Shown here piece after piece: positions 1-64,000 of a DNA stretch of 64,000 nt; position 1 is the first letter of the stretch; every line of letters starts with the position of its first letter. The DNA lies in NCBI GenBank assembly GCA_965178125.1, contig OZ237776.1, positions 310,001-374,000 of the forward strand. The letters are read 5' to 3'. The stretch is from Bilabrum cf. latius (Eukaryota). Position numbers and translations under genes: made by a program. A model generated the notes under the pieces. That model was not told the DNA's origin and ran no database searches. It was given only the letters and a program-made list of their open reading frames with translations.

Positions 1-2
1 AT

Positions 3-3000
3 CAGCTGCCCGCACCCCCGCTGCCATCCACATCTCTGGGCACGAAGCAGATGAATCGGTCGCGGAGATCGGGTGGTGCGAGGCTCGAGCAGCATTCAAA
101 GTATGACTCGCTTGTGGTCGCAGCTTCTGATTCGTCACAGAGACTGCCGGAGGGTGGGGCTGGGCCGGCAGAGCAGCAGCAGACAAGAGTTTTGGGAGCC
201 TCCGCTACGCAGCAAACGCTCTCTGGCATCCGAATGGTCGCAGCACAGAACGCTGGTCAGAGGGGCGCTGTGCTCCTCCGCGGCAGGCGCCAGGAAGCGC
301 CAAGAAACCTGACGGGGCAGACTAGTCAATAGATGTCTAGCCAAGAGCCGGCTGGGCATACCACTCCGAGCGGGTCATCAACTGGAGGAGGACCGGACAA
401 GTCACCCGCGGCATTCTGGGCTGAGATTCAGGCTGCCTAGTCGTAGAAGGTTTCATGGAAGCTCGACAGTGCCACTACTCAGGGTCGCCATGATGGATCT
501 AGGACGCTCGGACTGGCAGAACCCAGCAGGTAGTCAGCACCACCACCGCCTCCCGTGATCCCACCACGGCCATCCAACACTCCAGCGGTTGCATAGTTAA
601 GGTAGTCTGGATCCAGATCCAAGAAGGCGCCCGCTTCCTTGCGCGACAAAGCTACGGCACTTGAGCGTGCCTACTGGAAGGGAAAACTGCCGATGCCCGG
701 AAGCGGCAGCAACGGCAGCGGCGGGGACGATCCATCTGGAGGAGGGCCCATGTAGGCGTCGGCTAGCCCCGGCGAGCAGGCAAGCGAATCCAAAACATCG
801 GTCCTGGTTGGTCACGAGGTTGCCACTGGACAGAAAGGACGTGAAACTGCCCAGTAGACTATCCCAAAGGACCTCGACATCCTAGCCGGACTCAAGCCGC
901 ATGGCACTGCACTGCTTGAGGCCGGCAGCGCATCAACACGGACAGACCGGCCAATGAAGTCGCCGAGCAATGCCACAGACCAATCGCAACTCGCCACAGG
1001 CAAGCCGGATGCTTCAGCTGCACCTGGACGTGGGAAGACTGCGCACTCAGCCGAGCTTCAGCCAGCCGTCCGTCCGACCCGGCTGCCCCCACCACCTCCG
1101 TTGCCGCCGCAGCTGGCTGGGACAGGGCAAGAGACGCATCCAGCCCCACAAGTGGCACGCCAAGGGACTTCAGCATCGATGGCAACTCACGGGCAGTCTA
1201 CCACAGGAACTACTTCGTCGATGGGTGACCTGGTCCGTGACATCACCTCCCCTGATTTCCGTTCGATGGCTGCTGCGTCGAGCCCTGGCGTCCCAGGTAG
1301 GGCGGCTCATGGCGCGGAAAGCAGCCCCAGCTCGAAGCTGGCGTGGTCTCCAAGTGACTCCGATGTGCTCTACGGTCTGGCAGTTCCACTCGGCATGATG
1401 AAGCGTGACGATGAGTTGCACGACGCCGCCAGTGGGGCCGATGAGACCACTGCTAGCAGTGGGCAGAGGAGCGAAGTGATGCATGGCGTGGAGCCTCTAT
1501 CGCGTCGATCGCAGCTCCCAACGCCTCCTCCTCATCCTCAACCAAAAGCCAGCCTTCAGCGGGGTCCTGTGTCTGACCCACTAATGAATGTGGAGCGAGC
1601 CCACTCATTGCGCGTTGGGGGAGCAGTTCCCGCTGCTAGAGCCACGGCCCGTACCCGTCCTCGACCTCGACAAGACATCGATGCTCTCGACTTCTCTGGA
1701 CCTGCACGGGACACTGATCTGAGCTTGAGCAAAGCAGCGACAGCCACGTGGATACAGGCCCTACCCGTCCCTAGAATGCACCAGTAGACCCAGACATAGA
1801 ACAGCCACAGTGTCACGGGGTTAGAATCGATGGCTGCATTATCTTTGCAGGCAAGTGCTGCACCAAATAGCAAGGGCTGGGATGATCCACCACTGCAGCG
1901 GCCCATGCAGAGTCCAGGCCACGGCACGCAATCAGAGCGCCGAGATTCCTCTTCGAGCCCAAAATCGGAGGTGCAGCGGCCCATGCAGAATCCAGACCAC
2001 GGCACGCAATCAGAGCGCCGAGATTCCTCGTCGAGCTCAAAATCGGGGGTGCAGCGGGCCTGGCAGGCCTACAGGCGCAAGTCGATGGGCAGAGGGCGGG
2101 AAGCAGGGCGTAATTCCCCCGGGAGTGGATCGATTCGGAGAATCCCAAGTAGAGGCAGCAGTATTGCCGGGGCGGAAGCTGGCGGTGACAGCGGCGGTAT
2201 CCAATCCACCGCCGCACCGCCGCCCCGCCATCCGCCATCCCCCTTGCTGCAAGCAGTGCTAGTTATGGAGGGACACTCTGGCGCTGCCTCCTCCTCCAGC
2301 CGTCGATCTGAATCCAGTCGCGCCAGCGGTAGCAGCGGGAGTCGCTCCAGCGCATTCCGTCAAGCAGGAGGCATCATGGGGATCGACCGGCCCGACCCCC
2401 AGAGGCTGGGGCCTTCTGGCCGGCGCAAATCCACCATGGGATTGTCTCGGCGCAAATCGGTGATGCGACCAAGAGAACAGAAACACCGCCGATCGGTAGG
2501 GTCTAGCCAAGCACTCGGTAGTGACCACAACGAGACCCAGAATGGCCGTGCACCCGAGCAGAAGTTTGCAGAGGGTGCCACTGGCACAGCCGTGGAGGGT
2601 GCCACTGGCACAGCCGCGATAGGGGCTGTTTCTGGCAACGCTATGGCCGACGATGGCGGTACTGGTGATGGTATGAGTCATCGGCCCAGTGACGTGTCTC
2701 TGATTGACGCTGGGTTCATCGCACCGTCACCGCAGCTGGGTCCCATCTATGGCAGCGGTAATGGTGGGGCATCTACATCATTGGAAATTCCTAGTACAGG
2801 CGACAGTGCGCGTCATCCTATGGAAGCTGGCGAGAGCGCAGAGGATAGGGTCTCTGAGGAATGGGGCGACCTGAGTCGAGTGGAGCGGCGCGTGAGTCGG
2901 GTGGGAACCGAGCTGGAAATCGAGCTGGAGCTTGACGCCAGCCTGGATGACGCGCAGGACGCTGAAGAGGCCCATGGATCCAGAGAGCGGGATTCTTCCT

Positions 3001-4181
3001 ACAGTTAGATCGCTGCAATAGTGAGCCAGGGTGGTGCAGACGATAGAGGGATCCCGGTCGTGCCTGCTCCGAACCCGAAACGCGTTCATGGTGCAACCGA
3101 CGGTCAGGCAAAGACCGGGACATCTTCATCATAGGAGGATGTCCCGGATGCAAGCTCTCCAGCAGCTGCAGGCAGAATCAGGCTGCACTCAACGGCTAGC
3201 AGCGCAGGAGGGCGCACTGCTGGCACGGCTGCCTCTTTGACGGCAGGCACGTGGCATCGGCACGACTCCGAGGGGCTCGTTGAGGAGGCCATGTAGCCAG
3301 GGAGTCAAGCAAAGGCAGACATGCCTGGTATCTCACATCCCCAGGTAGATGTTGCACGGGCCCCTGTGGCGTCCAATGAAACCGAGCTCACCCGCCCCAG
3401 GTCAAACCCGTGCCTGAGGCCACCGTACGATGGTACCAGGTCACCCCCTGTGCCGCTGCATGCTGCATGGCCGTTCGTGCCCCGACCACTGCTCGAACAC
3501 GCCAAAAAATTCCCGCAGTGGCCACAGCTACGCAGAGAGTGCAGCGGGCGGCTTGTAGGTCGCAGGGGCGACGGGCTCGTGGTGGAGGTAGATGCGCGAG
3601 CTCTGGAAGCCGTGTTTGGAATCGGTGCGACAAGGCCCACCGAATCTGGCTAGGATGTCACCTCGTCATCGGCGCGGCCTGGGGCCACAGGTGGTGCAAA
3701 GGATACCCGTCGGTTGGTGCTGCTGCACATTCCACTCACGGCTCGACCTCGTGCTCCCGTCCCAGTGCGCCGCATGGCCCCGAGGATCCGACTGGCCATG
3801 ATTCCGCAAGCGTACGGCAAGGACGATGACGAGACAGGTTTTCCGGAGGACCTGCAGGACAGCGCGGTGAAACTTAGCGATGGTCGTGGTGCCAGTGGTG
3901 CCGAGGCAGCACACACAGCGGCCGGCAGCGGGTCTGCAGGGGAAGGACAAGCCGCCATTGGGCAGGCAGAGCCTCCCCTGGTTCCACGGGCACTACCGTC
4001 GCCGGCCTCCTCTAAGGCATCATCCGCGTGGAATGGAACGCCTCGCCGCATGCCGCACAGCCCGTGGAGGCCTAGAGACTTCGTGGGCAAGTCTTCACCG
4101 CAACCCAATTGGAAGAAGTGGGACAGGAGGCTGTGGGTGCACTGGCTGGACGATTCAAAGCTCACAGATGGGCTCGGCTGA
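3..4181 (+). CDS. Hypothetical protein, 5'-truncated (>1390 aa). Long S/G/P/A-rich disordered region with a more ordered C-terminal segment; read through ~14 in-frame TAG
   Basis: ORFs 51-332, 954-1787, 1830-3008, 3321-3653 and 3714-4181 share one frame. The first four end in TAG, and the gaps, translated by hand, contain only TAG. The first TGA is at 4179-4181. The context MHQ*TQT*NSH is Gln-rich. Confidence 0.75.
1893..2057 (+). repeat. 78-nt coding tandem duplication (QRPMQ(S/N)P(G/D)HGTQSERRDSSSS(P/S)KS), ~2.1 copies
   Basis: Near-identical units start at 1893 and 1971; a partial third begins at 2049. Confidence 0.9.
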
Positions 4182-4420
4182 TCCTGTGGGCCCAGCATCC
4201 GGATTTCGGATCTGACCTGGAACCCTGTCTGCAGTGCAGAGCTTGGGGGAGCAAACCTGAAGGATATCCAGGTGATCCTGTACTTTGTAGGGATCTAGTA
4301 TGCAGTGGCAAAACAGATTATTGCTTGCGTTACGTAACCTTCCCTCAAAGGATCAAGAAGTTGCGCCACAAACAATCCATCTACAAGGCGAGGCATCACG
4401 CCCATGCCAGACCCACCACA

Positions 4421-5757
4421 TCACACTAGTCTTCCCTGGGCCCACTCCCCCTCTGGGTAGAACGAAGCAACCACCTTTTGGTCTCCAAACGACCTTCCAT
4501 GCATCTTGCCAAAGGCCACCTTGGCCCCATCCAGTGTCCCGTAAGCAACGTAAACGCACCCAGCGCCCGGCTGCCCCTACCTCGGCACCCTGATCGCCTC
4601 CAGGGGACCGAACTTGGCGCATTCGTCACGAACGTCCTCCTCGATCCCAGCCATCTCCTCGTTGTCCGCCAGATCTGCGGCCGTGACCAGCTGCGCCAAC
4701 CGCAGGATTCGTGTCGGTGACCCCGCCTCCGGGGGAAAGGAGAGGGCAGCCGATGCACCTGCCCCGCCGGCTGCAGCTGCTGCAGCGGGAGGCACCTGCA
4801 TGGGAGGCGCTTGCGGGGGCGCGGCTGCCGGGGCATTCGGATCCTTGGCGTGGTTGACCGTGATGGCTCTCCCGCCCACCTGCATGCCGTTGAGCTTCTC
4901 GATCATGACCTGGCATGCGCTCGGGTCCACCGGCTCCACGAAACCGTACCCCCTCGATGCCCCCGTGGCATCCCTGACGAGGTTCACCGCCCTGATCTCG
5001 CCGAAGAGCTTGAAGATCTCCAGGAGGCCCGCCTCCTCCATCCCAGTGGGCAGTCCGCCCACGAACACCTTGGGCCCCTGGGGCCGCATGCCCTCCGGAC
5101 CGCTGCCCGCCTGGAACCTGAGCCCCTCGAGGTTAACCGGCTCCGTCTTGTCCCGCAGAGCTGGCGGCACCTTCGTCTCGTCATAGTCCTTGGGCCGCTT
5201 CAGCTTGAGGTGCTCCCCTGGGCGCACCTCCACCCCGTCTAGCAGCAGCCCAGTCGTGCACAGCTCCATCGTGGCGAACTCAACGAACCCGAACTTCTTC
5301 GTGTCCTTCACGAACACCTCCAGGATGGGGCTGCTCCCCGCCGGGAGGCTCGCACTCGTCACACGCTCCTTGTAGATCTGCTCCAGGAACTGCCTCAGCT
5401 CCAGCTCGTTCATCCCGTTCAGGTTACCTACGTAGAGCCGCCGAGCATGCCTTGTCTACTAGTTGGTCATGCCACCAGCAGCACCCGGGAGCACCAAAGC
5501 CGCAGAGCCGGCTCCCTGCGCGCCTGCCTGGGCCTGCGCTACTGCCATCAGTGCCTCAGGCTTGATATCGAACAGGCTTCGCATCCCCCTTCGGCGGCGA
5601 TCCTCCCGTCGCTTGTACCAGCTTGCCTATGTGTCTACACTATCCTAAGAATCGGATCGGCGACGACCTCCGGAGCTAGGACCATCGTCACGTTCACGTC
5701 GCTTGATTGCTGAACCGGGCGCATGGGCTGTTGCTGCCGTTGCAGGTGGTGCTCCAC
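4421..5757 (-). CDS. U2AF2: Splicing factor U2AF large subunit (short RS-like/ULM region, RRM1, RRM2, C-terminal UHM); 5' exon not resolved
   Basis: Motifs RRRRGMRSLFDIKP, MTN**TRHARRLYVGNL, KKFGFVEF, KVFVGGLP, RGYGFVE, EDVRDECAKFG...IRVPR*GQPGAGCVYVAY...MHGRSFGDQKVVASFY...GRLV, then TGA at 4423-4421. In-frame TAG at 4577, 5456, 5459, 5627, 5645. Likely acceptor cgcacag|GT at 5758/5757. Confidence 0.92.
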
Positions 5758-5832
5758 CTGTGCGAGGGATAATCCAAAGAATATCAACAAGATCATTCTC
5801 GATAATGATTCTGAGGCACAGTTGCAGCGCGG
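5699..5832. repeat. Copy A of a diverged ~135-bp direct repeat; overlaps the U2AF65 5' exon start and its putative acceptor
   Basis: Aligns by eye with 9040-9174: shared tcgc..gattgct..a.cgggcgcat.ggctg, aggtggtgctccacctgtgcg and tgattctga.gcacagttgc.gcg.gg. Confidence 0.85.
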
Positions 5833-6797
5833 ATAAATAGCAACGGTGCTGTAGCAGTGATGCAAGTGATAAGACGAATCGAAGCGCGTCACTGTGAGTG
5901 TGGCATGGAAACACACCATGTCAAAGGCATTGTAATGCAAATCAAGTGGTCAGGATTTTCTTCTCACTTTGTTCCGACATTGCCAGTTATTGCCCTAAAA
6001 ATGGCAGACCAACCAAAATCAGTACAGAAATACAGAAATACATTGTTGGGTAAAGATTCCACAAGCACCCAGATGCACCGTTGCCCCCGAAGGAGTTCGA
6101 GTGATCACCTGAATCCAGAGGAGTCCTCAAACAAGGACTACAAGACCCCCGACCCTTTCAGGCCAAAGGCCCCCCAATCTCAGCCTACACCGCCGAGTCC
6201 CCTTTATTCGCCATCAATGTGGTCCCCCACAAGCCCTCAGCCTGATGCCTTCACAGGGAGAAAGCATACAGGTGCGGAGCATGTGCCCGGCACAAAGCGC
6301 GGTCCAGTCCCACATCAGGGTCCCCTGCCGGGACCCACCATTTCCTCCTCCATGACCGTCTCTGCGTCTCACGGTCCTTCAGAGAGGCTAGCATGCACGC
6401 GCTCATGCCTTTGGCCCATTGCCTCTCTATGTCCCTTAGCAAGCCGTGGGGCTTAAACATCCGTCGCTGTAGCCGAGCGTTCGCATTGGTTGCCGCTATC
6501 AGCTCTTGCGTGGCCGTGGCGGCAAGAGCAGCCGCCGCATCGCCTCGCATCCACTGCCTGCACGTCAGCTACTATAAAATCAGTTTTGTATGTGCTAGTA
6601 GCGAGCCAATTTCGGGGTTCCGTCTACACCCTACACTAGGCACCCTAGGAAGCATTCTGGTATTCCTGATGAAAGATCTGGAAATTCCAATTTCCAGGTG
6701 CATCGATCGCTCTGCTTCATCACCATTGGTCCGATGATGAGGAAGTTGGCATCGTGTGCATTGCGTCAATACTCCGTCAGATCACAGCCGAAGGAAC

Positions 6798-8867
6798 ATG
6801 TTTCTGTCTTCTCTGGATGCATGTGCACAGGATCCAGATTTTCCGATGACGGTGGTCACGGGCACGGGGTCCAAGGTAGCATGGTTGGTGTATGACCGGC
6901 CTCGCGACGTGGATTTCAAGACGCAGAAAGACAAGTTCCACATGTACTGGCTCTAGTATGAGTACTCAGAGCTGGAGATATGTCTCATGCTGTCCCGACA
7001 AGGCAAGAAAGGACACAGGCTGCAGAATGACGTATTGCGATGGGTTCCTTCGTACTCTACGGATGACGGGCCAATCGATATTGAGCTGTTGACAACAGAC
7101 GTTGACAAGGCTCTGCCTGAGGATGTGACTCTAGCACTCGCCTTGGCCGTTGTGCGAGCTTCTGGGTACGAACCAGCATCAGTCTCGGCATCTGACAGCG
7201 CAAAGGCAGTGGACAGCCACTGGATTGAGACGGGGCAGGTGGTGCATCCCAGCCTCGATCACGTCGTCAAGGGCATTCGGGCCGACGCCAGTGGGAATCT
7301 CGAAGTTTGGCAGGAATCCAAAGCCAGGCCGGGACGATTGACTTTGCAGGCCGCCAAGGAAGCGCTGAAAGACGAGCGGGTGCTGCATGCTGCATATGCA
7401 TCGAGGTCCAAGGTCGTGCGGCGAGTTTGGCAGACTGGCATGACGGCACGCAGCCTCAATGGCATCAATATCGAAGATGATGAGACGAACGAGAAGCTGC
7501 ACGAATGGCACCAACGCATGCACAACAACACAAACGGCTTCCAAGAGGTCATGCTTGCGCTCCTGGATTGCATGTATGAGGCCAATCCAAATTGGCAAAG
7601 GGATGTGTTTGCTAACCCTCTGAAGCCGCCGAAAGCTGTCACAGTCCGGAGGCTGCTTGAGAGGCACACAGCCATGCACCGCAACGCTGCAGTCGAGAAT
7701 ATCGAGGAGTTCTAGAAGCAGCTCAATGATTGGAGACTCGAGCAGCTTGTGGCTTACCGGGCGGCGTCTGAGCAAGCCAGCTTTCGTAGCGAGACGTCAC
7801 TACCGACTGTCGGTTTCTTGAGCAGCATGTTTGCTTTTCTAGCCTTGCGGTGGAGCCTGATGCGAAATCTCTTCGTGACGAGGCGAGAATACTGGGCGAT
7901 CCACAAGCAGACGGGACAGCTCGGGGAAGACTTCGAGCTCGTGGTGGCTGAGTCTATGCACCGCAACTTCGTGTCCAAAGTGCTGGCCAAGAACTTCATG
8001 CCGTCCATCCCTCGTTACCTTTGGGAGAAGGAGGACGGTTCTCTCGAAGAGGGTCTTGTAAAGCACGACAGGACACAAGTGTTCGAAGGCGGAAATATTT
8101 CGATCCAGCTCACGAAGACCAATTGGGGCCAGAACCCGAGCAGGGAGAAAATGATCGGTCGTGTGCTCAAGGAGGTGCCTGATAGGCAGGGAGGAGATCT
8201 CGTGGTGATCCTCGAAGACACAGAGGAGCGCGACCCGCAGAAGTACCACTTGATTCGGATCCAGGTCAAGGCAGGCGGTGCAGACAAGGAACTCGAGCGG
8301 GAAAACTTCAAGGGGTTCTTGTCTCGCAACAACGTCAAGAAAGCCCTGCAGATGTATGCCGAAGCTTTAGGCGTGCAACCTGAGCAGCTTGAAATGCACA
8401 GGCTGCTGTTAACTCCGAAGAAGCTTGCAAAGAAGGCTACTAGTTTGTTTCATGCGCACGACCGCAGTGGTAACCTTGTCATGGGTGCAGCAGGGGTTGC
8501 GGACTCGAGCACCCCTGAGCTTGTCGTGGGCGAGCTCGGCGACAAGAAGCCGGACATCCACGACGACGACGACACGTCGAACCTTTATTGCCTCGACCAC
8601 GACGACTACCAGGAGTTCCTGTTTGCGGATGCAAGGGTGCTCTCTGCGAGGATCTGGGCGAATGCTGCGGGTGATGTCAAGGAGAAGAAGCGCCTGATGC
8701 AGAAAGCGGACAATCTCGAGAGAAGTCTGAGCGGCTTGTTGGATCCGAAATCGCGCAGGGTTGAATCCAGTGCGCCTTCAGACCAGGAGGCCTGGACGGT
8801 GCAGTTCCCCATCAAGGACACTGACAGTGCTAGCCTTGCAACTGATCCCGGCTCTAGAGTCGCTTGA
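6798..8867 (+). CDS. Putative PD-(D/E)XK restriction-endonuclease-fold protein (~690 aa), possibly Crinkler/RHS-type NTPase-remnant + REase; start uncertain
   Basis: ORFs 6756-6956, 6987-7715 and 7749-8867 are in one frame, joined through TAG at 6954 and 7713, and end at TGA. Motif VPDRQGGDLVVIL...LIRIQVKAG (8175-8280) fits the D...(Q/E)xK REase core. N-terminal hhhTGTG strand (MTVVTGTGS). Upstream TGA TGA at 6735-6740. Confidence 0.6.
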
Positions 8868-9039
8868 CCTCTTGGCGACAGCCCTCGCCTAGGCTTGCCC
8901 CCCGAGAAGAAAGGTTGAAGGCGTCACTGTCGAGCCCAAGCCCAAGTACTCTTTCCCAATGGTGTCCCGGTTCCAGCTGGATGGCTCTGGGGGCCTGAAC
9001 GGCCCGAGTGCCGCATCATAGTAACTCGGGGACTTCTCC

Positions 9040-9174
9040 TCGCTGGATTGCTAAATCGGGCGCATCGGCTGCTGACGCCGTTGTTAAAGGTGGTGCTCCA
9101 CCTGTGCGGGAGGAAACGCAAATAATACCAAATACTGCTTTTTGATCTGATTCTGATGCACAGTTGCTGCGTGG
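9040..9174. repeat. Copy B of the diverged ~135-bp direct repeat (degenerate duplicate of the U2AF65 5' exon start)
   Basis: Minus-strand translation GGAPPLTTASAADAPDLAIQR versus GGAPPATAATAHAPGSAIKR in copy A. Copy B runs into TGA at 9018-9016. Confidence 0.85.
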
Positions 9175-9973
9175 TTTTTTTTTGTTGGACATCAGGGCTG
9201 AAGGGGAGCAGAATTGATTCAGAATATGGAGATGGGTGCCGAGGGCCAGGAAGAGGAGAGGGACAAGAGGGGGACACAGGCACAGGCGACGATTGTGCGG
9301 TGTCAATGGGATTACACAATGGAAGGAAAGGGGTTTCAGGTGCGAGGCACAGGGGATACGCGAGGGGCAGTAGGCTGAATGGCCAGCAGCGCGCAGAGGG
9401 CCAACAGGCGAGCGGATGGACGGGACGCCCGGCAGGTCGGCGAGACCTGTGCGTGGAAGCTGAGAGGATGGGGTCATGGTCGCGATGCAGGGAGCAGTGC
9501 ACAAGTACCAAAGATCCTAGGGCGAGGAACGGGTACGGGAACCCATATAGCGATGAGTACTAGTATCAGAGTCATACCGCATTTAAATTGGCTAGTCCAG
9601 AACCAGTTGCTTGGGGTGAAGCCCAGTGTGTCCGCGGGACTGGTGCCAGGATTTTTCTTTCTATAGCATCTGTGCTGGGGTGCGTGGTAAGAACGAATCC
9701 AAGAGCAATGGTGAAACTATGGATAGATATGCCGCATGGTATCTATACCATGTTTCTTCATCCTGTTTCTTGTCTTTGTTTCCAGCCTGGCTCACAAACC
9801 CGTAGAGCATGGGGAGTGGGGAATGGTGCTATTGGCACACTTTTGTCCATAGTTGGTTGCCTCCCTGGCTACCGCCAACCTTCGGTAGGGCCTTAATTGG
9901 AGTCCTAAGAGAGAAAGCTACAAGAAATAAATATTGTATTTTCCAATTGCATGCATAGTGTTAGGCCAGGTCG

Positions 9974-10402
9974 TCATGCTCGCGTGTACCCGAGCCCCTT
10001 GATCCGGTCCTTGGATAGGACCAGCCGCGCCCAGGGGTCCCTCTCGCTCAATACGAAGAAAGACCGCTGCAGCACCCACAGCCACAGCGCCCCTGCGCCG
10101 AGAGTCGCGACCAGCACGCACCACACGAGGCCCATCACCAGGGTATCCTCTGCAAGCACCAGCACCACGAAGTTCAGCGCCGCGAGGCCGTAGAAATCCA
10201 CGAGTGTCGCTGACATCCACGGGGTGAGCAGCTCCATTCGGAATGGTGACCCGTCCGTCACGCACGTGTAGACTATCGCTGTTGCAACAACCACGGTCAG
10301 CATTGCGGAGGCCACTCGAAGAAACAGGAGGCCATTTGAGCCGATGGCATCATTCGATTGAAGGGGCATTCGTTCGTTTGCGGAAACGTACGTGGCATCC
10401 AT
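9974..10402 (-). CDS. DUF1475-like small multi-pass membrane protein (142 aa)
   Basis: Motif YTCVTDGSPFRMELLTPWMSATLVDFY matches my recollection of the DUF1475 signature. 3-4 hydrophobic helices. TGA stop. Confidence 0.8.
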   Translation of the reverse strand: MDATYVSANERMPLQSNDAIGSNGLLFLRVASAMLTVVVATAIVYTCVTDGSPFRMELLTPWMSATLVDFYGLAALNFVVLVLAEDTLVMGLVWCVLVATLGAGALWLWVLQRSFFVLSERDPWARLVLSKDRIKGLGYTRA

Positions 10403-10714
10403 ACAGCCGTATTTGCTTCGTTCGCCGCTTCACTAAATGCTGACGGCGATACCTGTGAAATAGGTTGGGACACGTCACTAGGACGATTTGGCTCGTAAGC
10501 TCAATTATGGCTATCATTCCAATTGAAAGTGCGTTTGAACAGATATCAAAATATAGAAGTGACATATTATAGGAAAACATGCGGGCAGTACTCACGTGAA
10601 CGTTGGGGATTGTACAGGATCCTTGCTTGCAGTTGTGCAAAAAAACGAAAGTTCGATTTCGGTAATGAGGACGAGGAATCCGTGTCGACATGAAGGGGCT
10701 CATTATTGACTAAT

Positions 10715-11395
10715 ATGGCCCAGTTGTCGAGCAGCAGCGATCGAACAGAGTTAGATATTTCCAAAGATTAGAGCGATGCGCTAAAGTTGGCAGCAGCTCA
10801 GCCGGCATCGTCAAGTTCTGGTAATCGGGTTGCACAAGCTTTGCGCACGTTGCCCGCAACGGCAGAAGCCGCGGATACTGGAATGGGACAATCGGCTGTG
10901 TTTTCCGATACTTCTGTGCTTGAAGTCGTGGCGGACGCTATCCGGTAGGGCGTGGCTGGCGCTGAGGCCGCTCGAGCTCTGCAACGAAGTGGTTTGCAAT
11001 CGGAGTCTGCTGCAGCCGGACTGGCTACAGACACTGCATCCACAATCAAATCTGAAGGACGAGGAGGCGGACTACTAGATACAACTGTGGCCCGGCTGCC
11101 GGTCCTGCGAGATTTGCGCTGGAGGCTTGATTGGCTGGCTTCGTCGTCGGCGCGCGGTTCAGTGGGCGAGCCCGCGGCGGTGCTCACTTTCATCATCGAG
11201 GATCCACCGGCTGCGCGCGCAGACGAGCGATCTGCAGCAGAGGATGAAGCCTCACACGGTGGTCCGGGGCCCGCTGCCGCCAGGTTTCGCACTGTGGAGG
11301 TAGGATGCAACGCGCACAGGCTGCAGTCGCTGCTGGAGGCCGTGGAGGCAGCCTGCAAAACAGCAGAGAAAATTGGTGCAGGGTCTGCGCTTTGA
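10715..11395 (+). CDS. COMM-domain protein (COMMD family, most like COMMD3), 226 aa
   Basis: COMM signature LPVLRDLRWRLDWLASS...EPAAVLTF...VGCNAHRLQSLLEAVEAACKTAEKI. A typical ~200-aa length is obtained only by reading TAG at 10769 and 10946 from ATG 10715. TGA stop. Confidence 0.8.
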
Positions 11396-11891
11396 TGTCG
11401 CCATCTTCAAGAGGTCCTCGAAGCCATCTGGTCAGATTTCTCCCCAGCTCTATGACGGCGAGAGGCCTGTCCTACACGCAGTGGAGGTACCTGATAACCT
11501 TAACGCAGAAAAGGGCCTTTCTGTTGCTCGGGCACTTCTGTGTTAATGCACGGATGGGTATCTATGCTTCAGCATGGGCGTTAAAGTACAGTATCGATAA
11601 GTTAGTAATGATTCAATTATGTCACACGGACGGCCATTTCACTCTTCCGCCGCCTATCTCCTCCAGTCGTACAAGTCACGTCGCGAGCTCTACACACGAC
11701 TGCGCTGGCTTCATCATCCTGCATTCATCGGCTCCGATCGAATGTGGAATAGGGGCGGCCGATGGGTCCGCAAGCAGCGCTTTTCCTTCCTTCCACTCCT
11801 CATTCCCACCCCCTCTTCCCCCGGTCCCTCATTGCTAGCGCGGCCGTCTATGACTCTACCGTGCCGATTGGGAGTCATCGTCCTTGGTACA

Positions 11892-14800
11892 TTACCCAAA
11901 GAGAGACCGGATCCTAGCCTAGGCACCACGCAGCCCCGCTCGCTTGAAGCCAGCGCTGGCCCACACGTGGCTCCGCAGCTTGCCCCAGAGTTGCCGCGCT
12001 CTGTTTTGTTTGCGGTCCGACGCCGTCGCACGGCTGGAATCTTCGTGTCTCCGAGCGCCAGCCCCCGCGCCGATCTTCTATCTTCTGACATCCGCGGGCA
12101 AGGCAGCCGAGGTGGATCCTTGCATGCTCGAGGCTGGCTCCTCGCCGCCCATGGGCGATCTGGGTGGTGGGGCAGCGCCACTCTCGCGTGTGCCACCAGC
12201 CCGGCGGTTTGAGGGATCCTGACCGGTATCCTGGAGGGAGAATATCCTCCCAACGCCCCGGCGAAGCTAACTCGATCGGCCACCCTTACTTGGTCCTCTT
12301 CTAGCTTCTGCAAGTGCCTGACTCGGTCCAGGCTTCCAACCTTCAAAATCCTTGTCATCAACGCCTTGACTGCTAGGCCCTGTCCGGTGTCCGTCCATCA
12401 CCTCGTGAGTCGGGCCTTCTGCTGGCTCTCGTGACCGGCTGGCGCCCGCCCTACCACTGGCAGAGTTGCTCGATGCAGGTGCAAATCCGCTCGCACCTCG
12501 TCTCTGTCGCTTGCTTCTGCCAATCGACGACTTTCTGTCAGAAGCAACTCGATCTCGATGCAGCGCCGCTCCCGCCACCGCAGCTCTGCCGTTTGGTCTC
12601 CGGCCAGCCCGTGCTCGTCCAGCCTATGGCGATACCACTGGCGCCATGGCAACCTACGGAGGCATTCCAAGCGGGCGCATCGGTGCACTCGATGGCAAAG
12701 CTGATCTCTGTTTTCCGTCCATCACCCCGCGAGTCGGGCCTTCTGCCGGCTCTCGTGACCGACTGGCGTCAGCGCTACCATTGGCAGAGTCATTGGATGC
12801 AGTGGACGATTTGACCTCGTCTCCAATGAAGGATCGTCTCTGTTCGTGTCCGCTAGATCGCAGATCGATACCAGCCGCCTTCAGGTACTTTGTGTGCCTC
12901 CTTGGTTGCTTGACGACGCTGTGCGACCTCACGCGAGTCGGAACAGTCTTCCTCTGGGAATCGTCTGTCTCCATCTCGCGAACCACGGCTGCGACATCGT
13001 GAGTTGCACGCTGCTGTCGTTTGGATGTATCGCTAGGCTCTGCATCGGGGTAGTTACTCTTTTGGTCATGCTTTTCTGCAGACTCCAGCCCAGGAAGGCG
13101 TGTCGGTGAGTCTGCCCGTCTCTCAAGCGACAGGGTCGAATCTGCCACGCCGAGGACAGGCGAGTCTCCCACTAGATGTCGGGACGAGCTTGACTTCAGC
13201 TGCATCGCACGCTTTCGAGACTGCAGAGAACGTTTGGCCGCCGCTCGGTCCTCTGCACTGCTGCTTCGACCCCTAGATTCCGCGGAGGACTAGCTACGAA
13301 CCTCAATCCTGCCGTGCAAATGCGCTTCGGCGATCACTTTGTCTTCTTCGCCACGAGCTCTCGACCGCAGGGAAGCAGAGTCGTTGCTAACAATGCTCGC
13401 TGCAGACATGGCGGCGCCGGCAACATCGGTAGGAAGGCTAGGCGTGGCGCTGCTTCCCTCCACACTTGAGTCAGCAGCTGCTGTACGCAAGCGCTTGGAG
13501 CTCCTGCCACGCATGCGGTCGCCGAGTGCGGGAGCGCGGTAGGCCGACAGCTGCCCACCATGCGACTGGGGAGCCTGCTCTGACGAATCGGATCGCCGGG
13601 ATGGCTCTTTGGAGTTCTTCGTGACGAGACTGCCGCGACCATCGCTAGACGACTGCTATTTATCCACGCGGCTGGACACAGCTGCCGCGAACTTGGTACC
13701 GGAACCACGCATTGGGTTGCTGCCCCGAAACACGTCTTCGTCAGGAGCGCCGGTATTGCCCAATTGGTTTGACTGCCCACGCTCGCGAGCTCTCGCGCCA
13801 AAATCAGTTCGTGACGGGTGACTAGGCCCGCCCGCTGCACCGCGACTCTGCTCCGAAGCCGCAGCTGCACCAGCAGCGAGCATAGGATTCGATCCACGAA
13901 ACATGCCACTACCACCATGCCTCATCGGAGTCCGTGACAGTGCCGATCCATTACGGCCATGCTGAGGCTGCTGCTTCGCTCGCGCACCGGCGGCGAATTT
14001 GTCACGGGACATGGCAGCCAACTGCCGTTCCGCTCGTAGGATCTTGCGCACATCTTCGTCGCCCAACGCATGCCCACTTGCCCCGGATGCGGTGTACATT
14101 GGGAGAAATTCCGGCATGTGAATCAACTTTTTTCTTAGTGCGGGGTTGACTGAAACCTCGGGCAGCTGCTGCAAAAGTGTGGCATCCCTCTCTTGCTTGA
14201 CCTTCTCTAGCTCCAGCTTGGCTCGCATGGCTGCCGCGGACTCAACCTAGTCGGTGATGAGGATGTTGTGCTCACTGCAGGCGCGCAATGGCCGGCTGCT
14301 GGTACCCTGAACAGAGTGCCACACATGGCTTCCTTTCTGTTTCCTCCTCAACTTCCTGTCCTGAGTCAGTGTCATGATCGCTCGGAGCGGATTCCGGATC
14401 GTGGGCTCGGACGGCTGCTGCGGGAAGAGGTCTATCTCTGTTCCTGTATAATACCGGATCATTGGCCGTCCCGTGAACTGATGCTGGATCGCCTCATGCA
14501 CCGCCTTGCGCTTGCTCTCCGCATCGCTTCGAAACGAGTAGAACACGGTCGCGATCAACGCCAAATACACGGTGGCATTCAACGCTAGGAGCACCACGGT
14601 GATAACCAGGTCCCACCGCTCGGCCGACCTGACTACTTTAGCCTCTGCTTGTTCCCTCCATAAATCTATTGGGTCAAATGTGGTGCCATTGGAAAGGTTC
14701 AATTCGACGTCAAGCAATACATCACTTTCACCGCCTCCCGCCACACCAAGCGACTCGATCTCAGATTGCTATGCGAATCGATTGGCCTCGTCAATGGCCC

Positions 14801-17800
14801 TCTACAGCTCAACTCTCTCATCGTACTCAGTCGCGATGTCTCGCATCTGAGACAAGGTCTGCTCTTCCGATCGTAGGAAGATCAGCGACAGGATCTGGGT
14901 GGCAACAAGGGACACTAGACCGTACGACTCAACCGAGTTGAGCCACCACCTGTCGTACGGCAGCAGCTCCAGATGGGCTACTAGAGATATGACTGCCACG
15001 AATGACGCTAGGATGACTGCCTGGTACGGCTCTTGCACGAAAGTCCCAAATAAAATGATGCAGGTCTTGCGGATGATCTGTACTGATTCCCACCAGTACC
15101 GCTGCCGTTCCACATCGTACCCTTTGAAGAGAAAGCCGAACTACTGGAAGAAGCTAAAAGTTCGTATCTCACTGCTGTGGTATGCATTACAAAGAAGAAC
15201 GACCATGATCATAGGAAATGTCAGCCCCAATATCAGGATCACAACTGCCGCGATCGCGACAGCTATTGTGTGCTATTCTGTATAGCACTGCACGGAGTAG
15301 TCCATTCTCAGGTAGCTGATCCCACCGATGGGTTCAGAACATCCCATCACACCAAGCCCCTGCGTGATAACTGTTGGCAGGGTCATGAACGTAAGCAACA
15401 CAGCTGTCGACGCAAGGTCACCACTCTGCATGTACTGCTGCGTGGCTTCCGCCAGGGGCCGGAAGATGCGCTTTCCGCACTGGTGCTACAGTCTGGCGCA
15501 GCAACTGTTATCCAAGGTCCCGTTTGCATCCGAGCTGGTTGGGTCAGGCTTTCCATCTTGTTGCGAACGAGCGACCGGCTATCTCGTGCCAACAGCTGGT
15601 GCAGTTCTGCCATCCAACGACGAAACTGCGGCTGCCCCGGTTGCTCGACCACTTCCTTTTGTAGCACGGTCAGACGCTTCCTAACTGCCAGGCATAGTAT
15701 CGCCGGGTGGTAAAGATGCATCAGGGTCGCTATTTTGAGGGCCGGTGTGGACCTCCACGGTAAGAGTGCGTGTCGAGCGAGCAGCTGCTACTCGCTTCTT
15801 CTTGATGGCGCGCAGCCACTCATCGACAGCTTGCTTGTTCTTACTTTTCTCGTACTTTTGCAGCTGCTTCCGTAGCCGTGCTAGCTTCCGGATCTATTCC
15901 TCCGTGGACTTACCGTCAGCGATTCGCCGCCTCTCCATCCACGTGAGGGGCCGCTTTGCCTGGTACCTGAGCTCTTCCCTCCTCTCTAGGATGAGCTTGT
16001 CCGTGTCCACTCCCTTGGCGGCGTTGAAGAGGATGTTCATCAACACACCAACAACAATCGCGATGCCCGTCATGAACAGCGAGATGTAAAGCTTCTGAAA
16101 GTACCCCATCTTAAGCTGACACTAAACGGCACTCCCCCCGAGTACATCCCCAGAGGCAGAGGAAGCGTAAGACACGTACTTGCGGAACGTCTGGGTGCCG
16201 CGGGCTCTAAATATGCCCATGATTGTCAGAAATTGAGTGTATCCCAGACCAATCTTAGCCACTACGCCCCAGTAGCTGAACCTATTCGGTTTGCGAACGA
16301 CCGAAATGTAGAACATGAACGCCGCAGCGCCCAAGGCTGTCACCCCTACCGTGATCCAACCCTCTAGATCACTACCGCACTTTACGCATTGAAAACCTTC
16401 CATAGCATATCCAGAAGCAGCGCATGTAGCGCAAAGAGGGCCACCGTATCCCTTGGCGCACCTATATGTTCTTGCCTGCTGGTCTACGATGCACACGTCG
16501 GGATTCGGGCAAAGGTGCAGTTCCGTATCCTAGTCCACTAACACCGACCCTGTCTGGTTATCAAATCTAGCGCTTGATTCCACCAAGAAATGCCCGGGAA
16601 GCAGCTTCAAGATGCCGCCAGAGCAGTCCACCCCGGTTGGTGGGCATTCGATGCATGCTTTGCCGTCGTACCCATCGGCATAGTGGTTGGCTGGACAGCT
16701 ATCGCACCTGTACTCGCCGGTTCGACTCTCTTCGGTGGACGGAGGGCAGAACCCGACCTGCTGCTCTACCCTAGTGAATCCAGGCGGCAGTGGCTTCCCA
16801 CCCCTTGTGCACTCAAAGTCCATGGCGTAGGTTGTGCCCTGCTTCCCGGAGAGCATCAAGTCTGGAAGGTACATCCGACCGTTTCTAGCCACTGTGGATC
16901 GTGTGAACTGGAGCTCCACCCGGCCAAATGGATCATCCACCACGGAATTGCTCTGAACGAGGGCTGCCTAGCAGACGGTAGCAGAATCTGTTCGATCTGG
17001 CATGAGTACCGCAACGGATTGCTCGGGTGGATACATGTCTGGCATCCGATCCAGAGTAGGCAGCAAAGCGCTCGAATCCAGCGTAGCCAAACGACGATGA
17101 TTGTGACGGCCGTTGGCTTTATCATGGCTCGAGTTTGGTCCATATCGGGAAATTGAGTCAACTGCTTCCGCATACGTGTCCGACTGTACACCTGGAACCC
17201 GGCTGTGCAGTGGTACAAGCTGCAGCCTAGCTGTCTTTGCGGGCAATACTGGTGTCACCGCAAGCGAACGGGGACCGAAGGCATGGGTCTATCCCAAATG
17301 GAGTTGAGCGCCATGTTCCGATGCTAGGGACGTCACTGGGACCGAGGCTTGAGCGAGCTGGTGTGGCCACATGGCCCAAGACGGTAGAATCGACATAGTC
17401 AGGAGCTGCAGGTCAAGCGACTGCTGCGACACGATCTTCTGCTGGAGTGATGTGGTGGGCACCACAGCTGACCAGGCCGATGCGATGTCGATTGTGGCTG
17501 TGTCAAACAACTGGCCAGTCGGTCGGTTGCACGACAGCTCGACCGATATGACGGCTCCCATGGACAGCTAGGGGGTCAGCGCTTCAATCTCGACAGTCCA
17601 TGCTGGCATGCGGGGCAGCGCTAGTTGCTTGAGCTCATGGCTGATGCTAGAGACATCATCCAGTAATGCAGCCGCCTGCACATGCACGCAAGACTCCAGG
17701 TCAGCTGTCCAGTAAGCCGAAAATGTGCGCATTCCGGTGAGCTGGTCTATTGGCTTCCCACTGATTATTTCGCCTTCCCAGTCGGCCTGAACCGACAGAC

Positions 17801-20800
17801 TCGGTGCAAAGGACGCGATCAATTGAGACACTGGAGGAGCGTTTTCTCTCCCTATCAAGGACGATAAGTCCAAGTACCTTGCGTATCCTACCACACGGTC
17901 ACTCATCGCACCGGCCGAGACGATCTCATCTCCGTCAGAGCCTGGTTCTTGCAAATCAAGGAGCATATCGTCGCTTGGGTCATAGCCAGATTGCCGAGCA
18001 AAGGTTGAGGCTAGCCTGACATTCCAATCAGCTGTCTGTTGGCTGTTGCTGTCCCTCTCGGTTCCTGCCTATCGCAGTTGCAGCTGATCGACTGGTCGAG
18101 TAGTCCAGGAGGGACCTGTCCGCCTTCTGTCCACAAGCATTCGAATTCTATCGGTGCCTGTTCGATTCAAGCTAGTTTGTACGTATGCAGGAGAGAAGTC
18201 TGTGACGACAATCCCTGCATCTCGTAGGAATGTCAAAAGAACGGTTTCATCTGCCGAGGCCGTTGTGAGAACACCCCCTAATCCACTTGGCACGTCAGTG
18301 TTGGCATCAATTGCAAACTAGGATAGCTGTAGCTGGCTTAGCCTATCCTATATGTCCTACCGCTCCTCATCGGTATCAGCTGCCTGTAACTCGGCCTGCA
18401 GTTCACCCTATCGTATTAGAAGACGCGACTGCGCTGCCGTTGCAATGATCCGCGCAGTGGCTTGCGCATCGTAACCCTGCAGTCGGTTGGACAGGAGTTC
18501 CGGTGACTATAGCCCCGCGAAAGCGCTTGAATCGCTAGGCAATCGACCCGACACTGATGTACGTCCAGTCCACCTCGGGTCCGTTGACTCTGTAGCGTCA
18601 TACGCATAGTTAGGCAACACCTACTTCAGTTCCTGCAGTGCAAGCGTCCTGTTGATCCACTGCCTCGTACTTCCGATGTCAACAGAACACTTGGATCCTT
18701 GCATGCTCACCGCTTCTCCGAGTTCATCGATGGCACTGACCAGCATGGAAGGCTCAAGCGCCTCCCGAAACCTCTCATTGGATGGGTTGAAGGCCTGCCG
18801 AGGCCGCCGCAGGAGGAATGGCCTCACGCGGCGGATGAATGAGTACACGGGCGGCGACTGCGTGGTGAAGGTGCCTATCTTGCAACGCACGCGGATCGCC
18901 AGCACGCTTCCAGGGGCGCCGGAGGCCCGCACAGCCAGAGACGCGCGTCCAGTCTCGACGTCTACCTCGGCCCCGGCCCGCTCGCTGCCACGACTGGTGA
19001 GAGATGCAATGGATGGTGCCTGTATACTACCACTACGATCTGGGTTTGCGTTCGCGGCCATAGAGCGCGCCTCAACGCCCACTTGCTCCGCCAGCTGGGC
19101 AGCTGCGCCGGGGTCTTCCTCCAGCTCACAGGTGGCTCCAGCGATGAACTGCGCCACCTCATCTTCTGTTGGCCCTGCGGATCGCTGCAGACCGGTAGCA
19201 TTGTCGGTGACGTACAATTCACTGCCAGGCAGTGATCCGGCTAGAGAGCCAGGGAACCGCATGTTGACCTGAAGAGTGGCATCGAGCTGGTATGGTGAAT
19301 CTTCCAGGCACCGCACACAAGAAGCCTGGTCTGGCCAGGTATCGAATTCCTGGGCGGTGACACCACCACTACTCTCAGTGTCTGAGACCGCGCGTTTTAA
19401 CTACAGGAGCTAGGGCGCAGTGAACGGTTTTAGGGTGTACGCATCCACGGTACCTAGTCCGATGTCTACAACTATGTGCAAGGGCGCGGGGTCTGGTGCA
19501 AGACCTCGCATCGAGCACCCTACTCGAAGCGGAACTCTGGCTCCAAAGGGTGCGGCCAGCGCAGTACCGTCAAATCGTGCTACACCATCCGCACCAGGGA
19601 CAGCCTTATCTGTACCAAGAACCTGCATTGAAGCCGCATCGCGGTCCGATATGGCAACTGCTTGCAGGATGCCGTTGACCCGTGAGTACACGATCGTGTC
19701 TGCGAGCTTATCCTGATCAATTGACAATGTGCACGTTACTTTACGCAAGGTAACTTCAGGAAGGCTGTCCCCGGCGTATCCGGAGACTCGCACAGCCGGA
19801 GCAGGGTCCATCGGAGTGATTCGACGGGTAGACGAAGGCAAGGTCACCAGGGGTGGCAGCTGCGCCCAACGGGACTCCAGCTGCTGCACATGCCCCGCAA
19901 ACACAGCACCACCGACTTGCTACTCCTGCAGGCGGCATGCCAGCACCAGCATAATCAGTCGAGAAGCCAGCTAAGATGAGGTAGGCACAACCTGCAGCCC
20001 TGCCGCTAGCAGTTTGCCCCCTTCATCTGCTTTGAACACCTGCGGTCCCCGCAGCGGCACGCTTGCAGGATGCTCTGCTCCGGTCGTCGATGCGGCCGTA
20101 ATCCACCAATCAGCCGATTTGGATGTATTGTCATCCCATGCGCCGTCTAGTAGTCTAGGCGCGACGGCAAATGGCGTGCACGACACGTCACCAACTGCCA
20201 GACCCAGCACCTCCCGCGCGTCCTGTCCTCCTGCCACAAGCAGCGCGCTAAGATGAGAAGCGGTGCTATTGCGCTGCAGAAAGACGTTATCGTACGGTTG
20301 GATCGGCATGGTAGAGACGCCTGCAGCTTCCAGTTCGGCCTAATCGGGCGCTGTCCAGTCGGTACCCTCAAAGGTGGCCTGGAGGTCGTAGCCCTCGATT
20401 GAGTCAACGAGCTTGAGGTAGATTCCAGGCAGTGTCATCTCAGCGATCGGGAAAGAAAGCTGAGCAAGTATCTCCGCCGCAGCATTCAGTGACGTGGAGC
20501 CTGGTGAGAAGTCGGAACCAGTGGCCATGGCCCCTGTCAGAGCCATGGAGAAGTCCGGCACGAGCGTACTAGGAAGTCGGACGGAAACCTCCACACCGGA
20601 TGGCAGCTGGCAACGCACGGTGGGAAGTCCCACGGTTGCTGGACTCATCACGAGGCCGAGGAGGTCAAGTTCTATGTCGGACGAGCGCGCGTCAAAGATG
20701 GCTCCAGGTCCGATGGGGTCACACTGGAGGGTGCTGGCGTCCCCCGACCCAGCCTCCGGAACGATGCGCACGAGCCTCTGTGGCAAACAGGACACCTGAC

Positions 20801-23800
20801 ACTTGGCCGGAGTATCCTGCAGCGTGGTCCGAAGCGAGGACGTCAAGTCGTTCGGTAGCCCTTGTAGCCCCCCCCCTCGTACTACCATTGCGTTCCAACC
20901 GTTGCGCGACTGGTCTGTTCCGTACTTTGCAAGCGCATCTGGCACTGCTCCCTGGTCTACAACGGCAGCGGAAATGAAATTTGCTGGACCGATGACACTA
21001 TTCGATTTGACCCCTTGTTGCGCATCGAAAATGCGGGTTGTCTATACAAGCTAGAGTCTCGGCGAGGGTGTTATCGGCCTAAGTCCAGCCGCAATTGCTG
21101 CCCGCAGATCCGACTCGGCTGTAGCTGCCTGCGCCTCAACAGAAGAGGGCAGAACCACCAAAGCAGCCGACTGCTTCGCTCTGCCATCTCTGGCCTGTAG
21201 TACAGTTCCGGAGCCTATCCGCGCAGAGAAGCGGACAAAATCGTTGATCCCACCGGCAAGAGAGAGCGATTGCAGAGTGTCTGCATTACCACCGTCTCGA
21301 AGAACAAGCTGTACAGGAGATGACTGAATCGCTAGCGGGTCAGACTCGATACTATTTGAATCTGTCCCATGGAGCCACAGACAGCGTTGCTGTACTAAGG
21401 ATGTGAAGCCTTGCTAGTGAATCATACTTGTCTCAGGATATGCGATTATGGCGTCGTACGGTGACACAGACGCAACGACTCCAATGGCATCGTTGGAGTT
21501 TGATTGTTGCTGCTTGGCTACCTAGCCGGTGCTGGCTAGCAGCACGCTTAATGCTTCCGATATAGCCAACTCGCGCGTAGCATTAGCAACCAGTGTCTAG
21601 TTGCGCAACACCTCAGCTGTATTGCACGACCGATGTGCACACACACGGAAGAGAGCACTAGTGCTTTCCGAGGAGAGGCTTGAACTGACGTCTATCAAAG
21701 CAGCCAAGTTGCTCTTCCCTTGTAAAAGAGTGCCGTTGGGAAGGAGTTGCAGCATGAACTGCTCCAAATCAACAGTATCTTGAATGCCGAGCGACAACTG
21801 TTGAATTGCTGCGACGACTGCAGACGACAGGTGTCTTGACGAGTTGGCCGGGCCATTGTCCGATCCAACTGGTACGACAGCGGGCATCTAGCTTAAACTC
21901 GCCGTCTGTATCTGCAAATCATCCGGTGCATCCACAAGAGAACAACGCCAATCGGAAACCTTTGCTTCCAGTGATAGACCAAATTCTGACGGTTGGTCTG
22001 GGTCCTCGGTGGAGGTTGCAACACCGTAGTTTTCACTCAACGCATTGCGCAATACCTCTTGCGGCCGTACAGCCAAGCGAATCCTCCGAGGGCGAAGCGT
22101 TTGGGGCTGATGCGCTCCTTGACTCCCTAGCTAAGCCACACGGAGAAGAGACCTTGAAATGTCGTGTGCCATCGAGTGGGCCGATGCAAGGCTAGCCAAC
22201 GAGACCTCACCCGGAGAAACAACGTGGTTGACAAGCATTGCCTCGTCGTCTCCGCAGTATGACTGTCTTCGCAGACCTCTAGACAACACAAACTGGATTC
22301 GACCTGCTGGTATTGGATCTGCAACTAGCGTACCCTGGCTGGTGAGTGCTGACGGCAGCTGTGACATCTCATGAGACGAGCCCGTGGCGAATACCACTGC
22401 CTCAAGTCTTTGGAGCTCCCATTCAGGCTGGCAGAACGACGCTTCGTCTTCAACTATGTCTGATTCTACATCGGCCTAGGTCATACGACCAGATGCTGAT
22501 TCATTCAAATTCCGTATTAACCATTCGGTGCGCCGCGTGTCCTGTAGATATCGGGCGGCAGACCGCGGCAAAGCAGCGATGGAAGCAGGGCCCACAAAGG
22601 TGAGAGAGGGCTTCGGTACGATGAGCAATACGTCATTGGTACTCGACAACATGCTTGTATCGGAGAGTGTGCACCGACTAGGAACCAATACGCTTCGGTC
22701 GAAGGCTCCTTGCCATCTCAAGTCCGAGTAGATGGTCTGATACATTTGCACGCTGGCCAAGCCGTCTTGCTACGTCCACCGGAGTCTGACGGCACTCAAA
22801 ACTGCAGCAATATTTGCTGTGTCAACTGCTTGAACCTCTACTGGCTCCGTGTAGTTCAACAGCGTACCACCAATGTCAGATGAGGCATCAATGCCACCGA
22901 TAGTATTCATCTTGATACCGCCCGACAACTGCACAAGATCGGCGGCTCCTTCGACGGATAGAGTGCACGACTGGACAGGCAGCTAGCTCTGCCCAGTGTG
23001 AGACGATACTCTGCACCATGTTCGAGACTCAATATCTAAAACCCTACACGTATACGCGGCAAGATGGGTCGCCTATGCACCTGTATCGCTTGACGACAGC
23101 GTCAGCATTGAATCACCAGAGCTCGACCGAACCACATTTGCGGCGATTCTACCGCCTTGAGTTTTGAGCACAACTGTAGCTCTATCTGCCGATGCAATCA
23201 ATTGGTTGGCAATCTCGCATGTAGACAGATCAATGATGTCTTGATGACCAGGGGATCCCACTAGTTTGGGAGTGTGCGCAGAAGCAGAGTCTGAATTGGT
23301 GCCGGCAGCGGAGCCATAGATTTCGGTAGAAGCTAACGCAGAAGAGGTTTGATTTGATGCCATTGAAATCTGCACCATCTCCATGCGATCTCTACCGGTG
23401 GGCTGGCCTGGTTGATTTGCGGTCGTAAGCCAGGCTTGCACAGCCGCCAAATCTTGCGAAAACCACGGACCGTGCACCACCTGGCCCTCCGACTGCACGC
23501 CAACACCCTTCAACTCCATGGACAGATAGCCTGGGGCTGAAGATTGGGATCGCCTCGACGATGTGCACGCATCTCCAGCGGTAACTGTAGCAGAGAGTAC
23601 TGAGGGAAACGGCTAAATCGGAAACCGGTTGATAGCAGTGTCCTCGGCACCGGCCCCGCCCCCGGCCTGCGCAGGCTAGACAGGGAGCGCTATCCCGACA
23701 GGAGTCACCAGGTCTTCCGCGCTTTCCAGTGCCTATGCATGCAACTGGGCGGTGCTATTGTGGCCTCTGTCAACTGATGAAGCGTCGTACTGCACCATGG

Positions 23801-26800
23801 TAGACACCACATCGGACACGCGAAGTGCAAACGGGGCCCCGGTCACGGTTGTGCCGGACGGAAGCGAGCAGCTCCATCGTGCCAGCCTGCAGGCGCCTGG
23901 GGTCCCCTGCAGAGGCAGCGACGTCGACTGAACAATGCCACTGCCACTTACCATTGTGAATTGTTGGCCAATGACATCGACCTCTCCCTAGTACGGACGT
24001 TCCCCCCTGTCCGAACATAGCAGACGAAAAGCCTCTTCACTTGGGCTCAGCGGTGTACCTCCAGGCGCAGACAGCAGCATAGCCGAAACGCTCCCTCCGT
24101 AGTCCTGCGGTAGCTCATTCGCATACTGAGAAACGGGAGATACACGGCACTGGTATGCGTGTTCCGTGTCCTGCTGCATAGCCTGAGCGGCTCCTGCTAG
24201 AGCCGCCGATGCATGCATGACGTGTCGATGCACTGCAGTATGGTACAGAAACATCGCTGCTGCTGCGGATTCCTAGTCACCAATTGGGTGCAATAAGTCA
24301 ACTGAATGGTGCTGTAAGGAACGATCGGCTGCCGCCACCATGCTAGCTGCCTACAGGGCTGGTCCAGAGGCAAGTCGTGCGCACGGGGCAGGCATTGCCA
24401 CGAATGTAGAGAGCTATTCAGAGCTAGATTCCGCGCCGGATGGCGGTGCTTCAGACACAAAAGGTATCGCCAATTGATCGGAGTACTTCTCCTCGCCAAT
24501 TAATGAGGTAGACAATTGGCTCGTTAGGTTCGATTCGAACAGCCGCACGCTACAGTGATGTAGCGACGGTGGAGCTGATGTAACGCGCACAGGAGCGCTA
24601 TTGTGTGAAGCAGTGTAGTGGGAATTACCAGCTGCTGCGGTGACCGTGCATGCCATGCTGAGTTCACCGACAGCCACGTACGGGGATCGCCTAGTCCCTG
24701 CCATCGCATCTGGATACTCAATCTGAGCTTGTACCGCAGGCGTATGCAAGGACACGTGCACTGGCCTAGAGGTCAGGGCAGAGTGTGTACCCTCACCAGC
24801 TTGTAGCAGTGCATAGCCCGGCACAGCCGCCACTAAACGTAGAATAGACATAATTGCATGTCGTTCTGCACTGGGTTCTGCTACCTCTTCCATTGCAAGG
24901 TCGTGAAGCCTCGTGGTGCTTGGGGAAGCCAGATGTGGCAGCAGTCTGGACTGCACTGCAGACACGGCCAGCTTTGCTCGCGTGTCTATCGACATGCGCA
25001 CGCGCACAGAAGAATCAACGTAAGCCGCTACAGTCGTTTTGTTGAGTTGCTCTAGATCTGCGGCGCTGCTGGCCTCAGTAGCGCCCTGCAAGGCATGGTT
25101 AGTGAACTACCCATTCGGAGCAAGACCCGCGGAAATTGCACCAATCGGAGTCACTTCAGGCTAACACTGGACAGGCTCTTCAGCAAAGGCGTCAATCTAG
25201 ATTCCTAACTATGCTTGCTACATACCTGCTTGTGCGCCTCGCAGTGACAGTCCAGCGGATAGCTGGGCACTAACAAGTACTGTCTCCCTGGGCAAATTCG
25301 GATGAATCTCCAGCCGTGCTGCATAACTCTCGGGTGCTTGGGCATTACCTGACGTCACCTGCACCAAATTCGTTGCCGTGAGAGCGGCCAATTCTGATGC
25401 CTTGCCTAGGGAGGCGACAATAGCGTCTAGTGCAGCGCTATCCTCTGCCTCCTGGCCGTTGGCAAGTCTCTCAAGGGCCTGCGAAAGCCCTTGACCCCAG
25501 GCCGGCACAATTGAATGCATCTGTGATGGAGCCAGCCAGCGCCATGCTACAGCAGCCGCACGCATGGTGTCTTGACTCGTTGACAGAGACGATAAGCTGG
25601 CTGTTCCAGAGCTTCCAGCTAGCATCTACCGTAAAGTAATCAAGGAGTCTTCGCGGGACCATACCGCCAAGGGGGAAATGCCAGTGTGCAGCATGCGTGC
25701 CTGCGCCCCACCGAGTCTCCACGAAACCACACCAGCCGACTGTCCAAGCGATGATCCCATGCAAGCGGATGAGTGAGCAAGCGCAGGCAGGTGCGTTACG
25801 CCAGAGGTTGCATTCCATCGTGGCATCTGGCACAGCCAAAGATCAGTCGGGCCCCAAGAGGGATGCCACGCCCTCTGTCTGTGCCACAGCCTAGCCTCAG
25901 GCAGAGGAAACATAGCACCGAATGGTTCAGGGCCCTCCGGCTGTTCTATCTATGAGGCGGAAGGGGTGTTCCAAGTCGTCGAATCAGAGTGCAGCACATC
26001 CACGACTAGCGGCATGCCGCCGGCTTCGTCGTCTGGCACAAGGGAGGCGAGGGTGTCGTGAAGATGGTGGGGCGATCTTGATGCCACGGATGTGATGGCA
26101 TCATCAGCATGTGTTGTGCTAGATTCTTCTCCGTTGCCAAGAATTCTACAGTCTGCTGCAAGAGCCACAGCTTGCCCTGCCTGCGTGCCTGTCAACGTGA
26201 GCCCAGGGAACTCCAGCGCGGACACGAGCTCCCTACATGCGGGCTGTCGAGGCAGCTGAGTTGTCATGGACTCAGGCGCAAGGGTTCCACTCCAACCACG
26301 AGGAATCTCGACAACATCTAGGCACCATATCGCTGCTTGCTGAGTGACAGTGCCTCGCAGCTGGGTCCTAGAGGCTGCAAGCACCGAAGACTAGGACGCG
26401 ACAGAGGCAACTTCGCTGGAGCCGAGGGGGGCTCTAGTCTCGTTCCGCAGGATCGACAGTGCAGTGGACGATGGGACATGCTCGACAGGCCGCTGCATGC
26501 CCTGGACTCGGGCAGTGCATTCGACCGCTGCAGTATAGTCAGGGCCTGCCGTCCACATTGCCTTAGGCGCTACGGCATGGGCTGCTGGCCAAGCAGCCAC
26601 GAAGAATTCTGCGCCGTCTACCCTTGATCTTGTTGTTCCAACGATCCAACTTGCCCTCGCACCTTGGCGTAGAGCAGTACCACTCTGTGCAGATTCAGCG
26701 AGCCTCGCAGATGCTTGCAGTTCGCGCGCTCGCTGCACTGCAGCCACAACCTCAGCGTCAAGCAGAACATCTCTAGGAGCAGGGCCATCGAGACCGGCAA

Positions 26801-29800
26801 TAGATGGAGGTGCATTGAGCTTGCTAGCCAGAGCCTCGCCTTCAACCAAAAGTCTTTGTCGTGAGCTGCGTGACCCAGGCCTGTCTATTCGAACTGCAAG
26901 CTTAGGCGCAGGACCCACAGCAACTGCAGATTCGTCCTTGCCGAGGTCAGCTGGGAGCGATTGCGCTGATGAGGACGCCGCAACAGCTATATCACACCAG
27001 TCTACCGGAGACGGTGCGATCGTATGCCCTTCTGACATCGACTGCAGTTCTTTAAGGAAGACGCCGTGTCTTGCGGCAATTGCTGCCGCCAAAGTTGTAA
27101 CTCTCGCGCTGGCTGCAAGAGTGGTATTCAGCCATGCAATCGTCGACTTCCCGATCCAGTTCGGCATTTCCAGGGCATCCCAGTACTGACCAGAACTGTT
27201 GCGCTTGAGGGGCAGCATGGAAGCGCGCAGCAGCTGCTCCTCTAGTGTTTGCTGCGAGCCCGCAGCCCGAGCTGGGGATTCGGTTCGCCGAGTTTGACAT
27301 GCCAGCTAGGACAGGCGCAGCAAGTAGCTATCCATGCCATGCGCGACACCATTTCGTTCTGGGCCTGCACTTGGATCATCTCTTATCTAGTCAAGCCATG
27401 GAAGCCCCGGCAAACTGCCTTTGGCAATTCCGATAGCCTTCATTATGCGCCCGATCCCGGCAGCTGCTCTGTACAGTGGTTCCAAGAAACTCAATCCAGT
27501 CGCGTCAAGGGCCTCACTGCCTGGTAGCCCAGGACGTGCAAGGTCATCAGCTAGCAGCATGTCGGGATGGGCCCCCCAGGAAGTCATGCTGGCAAGAAGA
27601 AGGCCGGTTTGGGACCGCCCAGCCGCGGCTTCGTCGATCAGTTGTTTCAGTTCCGATGCAGAACGCAACGAATCAAGCGCTAGTCGATGAGAAAGAAATG
27701 CGAAGCGCACAGAGAGCACGCGGCACCGTGCTTGCAGAGTTGAACCGGAAAGCGAGCTGCATCCAGGGTCAAGAGCTGGGTCAATGCCTCGGAGAGCACC
27801 TTCCTCCAAAGCGCCAAGGTTTGGTTGGACCCAACGGACATTTGGTTGTGTCACACGCACAACCACTTTTTGGCCATAGAGGACCACTGGTTGTGATATC
27901 CCTTCCGTTTTATACCTGCAGAGGAGCTGGAGTGAGACTTCGACGCCTTCAAGGGCAGACTCCACTGCAACCTGGTCAAAGACAGCCTTGCCCTGCGCAT
28001 CTGTGAGGACCGTCGTCTGTCCCCAGAGTCGTACGGCGTACGCACTTGGATCTATGATTGCTTGTGGATTGCCCAGCCCACCCGCAGACAATCGTGCGGC
28101 CCGGCTGATCGATATGTTGCACGGCACGGAAGGGAGCCGAACGCTCGTTGCAATCACCCGGGCAGATAATGGATCTGCACCGACTGGAATTGATCCCGGT
28201 ACCGTGGGATCTAGCAGATCGGATGCAACTGGAAACACCGCCTATGTTTGAGCTGTTGGTGGGGGATAGATCCACTGCCAAGACCCGGGGTCCAAGACTT
28301 GCTGCCCTAGTGCTGTCACAGCCGCCTCGCGGGTGGGCAGAACCGCATGCTTGGTGGACAGGGTAGTGTCCGTCCAAGCAACGGAGATCAGTGAAGCGAC
28401 GCCTGTAGCCGACACAGATGCCTTGATCTCATCGCCTCCCTGATCGACCGCGTCAAGCGCAGTGCAGTCTGCGCGAAGCTGCACAACGGAGCCCATTGGA
28501 GCTACTACTTGGCTTGTGAGGTCAAGCACGCCCCCAGGAGGTATTACCGTGGAACTGGATACGAGGATCGGCTCCTCAACATCCTATTCTAGCTGTTGAG
28601 CCTGCTGGCTATCCAGCTGGGAAATGATTGGTAGGTAAGCCCCACCATAGGACGCTGATATCTCACAGGACATGGCGGGAGCCGGCAGTACTTCTGGAAG
28701 GCTGGTACCGAAGAAATCAAACGACGCGAGAACAGCGTAGCTGCGCGACAACACCTCAGCAGCTGCAACCAATTCCTTAACGCGATTCGAAGACGTGTTC
28801 ACGCCTGGTCCGGAGAGTGCCGGCATGATCCCAATTGCGTCCTCAGTGTCCCGTCCACTGAACAGCAAAAAGGTCGGATGAGAAAGCAGTGCGGGCTGAG
28901 TCGGCGGGTAGATGCCCCTCATGCTCACGATGCCCGTAAGCAACGAGCCTACCTGAGCGTTCGAGAGAGCACCAACGGACCCGTCTAGCTGCAGGGCACT
29001 GCACACATCTTCGACAGCAGACGGGTAGTCCGAGGGCGCCTGCTCAAACATGTAGAACGTCGGAATCGCGATTTCCTGCAGAGATGTCTGCCGGGCAGCA
29101 AGTTCCGAATCGGTTCGAATCGCTGATTGTATCTCTTTGATGAGCGCCGTGTCGTTCCTCCCGATTGATAGAGAATGCTCCCGGTACCGGCGAAACAAGG
29201 CAGGGAATCCCTTGACTTGGCTTGTGCCCGGAAGCACACGGGTACCGGGCATCACGGCCTGTACGCTCTGTCCATTCCCGGCTCCACCCTGACCGCTTGT
29301 TGTTCCTGTTGCGGCACCATACTTGATATATATCCCCTCGGATACATGATCTGCGTGGTTTGCGACTGCAACTGTATCGGAAATAAGCAGAGCCTTGGGG
29401 TAGTTTATAGAAGAGTATGCCACACCGGCAGCAGCAGTATATCCCCCGGCGATAACAGAATCCTGAAGCCGAACGGACCGTCGTTCAGACTCTGAGGTGG
29501 GCATTGCAGCGACAAAGCCGCCCTTGACGGCTCCGCGGGGGAACACCATACCAGCTGGGCCAGCTGGGACTGTGACTTGATGCAACCTGCTTGGGTCAAA
29601 CCCAGGTACTGCTGCGCAGTAGCCCGTTAGTAGCTGCAGACCCGTGTCGTTCCGTCTGCCAACTGTCAGAGGTGATGATTGAACCACATTGGCCAGAGCC
29701 ACCCAGCTCGCTAGCATGGCTGGATCTGATCCAATAGCAAGCGATTCCCGCAGCGAGCGTCCGGATGTTTCAATAGCACTTCTAGAATTTCGTCCCAAGC

Positions 29801-32800
29801 TACTGGAGATCCCCTGCAGTTCCACATTTTCGGTATCCCTACTCAGGATCGCAGCACCTGCCCCCAGGGGAGCTGCTGTTCTATCAATTCGACAGGTTCT
29901 AGCATCTGCGATGGCATGCACGGGCCACGAAGACATCACCCTGTCGCCGATTATCGGTGATGTGGAGCCCAGCAGCATGCTTGCATCTTCTCGGCGGGAG
30001 CCGTTGTGGAGCCCAGTCCGAGCAAATACCGTTTTCTTCGTCGTGTCCGAGTATGCTGGAAGGACAGAAGCGTACTGCTGCCGAAACGTACTTATTAAAC
30101 CGGCAGTGAACGTGGAATTTCCTGCTAAACTTGTTCTGTTTGATACAGCGGCTTGAACAGATAGTTCAGTTTGCAGCAGCTGTCCGATTGCTGGCATGAG
30201 TCGACTCGCCGGCCACACGCCGGACTGCTACACGCTTTGGACGGATGATGCAGCAAGCATCCGACGGATAGAATATCCAAGATTCTCATTGGGATCGAAT
30301 GAGATGTCGACACTCGTAAACGCCGCCGCCGATTCCAACGCTGCCTGCAGTGCGATATGCTGCTGTGCCATGGACTGCAGCTCCAGCGTGCTTCTGGCGG
30401 CTCTGTCTACCACTGAGGCGGCACTGAGCCACTGCAGCATGCTGGATGACAGGCATCTATGAGAGTACACGGCAGCTTCGTGAACGGTGGCAAGCACCTT
30501 GATTCCAGACCGTGACGCGAATGACACCGCGCTTGCCTGATATCGTCCGGACACCACTCCTGCTTGCAGGCCATTATCGGGAAGACTGACTTGGCCGATA
30601 GAATGCCAACGCTCCGAGTTTTCAGCCAAAGACACACCACCGTCCCACATTACATCTAACCCTGTTTCTGTAAGCTCTACTCGTAGACGAGCTCGCACTA
30701 CTCCCTGCAGCTCTACCAGTGAAGACGTGCCTGTCAGGTCTTGCAGTTGCCCAGAGCAGACAATGCCACTCCTCGCCGCAGTTGAACTCTATGCCATACC
30801 CATGCGTACACCACAAAACACTAGGAGAGGGAGTGTATCGCTATTAGAGTCGTCTGCTGAATACAAAGCCAGTCCTGCGCTGCAGCTGTCGAGATAGGCA
30901 TCGCTCGAGGCAGACTCTTCTGTACAACTCCCGATCTCCACGTCAATCACAACGATACGAGAGCCATCTGATGCTTCGTCGTCGAAGTAAATCTCAATTG
31001 GAGAAGCTTGAAATGACGAGTCAGCGATTTGGAGCTGAAGCTCGCCGCCTGCGGATGCAGCCCGCTCAAGCAAAAGCGTGCTGGAACCAGGCTGCTAGCT
31101 GGCAGCCAAAGCTCTCCGTGACGAAGTTAGTTCCAATGACATTAAAGAAACATCGGGTACATGAGACTGCATGCGTTGCAACTATCCAGAGAAGCCAGCT
31201 GAGTTCATTGAAATTCTACCAAACCCAATCTGTGGGGCACTGGACTCTGGCAGGCCTAGGACTGCACATGCTGTGCTGTTCAGGCCAGATGTAAACCAGT
31301 CAAGAGCTCCCATATGTGGTTTGATCTGGCTACGTAATCCACCTCTAGGGGGTAATGAGGAGCCGAGCATCGACATTAGCTGTTCAGTGGTGGTTGCCCG
31401 CGCCAGCTATCCTATCGGTATATCGTCGTGGTAGAAATCCCTCGGTCGAATTGCCATAGCAGCAGCTGGTGCAGACACAAACGGATGGCCGGCAGCTCGG
31501 GTCCGAGCGTCCATAGCGGCTATGCTCCTTTCCATGGCGTGCATTCTTGCTGCACTTGCGGCCGCATCTTCCAATTGCTGGGGAGTCTCCAATGGTGCAA
31601 AGGCACCTCCCATGGTTGCCAACTGCTTCTGGTAGTGCAGCCTGACGTCCTACTCAATCTACAGAGCTGCTGCAGTCGATGCATCGGTGTCATCAAGCAC
31701 CCTGCAGCCTAGGGTCTCAAGCAGAGATCCATCAGTCATCGCGATGGCGCCCCCCCCGCTGCCACCATCTCCATCGCCGATTGCTTCGAGCAAGGCAGAC
31801 GAGCCCCGTGCACTTGGCGAAGAAGCGCTCGATACAATACCTGACAAAATCACTGCAGACTACATACTTCCTCCCAACATTGAAACACTGTCTGATGTCC
31901 CCCCACCTTGCTCTGGTATCGAATACGCTTGACCCCATGCCCGTGATGACAGAACCTAAACAGCCTTGTCAGCTGGAGACAGCTGACTGAATGCACTCGA
32001 GTCCTCAGGCAGCGTGGTGCTTGCCTCGAGGTCTCTCGATACGTTTATTGCGCGTAATGTCCTGGCAGGATCAATTCCGGCTACTGAAGCTCCGATGTGA
32101 AAAGGTGCCTCCAGGGTCAACGACCCTGCGCCCCCGCTAAAGATGGCGCCTCCCATCGCACCAGCACCGCAGAACATCAATACCGTCCCTTGCACCGTCG
32201 TAGCGGAACCATTGGCAGCGATGCAACCGCCGAACGATTTACGCATAGAGTGCGGGGCCCGTGCAGCATCGTAGATAGTGAATGACTCCGCTAGCATGGC
32301 AGCGTCTTCGATCGGGTCGTAGCTTGTGCGGGCCAAATCAGCTAAACCTGTGGCGCTACTTTGCTACAATCCAGGCTGTCCCCACCAAGTAGACGACGAC
32401 TGAGATAGCTGGACCACCCCAAGCCTATGCTACGCCAAGAGGTTCTCGCTGACTAGAGCGTTCTTGAAGACAGCGTCCCGTCCAGATTGAATTCCGGCAG
32501 AGTCTGCCAACACGTGAGGCTGGCCGTCACCAACTAGGGACTGCACCTGGCCCTGGGACGTAAAAATATCAGGAACAAATATCGAAAGTCTCGACAAAAA
32601 GAACTACTGGCTTGCCTTGATCAGGATGGCCTGCGCAGGGTACCCGTGGCAAGCGTAATCAACGGGGATGGGGTCACGGAGCGTGCGCCTGGCCTCGCGC
32701 TGCGATCTTGCGAACCGAAGCATGGATTCGTCCGTCGGGAGGCACCTCGCCGGCACAATGGCCAGCATTTTTGTCACTGCAGACCCGTCCACAAGATCGC

Positions 32801-35800
32801 TGTACTTCTTCTAGAAAATATCTGTGCGCATCGCGTCGAGTGTCAAGGTGGAACTCTGCAGGAACGATAGCGTTGTCGGCAGCATAGCAGGCTGAAGACT
32901 GGCCTGTGCATCATTCATCGGCACAGCAATGATATCTGGAAGCTATACGGTGGTACTCCACGAGCTATCAGGGCGAATCCAAGCCTTTACCGTGTGTACT
33001 GGTCCAGACTCGCGAAGAGGCACTTCCAGCAACTCCACTGGATCCGATCCAATGGAGAGCGCCCCGGTTAGAGGCCGCCGCTACCCGTCCGTACCAATGA
33101 CGTTTGATGAAGTCAGGCTTGCCACATCAGCGAACCCGATTGGCCCTGCTGCTGCCTCCGACGGAGGTAGCGGTAGATGCCACAGTCGCCAATCAGGGGC
33201 GGCAGCAGCAATGATCAGTCGCCTATCACCGCCCCTGGCGATGGCCCTAGACGCCTCGATGGAGCCTACAAGTTTATCAGCGAGAGCATCCGCTGCAATT
33301 CGCCCCTGCTGCAAAGGAAGCCACGCGTCTGGGTTATTCCGCATAGCGCATTCATGGTCCTGCTGGCCTGGCAGGTTAACAGCACCGCCAGGTCTCATGA
33401 TGCTGAGTTCCATCGATGACACGCTCCACGGAAGCGGCTGTAAGGCATGCGGCACGATCAGTTGAGTCCACTAGGCTGCTCCAACAGAGAGTGTGGAGCT
33501 CCAGCTGCTCCCCACTGGCGAATTAAACCATGACTTGCCACCGCTGGCCACGCACTCAGTCCAATTGTCCGTGTCTCCGATCACACGGACCAGCGCTCGG
33601 ATTCTGCTCACAAGGGACCGGCCGACTTCGGTCACCTGGTGCTCCACGTGCAAACGCCAGCCGAGCGGAGCTGCACGGAGACCGTCTATACTACACCGTT
33701 TAGCCATGCTGCCGGCTTCGTGCCGCTGGAAGCAAGTGAATTGGCTATTGCTTCTCATTCCGCACACTGCCATGATCTGATTCGCAGATGAGCTGAACAT
33801 ACCCAGCCCTGACACTGACTGGGCGGATCCGACGCTTTCTGCGCCTGTGATAGCTGACAATGATACCGATGCAGTCCAATTCCGACCAATTGGTACGACT
33901 AACGGTGATCCCACAAACACGCTGAGTTCAGCTGTTTGATTCGAATCAGCAAATGCTGAGCACTGGTCAACGACCGCTTGCCGAGCTGCAATGTGCGTCT
34001 ACCATGGTGCTGCAGACCGGCCTTCAATTATACGTCTGACCGTCTACTTTGCCAGAGTATCACTCCGAATCGATTCCACAAGTGCAGTAGCATTGGATAT
34101 GCGGACTGACATGTTGATCGGTATGCACGTTCCGCTGCAGGGTCCTAGAATACGCCTGGGCTCAGCACCACCAGGAGGATCACACACCGCTATGGCGGCG
34201 GGTGGATGGGTCGGTGAGAGGGCACCCAAGCGTTCCAACGCGTGCACAGTTCGGTCATCCATTGTAGTGTTGAAGGCCATCGTCGAATCCATTCCACCAG
34301 GGCCTGCAGTGGTCTCTGCTAGCCATGTATCATTGATTTGCCAAATCGATCGAGCCCTACTTACCGCCGCTCGAATTCCGTTCTCCAACGTATCACCACC
34401 GAACCCGAACGGTTCAGCGACGCATTCTGGCCAAGCACCGATCATCGCAAGTGGAAACATGCCACCCTTACCGTGCATCCTCTCCCAATGTCGCCATGCG
34501 GATGCTCCGAGCAGGACATCTGCGGCGGGAGCCAGCTGTAGCATTGGGGCTCTGAGCCCAGCAACGGGTACGGATGCGAACGATGGAACGAGAATGGAGT
34601 CTTCTTCAAGCGTATTGGCCGAGTTCTGCTCCATCGCTCGGGCAGCATCGAGCGGCATAGCTAGGCATCTCTGTACCGAGGATCCCGCGAGAATCTGGAG
34701 CTCCCGGTCATTGTGGCTGGCTAAACAGCCGCCAAAGGATTCGTCACCGAGCGACAGCCCGTCACTCATATCTGCACCAGATATTCGTACCGTAGAATCA
34801 TCGGTAGAGATAAGCCCTCCCATGTTTGCCGTACCCTGCCTGAGAATGGCCCCATCTTCGATTGTCAGCATTGTCTGGCGAGCACGAAGCACGCCGCCCT
34901 GCATGGCAGCCACTCCCCTCTCGAGTGTGACTCCGCCACGCATGGTCACCTGACCCCTGATCTTCTAGCCAAGCGCATCGGATCGAAGGCAGAAGACTCC
35001 ACCAGAGCCCATGGCAGCCAAACCTGGTCCAATCCGAACGTCCGGCCCTCGAAGGAGCACCACGAGCTCAGAGTCGGCTCGTGCGTTCAAGACTCCACCG
35101 TCGTGCAAAGCCACTGCATCCCCGATCCAAACATTCTCACCGGCTATAAGTAGTACTGCACCGGTCTTGATAGATGCGGCGATCAGTGCTGCTTGCTACA
35201 GCGGGGATGCGTCCCGTTTAATAGGATGCACGTAGGTGGCTCGCCTGGCTACCTCGACACCACCTGATGCGCCGTAGTCACTTTGCGCTGTCCCCTCAAT
35301 CACCGCCGTCAGCTCATCCCACACATCTTGAACCGTGTCCATCGAGTAATTTGCCTTGCCTTGACGAATCGGCAAGGCTGCTGCGCCATTGCTCGCACGT
35401 ACTGCCGAAACCTGATTCGAGGTTGAGTTGGACTCTGCCACGAGTCCCTGTCGGTCTTGTTGGTCGCCGATACCATCCGGTCTGAGCAGCGTGGATTCTA
35501 CCGCCTGAAAAGGTAAATCATGTTGTTGCAATTCAATGCACCCTCCGCTACCTTGGAGCGCAGAGCAATTGCTGATTTGCGCTTGTTGCAGCACTTCTAC
35601 TGCGGACACGCAGGACGCACCGTTCCGCAAGTCGCAGACTGCGGCGGCACGAATGGCTCCGCCACCTAGCAATCCCGTTGCAAGTGTATCGTGGATTTTG
35701 GCTCCTTCACTCACTTGCACGTGCACGATGCAGGCACCGAGGCAGTCTGCAGCTATCGCGCCTCCATGACGACTGGCTGCGGACCGTGAAATGGAGGCAG

Positions 35801-38800
35801 ATTGATGCAGTTTCACCGCAGTGATAGCCTGGGGCACTAGACCTCTTGTGCTGAATATCGAAGAAGAAGACGACAGCACCCGGATGGCCCCACCACTCCC
35901 TAGAACAGATGTACTGTCTGAGATGATACCTTGGATGTCTGCTGATGCTGCCACTGCTTCAGCGCTGACATGAACCGAAGACAGCAGTATCGCACCACCG
36001 CTACCGGACGCACTCAAGTTTTCCAGTGCTGCCGATGGGTCCATCAATATGAACGCTTGCGCATCCGTGTGTGCAGTCCCTGAAACTCGGTGATGCTCGG
36101 TCTGCGTTGACAATGACGTACCAGTCAGGCCAAGTATCGCCTGTGCAGGCCATGCCGCCTCAGGATGCGACATAGTTTCCATTGCACCCAACACTTGGTA
36201 CTGCGCGTTCCATTGAGAAGCACCATCCTGCTCCAGTTGAAGTGCACCACCAAGTCCAAGATCTCCCTAGAGCTCACGCCCATCACCCGCCCTCAAAGGA
36301 TCTGCAACAACAACTGCAAGACCCCCACCCCCACCGCCTGCGACCGCATGACGAATACTTGACCTGTAGCCTATTTGTGCTCGAGCCGTTCCGCTTATTC
36401 CCTCCTGTGGGAGGTCCACGTGACTATCGGCGAAGGTACGTCCAAGGCTGCCCCACGGGCTGATCGGGTCGACAGAAATTGTGTGTTGCACATGTGCACT
36501 TTTGCCTGCACTGACTCGACCAAGCCATTCAAAGGGAGCCTTGTGGAAACCATGCACTCCTTCACTTGCTGCAGAGGCGTACAGCTAGAAACGGGTCTCA
36601 CTTGACAGCATACCCGTCAATGGCTTACCAGATGTCACGCTTGATGCGATGTGCAGGATATCACTGCGCAGAAGCATTCGTGCAACTCTGACATACACCT
36701 ACCCAAAAAGTCTTTCCTCCTGGCTTGAAGCGTGGTTGTGATGGCTGAGACCCGGTGACCTCCGCCCAGAACTCAGTACCGCCATGCCGCCGCCATCTCC
36801 ATCCGACCTGCTGCAGCGTATATTCCCCGCACTAATAGATACGTAGCTTGACGGGTCTGAAGCGACCGCAGACACCGCCCCACCACTCCCTGGAAGAAGC
36901 CAGCTGTTCGCCGTATACTCTGCAACAGGCTCTAGCGACAGAGCGGCCTCGTCCAGCAAGCGCTTGGCTGTACCACTCGCCCAGAACATATACTCAGCAG
37001 AGTTTCGTTCTGGCGAGCTAGGATCAATTTGCGGCGATGTGATCTACACGACTCGGCCCACGTGTGGTAGCATGGAAACGCACCGACTCCATGGTCGACC
37101 TGATTCCGCCACTCTCGACAACTAGAATTGTGCGCGCTGAGGTCGCGCTGCGAAAGACATGCTCGCTGCCTATGCAATCTAGCTAGCCGCTCTAGCGGGT
37201 ATGCTCCTGTCGTCATCTGTGCCTATTTTTGTTTGTACTGGCAATCCAGCTGGTACAAGTACGTCGAAACGATCCCGCAAGGCACTCTGAATAGCAGCCA
37301 AACCATGAGGTATGCCATCTTCACCACCGATCAGTCTATTGACTGGCATGGCAGCGGCCATGCCTGCGCCAACATGCATATGGAGACCTGTCCAAAGCCC
37401 ATCATTGCACGGGGGGGGCATGAGGGCGACCCCCGCTTCCACTTGGGTGTCCCTACCCTCCCATTGCCTCGTCGGGATTGGCCAACCCCTTGTGTACTCG
37501 GTAGAGGAACGTTTGCGGAGCCATTCATCGGTGCCTGGCAGATCCAGAGATTCAATCGAGCTGAATGTTGCCTAAACCGCACGATTGTTCTAATGCGACG
37601 AAGACTCCAGCACTCCACCAGCAACGCCAGCGGCTGCAATCGTGCCACCTGTCCCGCCACCATGAGACGCGCTAGCTTGGTACTCCATACCTGCTTCGGA
37701 GCTTTGAATTTTGCTCGAGAGACCCGCAGCTACGAGCTACACCGCACCACCATGCCCTCGTGCAGCCACGGTATGAGCTACCATTGCCTTCTCACGCCAA
37801 TACGAGTCCAGCTGCACTCGTGCGCCAGAGTATGCGAGAGCCCGTGTGATCGCGCCGCCCCCGCTTGCAAGTGAAAATGACTGCCCAGCGACGTGATAAG
37901 CATGAATTGTTGATCGTTGGCCGATAGCGGAAATGTCAACCAGGCGCGGTGTCCACTTTGCTGCAACCGCGCATTTTGACGGATCTCGCCGCTGGATGTC
38001 AGTGGCGAGACTGCTCTCCAAGCTGCCACCGAAGTTGCGGACCTGAGCCCACACTCTATATCTATTTGATACTGCCACCTCGATACGCCCTCTTTGTGTG
38101 GATCGCATTCGAATCAGGCCAGCTGGAGCTGCAGCTGCTAGCTCCCTTGAATTCGCGAGTCCGAAAGAAGCACTAACTGCAGCAGCTGACAGCGGCACCA
38201 GGTAGCCAGCCAAATCACCCTTGAGGCGAAGGTACACAGCAAGATCTGTTCCGCTCGGCTGTGCCGGTGAGGCCGGACATACCTGCCTCCGCTGATTGGC
38301 CGCGAGTCCAGGCGGCATCTGCACCCCCCTTGCCGAGGAAAGAATCCTTCCGATTCTGTGGGCGTCGATCAGTGCGCTCTTGTTGAACGAGGCGGCCAGT
38401 GATGGATCACCTGAGACTTGCGTCAGACCATTGAATGAATCCACATCTAAAGGATTCACCACGCACTGTTCGATGGAGTGAATACCAGCAGGAGGAGTGG
38501 ACGCAGATCCCACAAGCGAGGAGGGGCACGGGTATGGTCCGCTGCCGTCGGGACAGTAGTACCACGGTGGACACTGGCGGCATTGGAACACCGAGGAGTC
38601 ATCTTCAGACAGCTCAAGGTAAGTTCCGTCGCTGCACACGGGTAGTGTGTCCGGTTTGCTTCCGAGCTAGTAGCCCGTGTTCCATCCAATGTGTCCTGTC
38701 GTGACCATCAGCTCCCGCCAGGGTGTCGCTACAGTTAGATTCGGGCTCCCGTATGCCCTGTGCTGTCGCTGCAAGGCTCGAATGTCACCCCCTAGCAGCT

Positions 38801-41800
38801 GGTGTGAAAGTCGTGCCCACCTTGAAGCAGCATCGGATTGCTTTAGTCCGTGTATGTTTCCCCGGTCCTTGGCAGGCTCCATCTCAAATCGATGCAAAGC
38901 GCCATGTACACTCGGTTGCAGGCTTCTGATGGAATCCGCAAGCGTTTCACCGGACGATGACGAGTCAGCTGACTCTATCATCGCCGTCATACTGTCAAGA
39001 GACTGCAAAGCTTGGGGGTATGCGGCAGCAACACCCGTACTAGTGCTGCCCTCGTGAAATCCAATAGCGAGATCTTCGAATCTGTTCAACTATACATTGG
39101 CTGTGCTCCTCAGGCCGCTACTGCCAAGCTCAATAGCGGCGACATCAAGTAGAATGGCAGCTGACGAGTCAATACCGACCTGCTAGTTCCGACCGTGCGC
39201 TATGGTGCGCCCAAACTGCTCCACTTCATCAATGCTTGTGCTTGCGGAAACTATGCCAATCGCAGGAAGAACGGCCCCTCGAATCCCTGGAACAGCAGTG
39301 CGTGGTCTGATTGGCAGCTGTGGTAGCGCTCCTCCGTGGCGCTTTACCGTTCGCGCGAGCGATGCATTGGATCCCGGTTCAATGGCACGCGATGGCATCT
39401 TTAGGAGGCCTGTCACTCTCACATGGAGTTCCCCGGCATCGCTGCTAGTCACGAGCGACGCGTTGCCACCAGAGTCCGGACCGAAGAAAACTGGCGACAT
39501 TGGGGTCCTAGAAAACAGCGTTCGGGTGCTATGAACCAGTGATTCGGGTACGGTAATCCCCGCCAATTGAATTGCCGTTGCCTTCCAAACTGCCGGCCTT
39601 GCCACGGAGGCCCGAGCCATCCCTTTCGTGTCGTTGACGACGTGGTCAGCCGTGTAGCCCATTTCACGCAGAGCGGCCAGGCCTGCTCCAATCAAACCTT
39701 GGGTCCCACTTCCAGTGCCGCCAGCGAGGTGCTGCTAAGTGTTCAACGCCCACTGTTTGGCTAGTATTGCTTCCAGCGCTGCAGACCGGGGCACAATAGC
39801 GGCAACCGAGCCCCCAAGTCGAGGGCCCATGAGCCCGCCAGGGTGCTCCCACGGGGAGCCAAGGGCCTCTATCTCACAAATAGCGAGGGAACGGGATGCT
39901 TGCGCCTAGAATGAAGCCTAGATTGTAGGCAATGGTACCTGGTTGCTAGTGCTACTGAGAGACTGGGGGATGTCTGGTACAGGAGCGCTCGAGGGCCACG
40001 CACCGACCAGAACGTGCGTTGCCCGCTAAACTGAGTCACGTCTCCCAAGAAATGGGCATACAAAAAGGATAGCACCGTCCTCATCAAGCCATTCCTCCCC
40101 GTCGTGTCCAGCACTGTTCGATTTCTGATGCTGTCGCATGGGGAAGCACTCGCTCGCGAACGCCCCGGCAAGATCAGGATGTGCAGCAAGCGGAGTGGCC
40201 TGTCCTGAGGCAGCCAGCTCTTGCCACTATCGTATTTTCTACCCCATCATAGAATCTGCAGATGATCGCAGAATTTCCTGTTCAAAGGAAGAAAACTAGA
40301 GTAGCTCGTCCTAGCGCTCTGCACTCAGAACACCTCTCACAACGTCACGCTCTACAGTTGGCGCGTGCACAACAAATGCTCGGATACCAAGGCGACAGCT
40401 GTTACCTTGACCGGCCTCTGTGTCCGAGCAGTTGCTCTACAGCTGCCAGAGCTACCGAGCCGCAGCAGACATCGGAACAGACACACGGATATATCGCACT
40501 GTGGATGGCTGCGCAAGACCGACCCTAGCGATAGGATATTTTGCTGCCAAGGTCTGCGAGCAAGTGTACTGGGCCATCTATCGAGCGTCAGATCCGCAGG
40601 AATCCACCCATCGTCCGGTGGAGTCCAACCGCTGTCCATGCAGCGCGTTTAGGCTAGCAGGAATTGAATTCACCTCAAGTGGAGTAGAAGCAGCTAACGA
40701 GGCGTTAGACAGACTCGCAACGACTTGCACAGCGTCAGCGCTCGCGCCTACCGCTAGGTTGTTGAGAGCAGCCCGGCTCGGTGGTTGTGACCCCACGGTG
40801 CCACCCTCTCCATATCCACCCGTCCTGCCAGATGCCAGAGGATCGAACATGTGTGCGTTGGACCGGACGTACAGCGGGCCGTGGCCCTGGTGGTTGAGCG
40901 CAGGAGCAAACGAGGTCCTGGGCCATCGATGCAGTGGTGCGCTCTCATCTGTGATCTCTGACGGGGTGGTTGAGATGCCTGCAACCTGGCTGTCTAGGCC
41001 TTGGCTGAATGCCGTGAAGTTCCGTCGGCTGATGTGCATGGTGCACTCTGCCGCAACTGATGGGTACTCCAGGAGGTCGGTCAACGCACGTAATTGACTC
41101 CTTACACTATGTATCGATCGGATCCATCCCTCATTGGTGAGCATCGAATCTGCATCGACGCAGCGATCACTGAGATCGATCAGTCGCAAGCCGCTTGCTT
41201 GACTTATCTCCTAGCTCTGTGAGGTTTGGACCGCACGATTGACGCTACTGCCCGCCTCTGACAGGTCGACGGAGCTTATGACAAAATCGGCTCGAGCCGT
41301 CACCACTGCCTTGATCTCGTGGGCGGCAGAAAATGAGCGGAGTCCGGTTGCAGCACGCACGTCAGATCTTCGAACGCCATCGCCGTTCACCTCAGTAGGA
41401 ACCACACCAGGGAGAGGAACTGCGGAATGCTGCGTGGCATCAGAGGACCATGGCGCGCTGTCCGCAGCCACGGCCCACCCAATTGACATGGGTGGTAACT
41501 TGGCCCCCAACGGCGAGCTGTCCACAGCCTAGGCTGCTTGACCATGCTCTGGGCGCACGAATAGCTAGACGGGGCGCGGTCGAACCACCCTTACAACTGC
41601 AATGGACCCTTGGATATTTACTATGTACTCCTGGCTTGTATCTTTCCACTCTTGGGGCGGGTTGTAAAACGTAGAGCTGGACGACGGCTTAATCACTGAG
41701 TGGCTCAGTCCCCACGGCACGATAGCGCCTCGTCCACCCATCGGATTCGTGATGTTGCGGTGGCACATGTGCCCGCCAGTGGCCCATCCGAGCTGTGAGT

Positions 41801-44800
41801 ACAGCACACGAGACCCTATACCCTCTTCAATGCACACAGCTGCGGCGCTTCTTGCATCCGTGGTGATTTCACCCTCCGCGCTGCGAGTGGCAACGTCGTT
41901 CAGACGGTCGTGAAATGCCGCAGGCCAGTCGAACGCGGCGACAGCAACGACGTCTCTTGGCCCTGCATCTACCGACACACTGGACTGGTACCCCGCCCAG
42001 TCACTCCTAGTTGGCACATGGACCTGTGACTCGGCCTCATGCGTTGAATTACTGTCCGTGTGTGTCAATTTCTTGACCATGGCGTGGATCGCAAGCATTT
42101 CTTCGTCAGTGTAGCGCCCCTTCGCAGCCTGTGCATGTGCAAACACAGAATCGGCGGTGGCATCGACAAGAAGAACCGCATCGAGAGACCCATGCCCACA
42201 GCCAAGTGAGCTGCCGTTGATCCCCTGTCGGGCTAGCAGGCTGCAGGGCACTGCAACAGAGGCACCTGTCGCACCCGCACTTCCAAGCTAAAGCTCTAAT
42301 TCATTACCAGGAGGGTCGGCCCAGGCACGCACCTCGATCCTTGCATCAATTGTGACGCTGCGAGTCATCCAAGCAGCAACAGCTGCATGCGTGGTGGTGT
42401 ATCCCGGAAGCCGAGCCTGGCTGGGCTGAGGCCTGACCCCTTTAGCCGAGTTTGATAGCCTAGACAGGCTCTATCCGACTGATGAATCGAACGAAACTAG
42501 TTCGATGACACTGTTTTTGTGAATGTTGAGATGGTCAACTCCCTGCGTGGCTATAATCGCCCTCGCTCTCACCGGCCTCAATCGCATGCCTCGCTCCAAA
42601 TTCAATTCGTCGACTTCGTCGATGAGACGGTGTCTGGAGACCGGAGCCGATACCCCTATCAGAATGCTTTGGGAAATGTCAGTCCGCTACTGCTTATTAT
42701 TGGCTTGTGAGCCGTACTAGCACTGTTCTATTCCAACCAGTGATATGGCAGCTCCAATGCCAGGGGCATGCGATGCCCTTGATCCAGTCGGCTGGTGGCA
42801 CACTCCTCCCCTCCGAACTAAAGTGGGGTCGTGCGGCAGTGCAAGCGCAGCGGCACCACCCACGTCGCCTGTGCTACTTGGCATTCCACCCATCCATCCA
42901 GCTTTCCAGAGCGGGATGCCTTGCATGTCGGCACCACGGACAGTCATTCTCGACCTGCCCACCACCGCGATCAATGTGGGCGAGGACAAGAATTGGTCAG
43001 TGTCATCCTACACGGCTTGAAGCATGCGCTGCCATGTCAGAACCGATGAACTGTCATCCTGCGATCCGTCGCTAGATATGTTGTATGGGTCAGAACGCCA
43101 CTGCCTATCTAGCGCCGCGCGTAGTGAAGCATCACGGGGAGTCTCCTCTTGCATCCCAACCGGCACCGGCTCCTGGTGTACGACTCGCACTGATTCGCGA
43201 GGGTGCATCTGTCTTGTACGTGGGCGATTGTACTCCACTGTAAGCCCTTCACCTATCAAAGAGTGCACTGCAGCTGGACACCCTTCCCTCTGCATCCCGC
43301 TGCGAGTGCCAGCGCCCGCAGCATATCCTGCAGCGCTCCTGCCGTACCATGCCACCGCGGGCGCGCTCTGTATACCGTTTGAAAGATGAGCACATCCGGC
43401 AGGTCCGCTGCAGCTTGCTACCCTGGAATCGTCAAAAGTAATATCAAGCGGGTGCACATGCTCCTGGAAGGTCGGCCATGCGTGTTCCGTCAGGCCCTGG
43501 CGCCTGATATCGGTAGTGCTGGTCTCTTGTGAATCAACCGTGTACCGAATGAATGCAAAGTTGCGTATATCCGAACGAATGTCGGAGGCCGACCGAATGA
43601 ATCGCAACGCCAGCAGCAAGATTGACTCGCTCCCGGATCCCCTGGCTCTCTCCGCAATGCAGTCAAACATCAGCTTGCCGCTGTCTTTGACATGCTCTCG
43701 CACCAAGTCGCACCTAGCAGGATGCAATGTCCAGCCATACAAGTAGGCACTCTGGATTGGTCCATGGTCACGTTCGAATAGAAGGTTGCTGGAAAGCCTA
43801 AATTCAAACGTGAGACGAATGGTGTACATCCTTTCTGGTCGAAGAGCTTGACGGAATGTGTCGCCAGCGACTGCGAACCAGTCCCATCCGAGTCGCTCAG
43901 TGGCATTCATGGCAATCAAATTTGGTTCATCCAGCTTGATAGCCGGGTATCGTGTAGTATCACTTGTAACACCCGCAATGCGAAAAGGGCCCGCCGCGAT
44001 GTACCTCGGATCCTGACGCTGGATGCGACTAGAGGGTGCATACGACACGCAGCTGCGCCACATGGGCTGCCTTGGTCTGGTCATGCTTTGCAGTACACTC
44101 CGTCGGGTTTGCATGTCCTATTGAGTTGCTAGATCGGATGCATTTTGGGATAACAATGTCGCCAGCCCACGAGGCTTCGGCATGTAAGTCACCCCTAGCT
44201 GCGAGCCGTACTGCTCTAGCAGCCCCAACTGCGACGCCTCAAATCGGCCGACGCAGTGCGCAGCACTTGCCATCATGTCGCTTTCGGGCGCAAGTGCAGC
44301 GGCATGCACACTAGAGCCAACTGCATTAACTATTTCTGATTGGCTCAGGGAGGCCACGAGCGCCGAGCAAAATGTCACTAGATCACGGCTTGTCTGTGAG
44401 GCAGCAAAGGTGTCCCAGTTGCCTGCTGGAGAAAGCATGTTCCTGGTCCACACGCCTGTGTCAACCCATGCCTCAGGTTCTAGATTGCTAGTTGCAGAGC
44501 TAGAAGCTAGAGATCTACTGAGTCTGGCATGTGCAGCCACTGCTAGGGGCGGGAGGCGCGAGGCTGGAGCAGACCAACCCTTTGCTTGCGCATCGCTTGC
44601 GTCCATCCCAAGGTGTTCTATCGCGTCCAATAGTCTGCCTACTTCTACTAGGCTGCTAGCGATATCATGCATGCCTGATGCAGTCGATAAAGCGGTCATC
44701 TAATGTCTATTTGCGGGGGACATCGTCTCTACCAAACCCGCAGCAATGCCCCACTGGGCTGCAGCGACGATGGGGGGAAGCTGAAGACACGTGCGTCTGT

Positions 44801-47800
44801 GCTAATGCGGGCCCACTAGGCAGGACGGGCTACCAGATCGAAGGAAGCCACGCCTACTAAGATGATCTGATAGCACTGCAATGGCAGTCCTGTAGGACGC
44901 AGGCGATTTAGATGCAGAGGCTGATGAGGTTGATTGCAACGCCGACTAAGCGAAAGGATGGGTAGACCAGGACTCGCCGCTCTAGTCCTGAGGAGTTCCC
45001 GACGCCCTCCCAGCTGCAGCTTGAAGAATAGAGCTACTATCTAATGGCGATACCATTCGGGAGCTTGGCGAGACACCAGCAGTCACGAAGCCAACATGGT
45101 CCACAAACATCCGCCATACTCCGCCTGTGTACTCATTCTGCTGACCCACCCCAACGAACAGGATGTCCGCACATGGTCCGCCGAACTCGTTCGGCTCGGC
45201 ATACGGTGTGTTTTCCATTGCCTCTTGGATGTCTACTACATCCCGTCGCGTCCTTGATCCGTTTGAAGGAAGCATAGGGGCAACCATGGATAGCGCGCTT
45301 GGGTAAGACCCGGCCTCGTGGGTTGGGGCGGCCTCTAGCCTTTGCCCGGCTTTCACATCCATTGCTCGTATAGCTAGCAGCTCCAATGCGGCGCCGTCGT
45401 AGGGTTGAGCCTTAAATGTAATACCGGACAACATTCCATGAGGAGCCATTGCGACGATTGCTGCCCTCTCATTTCCTGCCAGTGCTGGCCCACACAGCCC
45501 CTCATGGTTGGAACCAGCAAATGGAGACGTGTCGCCTTCACCCTAGAACATCTAACGCCTCGCGACAAAATCATCCGCACCTTGACGAACAGTCTTGAGT
45601 GTCTCAACCCGGTCAACATCTGTGTGTTGAACGAGAACTGTTGATGTACCCCGTTCCAAGAAGTCCTCATCGAGCACGACGTGAGAGGCAAGAGCCAAGC
45701 GCCCAACGATGCTCTCGGTCTGGCGCAATCTATAGCCACCAGCATCCGCTAGGATTGATTCTGTATGATCCCACTATACTTGATTGCAGACATGCGTTGG
45801 CGTACTGCTATTGCCAACAGTGGCGTTCGGTACGGACGAGTTGCGCTCGCAAATCGGCTGCAGCTTCGTGATACTGCGCCGATCATTGCGAATATCAACG
45901 AACTGCACGCTATTACTGCCACTGTGCTCGTGCGAGGATGCGTGCTACTGGTGCGCAGCTTCGATTACGCCCATGGCAAGCCGCTCAAACAGAGACCAGT
46001 TGCCATTCCGGAGGGAGTCTTGGAGGTCGTCGTGGTCCCACGTCACCGATACTTTGGAATCGATGATGCCATATAGCAGCGGTTGCAACACTAACGATGC
46101 CGGTGGAGTGTTGTGAACTAGCTCAACATCACTGATGTCTACCCAACCGGAACTTTGCACCACTCCGTCTGATAGACAGGATGGTACTCCGCTAATGTTC
46201 CGTTCAAAGTTTACAGCGGAGCTCCCGGTACCGCCACTGCCGGCAGCAAGTACAACTCCAGCTTGCGCTTGCCCAGGACACTGCCTCGAGGCCTGTTCGA
46301 CATATGTTAGCTCACCACGCTACGCGCGCGACTCTTCGAACGAGAAGAACTCGGCTTCTTGGGCAGCTCGTTGCAGCGGGCCAGACCCAAACGTGTCGTC
46401 CTCGCTGCCGCTGGCCCAGCTTGGCCTTGCATTTCCATTCGAATACTTTAGGAACGTTCGCGGAGACAGCTGCGGGTACGCTGCATGCGCCCCAATAACC
46501 ATGATGCCAGGTGTCGCCACGTCCATCCGCACTTGTTCTCCGGCTGCTGCCCCGTCTCCCACAATGACACGCGCGTCCCTTATACCCGCCGCCCACGCGG
46601 TGGCAGCTCCAACTGACCCACAAATCACTGCAAAGCCCGCCTCACCAAACACAGACCCGGTGCCAGCCAACCGACTGCTAAACCCTATGGACGAATGCGA
46701 ATCAAGTGCGTCTGATACATTGTAAATTTGTTGCACTTGTCCATCCGTCTGGTGAGGTATCTGGGCTATGGAGTCTAGTCGAGCCAGCTCACGCACGCTG
46801 TGACCTGCAAAGTAGTCGCCAGGCATGATTCTGCCGATAAACTGGCCGTACGATCGGCCTGTCGTCAAGCTATCAGGCAGCATTTCATGGACCTGGGTCT
46901 CATTAGCGCGCTGATATCTTGTCCCTGCCGGTCCGCGCGCTGCCAGGGCGGTGCCGTCGCTCAAAATGATATCGTATCCAGAAGGAGCCGGCATGCATCT
47001 ACTATGATACTCGTTTAAATCTACCGCATGAACTTCAGTGGACAGTCCTGGGGAAGCTAATTGAGCGAGCTATGAAGAGTTAGAGATACCAATCACGAAG
47101 CTCGCTGCGGCTTCTGCTCCTGCAAACCCGTTCGATGACGTGCACGCTGGCGGCAACGACTGCAACACAGTGCCAATCCCTTGCGTGGCAACTGCGTCTA
47201 GACCATTCAGTCCATGCGGCAGACCGGTTCTACTTCCAATATCACTGAAGCACTTGCCTTCGCAGCAGATAACTCCTCCCAGCACAGTGGGGAGCAGAGC
47301 ACGGCCGCAAGCAGTTGCGCGATCCTCTGGTCGCATCGGCAGAGCCATGCCTTTGAGATACCCAGCGACTGCATTCTCAAGTACATTGCGCTTCGCGAAT
47401 GGCAGAGATTTCCAATGCGAGGGCGAGCCTGTTGAGCACGTTTGGTTCTATTCCAGAATTTCTCGAAGCGTCTGCGCCTGGGCAACCAGTCCGTTTGCCA
47501 CATCCAAAACGCTTCCGGCAGCTGCAACCGACCTACTACTGACATCCTTCGGCTACAAGCTTACTGGTGCAACGCCTGATGTTTGGAGTTGGAATGCTTG
47601 ATTTTGAGCGATGCATGGGGATACTGGGCGGCCTTCATCCCGCGATGACACGGTCCAGTGCTAGAGGTCATGCTAGCAGCCGCCGACATCAGCTCCATTC
47701 CAAGTGCCTAACCAACTGTCTCGTGAGTGTAGACGCATCTGCTATCGCTCCGTAAAGCCCTTGGAGTAGATACCTCTTGCTTCTGACGCGATTGCCAGCC

Positions 47801-50800
47801 TGCCAGCTAGCACAGTTTCCGTTGCCCTCGCTGTGAGTACTTCGATGCTAGACGATGCTCCGAAGCACTGGAGACTACGCATGCCAACTGATTGCTGCGG
47901 CGACTTTGGCGATGCACAGGCGACGTCTGCTCCCAATGTCCACCACTCGCCCATTCGCATGCTATCAGAGTGCGAATACCTCACGCTTCGTGCCACTGCT
48001 TCAGGGCTTGCGCGGCCGATGGGAAGCCCAGCAAATACGTCCGCTGACGGGCTTGTCATTGCCTAAGTGACGTTTGATGGAAGATATTGATTCAGCTAGA
48101 CTGAAAGCTTGGCTAGGCCTGCAGCGTGCTATCGTCCGACCCGGTCGCCTATCAACCCATCGTGCCAGTCCCGCACATCTTGTCCTGACTTGATAGATGC
48201 ATTCAAAAGAGACTGCACTAGCGGGTTTGAAGAAACAGCCACGCCGGTATCCATCCATTCCTTTGCCAGCATTCTCCCGGCTGCGTCTGCCACAGCTCCA
48301 GACTTTGCGTAGAGGATGCTTTCCCGCGCTGCTGGCCTACATGGCGCCGTGAGCTGCTCCATGGTTCCACTCGTGTCTGAGCCCCAGCAAATCGGACAGG
48401 TCCCAGTTGGCCGTAGCAGACCAGCATCGGCGGCACCTAGCTGGATTGCGGTGGCCCAAGCCGCATCGATGTCATCGCTGCCAAGCGTCGAGCTCGTGTT
48501 TGCTTGCATCGCTAGGGCAGGCCAAGCGCATGCAAATGTCTAGCTACACTTGAGTTTTCCGACGGGCAGAGCCGGGGTGAGCATGGTCATGTTTGAACCT
48601 GTTCGGCTATCCATTAACCTCTGGATGTCTACCGCAGAAACTGATATTTCTGGTGGAACGCTGCTTGCGATTCTCACTCCAGATGGCGCATGCGACCCGC
48701 GGTCAACGCTAGCAGTCTGAAAGCAATGCACTGCGCCAAGCTCTGACAAAGTACAGCCGAAGTCGCGGCCCATGCACACATCCACTGGGGCGGGCAACTG
48801 CACTTGGCTGGTCGATGCACGGGCGGTGGACAGGTTCAAATTTGGCTCTGGAAACTCCGCGACAAACACCGCAATCGAGTCGTTGGTGCTGCGAGTATAG
48901 CTAGGGCTGGACGCTGCAGCAGGGCTGCTGCTTGGCGACTCAAACATGCTGCTGGGCACGGGGACAGACTGGATTGCAAGCGACTGGTTGGTAGAATCCA
49001 GCGGACCTCCGCCGATCGCAAGCTTACCAACGACCTTGCCAACAGCGTCCGTATTATGGTGCGGGTCCAGCTTCGTGGAGGCGCTTGGAACCATTAAAGT
49101 CATGCGGATGCCAGCAGATTCAGCTGCTGATTGCCTTCCAGACGTAGAGTTTCCTGGTACTCCAAGAATGACGCGGCTGGCCAGGTGATGAACTGTGTCA
49201 CGAGAGCCAAAGCAAGCCAGTATTCTTCTGAATCGAACCTTGCCGATAAAGTGGTTCCAAATTGCATCCTCTGGGTTTATCATCTGGGCTGCTGCGTTAG
49301 TAACGATGTCAGGGAAGCTGGATAGCGGCTGCGTATTGCTAGCATTGAACATGAAGTTCAAGCTGCGAGCACTATCTGGGTCTGCAATGCTACCCAAGGC
49401 ACATGCTGCCATTGGGCTTGCAGCTACTCGCATCGGGTGGAACCCACCGAGCTGACCAGAAGGCGCAACCGCAGACACGGAGTGGCAGCTCGTGCTGCCG
49501 CCCTCTTTGTACAGCAGCACGGTGCCTGGAATGTCCTCTCGAAACGGGTGCTTACCGGGGTGTGCGTTGACCAGAGTCTGCAATGGTCTCTGCAACGTGC
49601 CTCCGACTGAGACTACGCTGATCGGCTTGACCCGTCCAGTCGAGTTATCTCTCCATGTGTACTTTGACTCTTGTACTGAAAACCGGAGTGTCGGCACAGC
49701 GTGATCCAAGTGGTTAGCAAGCGCGGCGGGTAGGACCTACAAGCCCTGGAGCACCGGGCTTATGGATCCACTCTCGGTACCGTTCTCGCTGATTACGCTC
49801 TCACCGTGGCAGTGCAATCCAGCAGCAGATCCATCCCGACCCCACCTGTCTCCTCCAGTGGCTTGGCATACAAAATCATCCGTAACCGCCGCATCCAGAA
49901 CAGGAGAGGCCCGTGCCAAGGATGGAAGGGCGTTGTACATGCATGTGGATGTAGCGTCGCGCTGGTAGAGATCAGCGTGTAGCAGGGATGTGTTCGCCAA
50001 CGAAGGTTCATTGCTGGTGGTAGTGCTGCCATTTGCACCTCGACTGGCTAATTGGTTCACCTGCTGCTCAATCGAGTGGCGCATACCCTTTAGTCTGCCT
50101 AGCTTTGAAGTGGGAAGCGCAGCGTAGCATGCCAGCGATCTTGGGTGCACTCCATCATCAACATCGTAGAGCGGGGCTGAGTCAGTACCGTGAGTTTCTT
50201 GACTTGTCGCCCTAGCATAGCACACGACAGCACCAGACGCGTACACTGCAGTTGCCCTTCGCTCATGCCCTTGCAGTGCGTGGGTCGCGCCGCAAGCATC
50301 CAATCCTGCCTCCAGCTGGAGCGCCACATACTCCTCTAGCTTGGTGTAGAGCATATGCAGGCCGACATCGGCCTCTACTAGCGGCGATCGGTCTCCATTC
50401 GTCTGTCTTAGCAGTTTGAATATTCTGTCCTTGGCGACCCGAGCAGGCAGCGAAGGATCAGTTGCATGCCCAGGAGGCATCTCTACAAGCCCAGTCAACC
50501 CCTGTCCCGAATCAGAGCTGAGACTCAGTTGCATCTTTCTCAGCGTGGACTCCAGAATCAGCGTGGCCTGGCGTGAGATCGCGCTCACATGCATGGCAGA
50601 CGAGCTGTCGCGGGATGAATCCAGCTCTCCAAATGGGATTTGCTATCCAGCGTATGCAGTCGCGCACATGAGGATACCGCCGCGCTGCCGATTGGTGATG
50701 CTTGGCTAGGTCACGTACACAACCGCTGGCACTTGCCCAAGGACAGCGACAGGCTAGCTCGAAGACGCAACATGGACTCGTTGCGGGCTCTCCTCAACAG

Positions 50801-53800
50801 GAAGCTACTTCGTCGCGGCACCTGATACACTTGAATAATCCAGCAAGGTCGCAGGCCTTTCAAGCCGCGACACAGTCTCTGGATCCCCATACCCGCCGTC
50901 AATAGCAACGGTGTCGTGGTCTGCTGGAACTGCCGCTGCAGCAGCAGTGCGTAGTCCGCGGCCTTCGCATACCATGCCGCTGGAGGCAGGACCGATGCCG
51001 TCATTCGCTAGCATCGCGCACACGAACCCGGCCCCAACGGTCACCTTGACTGCTTTCCCTGCACCCTGCTCGACTCTCGCAGCGTCAGTCTGGGGCAACA
51101 GTGCTGCAAGCCGCTGGTTCAGTCGAGGCGCCGCCGCCAGCACCTCGTCGTCGTCTCCGAAGCACGCAACAGTGCCCCGAGCTGTAGCTAGGCATGCCGA
51201 AGCTAGGCCGGTTGCAACTTCAACAACGCGCAACCGATCCAGTGGGCTGTCTTTAGGTCCATCGTGTACATTTGACTCATTGAGATCGTCTGTGTGCGAG
51301 TCAACAGGCTGCCTGGATCCCGCACCTAGCTATCCTAGTTGATTTACCTACCGTTGCTAGGCAGTCGACACGACAGAAACGCTGCCAAGATGGACATTCC
51401 TGCCCTGCAGCTCGAGCGGATTCCACGGTTCAGGCATATGCGGGGATGTTTTAGTGTCTCCAGAGACAAGGTTAGCATTGAATGCGCATGGCTTTACCCC
51501 TAGCGTGACAGAATCTGGGTGACTTGCGTTTGCTCGCTGAGACGCGGCAGCACATAAATCCCCGCTCACTGCCCGCGGCCCAAGCAGGCTAGACTCTAGC
51601 CCTGACGAGAGGCAGCGAGTCGAATTGTCACCATTCTAGCGGGGTAAGGAGCGACGCGGCAGGTCCCAGCAGACAGCCTTTCCAGATCGTGTAGTGCCGC
51701 ATACGTGCGTGTTTCCGCACTGGATCGACGTGAGATCGACGTCGACACCTCTGTTAGCCAATTCGATCGTCGTTGAAGATCCAAATCGGGCTGTTTTCAT
51801 GGATCCCCAGCACACTATGAGTTGCTCTGGTCTCGATACTAAAGCGCAAAATGAAGTCAAGGTGGCACATATGTCAACCGCGTGGGTGCTATCCAGCTAT
51901 GGAACTCGCCGCAACAAGGGTGGATATACTTGCCGTTTATCGGCTCCAGCGAGCACCCCAAGCTGGGCCGCTGCTTCCACCCGCTAGTATGGAATGGCCT
52001 TTTCGAGGTGCTCATTATTGCGTCGTTGCGTCCAATGTCCCACAGTGCCGTTTGCAAACAGTACTGCGATCGATCCCCCGTTCCGTAAAACTGAAACCTT
52101 GCGTGCCGGTGAGATTGCTGAGTCTGGTATCGGCAGAAACTAGCCACTCAGGATATTTCCGCGTGTAATAGCATGTACGGGCACTCCACTAGGCCTCATA
52201 CTTTCTTCGGTTGCACATCGAACCCCTCCCCAAGCAAGAAGCCCGCAAACCAGGTCCCCCTCATTGGAAGTGCTCACGTGCACATACCCAGTGGCTGCGG
52301 CGGACTGTAGCGTCGCACTGGCCTCGCAGTCGAGCTAGCGCTGCCTGGATGAGCTAGTGTTCATTCCTGAGCCTATACACTGCCCTATACCTGTGTACTG
52401 ATTGCGGGGAGCATTTGAAGCTATGTAGCCAGGCTTGAGCGCAACCACTGATGAAACGGAAGTCCTCGGCGAGTGGCATCCAATGCAACCTTGACACCGA
52501 ATGGCCCTTGAGCTCGACTCTATGAAGCACATGTGCGCGCGGCCTGCAGCAAGTTTGTTCAATCGCGTATGGAGCCCGTGCGACACCCCGCGGGGCCACA
52601 AACGAGCTGTAGCTGCAGTGGAAGCAGAGGAAGGGGTCGTGGTCCTGCCGGCCGCGAATACTTGACGTCTAGATGGCCTGCCGCTTGAAACTGGCTCGTT
52701 CTATTCTGCGAGCAGTGGTACAGTCTGCGATAGTGTACTCTATTGAAGCTGCTTGATAGAGCGCTTTGCAAGGGCATCCGATCCAAATAACGTGTCGCTT
52801 TCATCGTCGCCGGACTCGGTGGGAGCGCAAACATGATTTCCTAGGTCCACTGCACCTGGACTCAAGCACTGCGGAGCGTGCCATGAGATTGAATAGGACT
52901 TGGCCTGATCGCACTGCTGCACTGAAAGTTCTTGGAGGTACTCGGATGTGTCTGCTAGACGCTCCTTGTCCTATGTAACCCACGGTGGCAATGACCAGGC
53001 CTGGCCTGATCCGCTGTACCGCCAGCCCTGCGACATCGCCCTGCCAGGTGCTGCAGGGTACAAGTACGTGCTCCCGCCGGTCTGCCACTCAATGGGATTT
53101 CGAAGCACTGTGGGCGCGACATGAACAAGCACTTGATCGTGAGCACCAAGCTCCCATGCGCCAGGCGGGGTATACGTCTGCCAGATGCCCGTGTTGTGCA
53201 GACCGCCAAGCAGTCTCACAACGGGCACAGGAACATGTATATCCATCGCGAGTCGTGCACGGCTTGCCTCCAATGCAGTTCCAGTTGCTTGCGTCTGCTG
53301 TAACAGCGGTAGGAGAGGTACAGAGGCAGAGGCGTCCCCTGCTGGCATGCACACCTGCTAGCCTGTTTTCGCCACGGCACCAGTTCGGATGGGGGCGTGC
53401 CCGGCTCCTGGGTTGCAGAAGTAGCAGCTGGTCCCAGCTTTCGTAGAGTATCGTTTACTTCTGGAATCGTATCTCGTGGAACTTTGCCTGTCCGAGTACA
53501 CGAAGTCTACGTTGCGGGCTGGCTGGTCGTCCAGGTCGGAGGCGCACCTGGGGCACCCAGGTGGCCTCGCCTGGCTGCTCCTCACGCCTGCCTATTGATT
53601 GCTGCACCGCGGACATTTGTCTGCACCTAATGATGATGATGTTCCGACATCGCAGGGGTTGCAACGTGTGCTGCCAAAATTGCCTTGGGACGTTCCGGGC
53701 TCACATGGGAGTGCCTGAGTCGCCTCATCGTTGGGGACGTACCTGCCTTTACCGGCCTCTTTGCAGCTGTTCTGCTTCACATTTGGCTGGTATGTCCCAG

Positions 53801-55841
53801 CCTTGCACACCTTGCACTCCTCAAGCCCGCGTACATCGGCGAACCGCCCTGGCTGGCACGCCTTGCATGCACTCTAGCCGGCCTCATCGTTGTACCTCCC
53901 AGTGGGACAATCCACCGGCAGGATTGAACCCACTTGGAATGCATAGGTGCCACGAGGCACCGAGAAACACTACAAGCTACCTTGTGACGACTAGAAACGC
54001 CCTATTGGGCATGGTGTACACGACGATGTACCGCTTGCTGGTTGGTATCGACCAGCCGGACACAAGGCGCACTGTCCAGACCTAGGAGAAGCGGCAAACT
54101 TGCCGGCTGGACACGCTCGGCACTGCTCGGCTGCTCCAGTTGCATAACGACCCGAGGGGCAGTCATCACACTGTGAAGATCCTAGACTCGCGGCAAAGCG
54201 GCCAACAGCGCAACCCGTGCAGACTGCATCTCCAGATCGAGAGAAGCGTCCTGGCTGGCACTCGGTGCACGACGACGCTCCCGCGATTGCCGATGTTCCA
54301 GCACTACAGGCACTGCAACCAGTCTACTCTGCATTGGGTATGGTGCCCCCACTGCATTGCACGCAGCTGCTGGCATTCGCGCCCGAGTACGTGCCCGCCG
54401 GACAGCCCGAGCAGCTGCTGGCATTCGCGTCCGAGTACGTCCCCGCCGGACAGCTCGCGCAGCTGCTGGCATTCGCGTCCGAGTACGTCCCCGCCGGACA
54501 GCCCGAGCAGCTGCTGGCATTCGCGTCCGAGTACGTCCCCGCCGGACAGCCCGCGCAGCTGCTGGCATTCGCGTCCGAGTACGTCCCCGCCGGACAGCTC
54601 GAGCAGCTGCTGGCATTCGCGTCCGAGTACGTCCCCGCCGGACAGCTCGAGCAGCTGCTGGCATTCGCGTCCGAGTACGTCCCCGCCGGACAGCTCGAGC
54701 AGCTGCTGGCATTCGCGTCCGAGTACGTCCCCGCCGGACAGCCCGCGCAGCTGCTGGCATTCGCGTCCGAGTACGTCCCCGCCGGACAGCTCGAGCAGCT
54801 GCTGGCATTCGCGTCCGAGTACGTCCCCGCCGGACAGCTCGAGCAGCTGCTGGCATTCGCGTCCGAGTACGTCCCCGCCGGACAGCTCGAGCAGCTGCTG
54901 GCATTCGCGTCCGAGTACGTCCCCGCCGGACAGCCCGAGCAGCTGCTGGCATTCGCGTCCGAGTACGTCCCCGCCGGACAGCCCGAGCAGCTGCTGGCAT
55001 TCGCGTCCGAGTACGTCCCCGCCGGACAGCTCGAGCAGCTGCTGGCATTCGCGTCCGAGTACGTCCCCGCCGGACAGCCCGAGCAGCTGCTGGCATTTGC
55101 GTCCGAGTACGTCCCCGCCGGACAGCCCGAGCAGCTGATGGCATTTGCGTCCGAGTACGTCCCCGCCGGACAGCCCGAGCAGCTGCTGGCATTCGCGTCC
55201 GAGTACGTCCCCGCCGGACAGCCCGAGCAGCTGCTGGCATTCGCGTCCGAGTACGTCCCCGCCGGACAGCCCGAGCAGCTGCTGGCATTTGCGTCCGAGT
55301 ACGTCCCCGCCGGACAGCCCGAGCAGCTGCTGGCATTTGCGTCCGAGTACGTCCCCGCCGGACAGCCCGAGCAGCTGCTGGCATTCGCGTCCGAGTACGT
55401 CCCCGCCGGACAGCCCGAGCAGCTGCTGGCATTCGCGTCCGAGTACGTCCCCACCGGACAGCCCGAGCAGCTGCTGGCATTCGCGTCCGAGTACGTCCCC
55501 GCCGGACAGCCCGAGCAGCTGCTGGCATTGTAGAGCGACGAGTAGTATCCAGGCTGACATGGTACGCATGCCGGTCTGTGCCACGCAAATCCGTTCCCGC
55601 ATACGCACGAGATGTTGCCGCCATGGAAACTGCTAATATTCTGATTATTAAGTGTTGCATTGGTTAATGCAGCTGGCCTTGCATTTTCTATGCAGTTGGC
55701 TTGTGCAAAAGAGAAGAAGCCAAAGCCTGCCGCAAAGACAACAATTATGAACATAATTGACGGTACAAGCTCATCAATCCTCCACAAATATGATGTTTTA
55801 CTTAATGGCCGCAATCTCCCCTGTTGGCGCTATTGTGGCAT
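11892..55841 (-). CDS. Giant (~14,650 aa) intronless surface/receptor-like membrane protein; alternative start ATG at 55754
   Basis: About 70 listed minus-strand ORFs share one frame and all end in TAG. Every gap between them was translated by hand and contains no TAA/TGA. First true stop is TAA at 11894-11892. Signal-peptide-like MFIIVVFAAGFGFFSFAQANC at the N-terminus and a coherent domain order follow. Confidence 0.88.
12391..12802 (-). repeat. Dispersed ~88-nt coding duplication in the cytoplasmic tail (ASRSREPAEGPT..VMDG) at 12391-12478 and 12715-12802
   Basis: Direct nucleotide similarity; the 324-nt offset keeps the frame. Confidence 0.8.
14540..16380 (-). other. Multi-pass (~7 TM) domain of the giant protein, of the type found at the C-terminus of protist beta-helix/GPCR-related membrane proteins
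   Basis: Preceded by CAKGYGGPLCATC. Contains KIGLGYTQFL, YLRMDYSVQCYTE, FGFLFKGYDVERQRYWWESVQIIRK, LLPYDRWWLNSVE and several hydrophobic helices. Confidence 0.75.
31550..36900 (-). other. GGAI-type (pectin-lyase-like / Pmp-like beta-helix) repeat region of the giant protein
   Basis: Recurrent GSGGAVSA, GDGGGMAV, GSGGAILL, GSGGAIRV, RHGGAIAA, GGGAIRA, GSGGCIEL, MQGGVLRA, FGGCLAS, MGGAIFSG, SGGGAIAM. Confidence 0.65.
48700..52600 (-). other. RCC1/CRINKLY-like beta-propeller repeats of the giant protein
   Basis: KLAAGRAHMCFIESSSRAIRCQG, SIQCGNTHVCGTTRSGKAVCW, EVATGLASACLATARGTVACFG, KVTVGAGFVCAML, DVCMGRDFGCTLSELGAVHCF. Confidence 0.7.
54362..55529 (-). repeat. 48-nt coding minisatellite, ~24 near-identical copies encoding CPAGTYSDANASSCS(G/S) (GCC2/GCC3 / ephrin-receptor-like Cys-rich repeat)
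   Basis: Unit gagcagctgctggcattcgcgtccgagtacgtccccgccggacagc(c/t)c on the + strand. It grades into diverged CxxCxxGxY/F repeats down to ~53360. Confidence 0.95.
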
Positions 55842-56088
55842 CAGTTGGATGATGTTGCACTCATACACTGGAGGGCGACGTGGAGTCTTCCGAGTCGCAT
55901 TTGGGTGGAACTGCGGACCTCCGCCGGTCTCAGATATTTCCGAAAGCTCGTACCAGAATACTGCAGCTTTGATGGTACGATTGTCACTAACACAAACCAG
56001 TAGCAAAGGCCGAATTCCACCACAGAAGCCATGGAGACGCCGTCGTGGCTTGGATCTGGACTGGGTCCCGATTTGTTAGGACTGGTCC
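55842..56088. promoter_or_regulatory. Putative short bidirectional promoter between two divergent large surface-protein genes
   Basis: Inferred only from the head-to-head arrangement (~250 bp between start codons); no motif identified. Confidence 0.4.
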
Positions 56089-59000
56089 ATGTCTTCCAGC
56101 CTCGCGATATTTGCAATCACCATGCTGCTACGAATGCGGCCAGGTTCCTTTGCGTTGAAGTCACAGGTTGCATGCTGGCCCTACGAGTCTGATAGAATCT
56201 GCACAGACAGGAAGGGAGAAGAGTATCTGGCGCGCAACGTTGGGGACAACGTCACAGAGCGCGAGTTTGCTAAATCCGTGAGACGTATACGAAGCAACTG
56301 CGACTGTCACCCTCATGTCACATAGGCTGGTATTTTTAATTCAATCCAAAAATATTCTCGCGCAGGTATTCGTTGGCGATGGATTTGTTGCTGGTATTGC
56401 GCACGTAGACGTAGCAGATATGCCATCGCTCCTCTTTGCCAGCCAAAGCCGGCTAAGTTCAGGCCAGCAAACTGCCAATAATTTAATCGATAGCGAATTC
56501 AGGTATAGCTCAACCCGACAGGTGTGGACAAGCATGGCTGGCTCGGCGGATGGCCGAGTTTTGTGCCTTCTTGGCTGGTCCGGTTCGATGCGATGTGCGA
56601 CAGCTACGTCGAGATTTGATTTGTTTGCGTAGGCTGCTAGTACAAAACTTGTCCTGAGAACTAGGTTCGGCAGGTTACCCGGCGAGCGCTCGATCTTTTC
56701 TAACAGCCAAGTCGCAGACAAGCTGACCGACGACAGCTTGGACACATTCATTTTGGCGCTTGGCAAAGGGAAGCCATTAGAAATTGCGTTACGTTCAACC
56801 CTTTTGTCGCAAACAATGCATATTCATGTTGAACTGCGTCGCTCCGCTTCGACCCGATCGCCATCTGGATTGATTTCTTTGGGTTGTACTGCTCTAACCA
56901 ATTGCTTGATGTCGCCAGGGAGGGTCATCAGCATCACTGCAGTTGGTGATCATGATTACCTGCTCAAAACTAGGGGTCTTTTCGATAGTATTCAGTTGAT
57001 GCAGCCACCTGCTGATTTTGCTTGGATTGTGAAGGAGTTACACTTCTTGAACTCGGATCCTGCAGCAATCGCGTCATAGTTCGGACGTAACATAGCGATA
57101 ACCCACGATATTACAAAAGACAACCTCAAATCGTGGAGTATGAAGGCCTCCAAGTCATTTTCAGCTAGGGCCAGCTTAAGCCAAGCTGCGGTTACGTCCA
57201 GCGGCTCGCATGTCTGCGTCGTCCGCAAATCTCGTCATAAAGCTGTGACATGTATGGATAGCGGCACGGCATATCCAAGCGATAGCGATGGACATACAGA
57301 CGATCTTACTGGTATGTTTCACACGAGATCGCGCGCGGCAGTTGCAGACCTGTGTGCCGGCAATGGCTTCGTTTGTGCTATGTCGGTCGGCGGTTCCCTC
57401 ACTTGCCGGTCAGCGGACGGAGATGAACAAGCACAGGAGCTGGAGTCCGCTGGCGCAAACCAGACCGAACCTCTCGTGCGCCACCCAGCAATGTCGTGCT
57501 CTTCTCGTGGTGTGTGCACCCTGCAAACGCTCCTGGCTGAAGCGCGTCCGTCAAACGAAAGCTGCGGTCTCCCAGCCAGATCAGTCGTCCGATGCTGCGG
57601 TGACATTGCCGTCGACCTGCTGGGGCAGCAGCCGGACTCTATTTTGCTTCCGTCCCTCTCGATGTAGTTTGTGCGTCAACAGAACACAACCTGCGTCGAG
57701 GCAGTCGTGTTCGAGAGCCAACACTCCGTTTGCAGCGCGCCCGATGCCCACAGACCAACTCCTCCGAACCAGCTGTCTATCGCGTAGAACGGGGCCGCTA
57801 TCGCCGTTCTGCTTCTGGACGCGCGTGGTCGTATGACTCCGGTGCCTAGCTATTGGGCCACACCAGAAAAGCCGACGCAACGGCGAGGTCTTGACGACAC
57901 ACTCGTCGACCTGCAAGAAGTCACCCTAAGCACGTTTGCGGACGATGTTGCGACAGCCTGGGCCAGAAAGCTTGCGGCTGGTCAGCTGACGGGGCTACTC
58001 GCCCGGCAACGGCCAGCAATGAACGGGTCAAGCGCGTGGAGCCATTCGGTACAGGGTCCGGTCCTCGTACCGGCCTCGGGCAGGTGGCAGCTATCCGCAA
58101 GCAGCACGCAGGCGTGCGGAACACCGCCCTACGGCGGCATGGTGATTTGCGTGGATTTCGTGGAGGACCTTGGGTACTCGTTGGGCGGGCGTAGGGCAGT
58201 TGCTGCAGTGCTTCAATCCGAGGTCCTGTCGAATTCGGTGTCGACCGGAGCTCCTCGAGCGACAGTCTCTGGGAATGATGAACACGACTCTCTCGAACCA
58301 CAAAGCCCGCAGCGAGCCTTGGTTCCGTACTCTGGATTGGATCGTGATGGCTTGGACTGGGCGAGAGATGCTTTGCCTCGGGAGGCAGGCCACCCATATG
58401 CCATGCAAGACAGGTACTGGACCTCTGGGAAAGAGCATCCAAACTATGCAGCCGCGCTTCGCCTCGAAGGAATAGCAACCGATCGGAGCCGTTTAGACGA
58501 GGTGCGGCTCGTAGGAGCTGTCTTGGTTGAGGGGCACGGCCTGGTCGTGAGCCACGCAATGAGGGTCGACGGTAATCTCACTGCAAGGCAATTCGAAGAG
58601 CCATTCACGTGCGCACCAGCATAGCGTCTTGAGCCCGTGCTTGGCCCAAGCCGTGTGCTTGTGGACTCGCGATGGCCTCACTCCGGGCTTTCCCGCAATC
58701 GAGCCCTCGCATCTGCGCCCATCCGAGACGCGATACGGCGTGACGGTTTGATCGGGAGGACTGGCATTGGCTCTGTGTCTGACCTGGAGTAGCTCTGGGC
58801 GAGACTGCTAGCCTCAGAGAGACTTTCAGAAGATATTCTCTACCACAGAGCCTCGAACACGAGTTTGCTGACGTCCGCCGGCAGGCTTACGGCTGTGCAT
58901 CTCGACTCACTCGCTGGAAGCCAGCATGGTCTTGGCGTGAGTGCGAGCGGAGCGCAAGTCAGCTGCGCCAACAAGACAGTGTACAAGCTATGGGGTGCCT

Positions 59001-62000
59001 CGAGCAATTCATGGGCAGCATCAGGCTCTATCAATCGACAGAGACAGTCCTGGATGGCACATCAAGCTCTGCTCTCCAGCACACGGCAAGGCACCGCTGG
59101 GTGGAGCACGGTGGTTCCTTTGACCGCGGCAAGCACAGACATAGTTACCAGGACCCTCAATGCCGAGTGCAAAGGCGCACAGACCTCGAGCTACACCGAG
59201 GACGTATCACGGTCTCCCTATGGCATCGCGCTGTTCGCGGGGTCTGCACTCCCGGCCGAGCGAGGCAACGGAACGGTGTTCCCCACCGTTCCAAGGGTTG
59301 CGTAGCTCCCAGAGGTTGGTAGCCAGAGCACACAATGTTCTCCAAGCACTGATAGAACATACGCGGGAGTTGCAGCTGTGACTACGTCTCCCTCATTCGT
59401 TGTGCAAGGCGGCGTTGAGGTCGCAGCGACCAGCGGCAGCGACGGTACGAGGCGCGCGACGGTCCTGTTCCGACCTCCTGTAGCTGGAGCGAATCGGAAT
59501 GATTTGCTTCTGAAGGACTACTCGTCGGGTCAACTGTGTGAAAGCATCGCTGACGTGGCCGAATCGCGTGCGTCCACCAGCCTCGTTGGCGCTCTGACGG
59601 TGGCAGACGGTACCATCTGCGGCATCGAAGTGCCGGCTGACATGCTGGAGAACCATCACTTGCACCGCGACAAGCGAATGGCACTAGGGAGCAAGTACGT
59701 GTGCCACGCATTGCCATTACCAACGTCTGGCCTTAGGATTGGTCGTGCAAATACTGGGAGCACGCCGGCATCCCTTCACGGAGCGCAATCCCAGCAAGGA
59801 GCCATTCGAGCAGCCGCCCTTGAGCGTCGAAGCTAGCTCTACAAGGACGTGGTTGCTCTTGCTCGCAAATTTGGATAGACTCCTCCTTCAACACTAGAAT
59901 TCCTGAACCAGTCGACTGGCCTAGACAACGCATAGGAAATCCGGCAAGATGTTCTGGGCCATGCAGCGTCTTCCATCCAGGCGTGCATGCCGACGGGTCT
60001 GCTGCCGCCACTCAATTCGAATCCTTTTCGGAATGGTATCCCTCAGAGGTACGCTACCAAGTACAATTTCGGAGGCGGTCGAAGGACAACGGGCCCCGAT
60101 CTGGTATCACTATTTGGCTCTGGGTATGGGGAGGGCAGCACCGTGGATTCCTCAGTGCCCATCTCAGGCTTCGGGGGTTGCATGTGCGCTGCCAGAATGG
60201 ACGCGTCGCGGTCTGATCCCGGACTATCCGAAGACGCACGCGTAAATTCCGGAATAGTCTGCTGGGGTGCTACCGCTGATTCTGCCATTGGGACACGATG
60301 CGACCTCCTGGCGTCATCATCGTCGGAATCAGTCCTGCACTCATCAAACGCGGCCGCCTGGGAATACATTGCGCAGCGCGTCCACCACTAGCTGATTGGG
60401 TAGGCGATTATCAATGAAACGTGGACCCCACCCAAGGCAAACATGTCAGAAGTCACGCATGATGCGCCCCGGTCATCGCTCCCGACCAAAGAAGAACCAC
60501 CTGCATTCCTGCGGTGCGAACAGATGCACAGCCCTGCCTTTCATCAGGCCAAGAGTGCGGAGAGCACGGTTCTGGCTCATTACCGAGCACTGCGAGCGGA
60601 CCTGAATTCCAGTGCTTGGATTCGTAGGGCACGTCCCAGCTTCGTTGGCGGTGCCAGTGCCTCCACAAGAGTGCTGGATGTGTCGACTGGGTAGAGGCAC
60701 GTATGTTATATCTAGGCGACTCGAATGCGCTTTAGGATTCTCAGCGAGGTGTCCAGGAACAACGTGATACAAAATGAGACGACAAACACAGGTGACATAG
60801 ATGCAGCTGTCCTGTGTTCTGCCCAGGCAGGTTCGAGTGAGCTTGTGCGAGTTCCTAGGACTCTCGCCCCAGCCCAGCGAGCCAACGTGACATTGGCGCC
60901 CGCAACGGTTGCACATTACTACCCAGACACAAGGTACAGGCTCATCAACGGAACGGAGGAGCTTGCAGATGCTGTGAATGCATCGGGCTGCAACTGCACA
61001 AGAGTAGTCGGCCAAGTGGAGCAATGCCGGCGGGTTATCAGCACTCCGCGGGGCAATGGGACAGAAAATCAAAATGAAGCTTACGGCTGCCCTAGTAACG
61101 TGCTGCAGGCTGTCGTAACTGGTGATTTGTCCAATGTGACTTGCTGGGAGACCTGCACTGCTTCCCCGAGACCGGACGAATACGTTCTTCCCCCTGTACC
61201 TCGAGCGGTGATTGCTTGGTCCGACACGCTGGCTGATCATGCATCGGAACGTAGAGCCATCTAGTGGTTGTAGCTTGTCTCTCGAATCGCTCAGAACCTA
61301 TCCGATGCTTGCAGAATTTCCATGGCACGTGGACTATCAGGTGCAGGGGACCGGCTGCCTCTGATTCCCATCTCATGGTCGAATGTGTCAACGGGGGCTG
61401 ACGCAGGGGACAACTCTTCAGCGTGGAATGCGTCCACTCTGCAACAGTGTAAACTGAACGATTCCACTGCCGGATTGAACTGGTCCGGGTCTGTGGACAT
61501 TGTGAATCTGTGCCGCAACTCGAGTGGTGGTGCTCACCACGATGCTTGGACCTATGCCCGGAATGCCTCTGTAGCCGTCTGCCACGAGTGGCTGCTTGCA
61601 GGCAACCGTAGTTCTCTCCAAACAGTTGCATCGCTATTGGAGCCATCATTAGCAGCTCGTCCCGCCGGGGAAGACGGTTTTCACGAATCTGGCATTGACC
61701 GATGGAACGCAACGCTCTTCGGCCGTGAGCGACCCATCGTGCCGTTCGGGAACACGTTGGCTGAGGCGAGGTCCCAAAAATGGAGCCAGGCAGATCCGTA
61801 CGAAGCGAACCGACTGTTTCCGACACGAGTGTGCTCGGGCATTGACTTTTCGTGCGCTCTTGATCACATGGGATTGATTCAGTGCTGGGGCAAGGCTGCT
61901 CCAGTCGGCAACGCAACCACAAGTGGCGGCCTTGCTTCCACCCTTCATCCGATCGCCGACGGCACCCTGCAAGAGGATGTGATTCTTCTCGTAGCTCAAG

Positions 62001-64000
62001 AACGTACATTAAGTGAGCAATACTCTCGCGTACAAAACAATTTCAACAAGGATCAACCCAACATTCAGCTGCTGCTATAGCGCCGTCAGGCTACGAGGCG
62101 GCAACTACGAAATCTTGCTTGGCGCTTCACGGACATCTCGTGCGGCAGCACTTTCGTATGTGGGCTAGTTGAAGCAGGTGGAGCGAGAGGAGAGGAATTT
62201 TCCCCTCCAGTTTGCTGGGGCGGGGAATGGGGACCAGACCCGCAGGTGGTGGGGGAAGGCCTCGTTCGATTTGAGCGCACGAGGCAGGTATCATCTTGGA
62301 TCAATTCGTTTTCCGGCGGACTGGAGTATGTATCCAACGCACAACAGTGTGCAGCTGAGATTTAGCAGCACGGAATTTCGCCTGTATTGGCAGCCTTTGA
62401 TCCGCCAAAGGACTGTCAAGATGGCACCCTGGGCCTCAAGTTCAGCCCTCAGCTCGGCTCGTGCATTCCTGATGAGTGGAGGGAGCCGGGCTGGGACAGG
62501 TACGGTAGCATCAACAGCGTGAATTGCACGCTTGCTCGTAGTCTATTGGCCATCAATCTCAGCGCCAATGCCAGCACGTCTTCTGCAGGAGATGTCGATA
62601 TGCCGGCTGTGCTTGCATCTTTGAGTATGTAGGCACCATCACTGTCATGGATGGCGTACTCAGTGCCAGATTCTGTGGATGTCACATTGACCCCGCTAAT
62701 ATTGAATGCCACCAATCAATCACGCGATGCTTCAAATGAGACACTCCTCGAGGCAGCAGTAGTTACCCTCAACGTCTCGACCTGCACGGTACTCTTTGCG
62801 GAGAAGGAAGAACCTCATGCAAATGTGACGGTGTGCGACTGTCGAAACCAGACGGCCGGGATATAGAGTAGCACTGGCTCGCAGAATCTAAATGGGACGC
62901 TGCTAGGGTGTGAGAACGGTACAGCCACAAACGCGAGTCAATGTCAGAATGGGACGCTGCTGGGATGCTAGAGTGGCACAGCCACAAACGCTAGCCGGTG
63001 CTGGAGTACTGGTGACGGTGCATCCACGAACTACACGCAGCCGACCTATGGCAATACCACCTTGTCCCAGAACAGCACTGGCCCGGGATGTTCATGCAAT
63101 ACAGAAGAAGCAAGTGGTTACGATCCGTACTCCAGCGAGTTTTGGAAGCAAGCACGAGTGGATGACATGGTACAGAAGGCATGTAGTGCTCTAGTTGCGG
63201 TTCACAAACAGGAGAACGCCACCCTTTGGAAGTCTCGGACAGCCCACATCGCCAGAATCTAGGCTGATCGCCAGGCTTCTGTATCCCAACAAATGGTTAA
63301 ATCAGTTGGATTATGCCTTGTCAAGCCTGCTTGCAACTGCACGACGGCTTTAAGCAGCAATGCTGGTCTCTAGTAGTTCGCGAATGGACTCAAAGGATTG
63401 TCATTCAGTGCTATTGAGACGTTCGTGCAGGGGAGATCGCAGTGCAGCATTGCACAGCTGCAACAATGCGTGAATGACGCAGTCCGATAGAACGTTCTGA
63501 GCGTCTAGAATCCATCGGAAGTAAACCTGGTGCGATTGAAGAACAAGTGCGGGGAGAGTGACATGCCCCACGTGGCGCGGTCCCTGCTGTACTGGTGCCG
63601 ATCTGCAGATCCTGTACAATCTGAGTGCGCCGCCAACGCGCTGTTTGGGATCACTGCACCGCGGAGCAAGTGGAAGTGGCCCACGTTTGAGTGGGCTTCC
63701 GGTGGGGAGCTTGTGTACCGAAGGGCAATCAGTAGGCTGCATCGGAACATGCAGCATGTGCCGGCCGACCCGGGATCGCCAGCGCGATTTCGTAGTTTTC
63801 CGAACGGCCTTAGTCCATCCGAGAGCGCTTGGCGAATGGTTGCAAGCGGGCACGGAACGGTGTGCCTCGTACCGCGTGTGGTATCTGCCGATGTGCTACC
63901 AAGCGTGCGGCCGAAACGACGTCCAGGTCATGCCCTGTGCTGGTCTGCCCCGAGCCTCAAGCCAGCAAAGTCAGGAGGTCCTCGAGTCATGGAGGTAGAC
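56089..64000 (+). CDS. Large secreted/surface protein with RCC1/CRINKLY-like repeats, 3'-truncated (>2600 aa); exons 56089-56277 and 56366->64000
   Basis: ORFs from 56315 to 63262 share one frame and end in TAG (~26 in-frame TAG, including TAGTAG at 63371-63376). No TAA/TGA to the window end. Motifs ADLCAGNGFVCAMSVGGSLTC, RVCSGIDFSCALDHMGLIQCWG, FTDISCGSTFVCGLV...VCWG. Signal-peptide-like MSSSLAIFAITMLL; many N-x-S/T sequons. Confidence 0.82.
56278..56365 (+). other. Putative 88-nt spliceosomal intron (GTGAGA...CGCAG)
   Basis: Canonical ends and an AT-rich 3' half. Removal joins the signal-peptide exon in frame to the long ORF (FAKS|VFVGDGFVAGI, an RCC1-like strand) and removes the TGA at 56279. 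Confidence 0.7.

What the first reader, a model, noticed from the sequence alone, without database searches (positions are those of the whole stretch)
11892..55841. UAG and UAA are uncoupled: TAG is sense while TAA and TGA remain stops (translation-table-15-like)
Seen: roughly 200 in-frame TAG by manual count across ~20,000 codons of the seven genes, with no internal TAA or TGA. Genes end in TGA (4181, 4421, 8867, 9974, 11395) or TAA (11892), never TAG. Established: most nuclear reassignments change UAA and UAG together (ciliate-type table 6). UAG-only changes are rare, e.g. Iotanema spirale (Gln), an uncultured rhizarian (Leu) and some phyllopharyngean ciliates. Inference: this GC-rich, intron-poor genome does not look like a typical AT-rich ciliate, so it may be an independent, possibly undescribed origin. 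It would imply an altered eRF1 and a CUA-anticodon tRNA. Only one TAA terminator is visible here, so TAA=stop rests mainly on its absence inside ORFs.
Basis: partly seen in the sequence, partly recalled or inferred. Interest (0 to 1): 0.92.

Follow-up and report, generated by a model that had tools for sequence, protein, structure and literature searches.

The report
Stop codon TAG encodes glutamine
In this piece of a microbial eukaryote's nuclear DNA, TAG is used about once per hundred codons as an ordinary glutamine codon while TAA and TGA still look like stops, a rare genetic-code change known from only a few protists.

Summary
Seven reading frames (20,212 codons) carry 207 in-frame TAG, 0 TAA and 0 TGA. 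Five end in TGA, one in TAA, and one runs off the window. Only reading TAG as sense opens the frames: the longest goes from 547 to 14,727 codons, against a maximum of 559 in 100 shuffles.

TAG means glutamine. At 10 of 11 TAG sites covered by close relatives (67-99% identical) the relative has Gln, and the four sites seen as DNA all read CAG. A related species on a metagenome contig (L001) also has in-frame TAG, at two of the same U2AF65 sites.

TAA is not a synonym. CAA/CAG is 330/545, so at least 56 in-frame TAA would be expected, and none is seen.

The DNA is eukaryotic and nuclear (U2AF65, COMM, DUF1475). It is 57% GC and compact, and one apparently intronless gene spans 14,704 codons. It fits neither a ciliate nor Amoeboaphelidium.

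The lineage is unresolved. No genome is held, so the suppressor tRNA and eRF1 could not be examined. The code type is already known (Iotanema, a few ciliates), so this is probably a new member of a known kind.

The parts
11892..56006 (-). Giant open frame of 14,704 codons with 158 in-frame TAG and no TAA or TGA, ending in TAA. Candidate ATG starts are at 55841 and 55754; the second opens a signal-peptide-like stretch. It has Cys-rich Ephrin_rec_like repeats near the N-terminus and a multi-pass membrane part plus a low-complexity tail at the C-terminus.
   Evidence: fragments of relatives 67-92% identical
11892..11894 (-). TAA that ends the giant frame. It is the only TAA terminator in the window. 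The next in-frame stop is a TGA 21 codons further on.
54219..55670 (-). 25 tandem units of 48 nt (16-residue Cys-rich units) inside the giant gene.
4421..5980 (-). U2AF65-like splicing factor gene with 5 in-frame TAG (codons 90, 96, 152, 153, 446 of the frame 4421-5914), ending in TGA. A first exon (5980-5968) and a 210-nt GT..AG intron (5967-5758) are inferred from the sequence only.
51..4181 (+). Open frame of 1,376 codons with no Pfam family and 14 in-frame TAG, ending in TGA. Codon 1028 (3132-3134, TAG) reads CAG in the relative held by run X10.
6756..8867 (+). Open frame of 703 codons with no Pfam family and 2 in-frame TAG, ending in TGA.
9974..10402 (-). DUF1475-family ORF of 142 codons with no TAG, ending in TGA.
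10706..11395 (+). COMM-domain ORF of 229 codons with 2 in-frame TAG, ending in TGA.
56315..64000 (+). Open frame of at least 2,561 codons that runs off the window. It has 26 in-frame TAG and no Pfam family.

Best explanation
This is nuclear DNA of a GC-rich, gene-dense, intron-poor microbial eukaryote whose cytoplasmic translation reads UAG as glutamine, while UGA (the usual terminator here) and UAA remain stops. About 19% of glutamine codons in these genes are TAG (207 of 1,082). The sequence shows that TAG is a frequent in-frame codon, that it corresponds to Gln/CAG in relatives, that TAA and TGA are absent in frame, and that at least two related species share the trait. The mechanism is inferred from what is established for other UAG reassignments. 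A tRNA-Gln with anticodon CUA, one base change away from the CUG isoacceptor, would decode UAG. An eRF1 whose N-domain no longer accepts G at the third stop position but still accepts UAA and UGA would handle termination.
For: (1) 207 TAG, 0 TAA and 0 TGA in 20,212 in-frame codons. Only TAG-as-sense opens the frames: 547 to 14,727 codons, with a shuffle maximum of 559. (2) Gln identity. There are 11 of our TAG sites opposite residues of close relatives whose proteins were called as uninterrupted ORFs or whose DNA was seen, and 10 of them are Gln. These are U2AF65 codons 152, 153 and 446, which are CAG in L001 (P0005 also has Q at 446). In the giant gene they are codons 13622, 13735 and 13746 (P0125), 4333 and 4814 (P0129 and P0130) and 10798 (P0131). 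The last is g1 codon 1028, where T>C gives CAG in run X10. (3) A separate species (L001, 351 of 452 aligned U2AF65 residues identical) has TAG at the same two U2AF65 sites as ours (codons 90 and 96). It also has 3 TAG inside a HECT ligase gene, no in-frame TAA, and TGA at both gene ends. (4) TAA is not synonymous with TAG. CAA/CAG is 330/545, and the lowest A share among the other NNR pairs is 0.21, so at least 56 and up to about 125 TAA would be expected; 0 are seen. The giant gene ends in TAA, as does a coding-looking ORF in L001. (5) The base after TAG is distributed like that after CAG, with no stop-like context. (6) Within the Cys-rich repeats, TAG codons 672, 679 and 711 sit where sister units have Q; this is weak, paralogue-based support. 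(7) The genes are eukaryotic: U2AF65 with RRMs, COMM, DUF1475, and HECT in the relative.
Against: One of the 11 sites shows Pro in the relative (giant codon 11889, P0126). If the P0130 alignment is extended by its last residue, Met falls opposite TAG 4826; this was not counted because it lies outside the BLAST alignment. A distant homologue (P0132, 36% identical) shows V, M and G at three TAG sites, which is uninformative. The one TAG site of the relative's HECT gene that I read off falls at a variable column (A, S, I in three solved ligases); I did not read off the other two, so the family alignment adds nothing. TAA as a terminator rests on one gene here and one unverified ORF in L001. No transcript, peptide, tRNA or eRF1 was seen. 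Whether TAG also ends some genes cannot be judged from ORFs, which cannot end in TAG by construction.
Confidence: 0.85

Rival explanations
1. The code is context-dependent: TAG is glutamine inside genes but still ends some genes near the mRNA 3' end, as described for ambiguous codes in some ciliates and for UAA in Blastocrithidia.
For: Nothing in the window excludes it, because ORFs defined with TAG as sense cannot end in TAG. Only 6 complete gene ends are visible.
Against: U2AF65 ends in TGA at the same residue as its relative and at about the position where distant homologues end. The relative's HECT gene ends in TGA about eight residues after the end of the matches to solved HECT domains. 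The base after in-frame TAG shows no special context.
Confidence: 0.07
2. Both TAA and TAG encode glutamine (table 6, as in ulvophycean algae, hexamitids, Amoeboaphelidium and many ciliates), and TAA is merely rare because the genome is GC-rich.
For: UAR is usually reassigned as a pair (abstract of PMC5304391). Only one or two TAA terminators were seen.
Against: There are 0 TAA against 207 TAG in frame, while A-ending codons make up 21-57% of all 13 other NNA/NNG pairs and CAA/CAG is 330/545. At least 56 TAA would be expected. GC3 is only 0.58. The giant gene stops at TAA.
Confidence: 0.03
3. TAG is sense but encodes another residue (Leu as in the rhizarian exLh and some ciliates, Ser as in Scotinosphaera, Glu, Tyr, Lys).
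For: One site shows Pro in a relative. A distant homologue shows V, M and G. In an internal repeat of the last gene, TAG lies opposite GAG.
Against: 10 of 11 sites in close relatives are Gln. At the four sites seen as DNA the codon is CAG, one transition from TAG. No site shows Leu, Ser, Glu, Tyr or Lys.
Confidence: 0.03
4. The TAGs are not translated as such. They could be RNA editing (U to C), pseudogenes, assembly error, or DNA of a TAG-recoded virus rather than a nucleus.
For: No RNA or protein data could be obtained.
Against: Only TAG occurs in frame, never TAA or TGA. The sites are identical in contigs from three other studies. Two TAG sites are conserved between species, and the proteins are under constraint: the U2AF65 protein fragment P0005 is 99% identical, and a contig of the same length in run X10 differs at 77 of about 1,218 bases, though the link between the two is inferred. 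The gene content is eukaryotic, with a spliceosomal factor and an inferred GT..AG intron. Scans of viral contigs found nothing related.
Confidence: 0.02

Closest known systems
Iotanema spirale (Metamonada: Fornicata) nuclear code: UAG = Gln, UAA and UGA stops (PMC5304391, abstract read; PMC9161772, passages read)
   Same: The same assignment: UAG is glutamine, UAA is kept as a stop, and the two UAR codons are uncoupled.
   Different: Iotanema is described as an anaerobic caviomonad flagellate and is known from a transcriptome. UAA is its primary terminator, whereas TGA ends 5 of 6 genes here. Its eRF1 has GTS changed to GGS (PMC9161772 passage), and eRF1 could not be seen here. Close relatives of our organism are held by a run labelled algae metagenome (laid) and by a metagenome contig. 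No phylogeny was possible, so identity of lineage is unlikely but not formally excluded.
Ciliates with UAG = Gln only: Hartmannula sinica, Trochilia petrani (Phyllopharyngea) and Protocruzia tuzeti (PMC11687900, abstract and passages read); formally NCBI table 15
   Same: UAG is widely used as a Gln codon, and UAA and UGA remain stops.
   Different: In those ciliates UAA is the preferred stop and UGA the rarest. GC is 27-54%, and a contig described there is a 12.5-kb molecule capped with telomeric repeats (passages). Here GC is 57%, TGA is the usual stop, and one contig of at least 64 kb carries seven genes including a 44-kb one.
[quoted passage not shown]
   Same: Stop-to-sense change of TAG in a nuclear genome. 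Scotinosphaera also keeps TAA as a stop. Language-model look-alikes of two of our proteins point, as a lead only, to plant and algal clusters.
   Different: In ulvophytes with Gln, TAA is reassigned too, and in Scotinosphaera the residue is Ser. No TGTAA motif lies within 300 nt downstream of any of the 6 stops; that this motif is the green-algal poly(A) signal is recalled, not tested. Membership in green algae is not shown.
Amoeboaphelidium protococcarum (Aphelida): TAG and TAA = Gln (PMC6299283 and PMC5304391, passages read)
   Same: An alga-associated eukaryote with TAG = Gln. My first guess was this genus.
   Different: TAA is also reassigned there. Its genomes have about 40% GC (Table 1 of PMC10608142) against 57% here. 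Its proteins are in NCBI (accessions quoted in PMC10608142), yet the best named U2AF65 hits were other fungi at 33-35% and none was Amoeboaphelidium.
TAG-recoded bacteriophages ('genetic code 15', e.g. crAss-like phages; PMC9523058, search listing and abstract start only)
   Same: TAG = Gln, the same formal table.
   Different: Those are prokaryotic viruses using suppressor tRNAs in a bacterial host. The genes here are eukaryotic nuclear genes.

Membership tests
Nuclear code with UAG = Gln and UAA/UGA = stop (table 15 pattern; Iotanema type) | Frequent in-frame TAG in real, conserved coding sequence | tested here: met
   207 TAG in 20,212 codons of 7 frames. The genes have Pfam domains and conserved relatives.
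Nuclear code with UAG = Gln and UAA/UGA = stop (table 15 pattern; Iotanema type) | TAG sites correspond to glutamine in homologues | tested here: met
   10 of 11 sites in relatives at least 67% identical are Gln, and 1 is Pro. Four sites seen as DNA read CAG.
Nuclear code with UAG = Gln and UAA/UGA = stop (table 15 pattern; Iotanema type) | No in-frame TAA or TGA | tested here: met
   0 TAA and 0 TGA in 20,212 codons. At least 56 TAA would be expected if TAA were synonymous with TAG. None occurs in the two L001 genes.
Nuclear code with UAG = Gln and UAA/UGA = stop (table 15 pattern; Iotanema type) | TAA (and TGA) terminate genes | tested here: inconclusive
   TGA ends 5 of 6 complete frames and both L001 genes. 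TAA ends 1 of 6, plus one unverified ORF in L001. No transcript ends are available.
Nuclear code with UAG = Gln and UAA/UGA = stop (table 15 pattern; Iotanema type) | TAG does not terminate genes | not testable with these tools
   This needs many genes with conserved C-termini or 3'-end data. Only the window and one 5.6-kb relative contig were available.
Nuclear code with UAG = Gln and UAA/UGA = stop (table 15 pattern; Iotanema type) | A tRNA with anticodon CUA and glutamine identity | not testable with these tools
   There are no tRNA genes in the window or in L001, L002, L003 and L007. No whole genome is held.
Nuclear code with UAG = Gln and UAA/UGA = stop (table 15 pattern; Iotanema type) | eRF1 N-domain change that drops UAG recognition | not testable with these tools
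   eRF1 is not in the window, and no genome is held.
UAR = Gln code (table 6) | In-frame TAA used alongside TAG | tested here: not met
   0 TAA against 207 TAG.
Ciliate macronuclear genome with UAG reassigned | Lower GC, UAA as preferred stop, UGA rarest (as described for Phyllopharyngea in PMC11687900) | tested here: not met
   GC is 0.555-0.619 per 4-kb bin. TGA ends 5 of 6 frames. One contig of at least 64 kb carries 7 genes.
Amoeboaphelidium (Aphelida) | Genome GC about 40%, TAA also Gln, proteins present in NCBI | tested here: not met
   GC is 57%. There is no in-frame TAA. No Amoeboaphelidium protein is among the 120 listed U2AF65 hits.

The most novel reading that the evidence does not exclude
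This would be a previously undescribed, independent origin of the UAG-to-Gln, UAA-stop code. It would lie in an unplaced clade of GC-rich, compact-genome, intron-poor eukaryotes that turn up with algae. The clade would hold at least three species-level lineages: the window's organism, the relative about 6-13% divergent at DNA level in run X10, and the L001 organism with 78% U2AF65 identity. Unlike every described UAG-only case, it would terminate mainly with UGA. It would also have arisen without AT pressure, which would argue against simple codon capture and call for an eRF1 that separates UAG from UAA in a new way.
Probability: 0.5. Interest if true: 0.8.

Novelty: new member of a known kind. 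Interest (0 to 1): 0.68.

Why it matters
Nuclear codes in which UAG and UAA have different meanings are rare. The papers read here list only a handful of Gln cases: Iotanema spirale, Protocruzia tuzeti, Hartmannula sinica and Trochilia petrani. The UAG = Leu cases are a rhizarian and some ciliates, and the UAG = Ser case is Scotinosphaera.

A further origin in a GC-rich, UGA-terminating, non-ciliate genome would be another natural experiment on how eRF1 can tell UAG from UAA. It would also test ideas on why stop codons get reassigned, since codon capture under AT pressure does not fit here.

There is a practical side too. Standard gene callers shred this organism's genes. The public protein collections searched here returned only fragments of the 14,704-codon gene. 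Any annotation or metagenome binning of this lineage therefore needs table 15.

Tried and rejected
- **Amoeboaphelidium or another aphelid as source.** Rejected on GC (about 40% against 57%), on TAA being reassigned there, and on the absence of its NCBI proteins among the hits.
- **Whole genome.** None is held, so no search for tRNA(CUA), eRF1, rRNA or BUSCO genes was possible.
- **RNA genes.** There are no tRNA genes in the window or in four loci. Rfam gave no match over the whole window at gathering scores or over 5900-10100 at E up to 1.
- **Sequencing runs.** No RNA holder was listed. All runs laid were contigs and probably DNA, so there is nothing on expression, introns, poly(A) sites or editing.
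- **Collection scans.**
  - The metagenome scan with the middle 5,000 residues of the giant protein found no relative.
  - Scans of viral contigs and prokaryotic genome contigs with U2AF65 found none.
- **Protein searches on the giant protein.** They returned few fragments (4, 2 and 2 hits), because candidate lists were capped or relatives are scarce.
- **HECT alignment to solved structures.** The one TAG site of the relative that I read off falls at a variable column, and I did not read off the other two, so this is uninformative.
- **Lineage.** The best named U2AF65 hits are fungi and animals at 33-35%. Atlas look-alikes point to streptophyte and chlorophyte clusters for U2AF65 (scores 0.88-0.91) and to diatom and streptophyte clusters for DUF1475 (0.90-0.92). 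These are leads only.
- **Poly(A) motifs.** There is no TGTAA or AATAAA within 300 nt downstream of the 6 stops.
- **Trees.** A U2AF65 tree was not built, because no sequences from outside opisthokonts were to hand.
- **Literature.** Eight searches found no paper describing a GC-rich non-ciliate eukaryote with UAG-only Gln. Subscription journals and supplements were not searchable, so this is not proof that none exists.

Full report
**What is there**

The window is 55-62% GC throughout. Under the standard code no frame exceeds 547 codons. Reading TAG as sense opens frames of 14,727, 2,573 and 1,392 codons, whereas reading TAA or TGA as sense opens nothing. In 100 shuffles of the window the longest TAA/TGA-free run averaged 363 codons, with a maximum of 559.

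I tabulated seven frames: 51-4181(+), 4421-5914(-), 6756-8867(+), 9974-10402(-), 10706-11395(+), 11892-56006(-) and 56315-63997(+, open at the window's end). Together they hold 20,212 codons with 207 TAG, 0 TAA and 0 TGA. Five end in TGA and one, the giant gene, ends in TAA.

The two off-frames of the giant gene carry 64-70 TAA and 212-362 TGA, so their absence in frame is selection, not composition.

**The genes are real and eukaryotic**

- 4421-5914(-) is a U2AF65-type splicing factor. It has two RRM_1 stretches (E 1.6e-28), an arginine/serine-rich N-terminal part, and full-length alignment to fungal and animal U2AF65.
- 9974-10402(-) matches DUF1475, and 10706-11395(+) has a COMM domain.
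- The giant frame starts with a signal-peptide-like stretch and at least 16 Ephrin_rec_like units (E 6.9e-68).
- Within that region, 25 tandem 48-nt repeats lie at 54219-55670.
- It ends with a multi-pass membrane region.
- Read, the U2AF65 gene seems to have a short first exon and a 210-nt GT..AG intron. This is an inference, because no RNA was available.
- Genes alternate between strands, with gaps of 240-840 bp.

**The TAGs are reproducible**

Contigs of runs from three other studies lie on the first 20 kb with 0 other letters over long pieces:
- X5 over 1-1948, 2000-4308, 4367-5713 and 11621-20000
- X6 over 4345-5754
- X8 over 16282-17468

**Which residue**

Public protein collections hold fragments from close relatives that were called as uninterrupted ORFs. 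Where such a fragment crosses one of our TAGs, it shows what the relative encodes there.

| Our TAG site | Relative | Residue or codon |
|---|---|---|
| U2AF65 codons 152, 153, 446 | L001/P0006 (351 of 452 aligned residues identical) | Q, codon CAG |
| U2AF65 codon 446 | P0005 (99% identical) | Q |
| Giant codons 13622, 13735, 13746 | P0125 (91%) | Q |
| Giant codon 11889 | P0126 (89%) | P |
| Giant codons 4333, 4814 | P0129, P0130 (81-83%) | Q |
| Giant codon 10798 | P0131 (67%) | Q |
| g1 codon 1028 (3132-3134) | Relative in run X10 | T>C, giving CAG |

That makes 10 Gln out of 11 sites, and TAG-to-CAG is a single transition.

Results that do not fit or do not help:
- A 36%-identical homologue (P0132) shows V, M and G at three sites in poorly conserved context.
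- The last residue of P0130 (Met) would face TAG 4826 if the alignment were extended; it was not counted.
- The relative's HECT TAG site that I read off falls at a variable column of the family.

Within the Cys-rich repeats, TAG codons 672, 679 and 711 sit where sister units have Q. The base following TAG is distributed like that following CAG.

**A second species shares the code**

L001 is a 5,589-bp metagenome contig. It carries the U2AF65 orthologue with TAG at the same two N-terminal sites as ours (codons 90 and 96). It also carries a HECT ubiquitin ligase gene with 3 in-frame TAG (Pfam E 7.5e-48). Neither gene has an in-frame TAA, and both end in TGA.

A further coding-looking ORF on it (4422-5219, minus strand) ends in TAA.

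Run X10, whose organism label is 'algae metagenome', holds a third, closer relative. Its pieces differ at 6-15% of bases. For example, 77 of about 1,218 letters differ over the U2AF65 gene, while the U2AF65 fragment P0005, whose contig has the same length as that X10 contig, is 99% identical in protein. That P0005 comes from that contig is my inference.

**Is TAA uncoupled from TAG?**

If TAA were a second glutamine codon, it should follow the usage of other A-ending codons. CAA/CAG is 330/545, and the A share in the 13 other NNA/NNG pairs is 0.21-0.57. With 207 TAG that predicts about 56-125 TAA, and none occurs.

Together with the TAA that ends the giant frame, this supports TAA as a stop or at least not sense. 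Direct evidence is still one terminator in the window and one in an unverified ORF of the relative.

**Mechanism (inferred, not seen)**

By analogy with described cases, UAG should be read by a tRNA-Gln(CUA), and eRF1 should have lost UAG recognition while keeping UAA and UGA. In Iotanema the GTS motif of eRF1 is changed (PMC9161772, passage). No tRNA lies in the window or in four loci, and no genome is held.

**Whose genome**

This is unresolved. My first guess, the alga-parasitic aphelid Amoeboaphelidium, fails on three counts:
- It reads TAA as Gln too (PMC6299283 passage).
- Its genomes have about 40% GC (PMC10608142, Table 1).
- Its NCBI proteins did not appear among the U2AF65 hits, where the best named hits were other fungi at 33-35%.

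Ciliates with UAG-only codes prefer UAA as stop, and Phyllopharyngea span 27-54% GC (PMC11687900 passages). Here TGA dominates and GC is 57%. Iotanema is an anaerobic caviomonad.

Language-model look-alikes of DUF1475 and of U2AF65 point to diatom, plant and green-algal clusters, but these are leads only. The green-algal TGTAA motif, whose role as the green-algal poly(A) signal is recalled rather than tested, is absent downstream of all 6 stops.

Eight literature searches found no description of such an organism. Supplements and subscription journals were not available.

**Verdict**

The code variant itself is known, so I file this as a new member of a known kind. There is an even chance that it marks an undescribed, independent origin.

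Noticed in passing
window 11892-56006 (-): A single open frame of 14,704 codons (44 kb) needs no intron. It has a signal-peptide-like start, 25 tandem 48-nt Cys-rich units at 54219-55670, long regions without any Pfam family, and a C-terminal multi-pass membrane part. Its only distant full-length-like relative was a 2,219-residue metagenome protein (P0127, 28% identity).
   Followed up: partly
window 5758-5980 (-): The U2AF65 frame has no ATG before its RS-rich part. The sequence suggests a 13-nt first coding exon (ATG at 5980) and a 210-nt GT..AG intron (5967-5758). This is an inference without RNA support.
   Followed up: partly
window 9071-9131 and 5727-5787: A 61-nt copy (75% identical, with a 21-nt exact core) of the U2AF65 intron-end/exon-2 junction lies in the 1.1-kb gap between the 6756-8867 gene and the DUF1475 gene. 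It may be a small duplicated gene fragment.
   Followed up: no
window 6004-6670 and 8672-10005: Summed contig depth is far above neighbouring bins in several runs (X5 379 and X8 204 at 6004-6670; X10 750 and 315 at 8672-10005). This suggests multi-copy elements in intergenic DNA. Rfam finds no RNA family there.
   Followed up: partly
window, 300 nt downstream of the six stops: Neither AATAAA nor TGTAA occurs. TGTAG occurs downstream of 4 of 6 stops (at 36, 52, 105 and 198 nt). This is too few genes to judge.
   Followed up: no
window 62891-62937 and 62948-62994 (+): There is an internal 47-nt repeat in the last gene. The TAG of the second copy lies opposite GAG (Glu) in the first.
   Followed up: no
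L001 1-5589: The relative's contig shares only U2AF65 with the window. Its neighbours differ: a HECT ligase upstream on the same strand, and a TAA-ended membrane-protein-like ORF downstream. Gene order is therefore not conserved at about 78% protein identity.
   Followed up: partly
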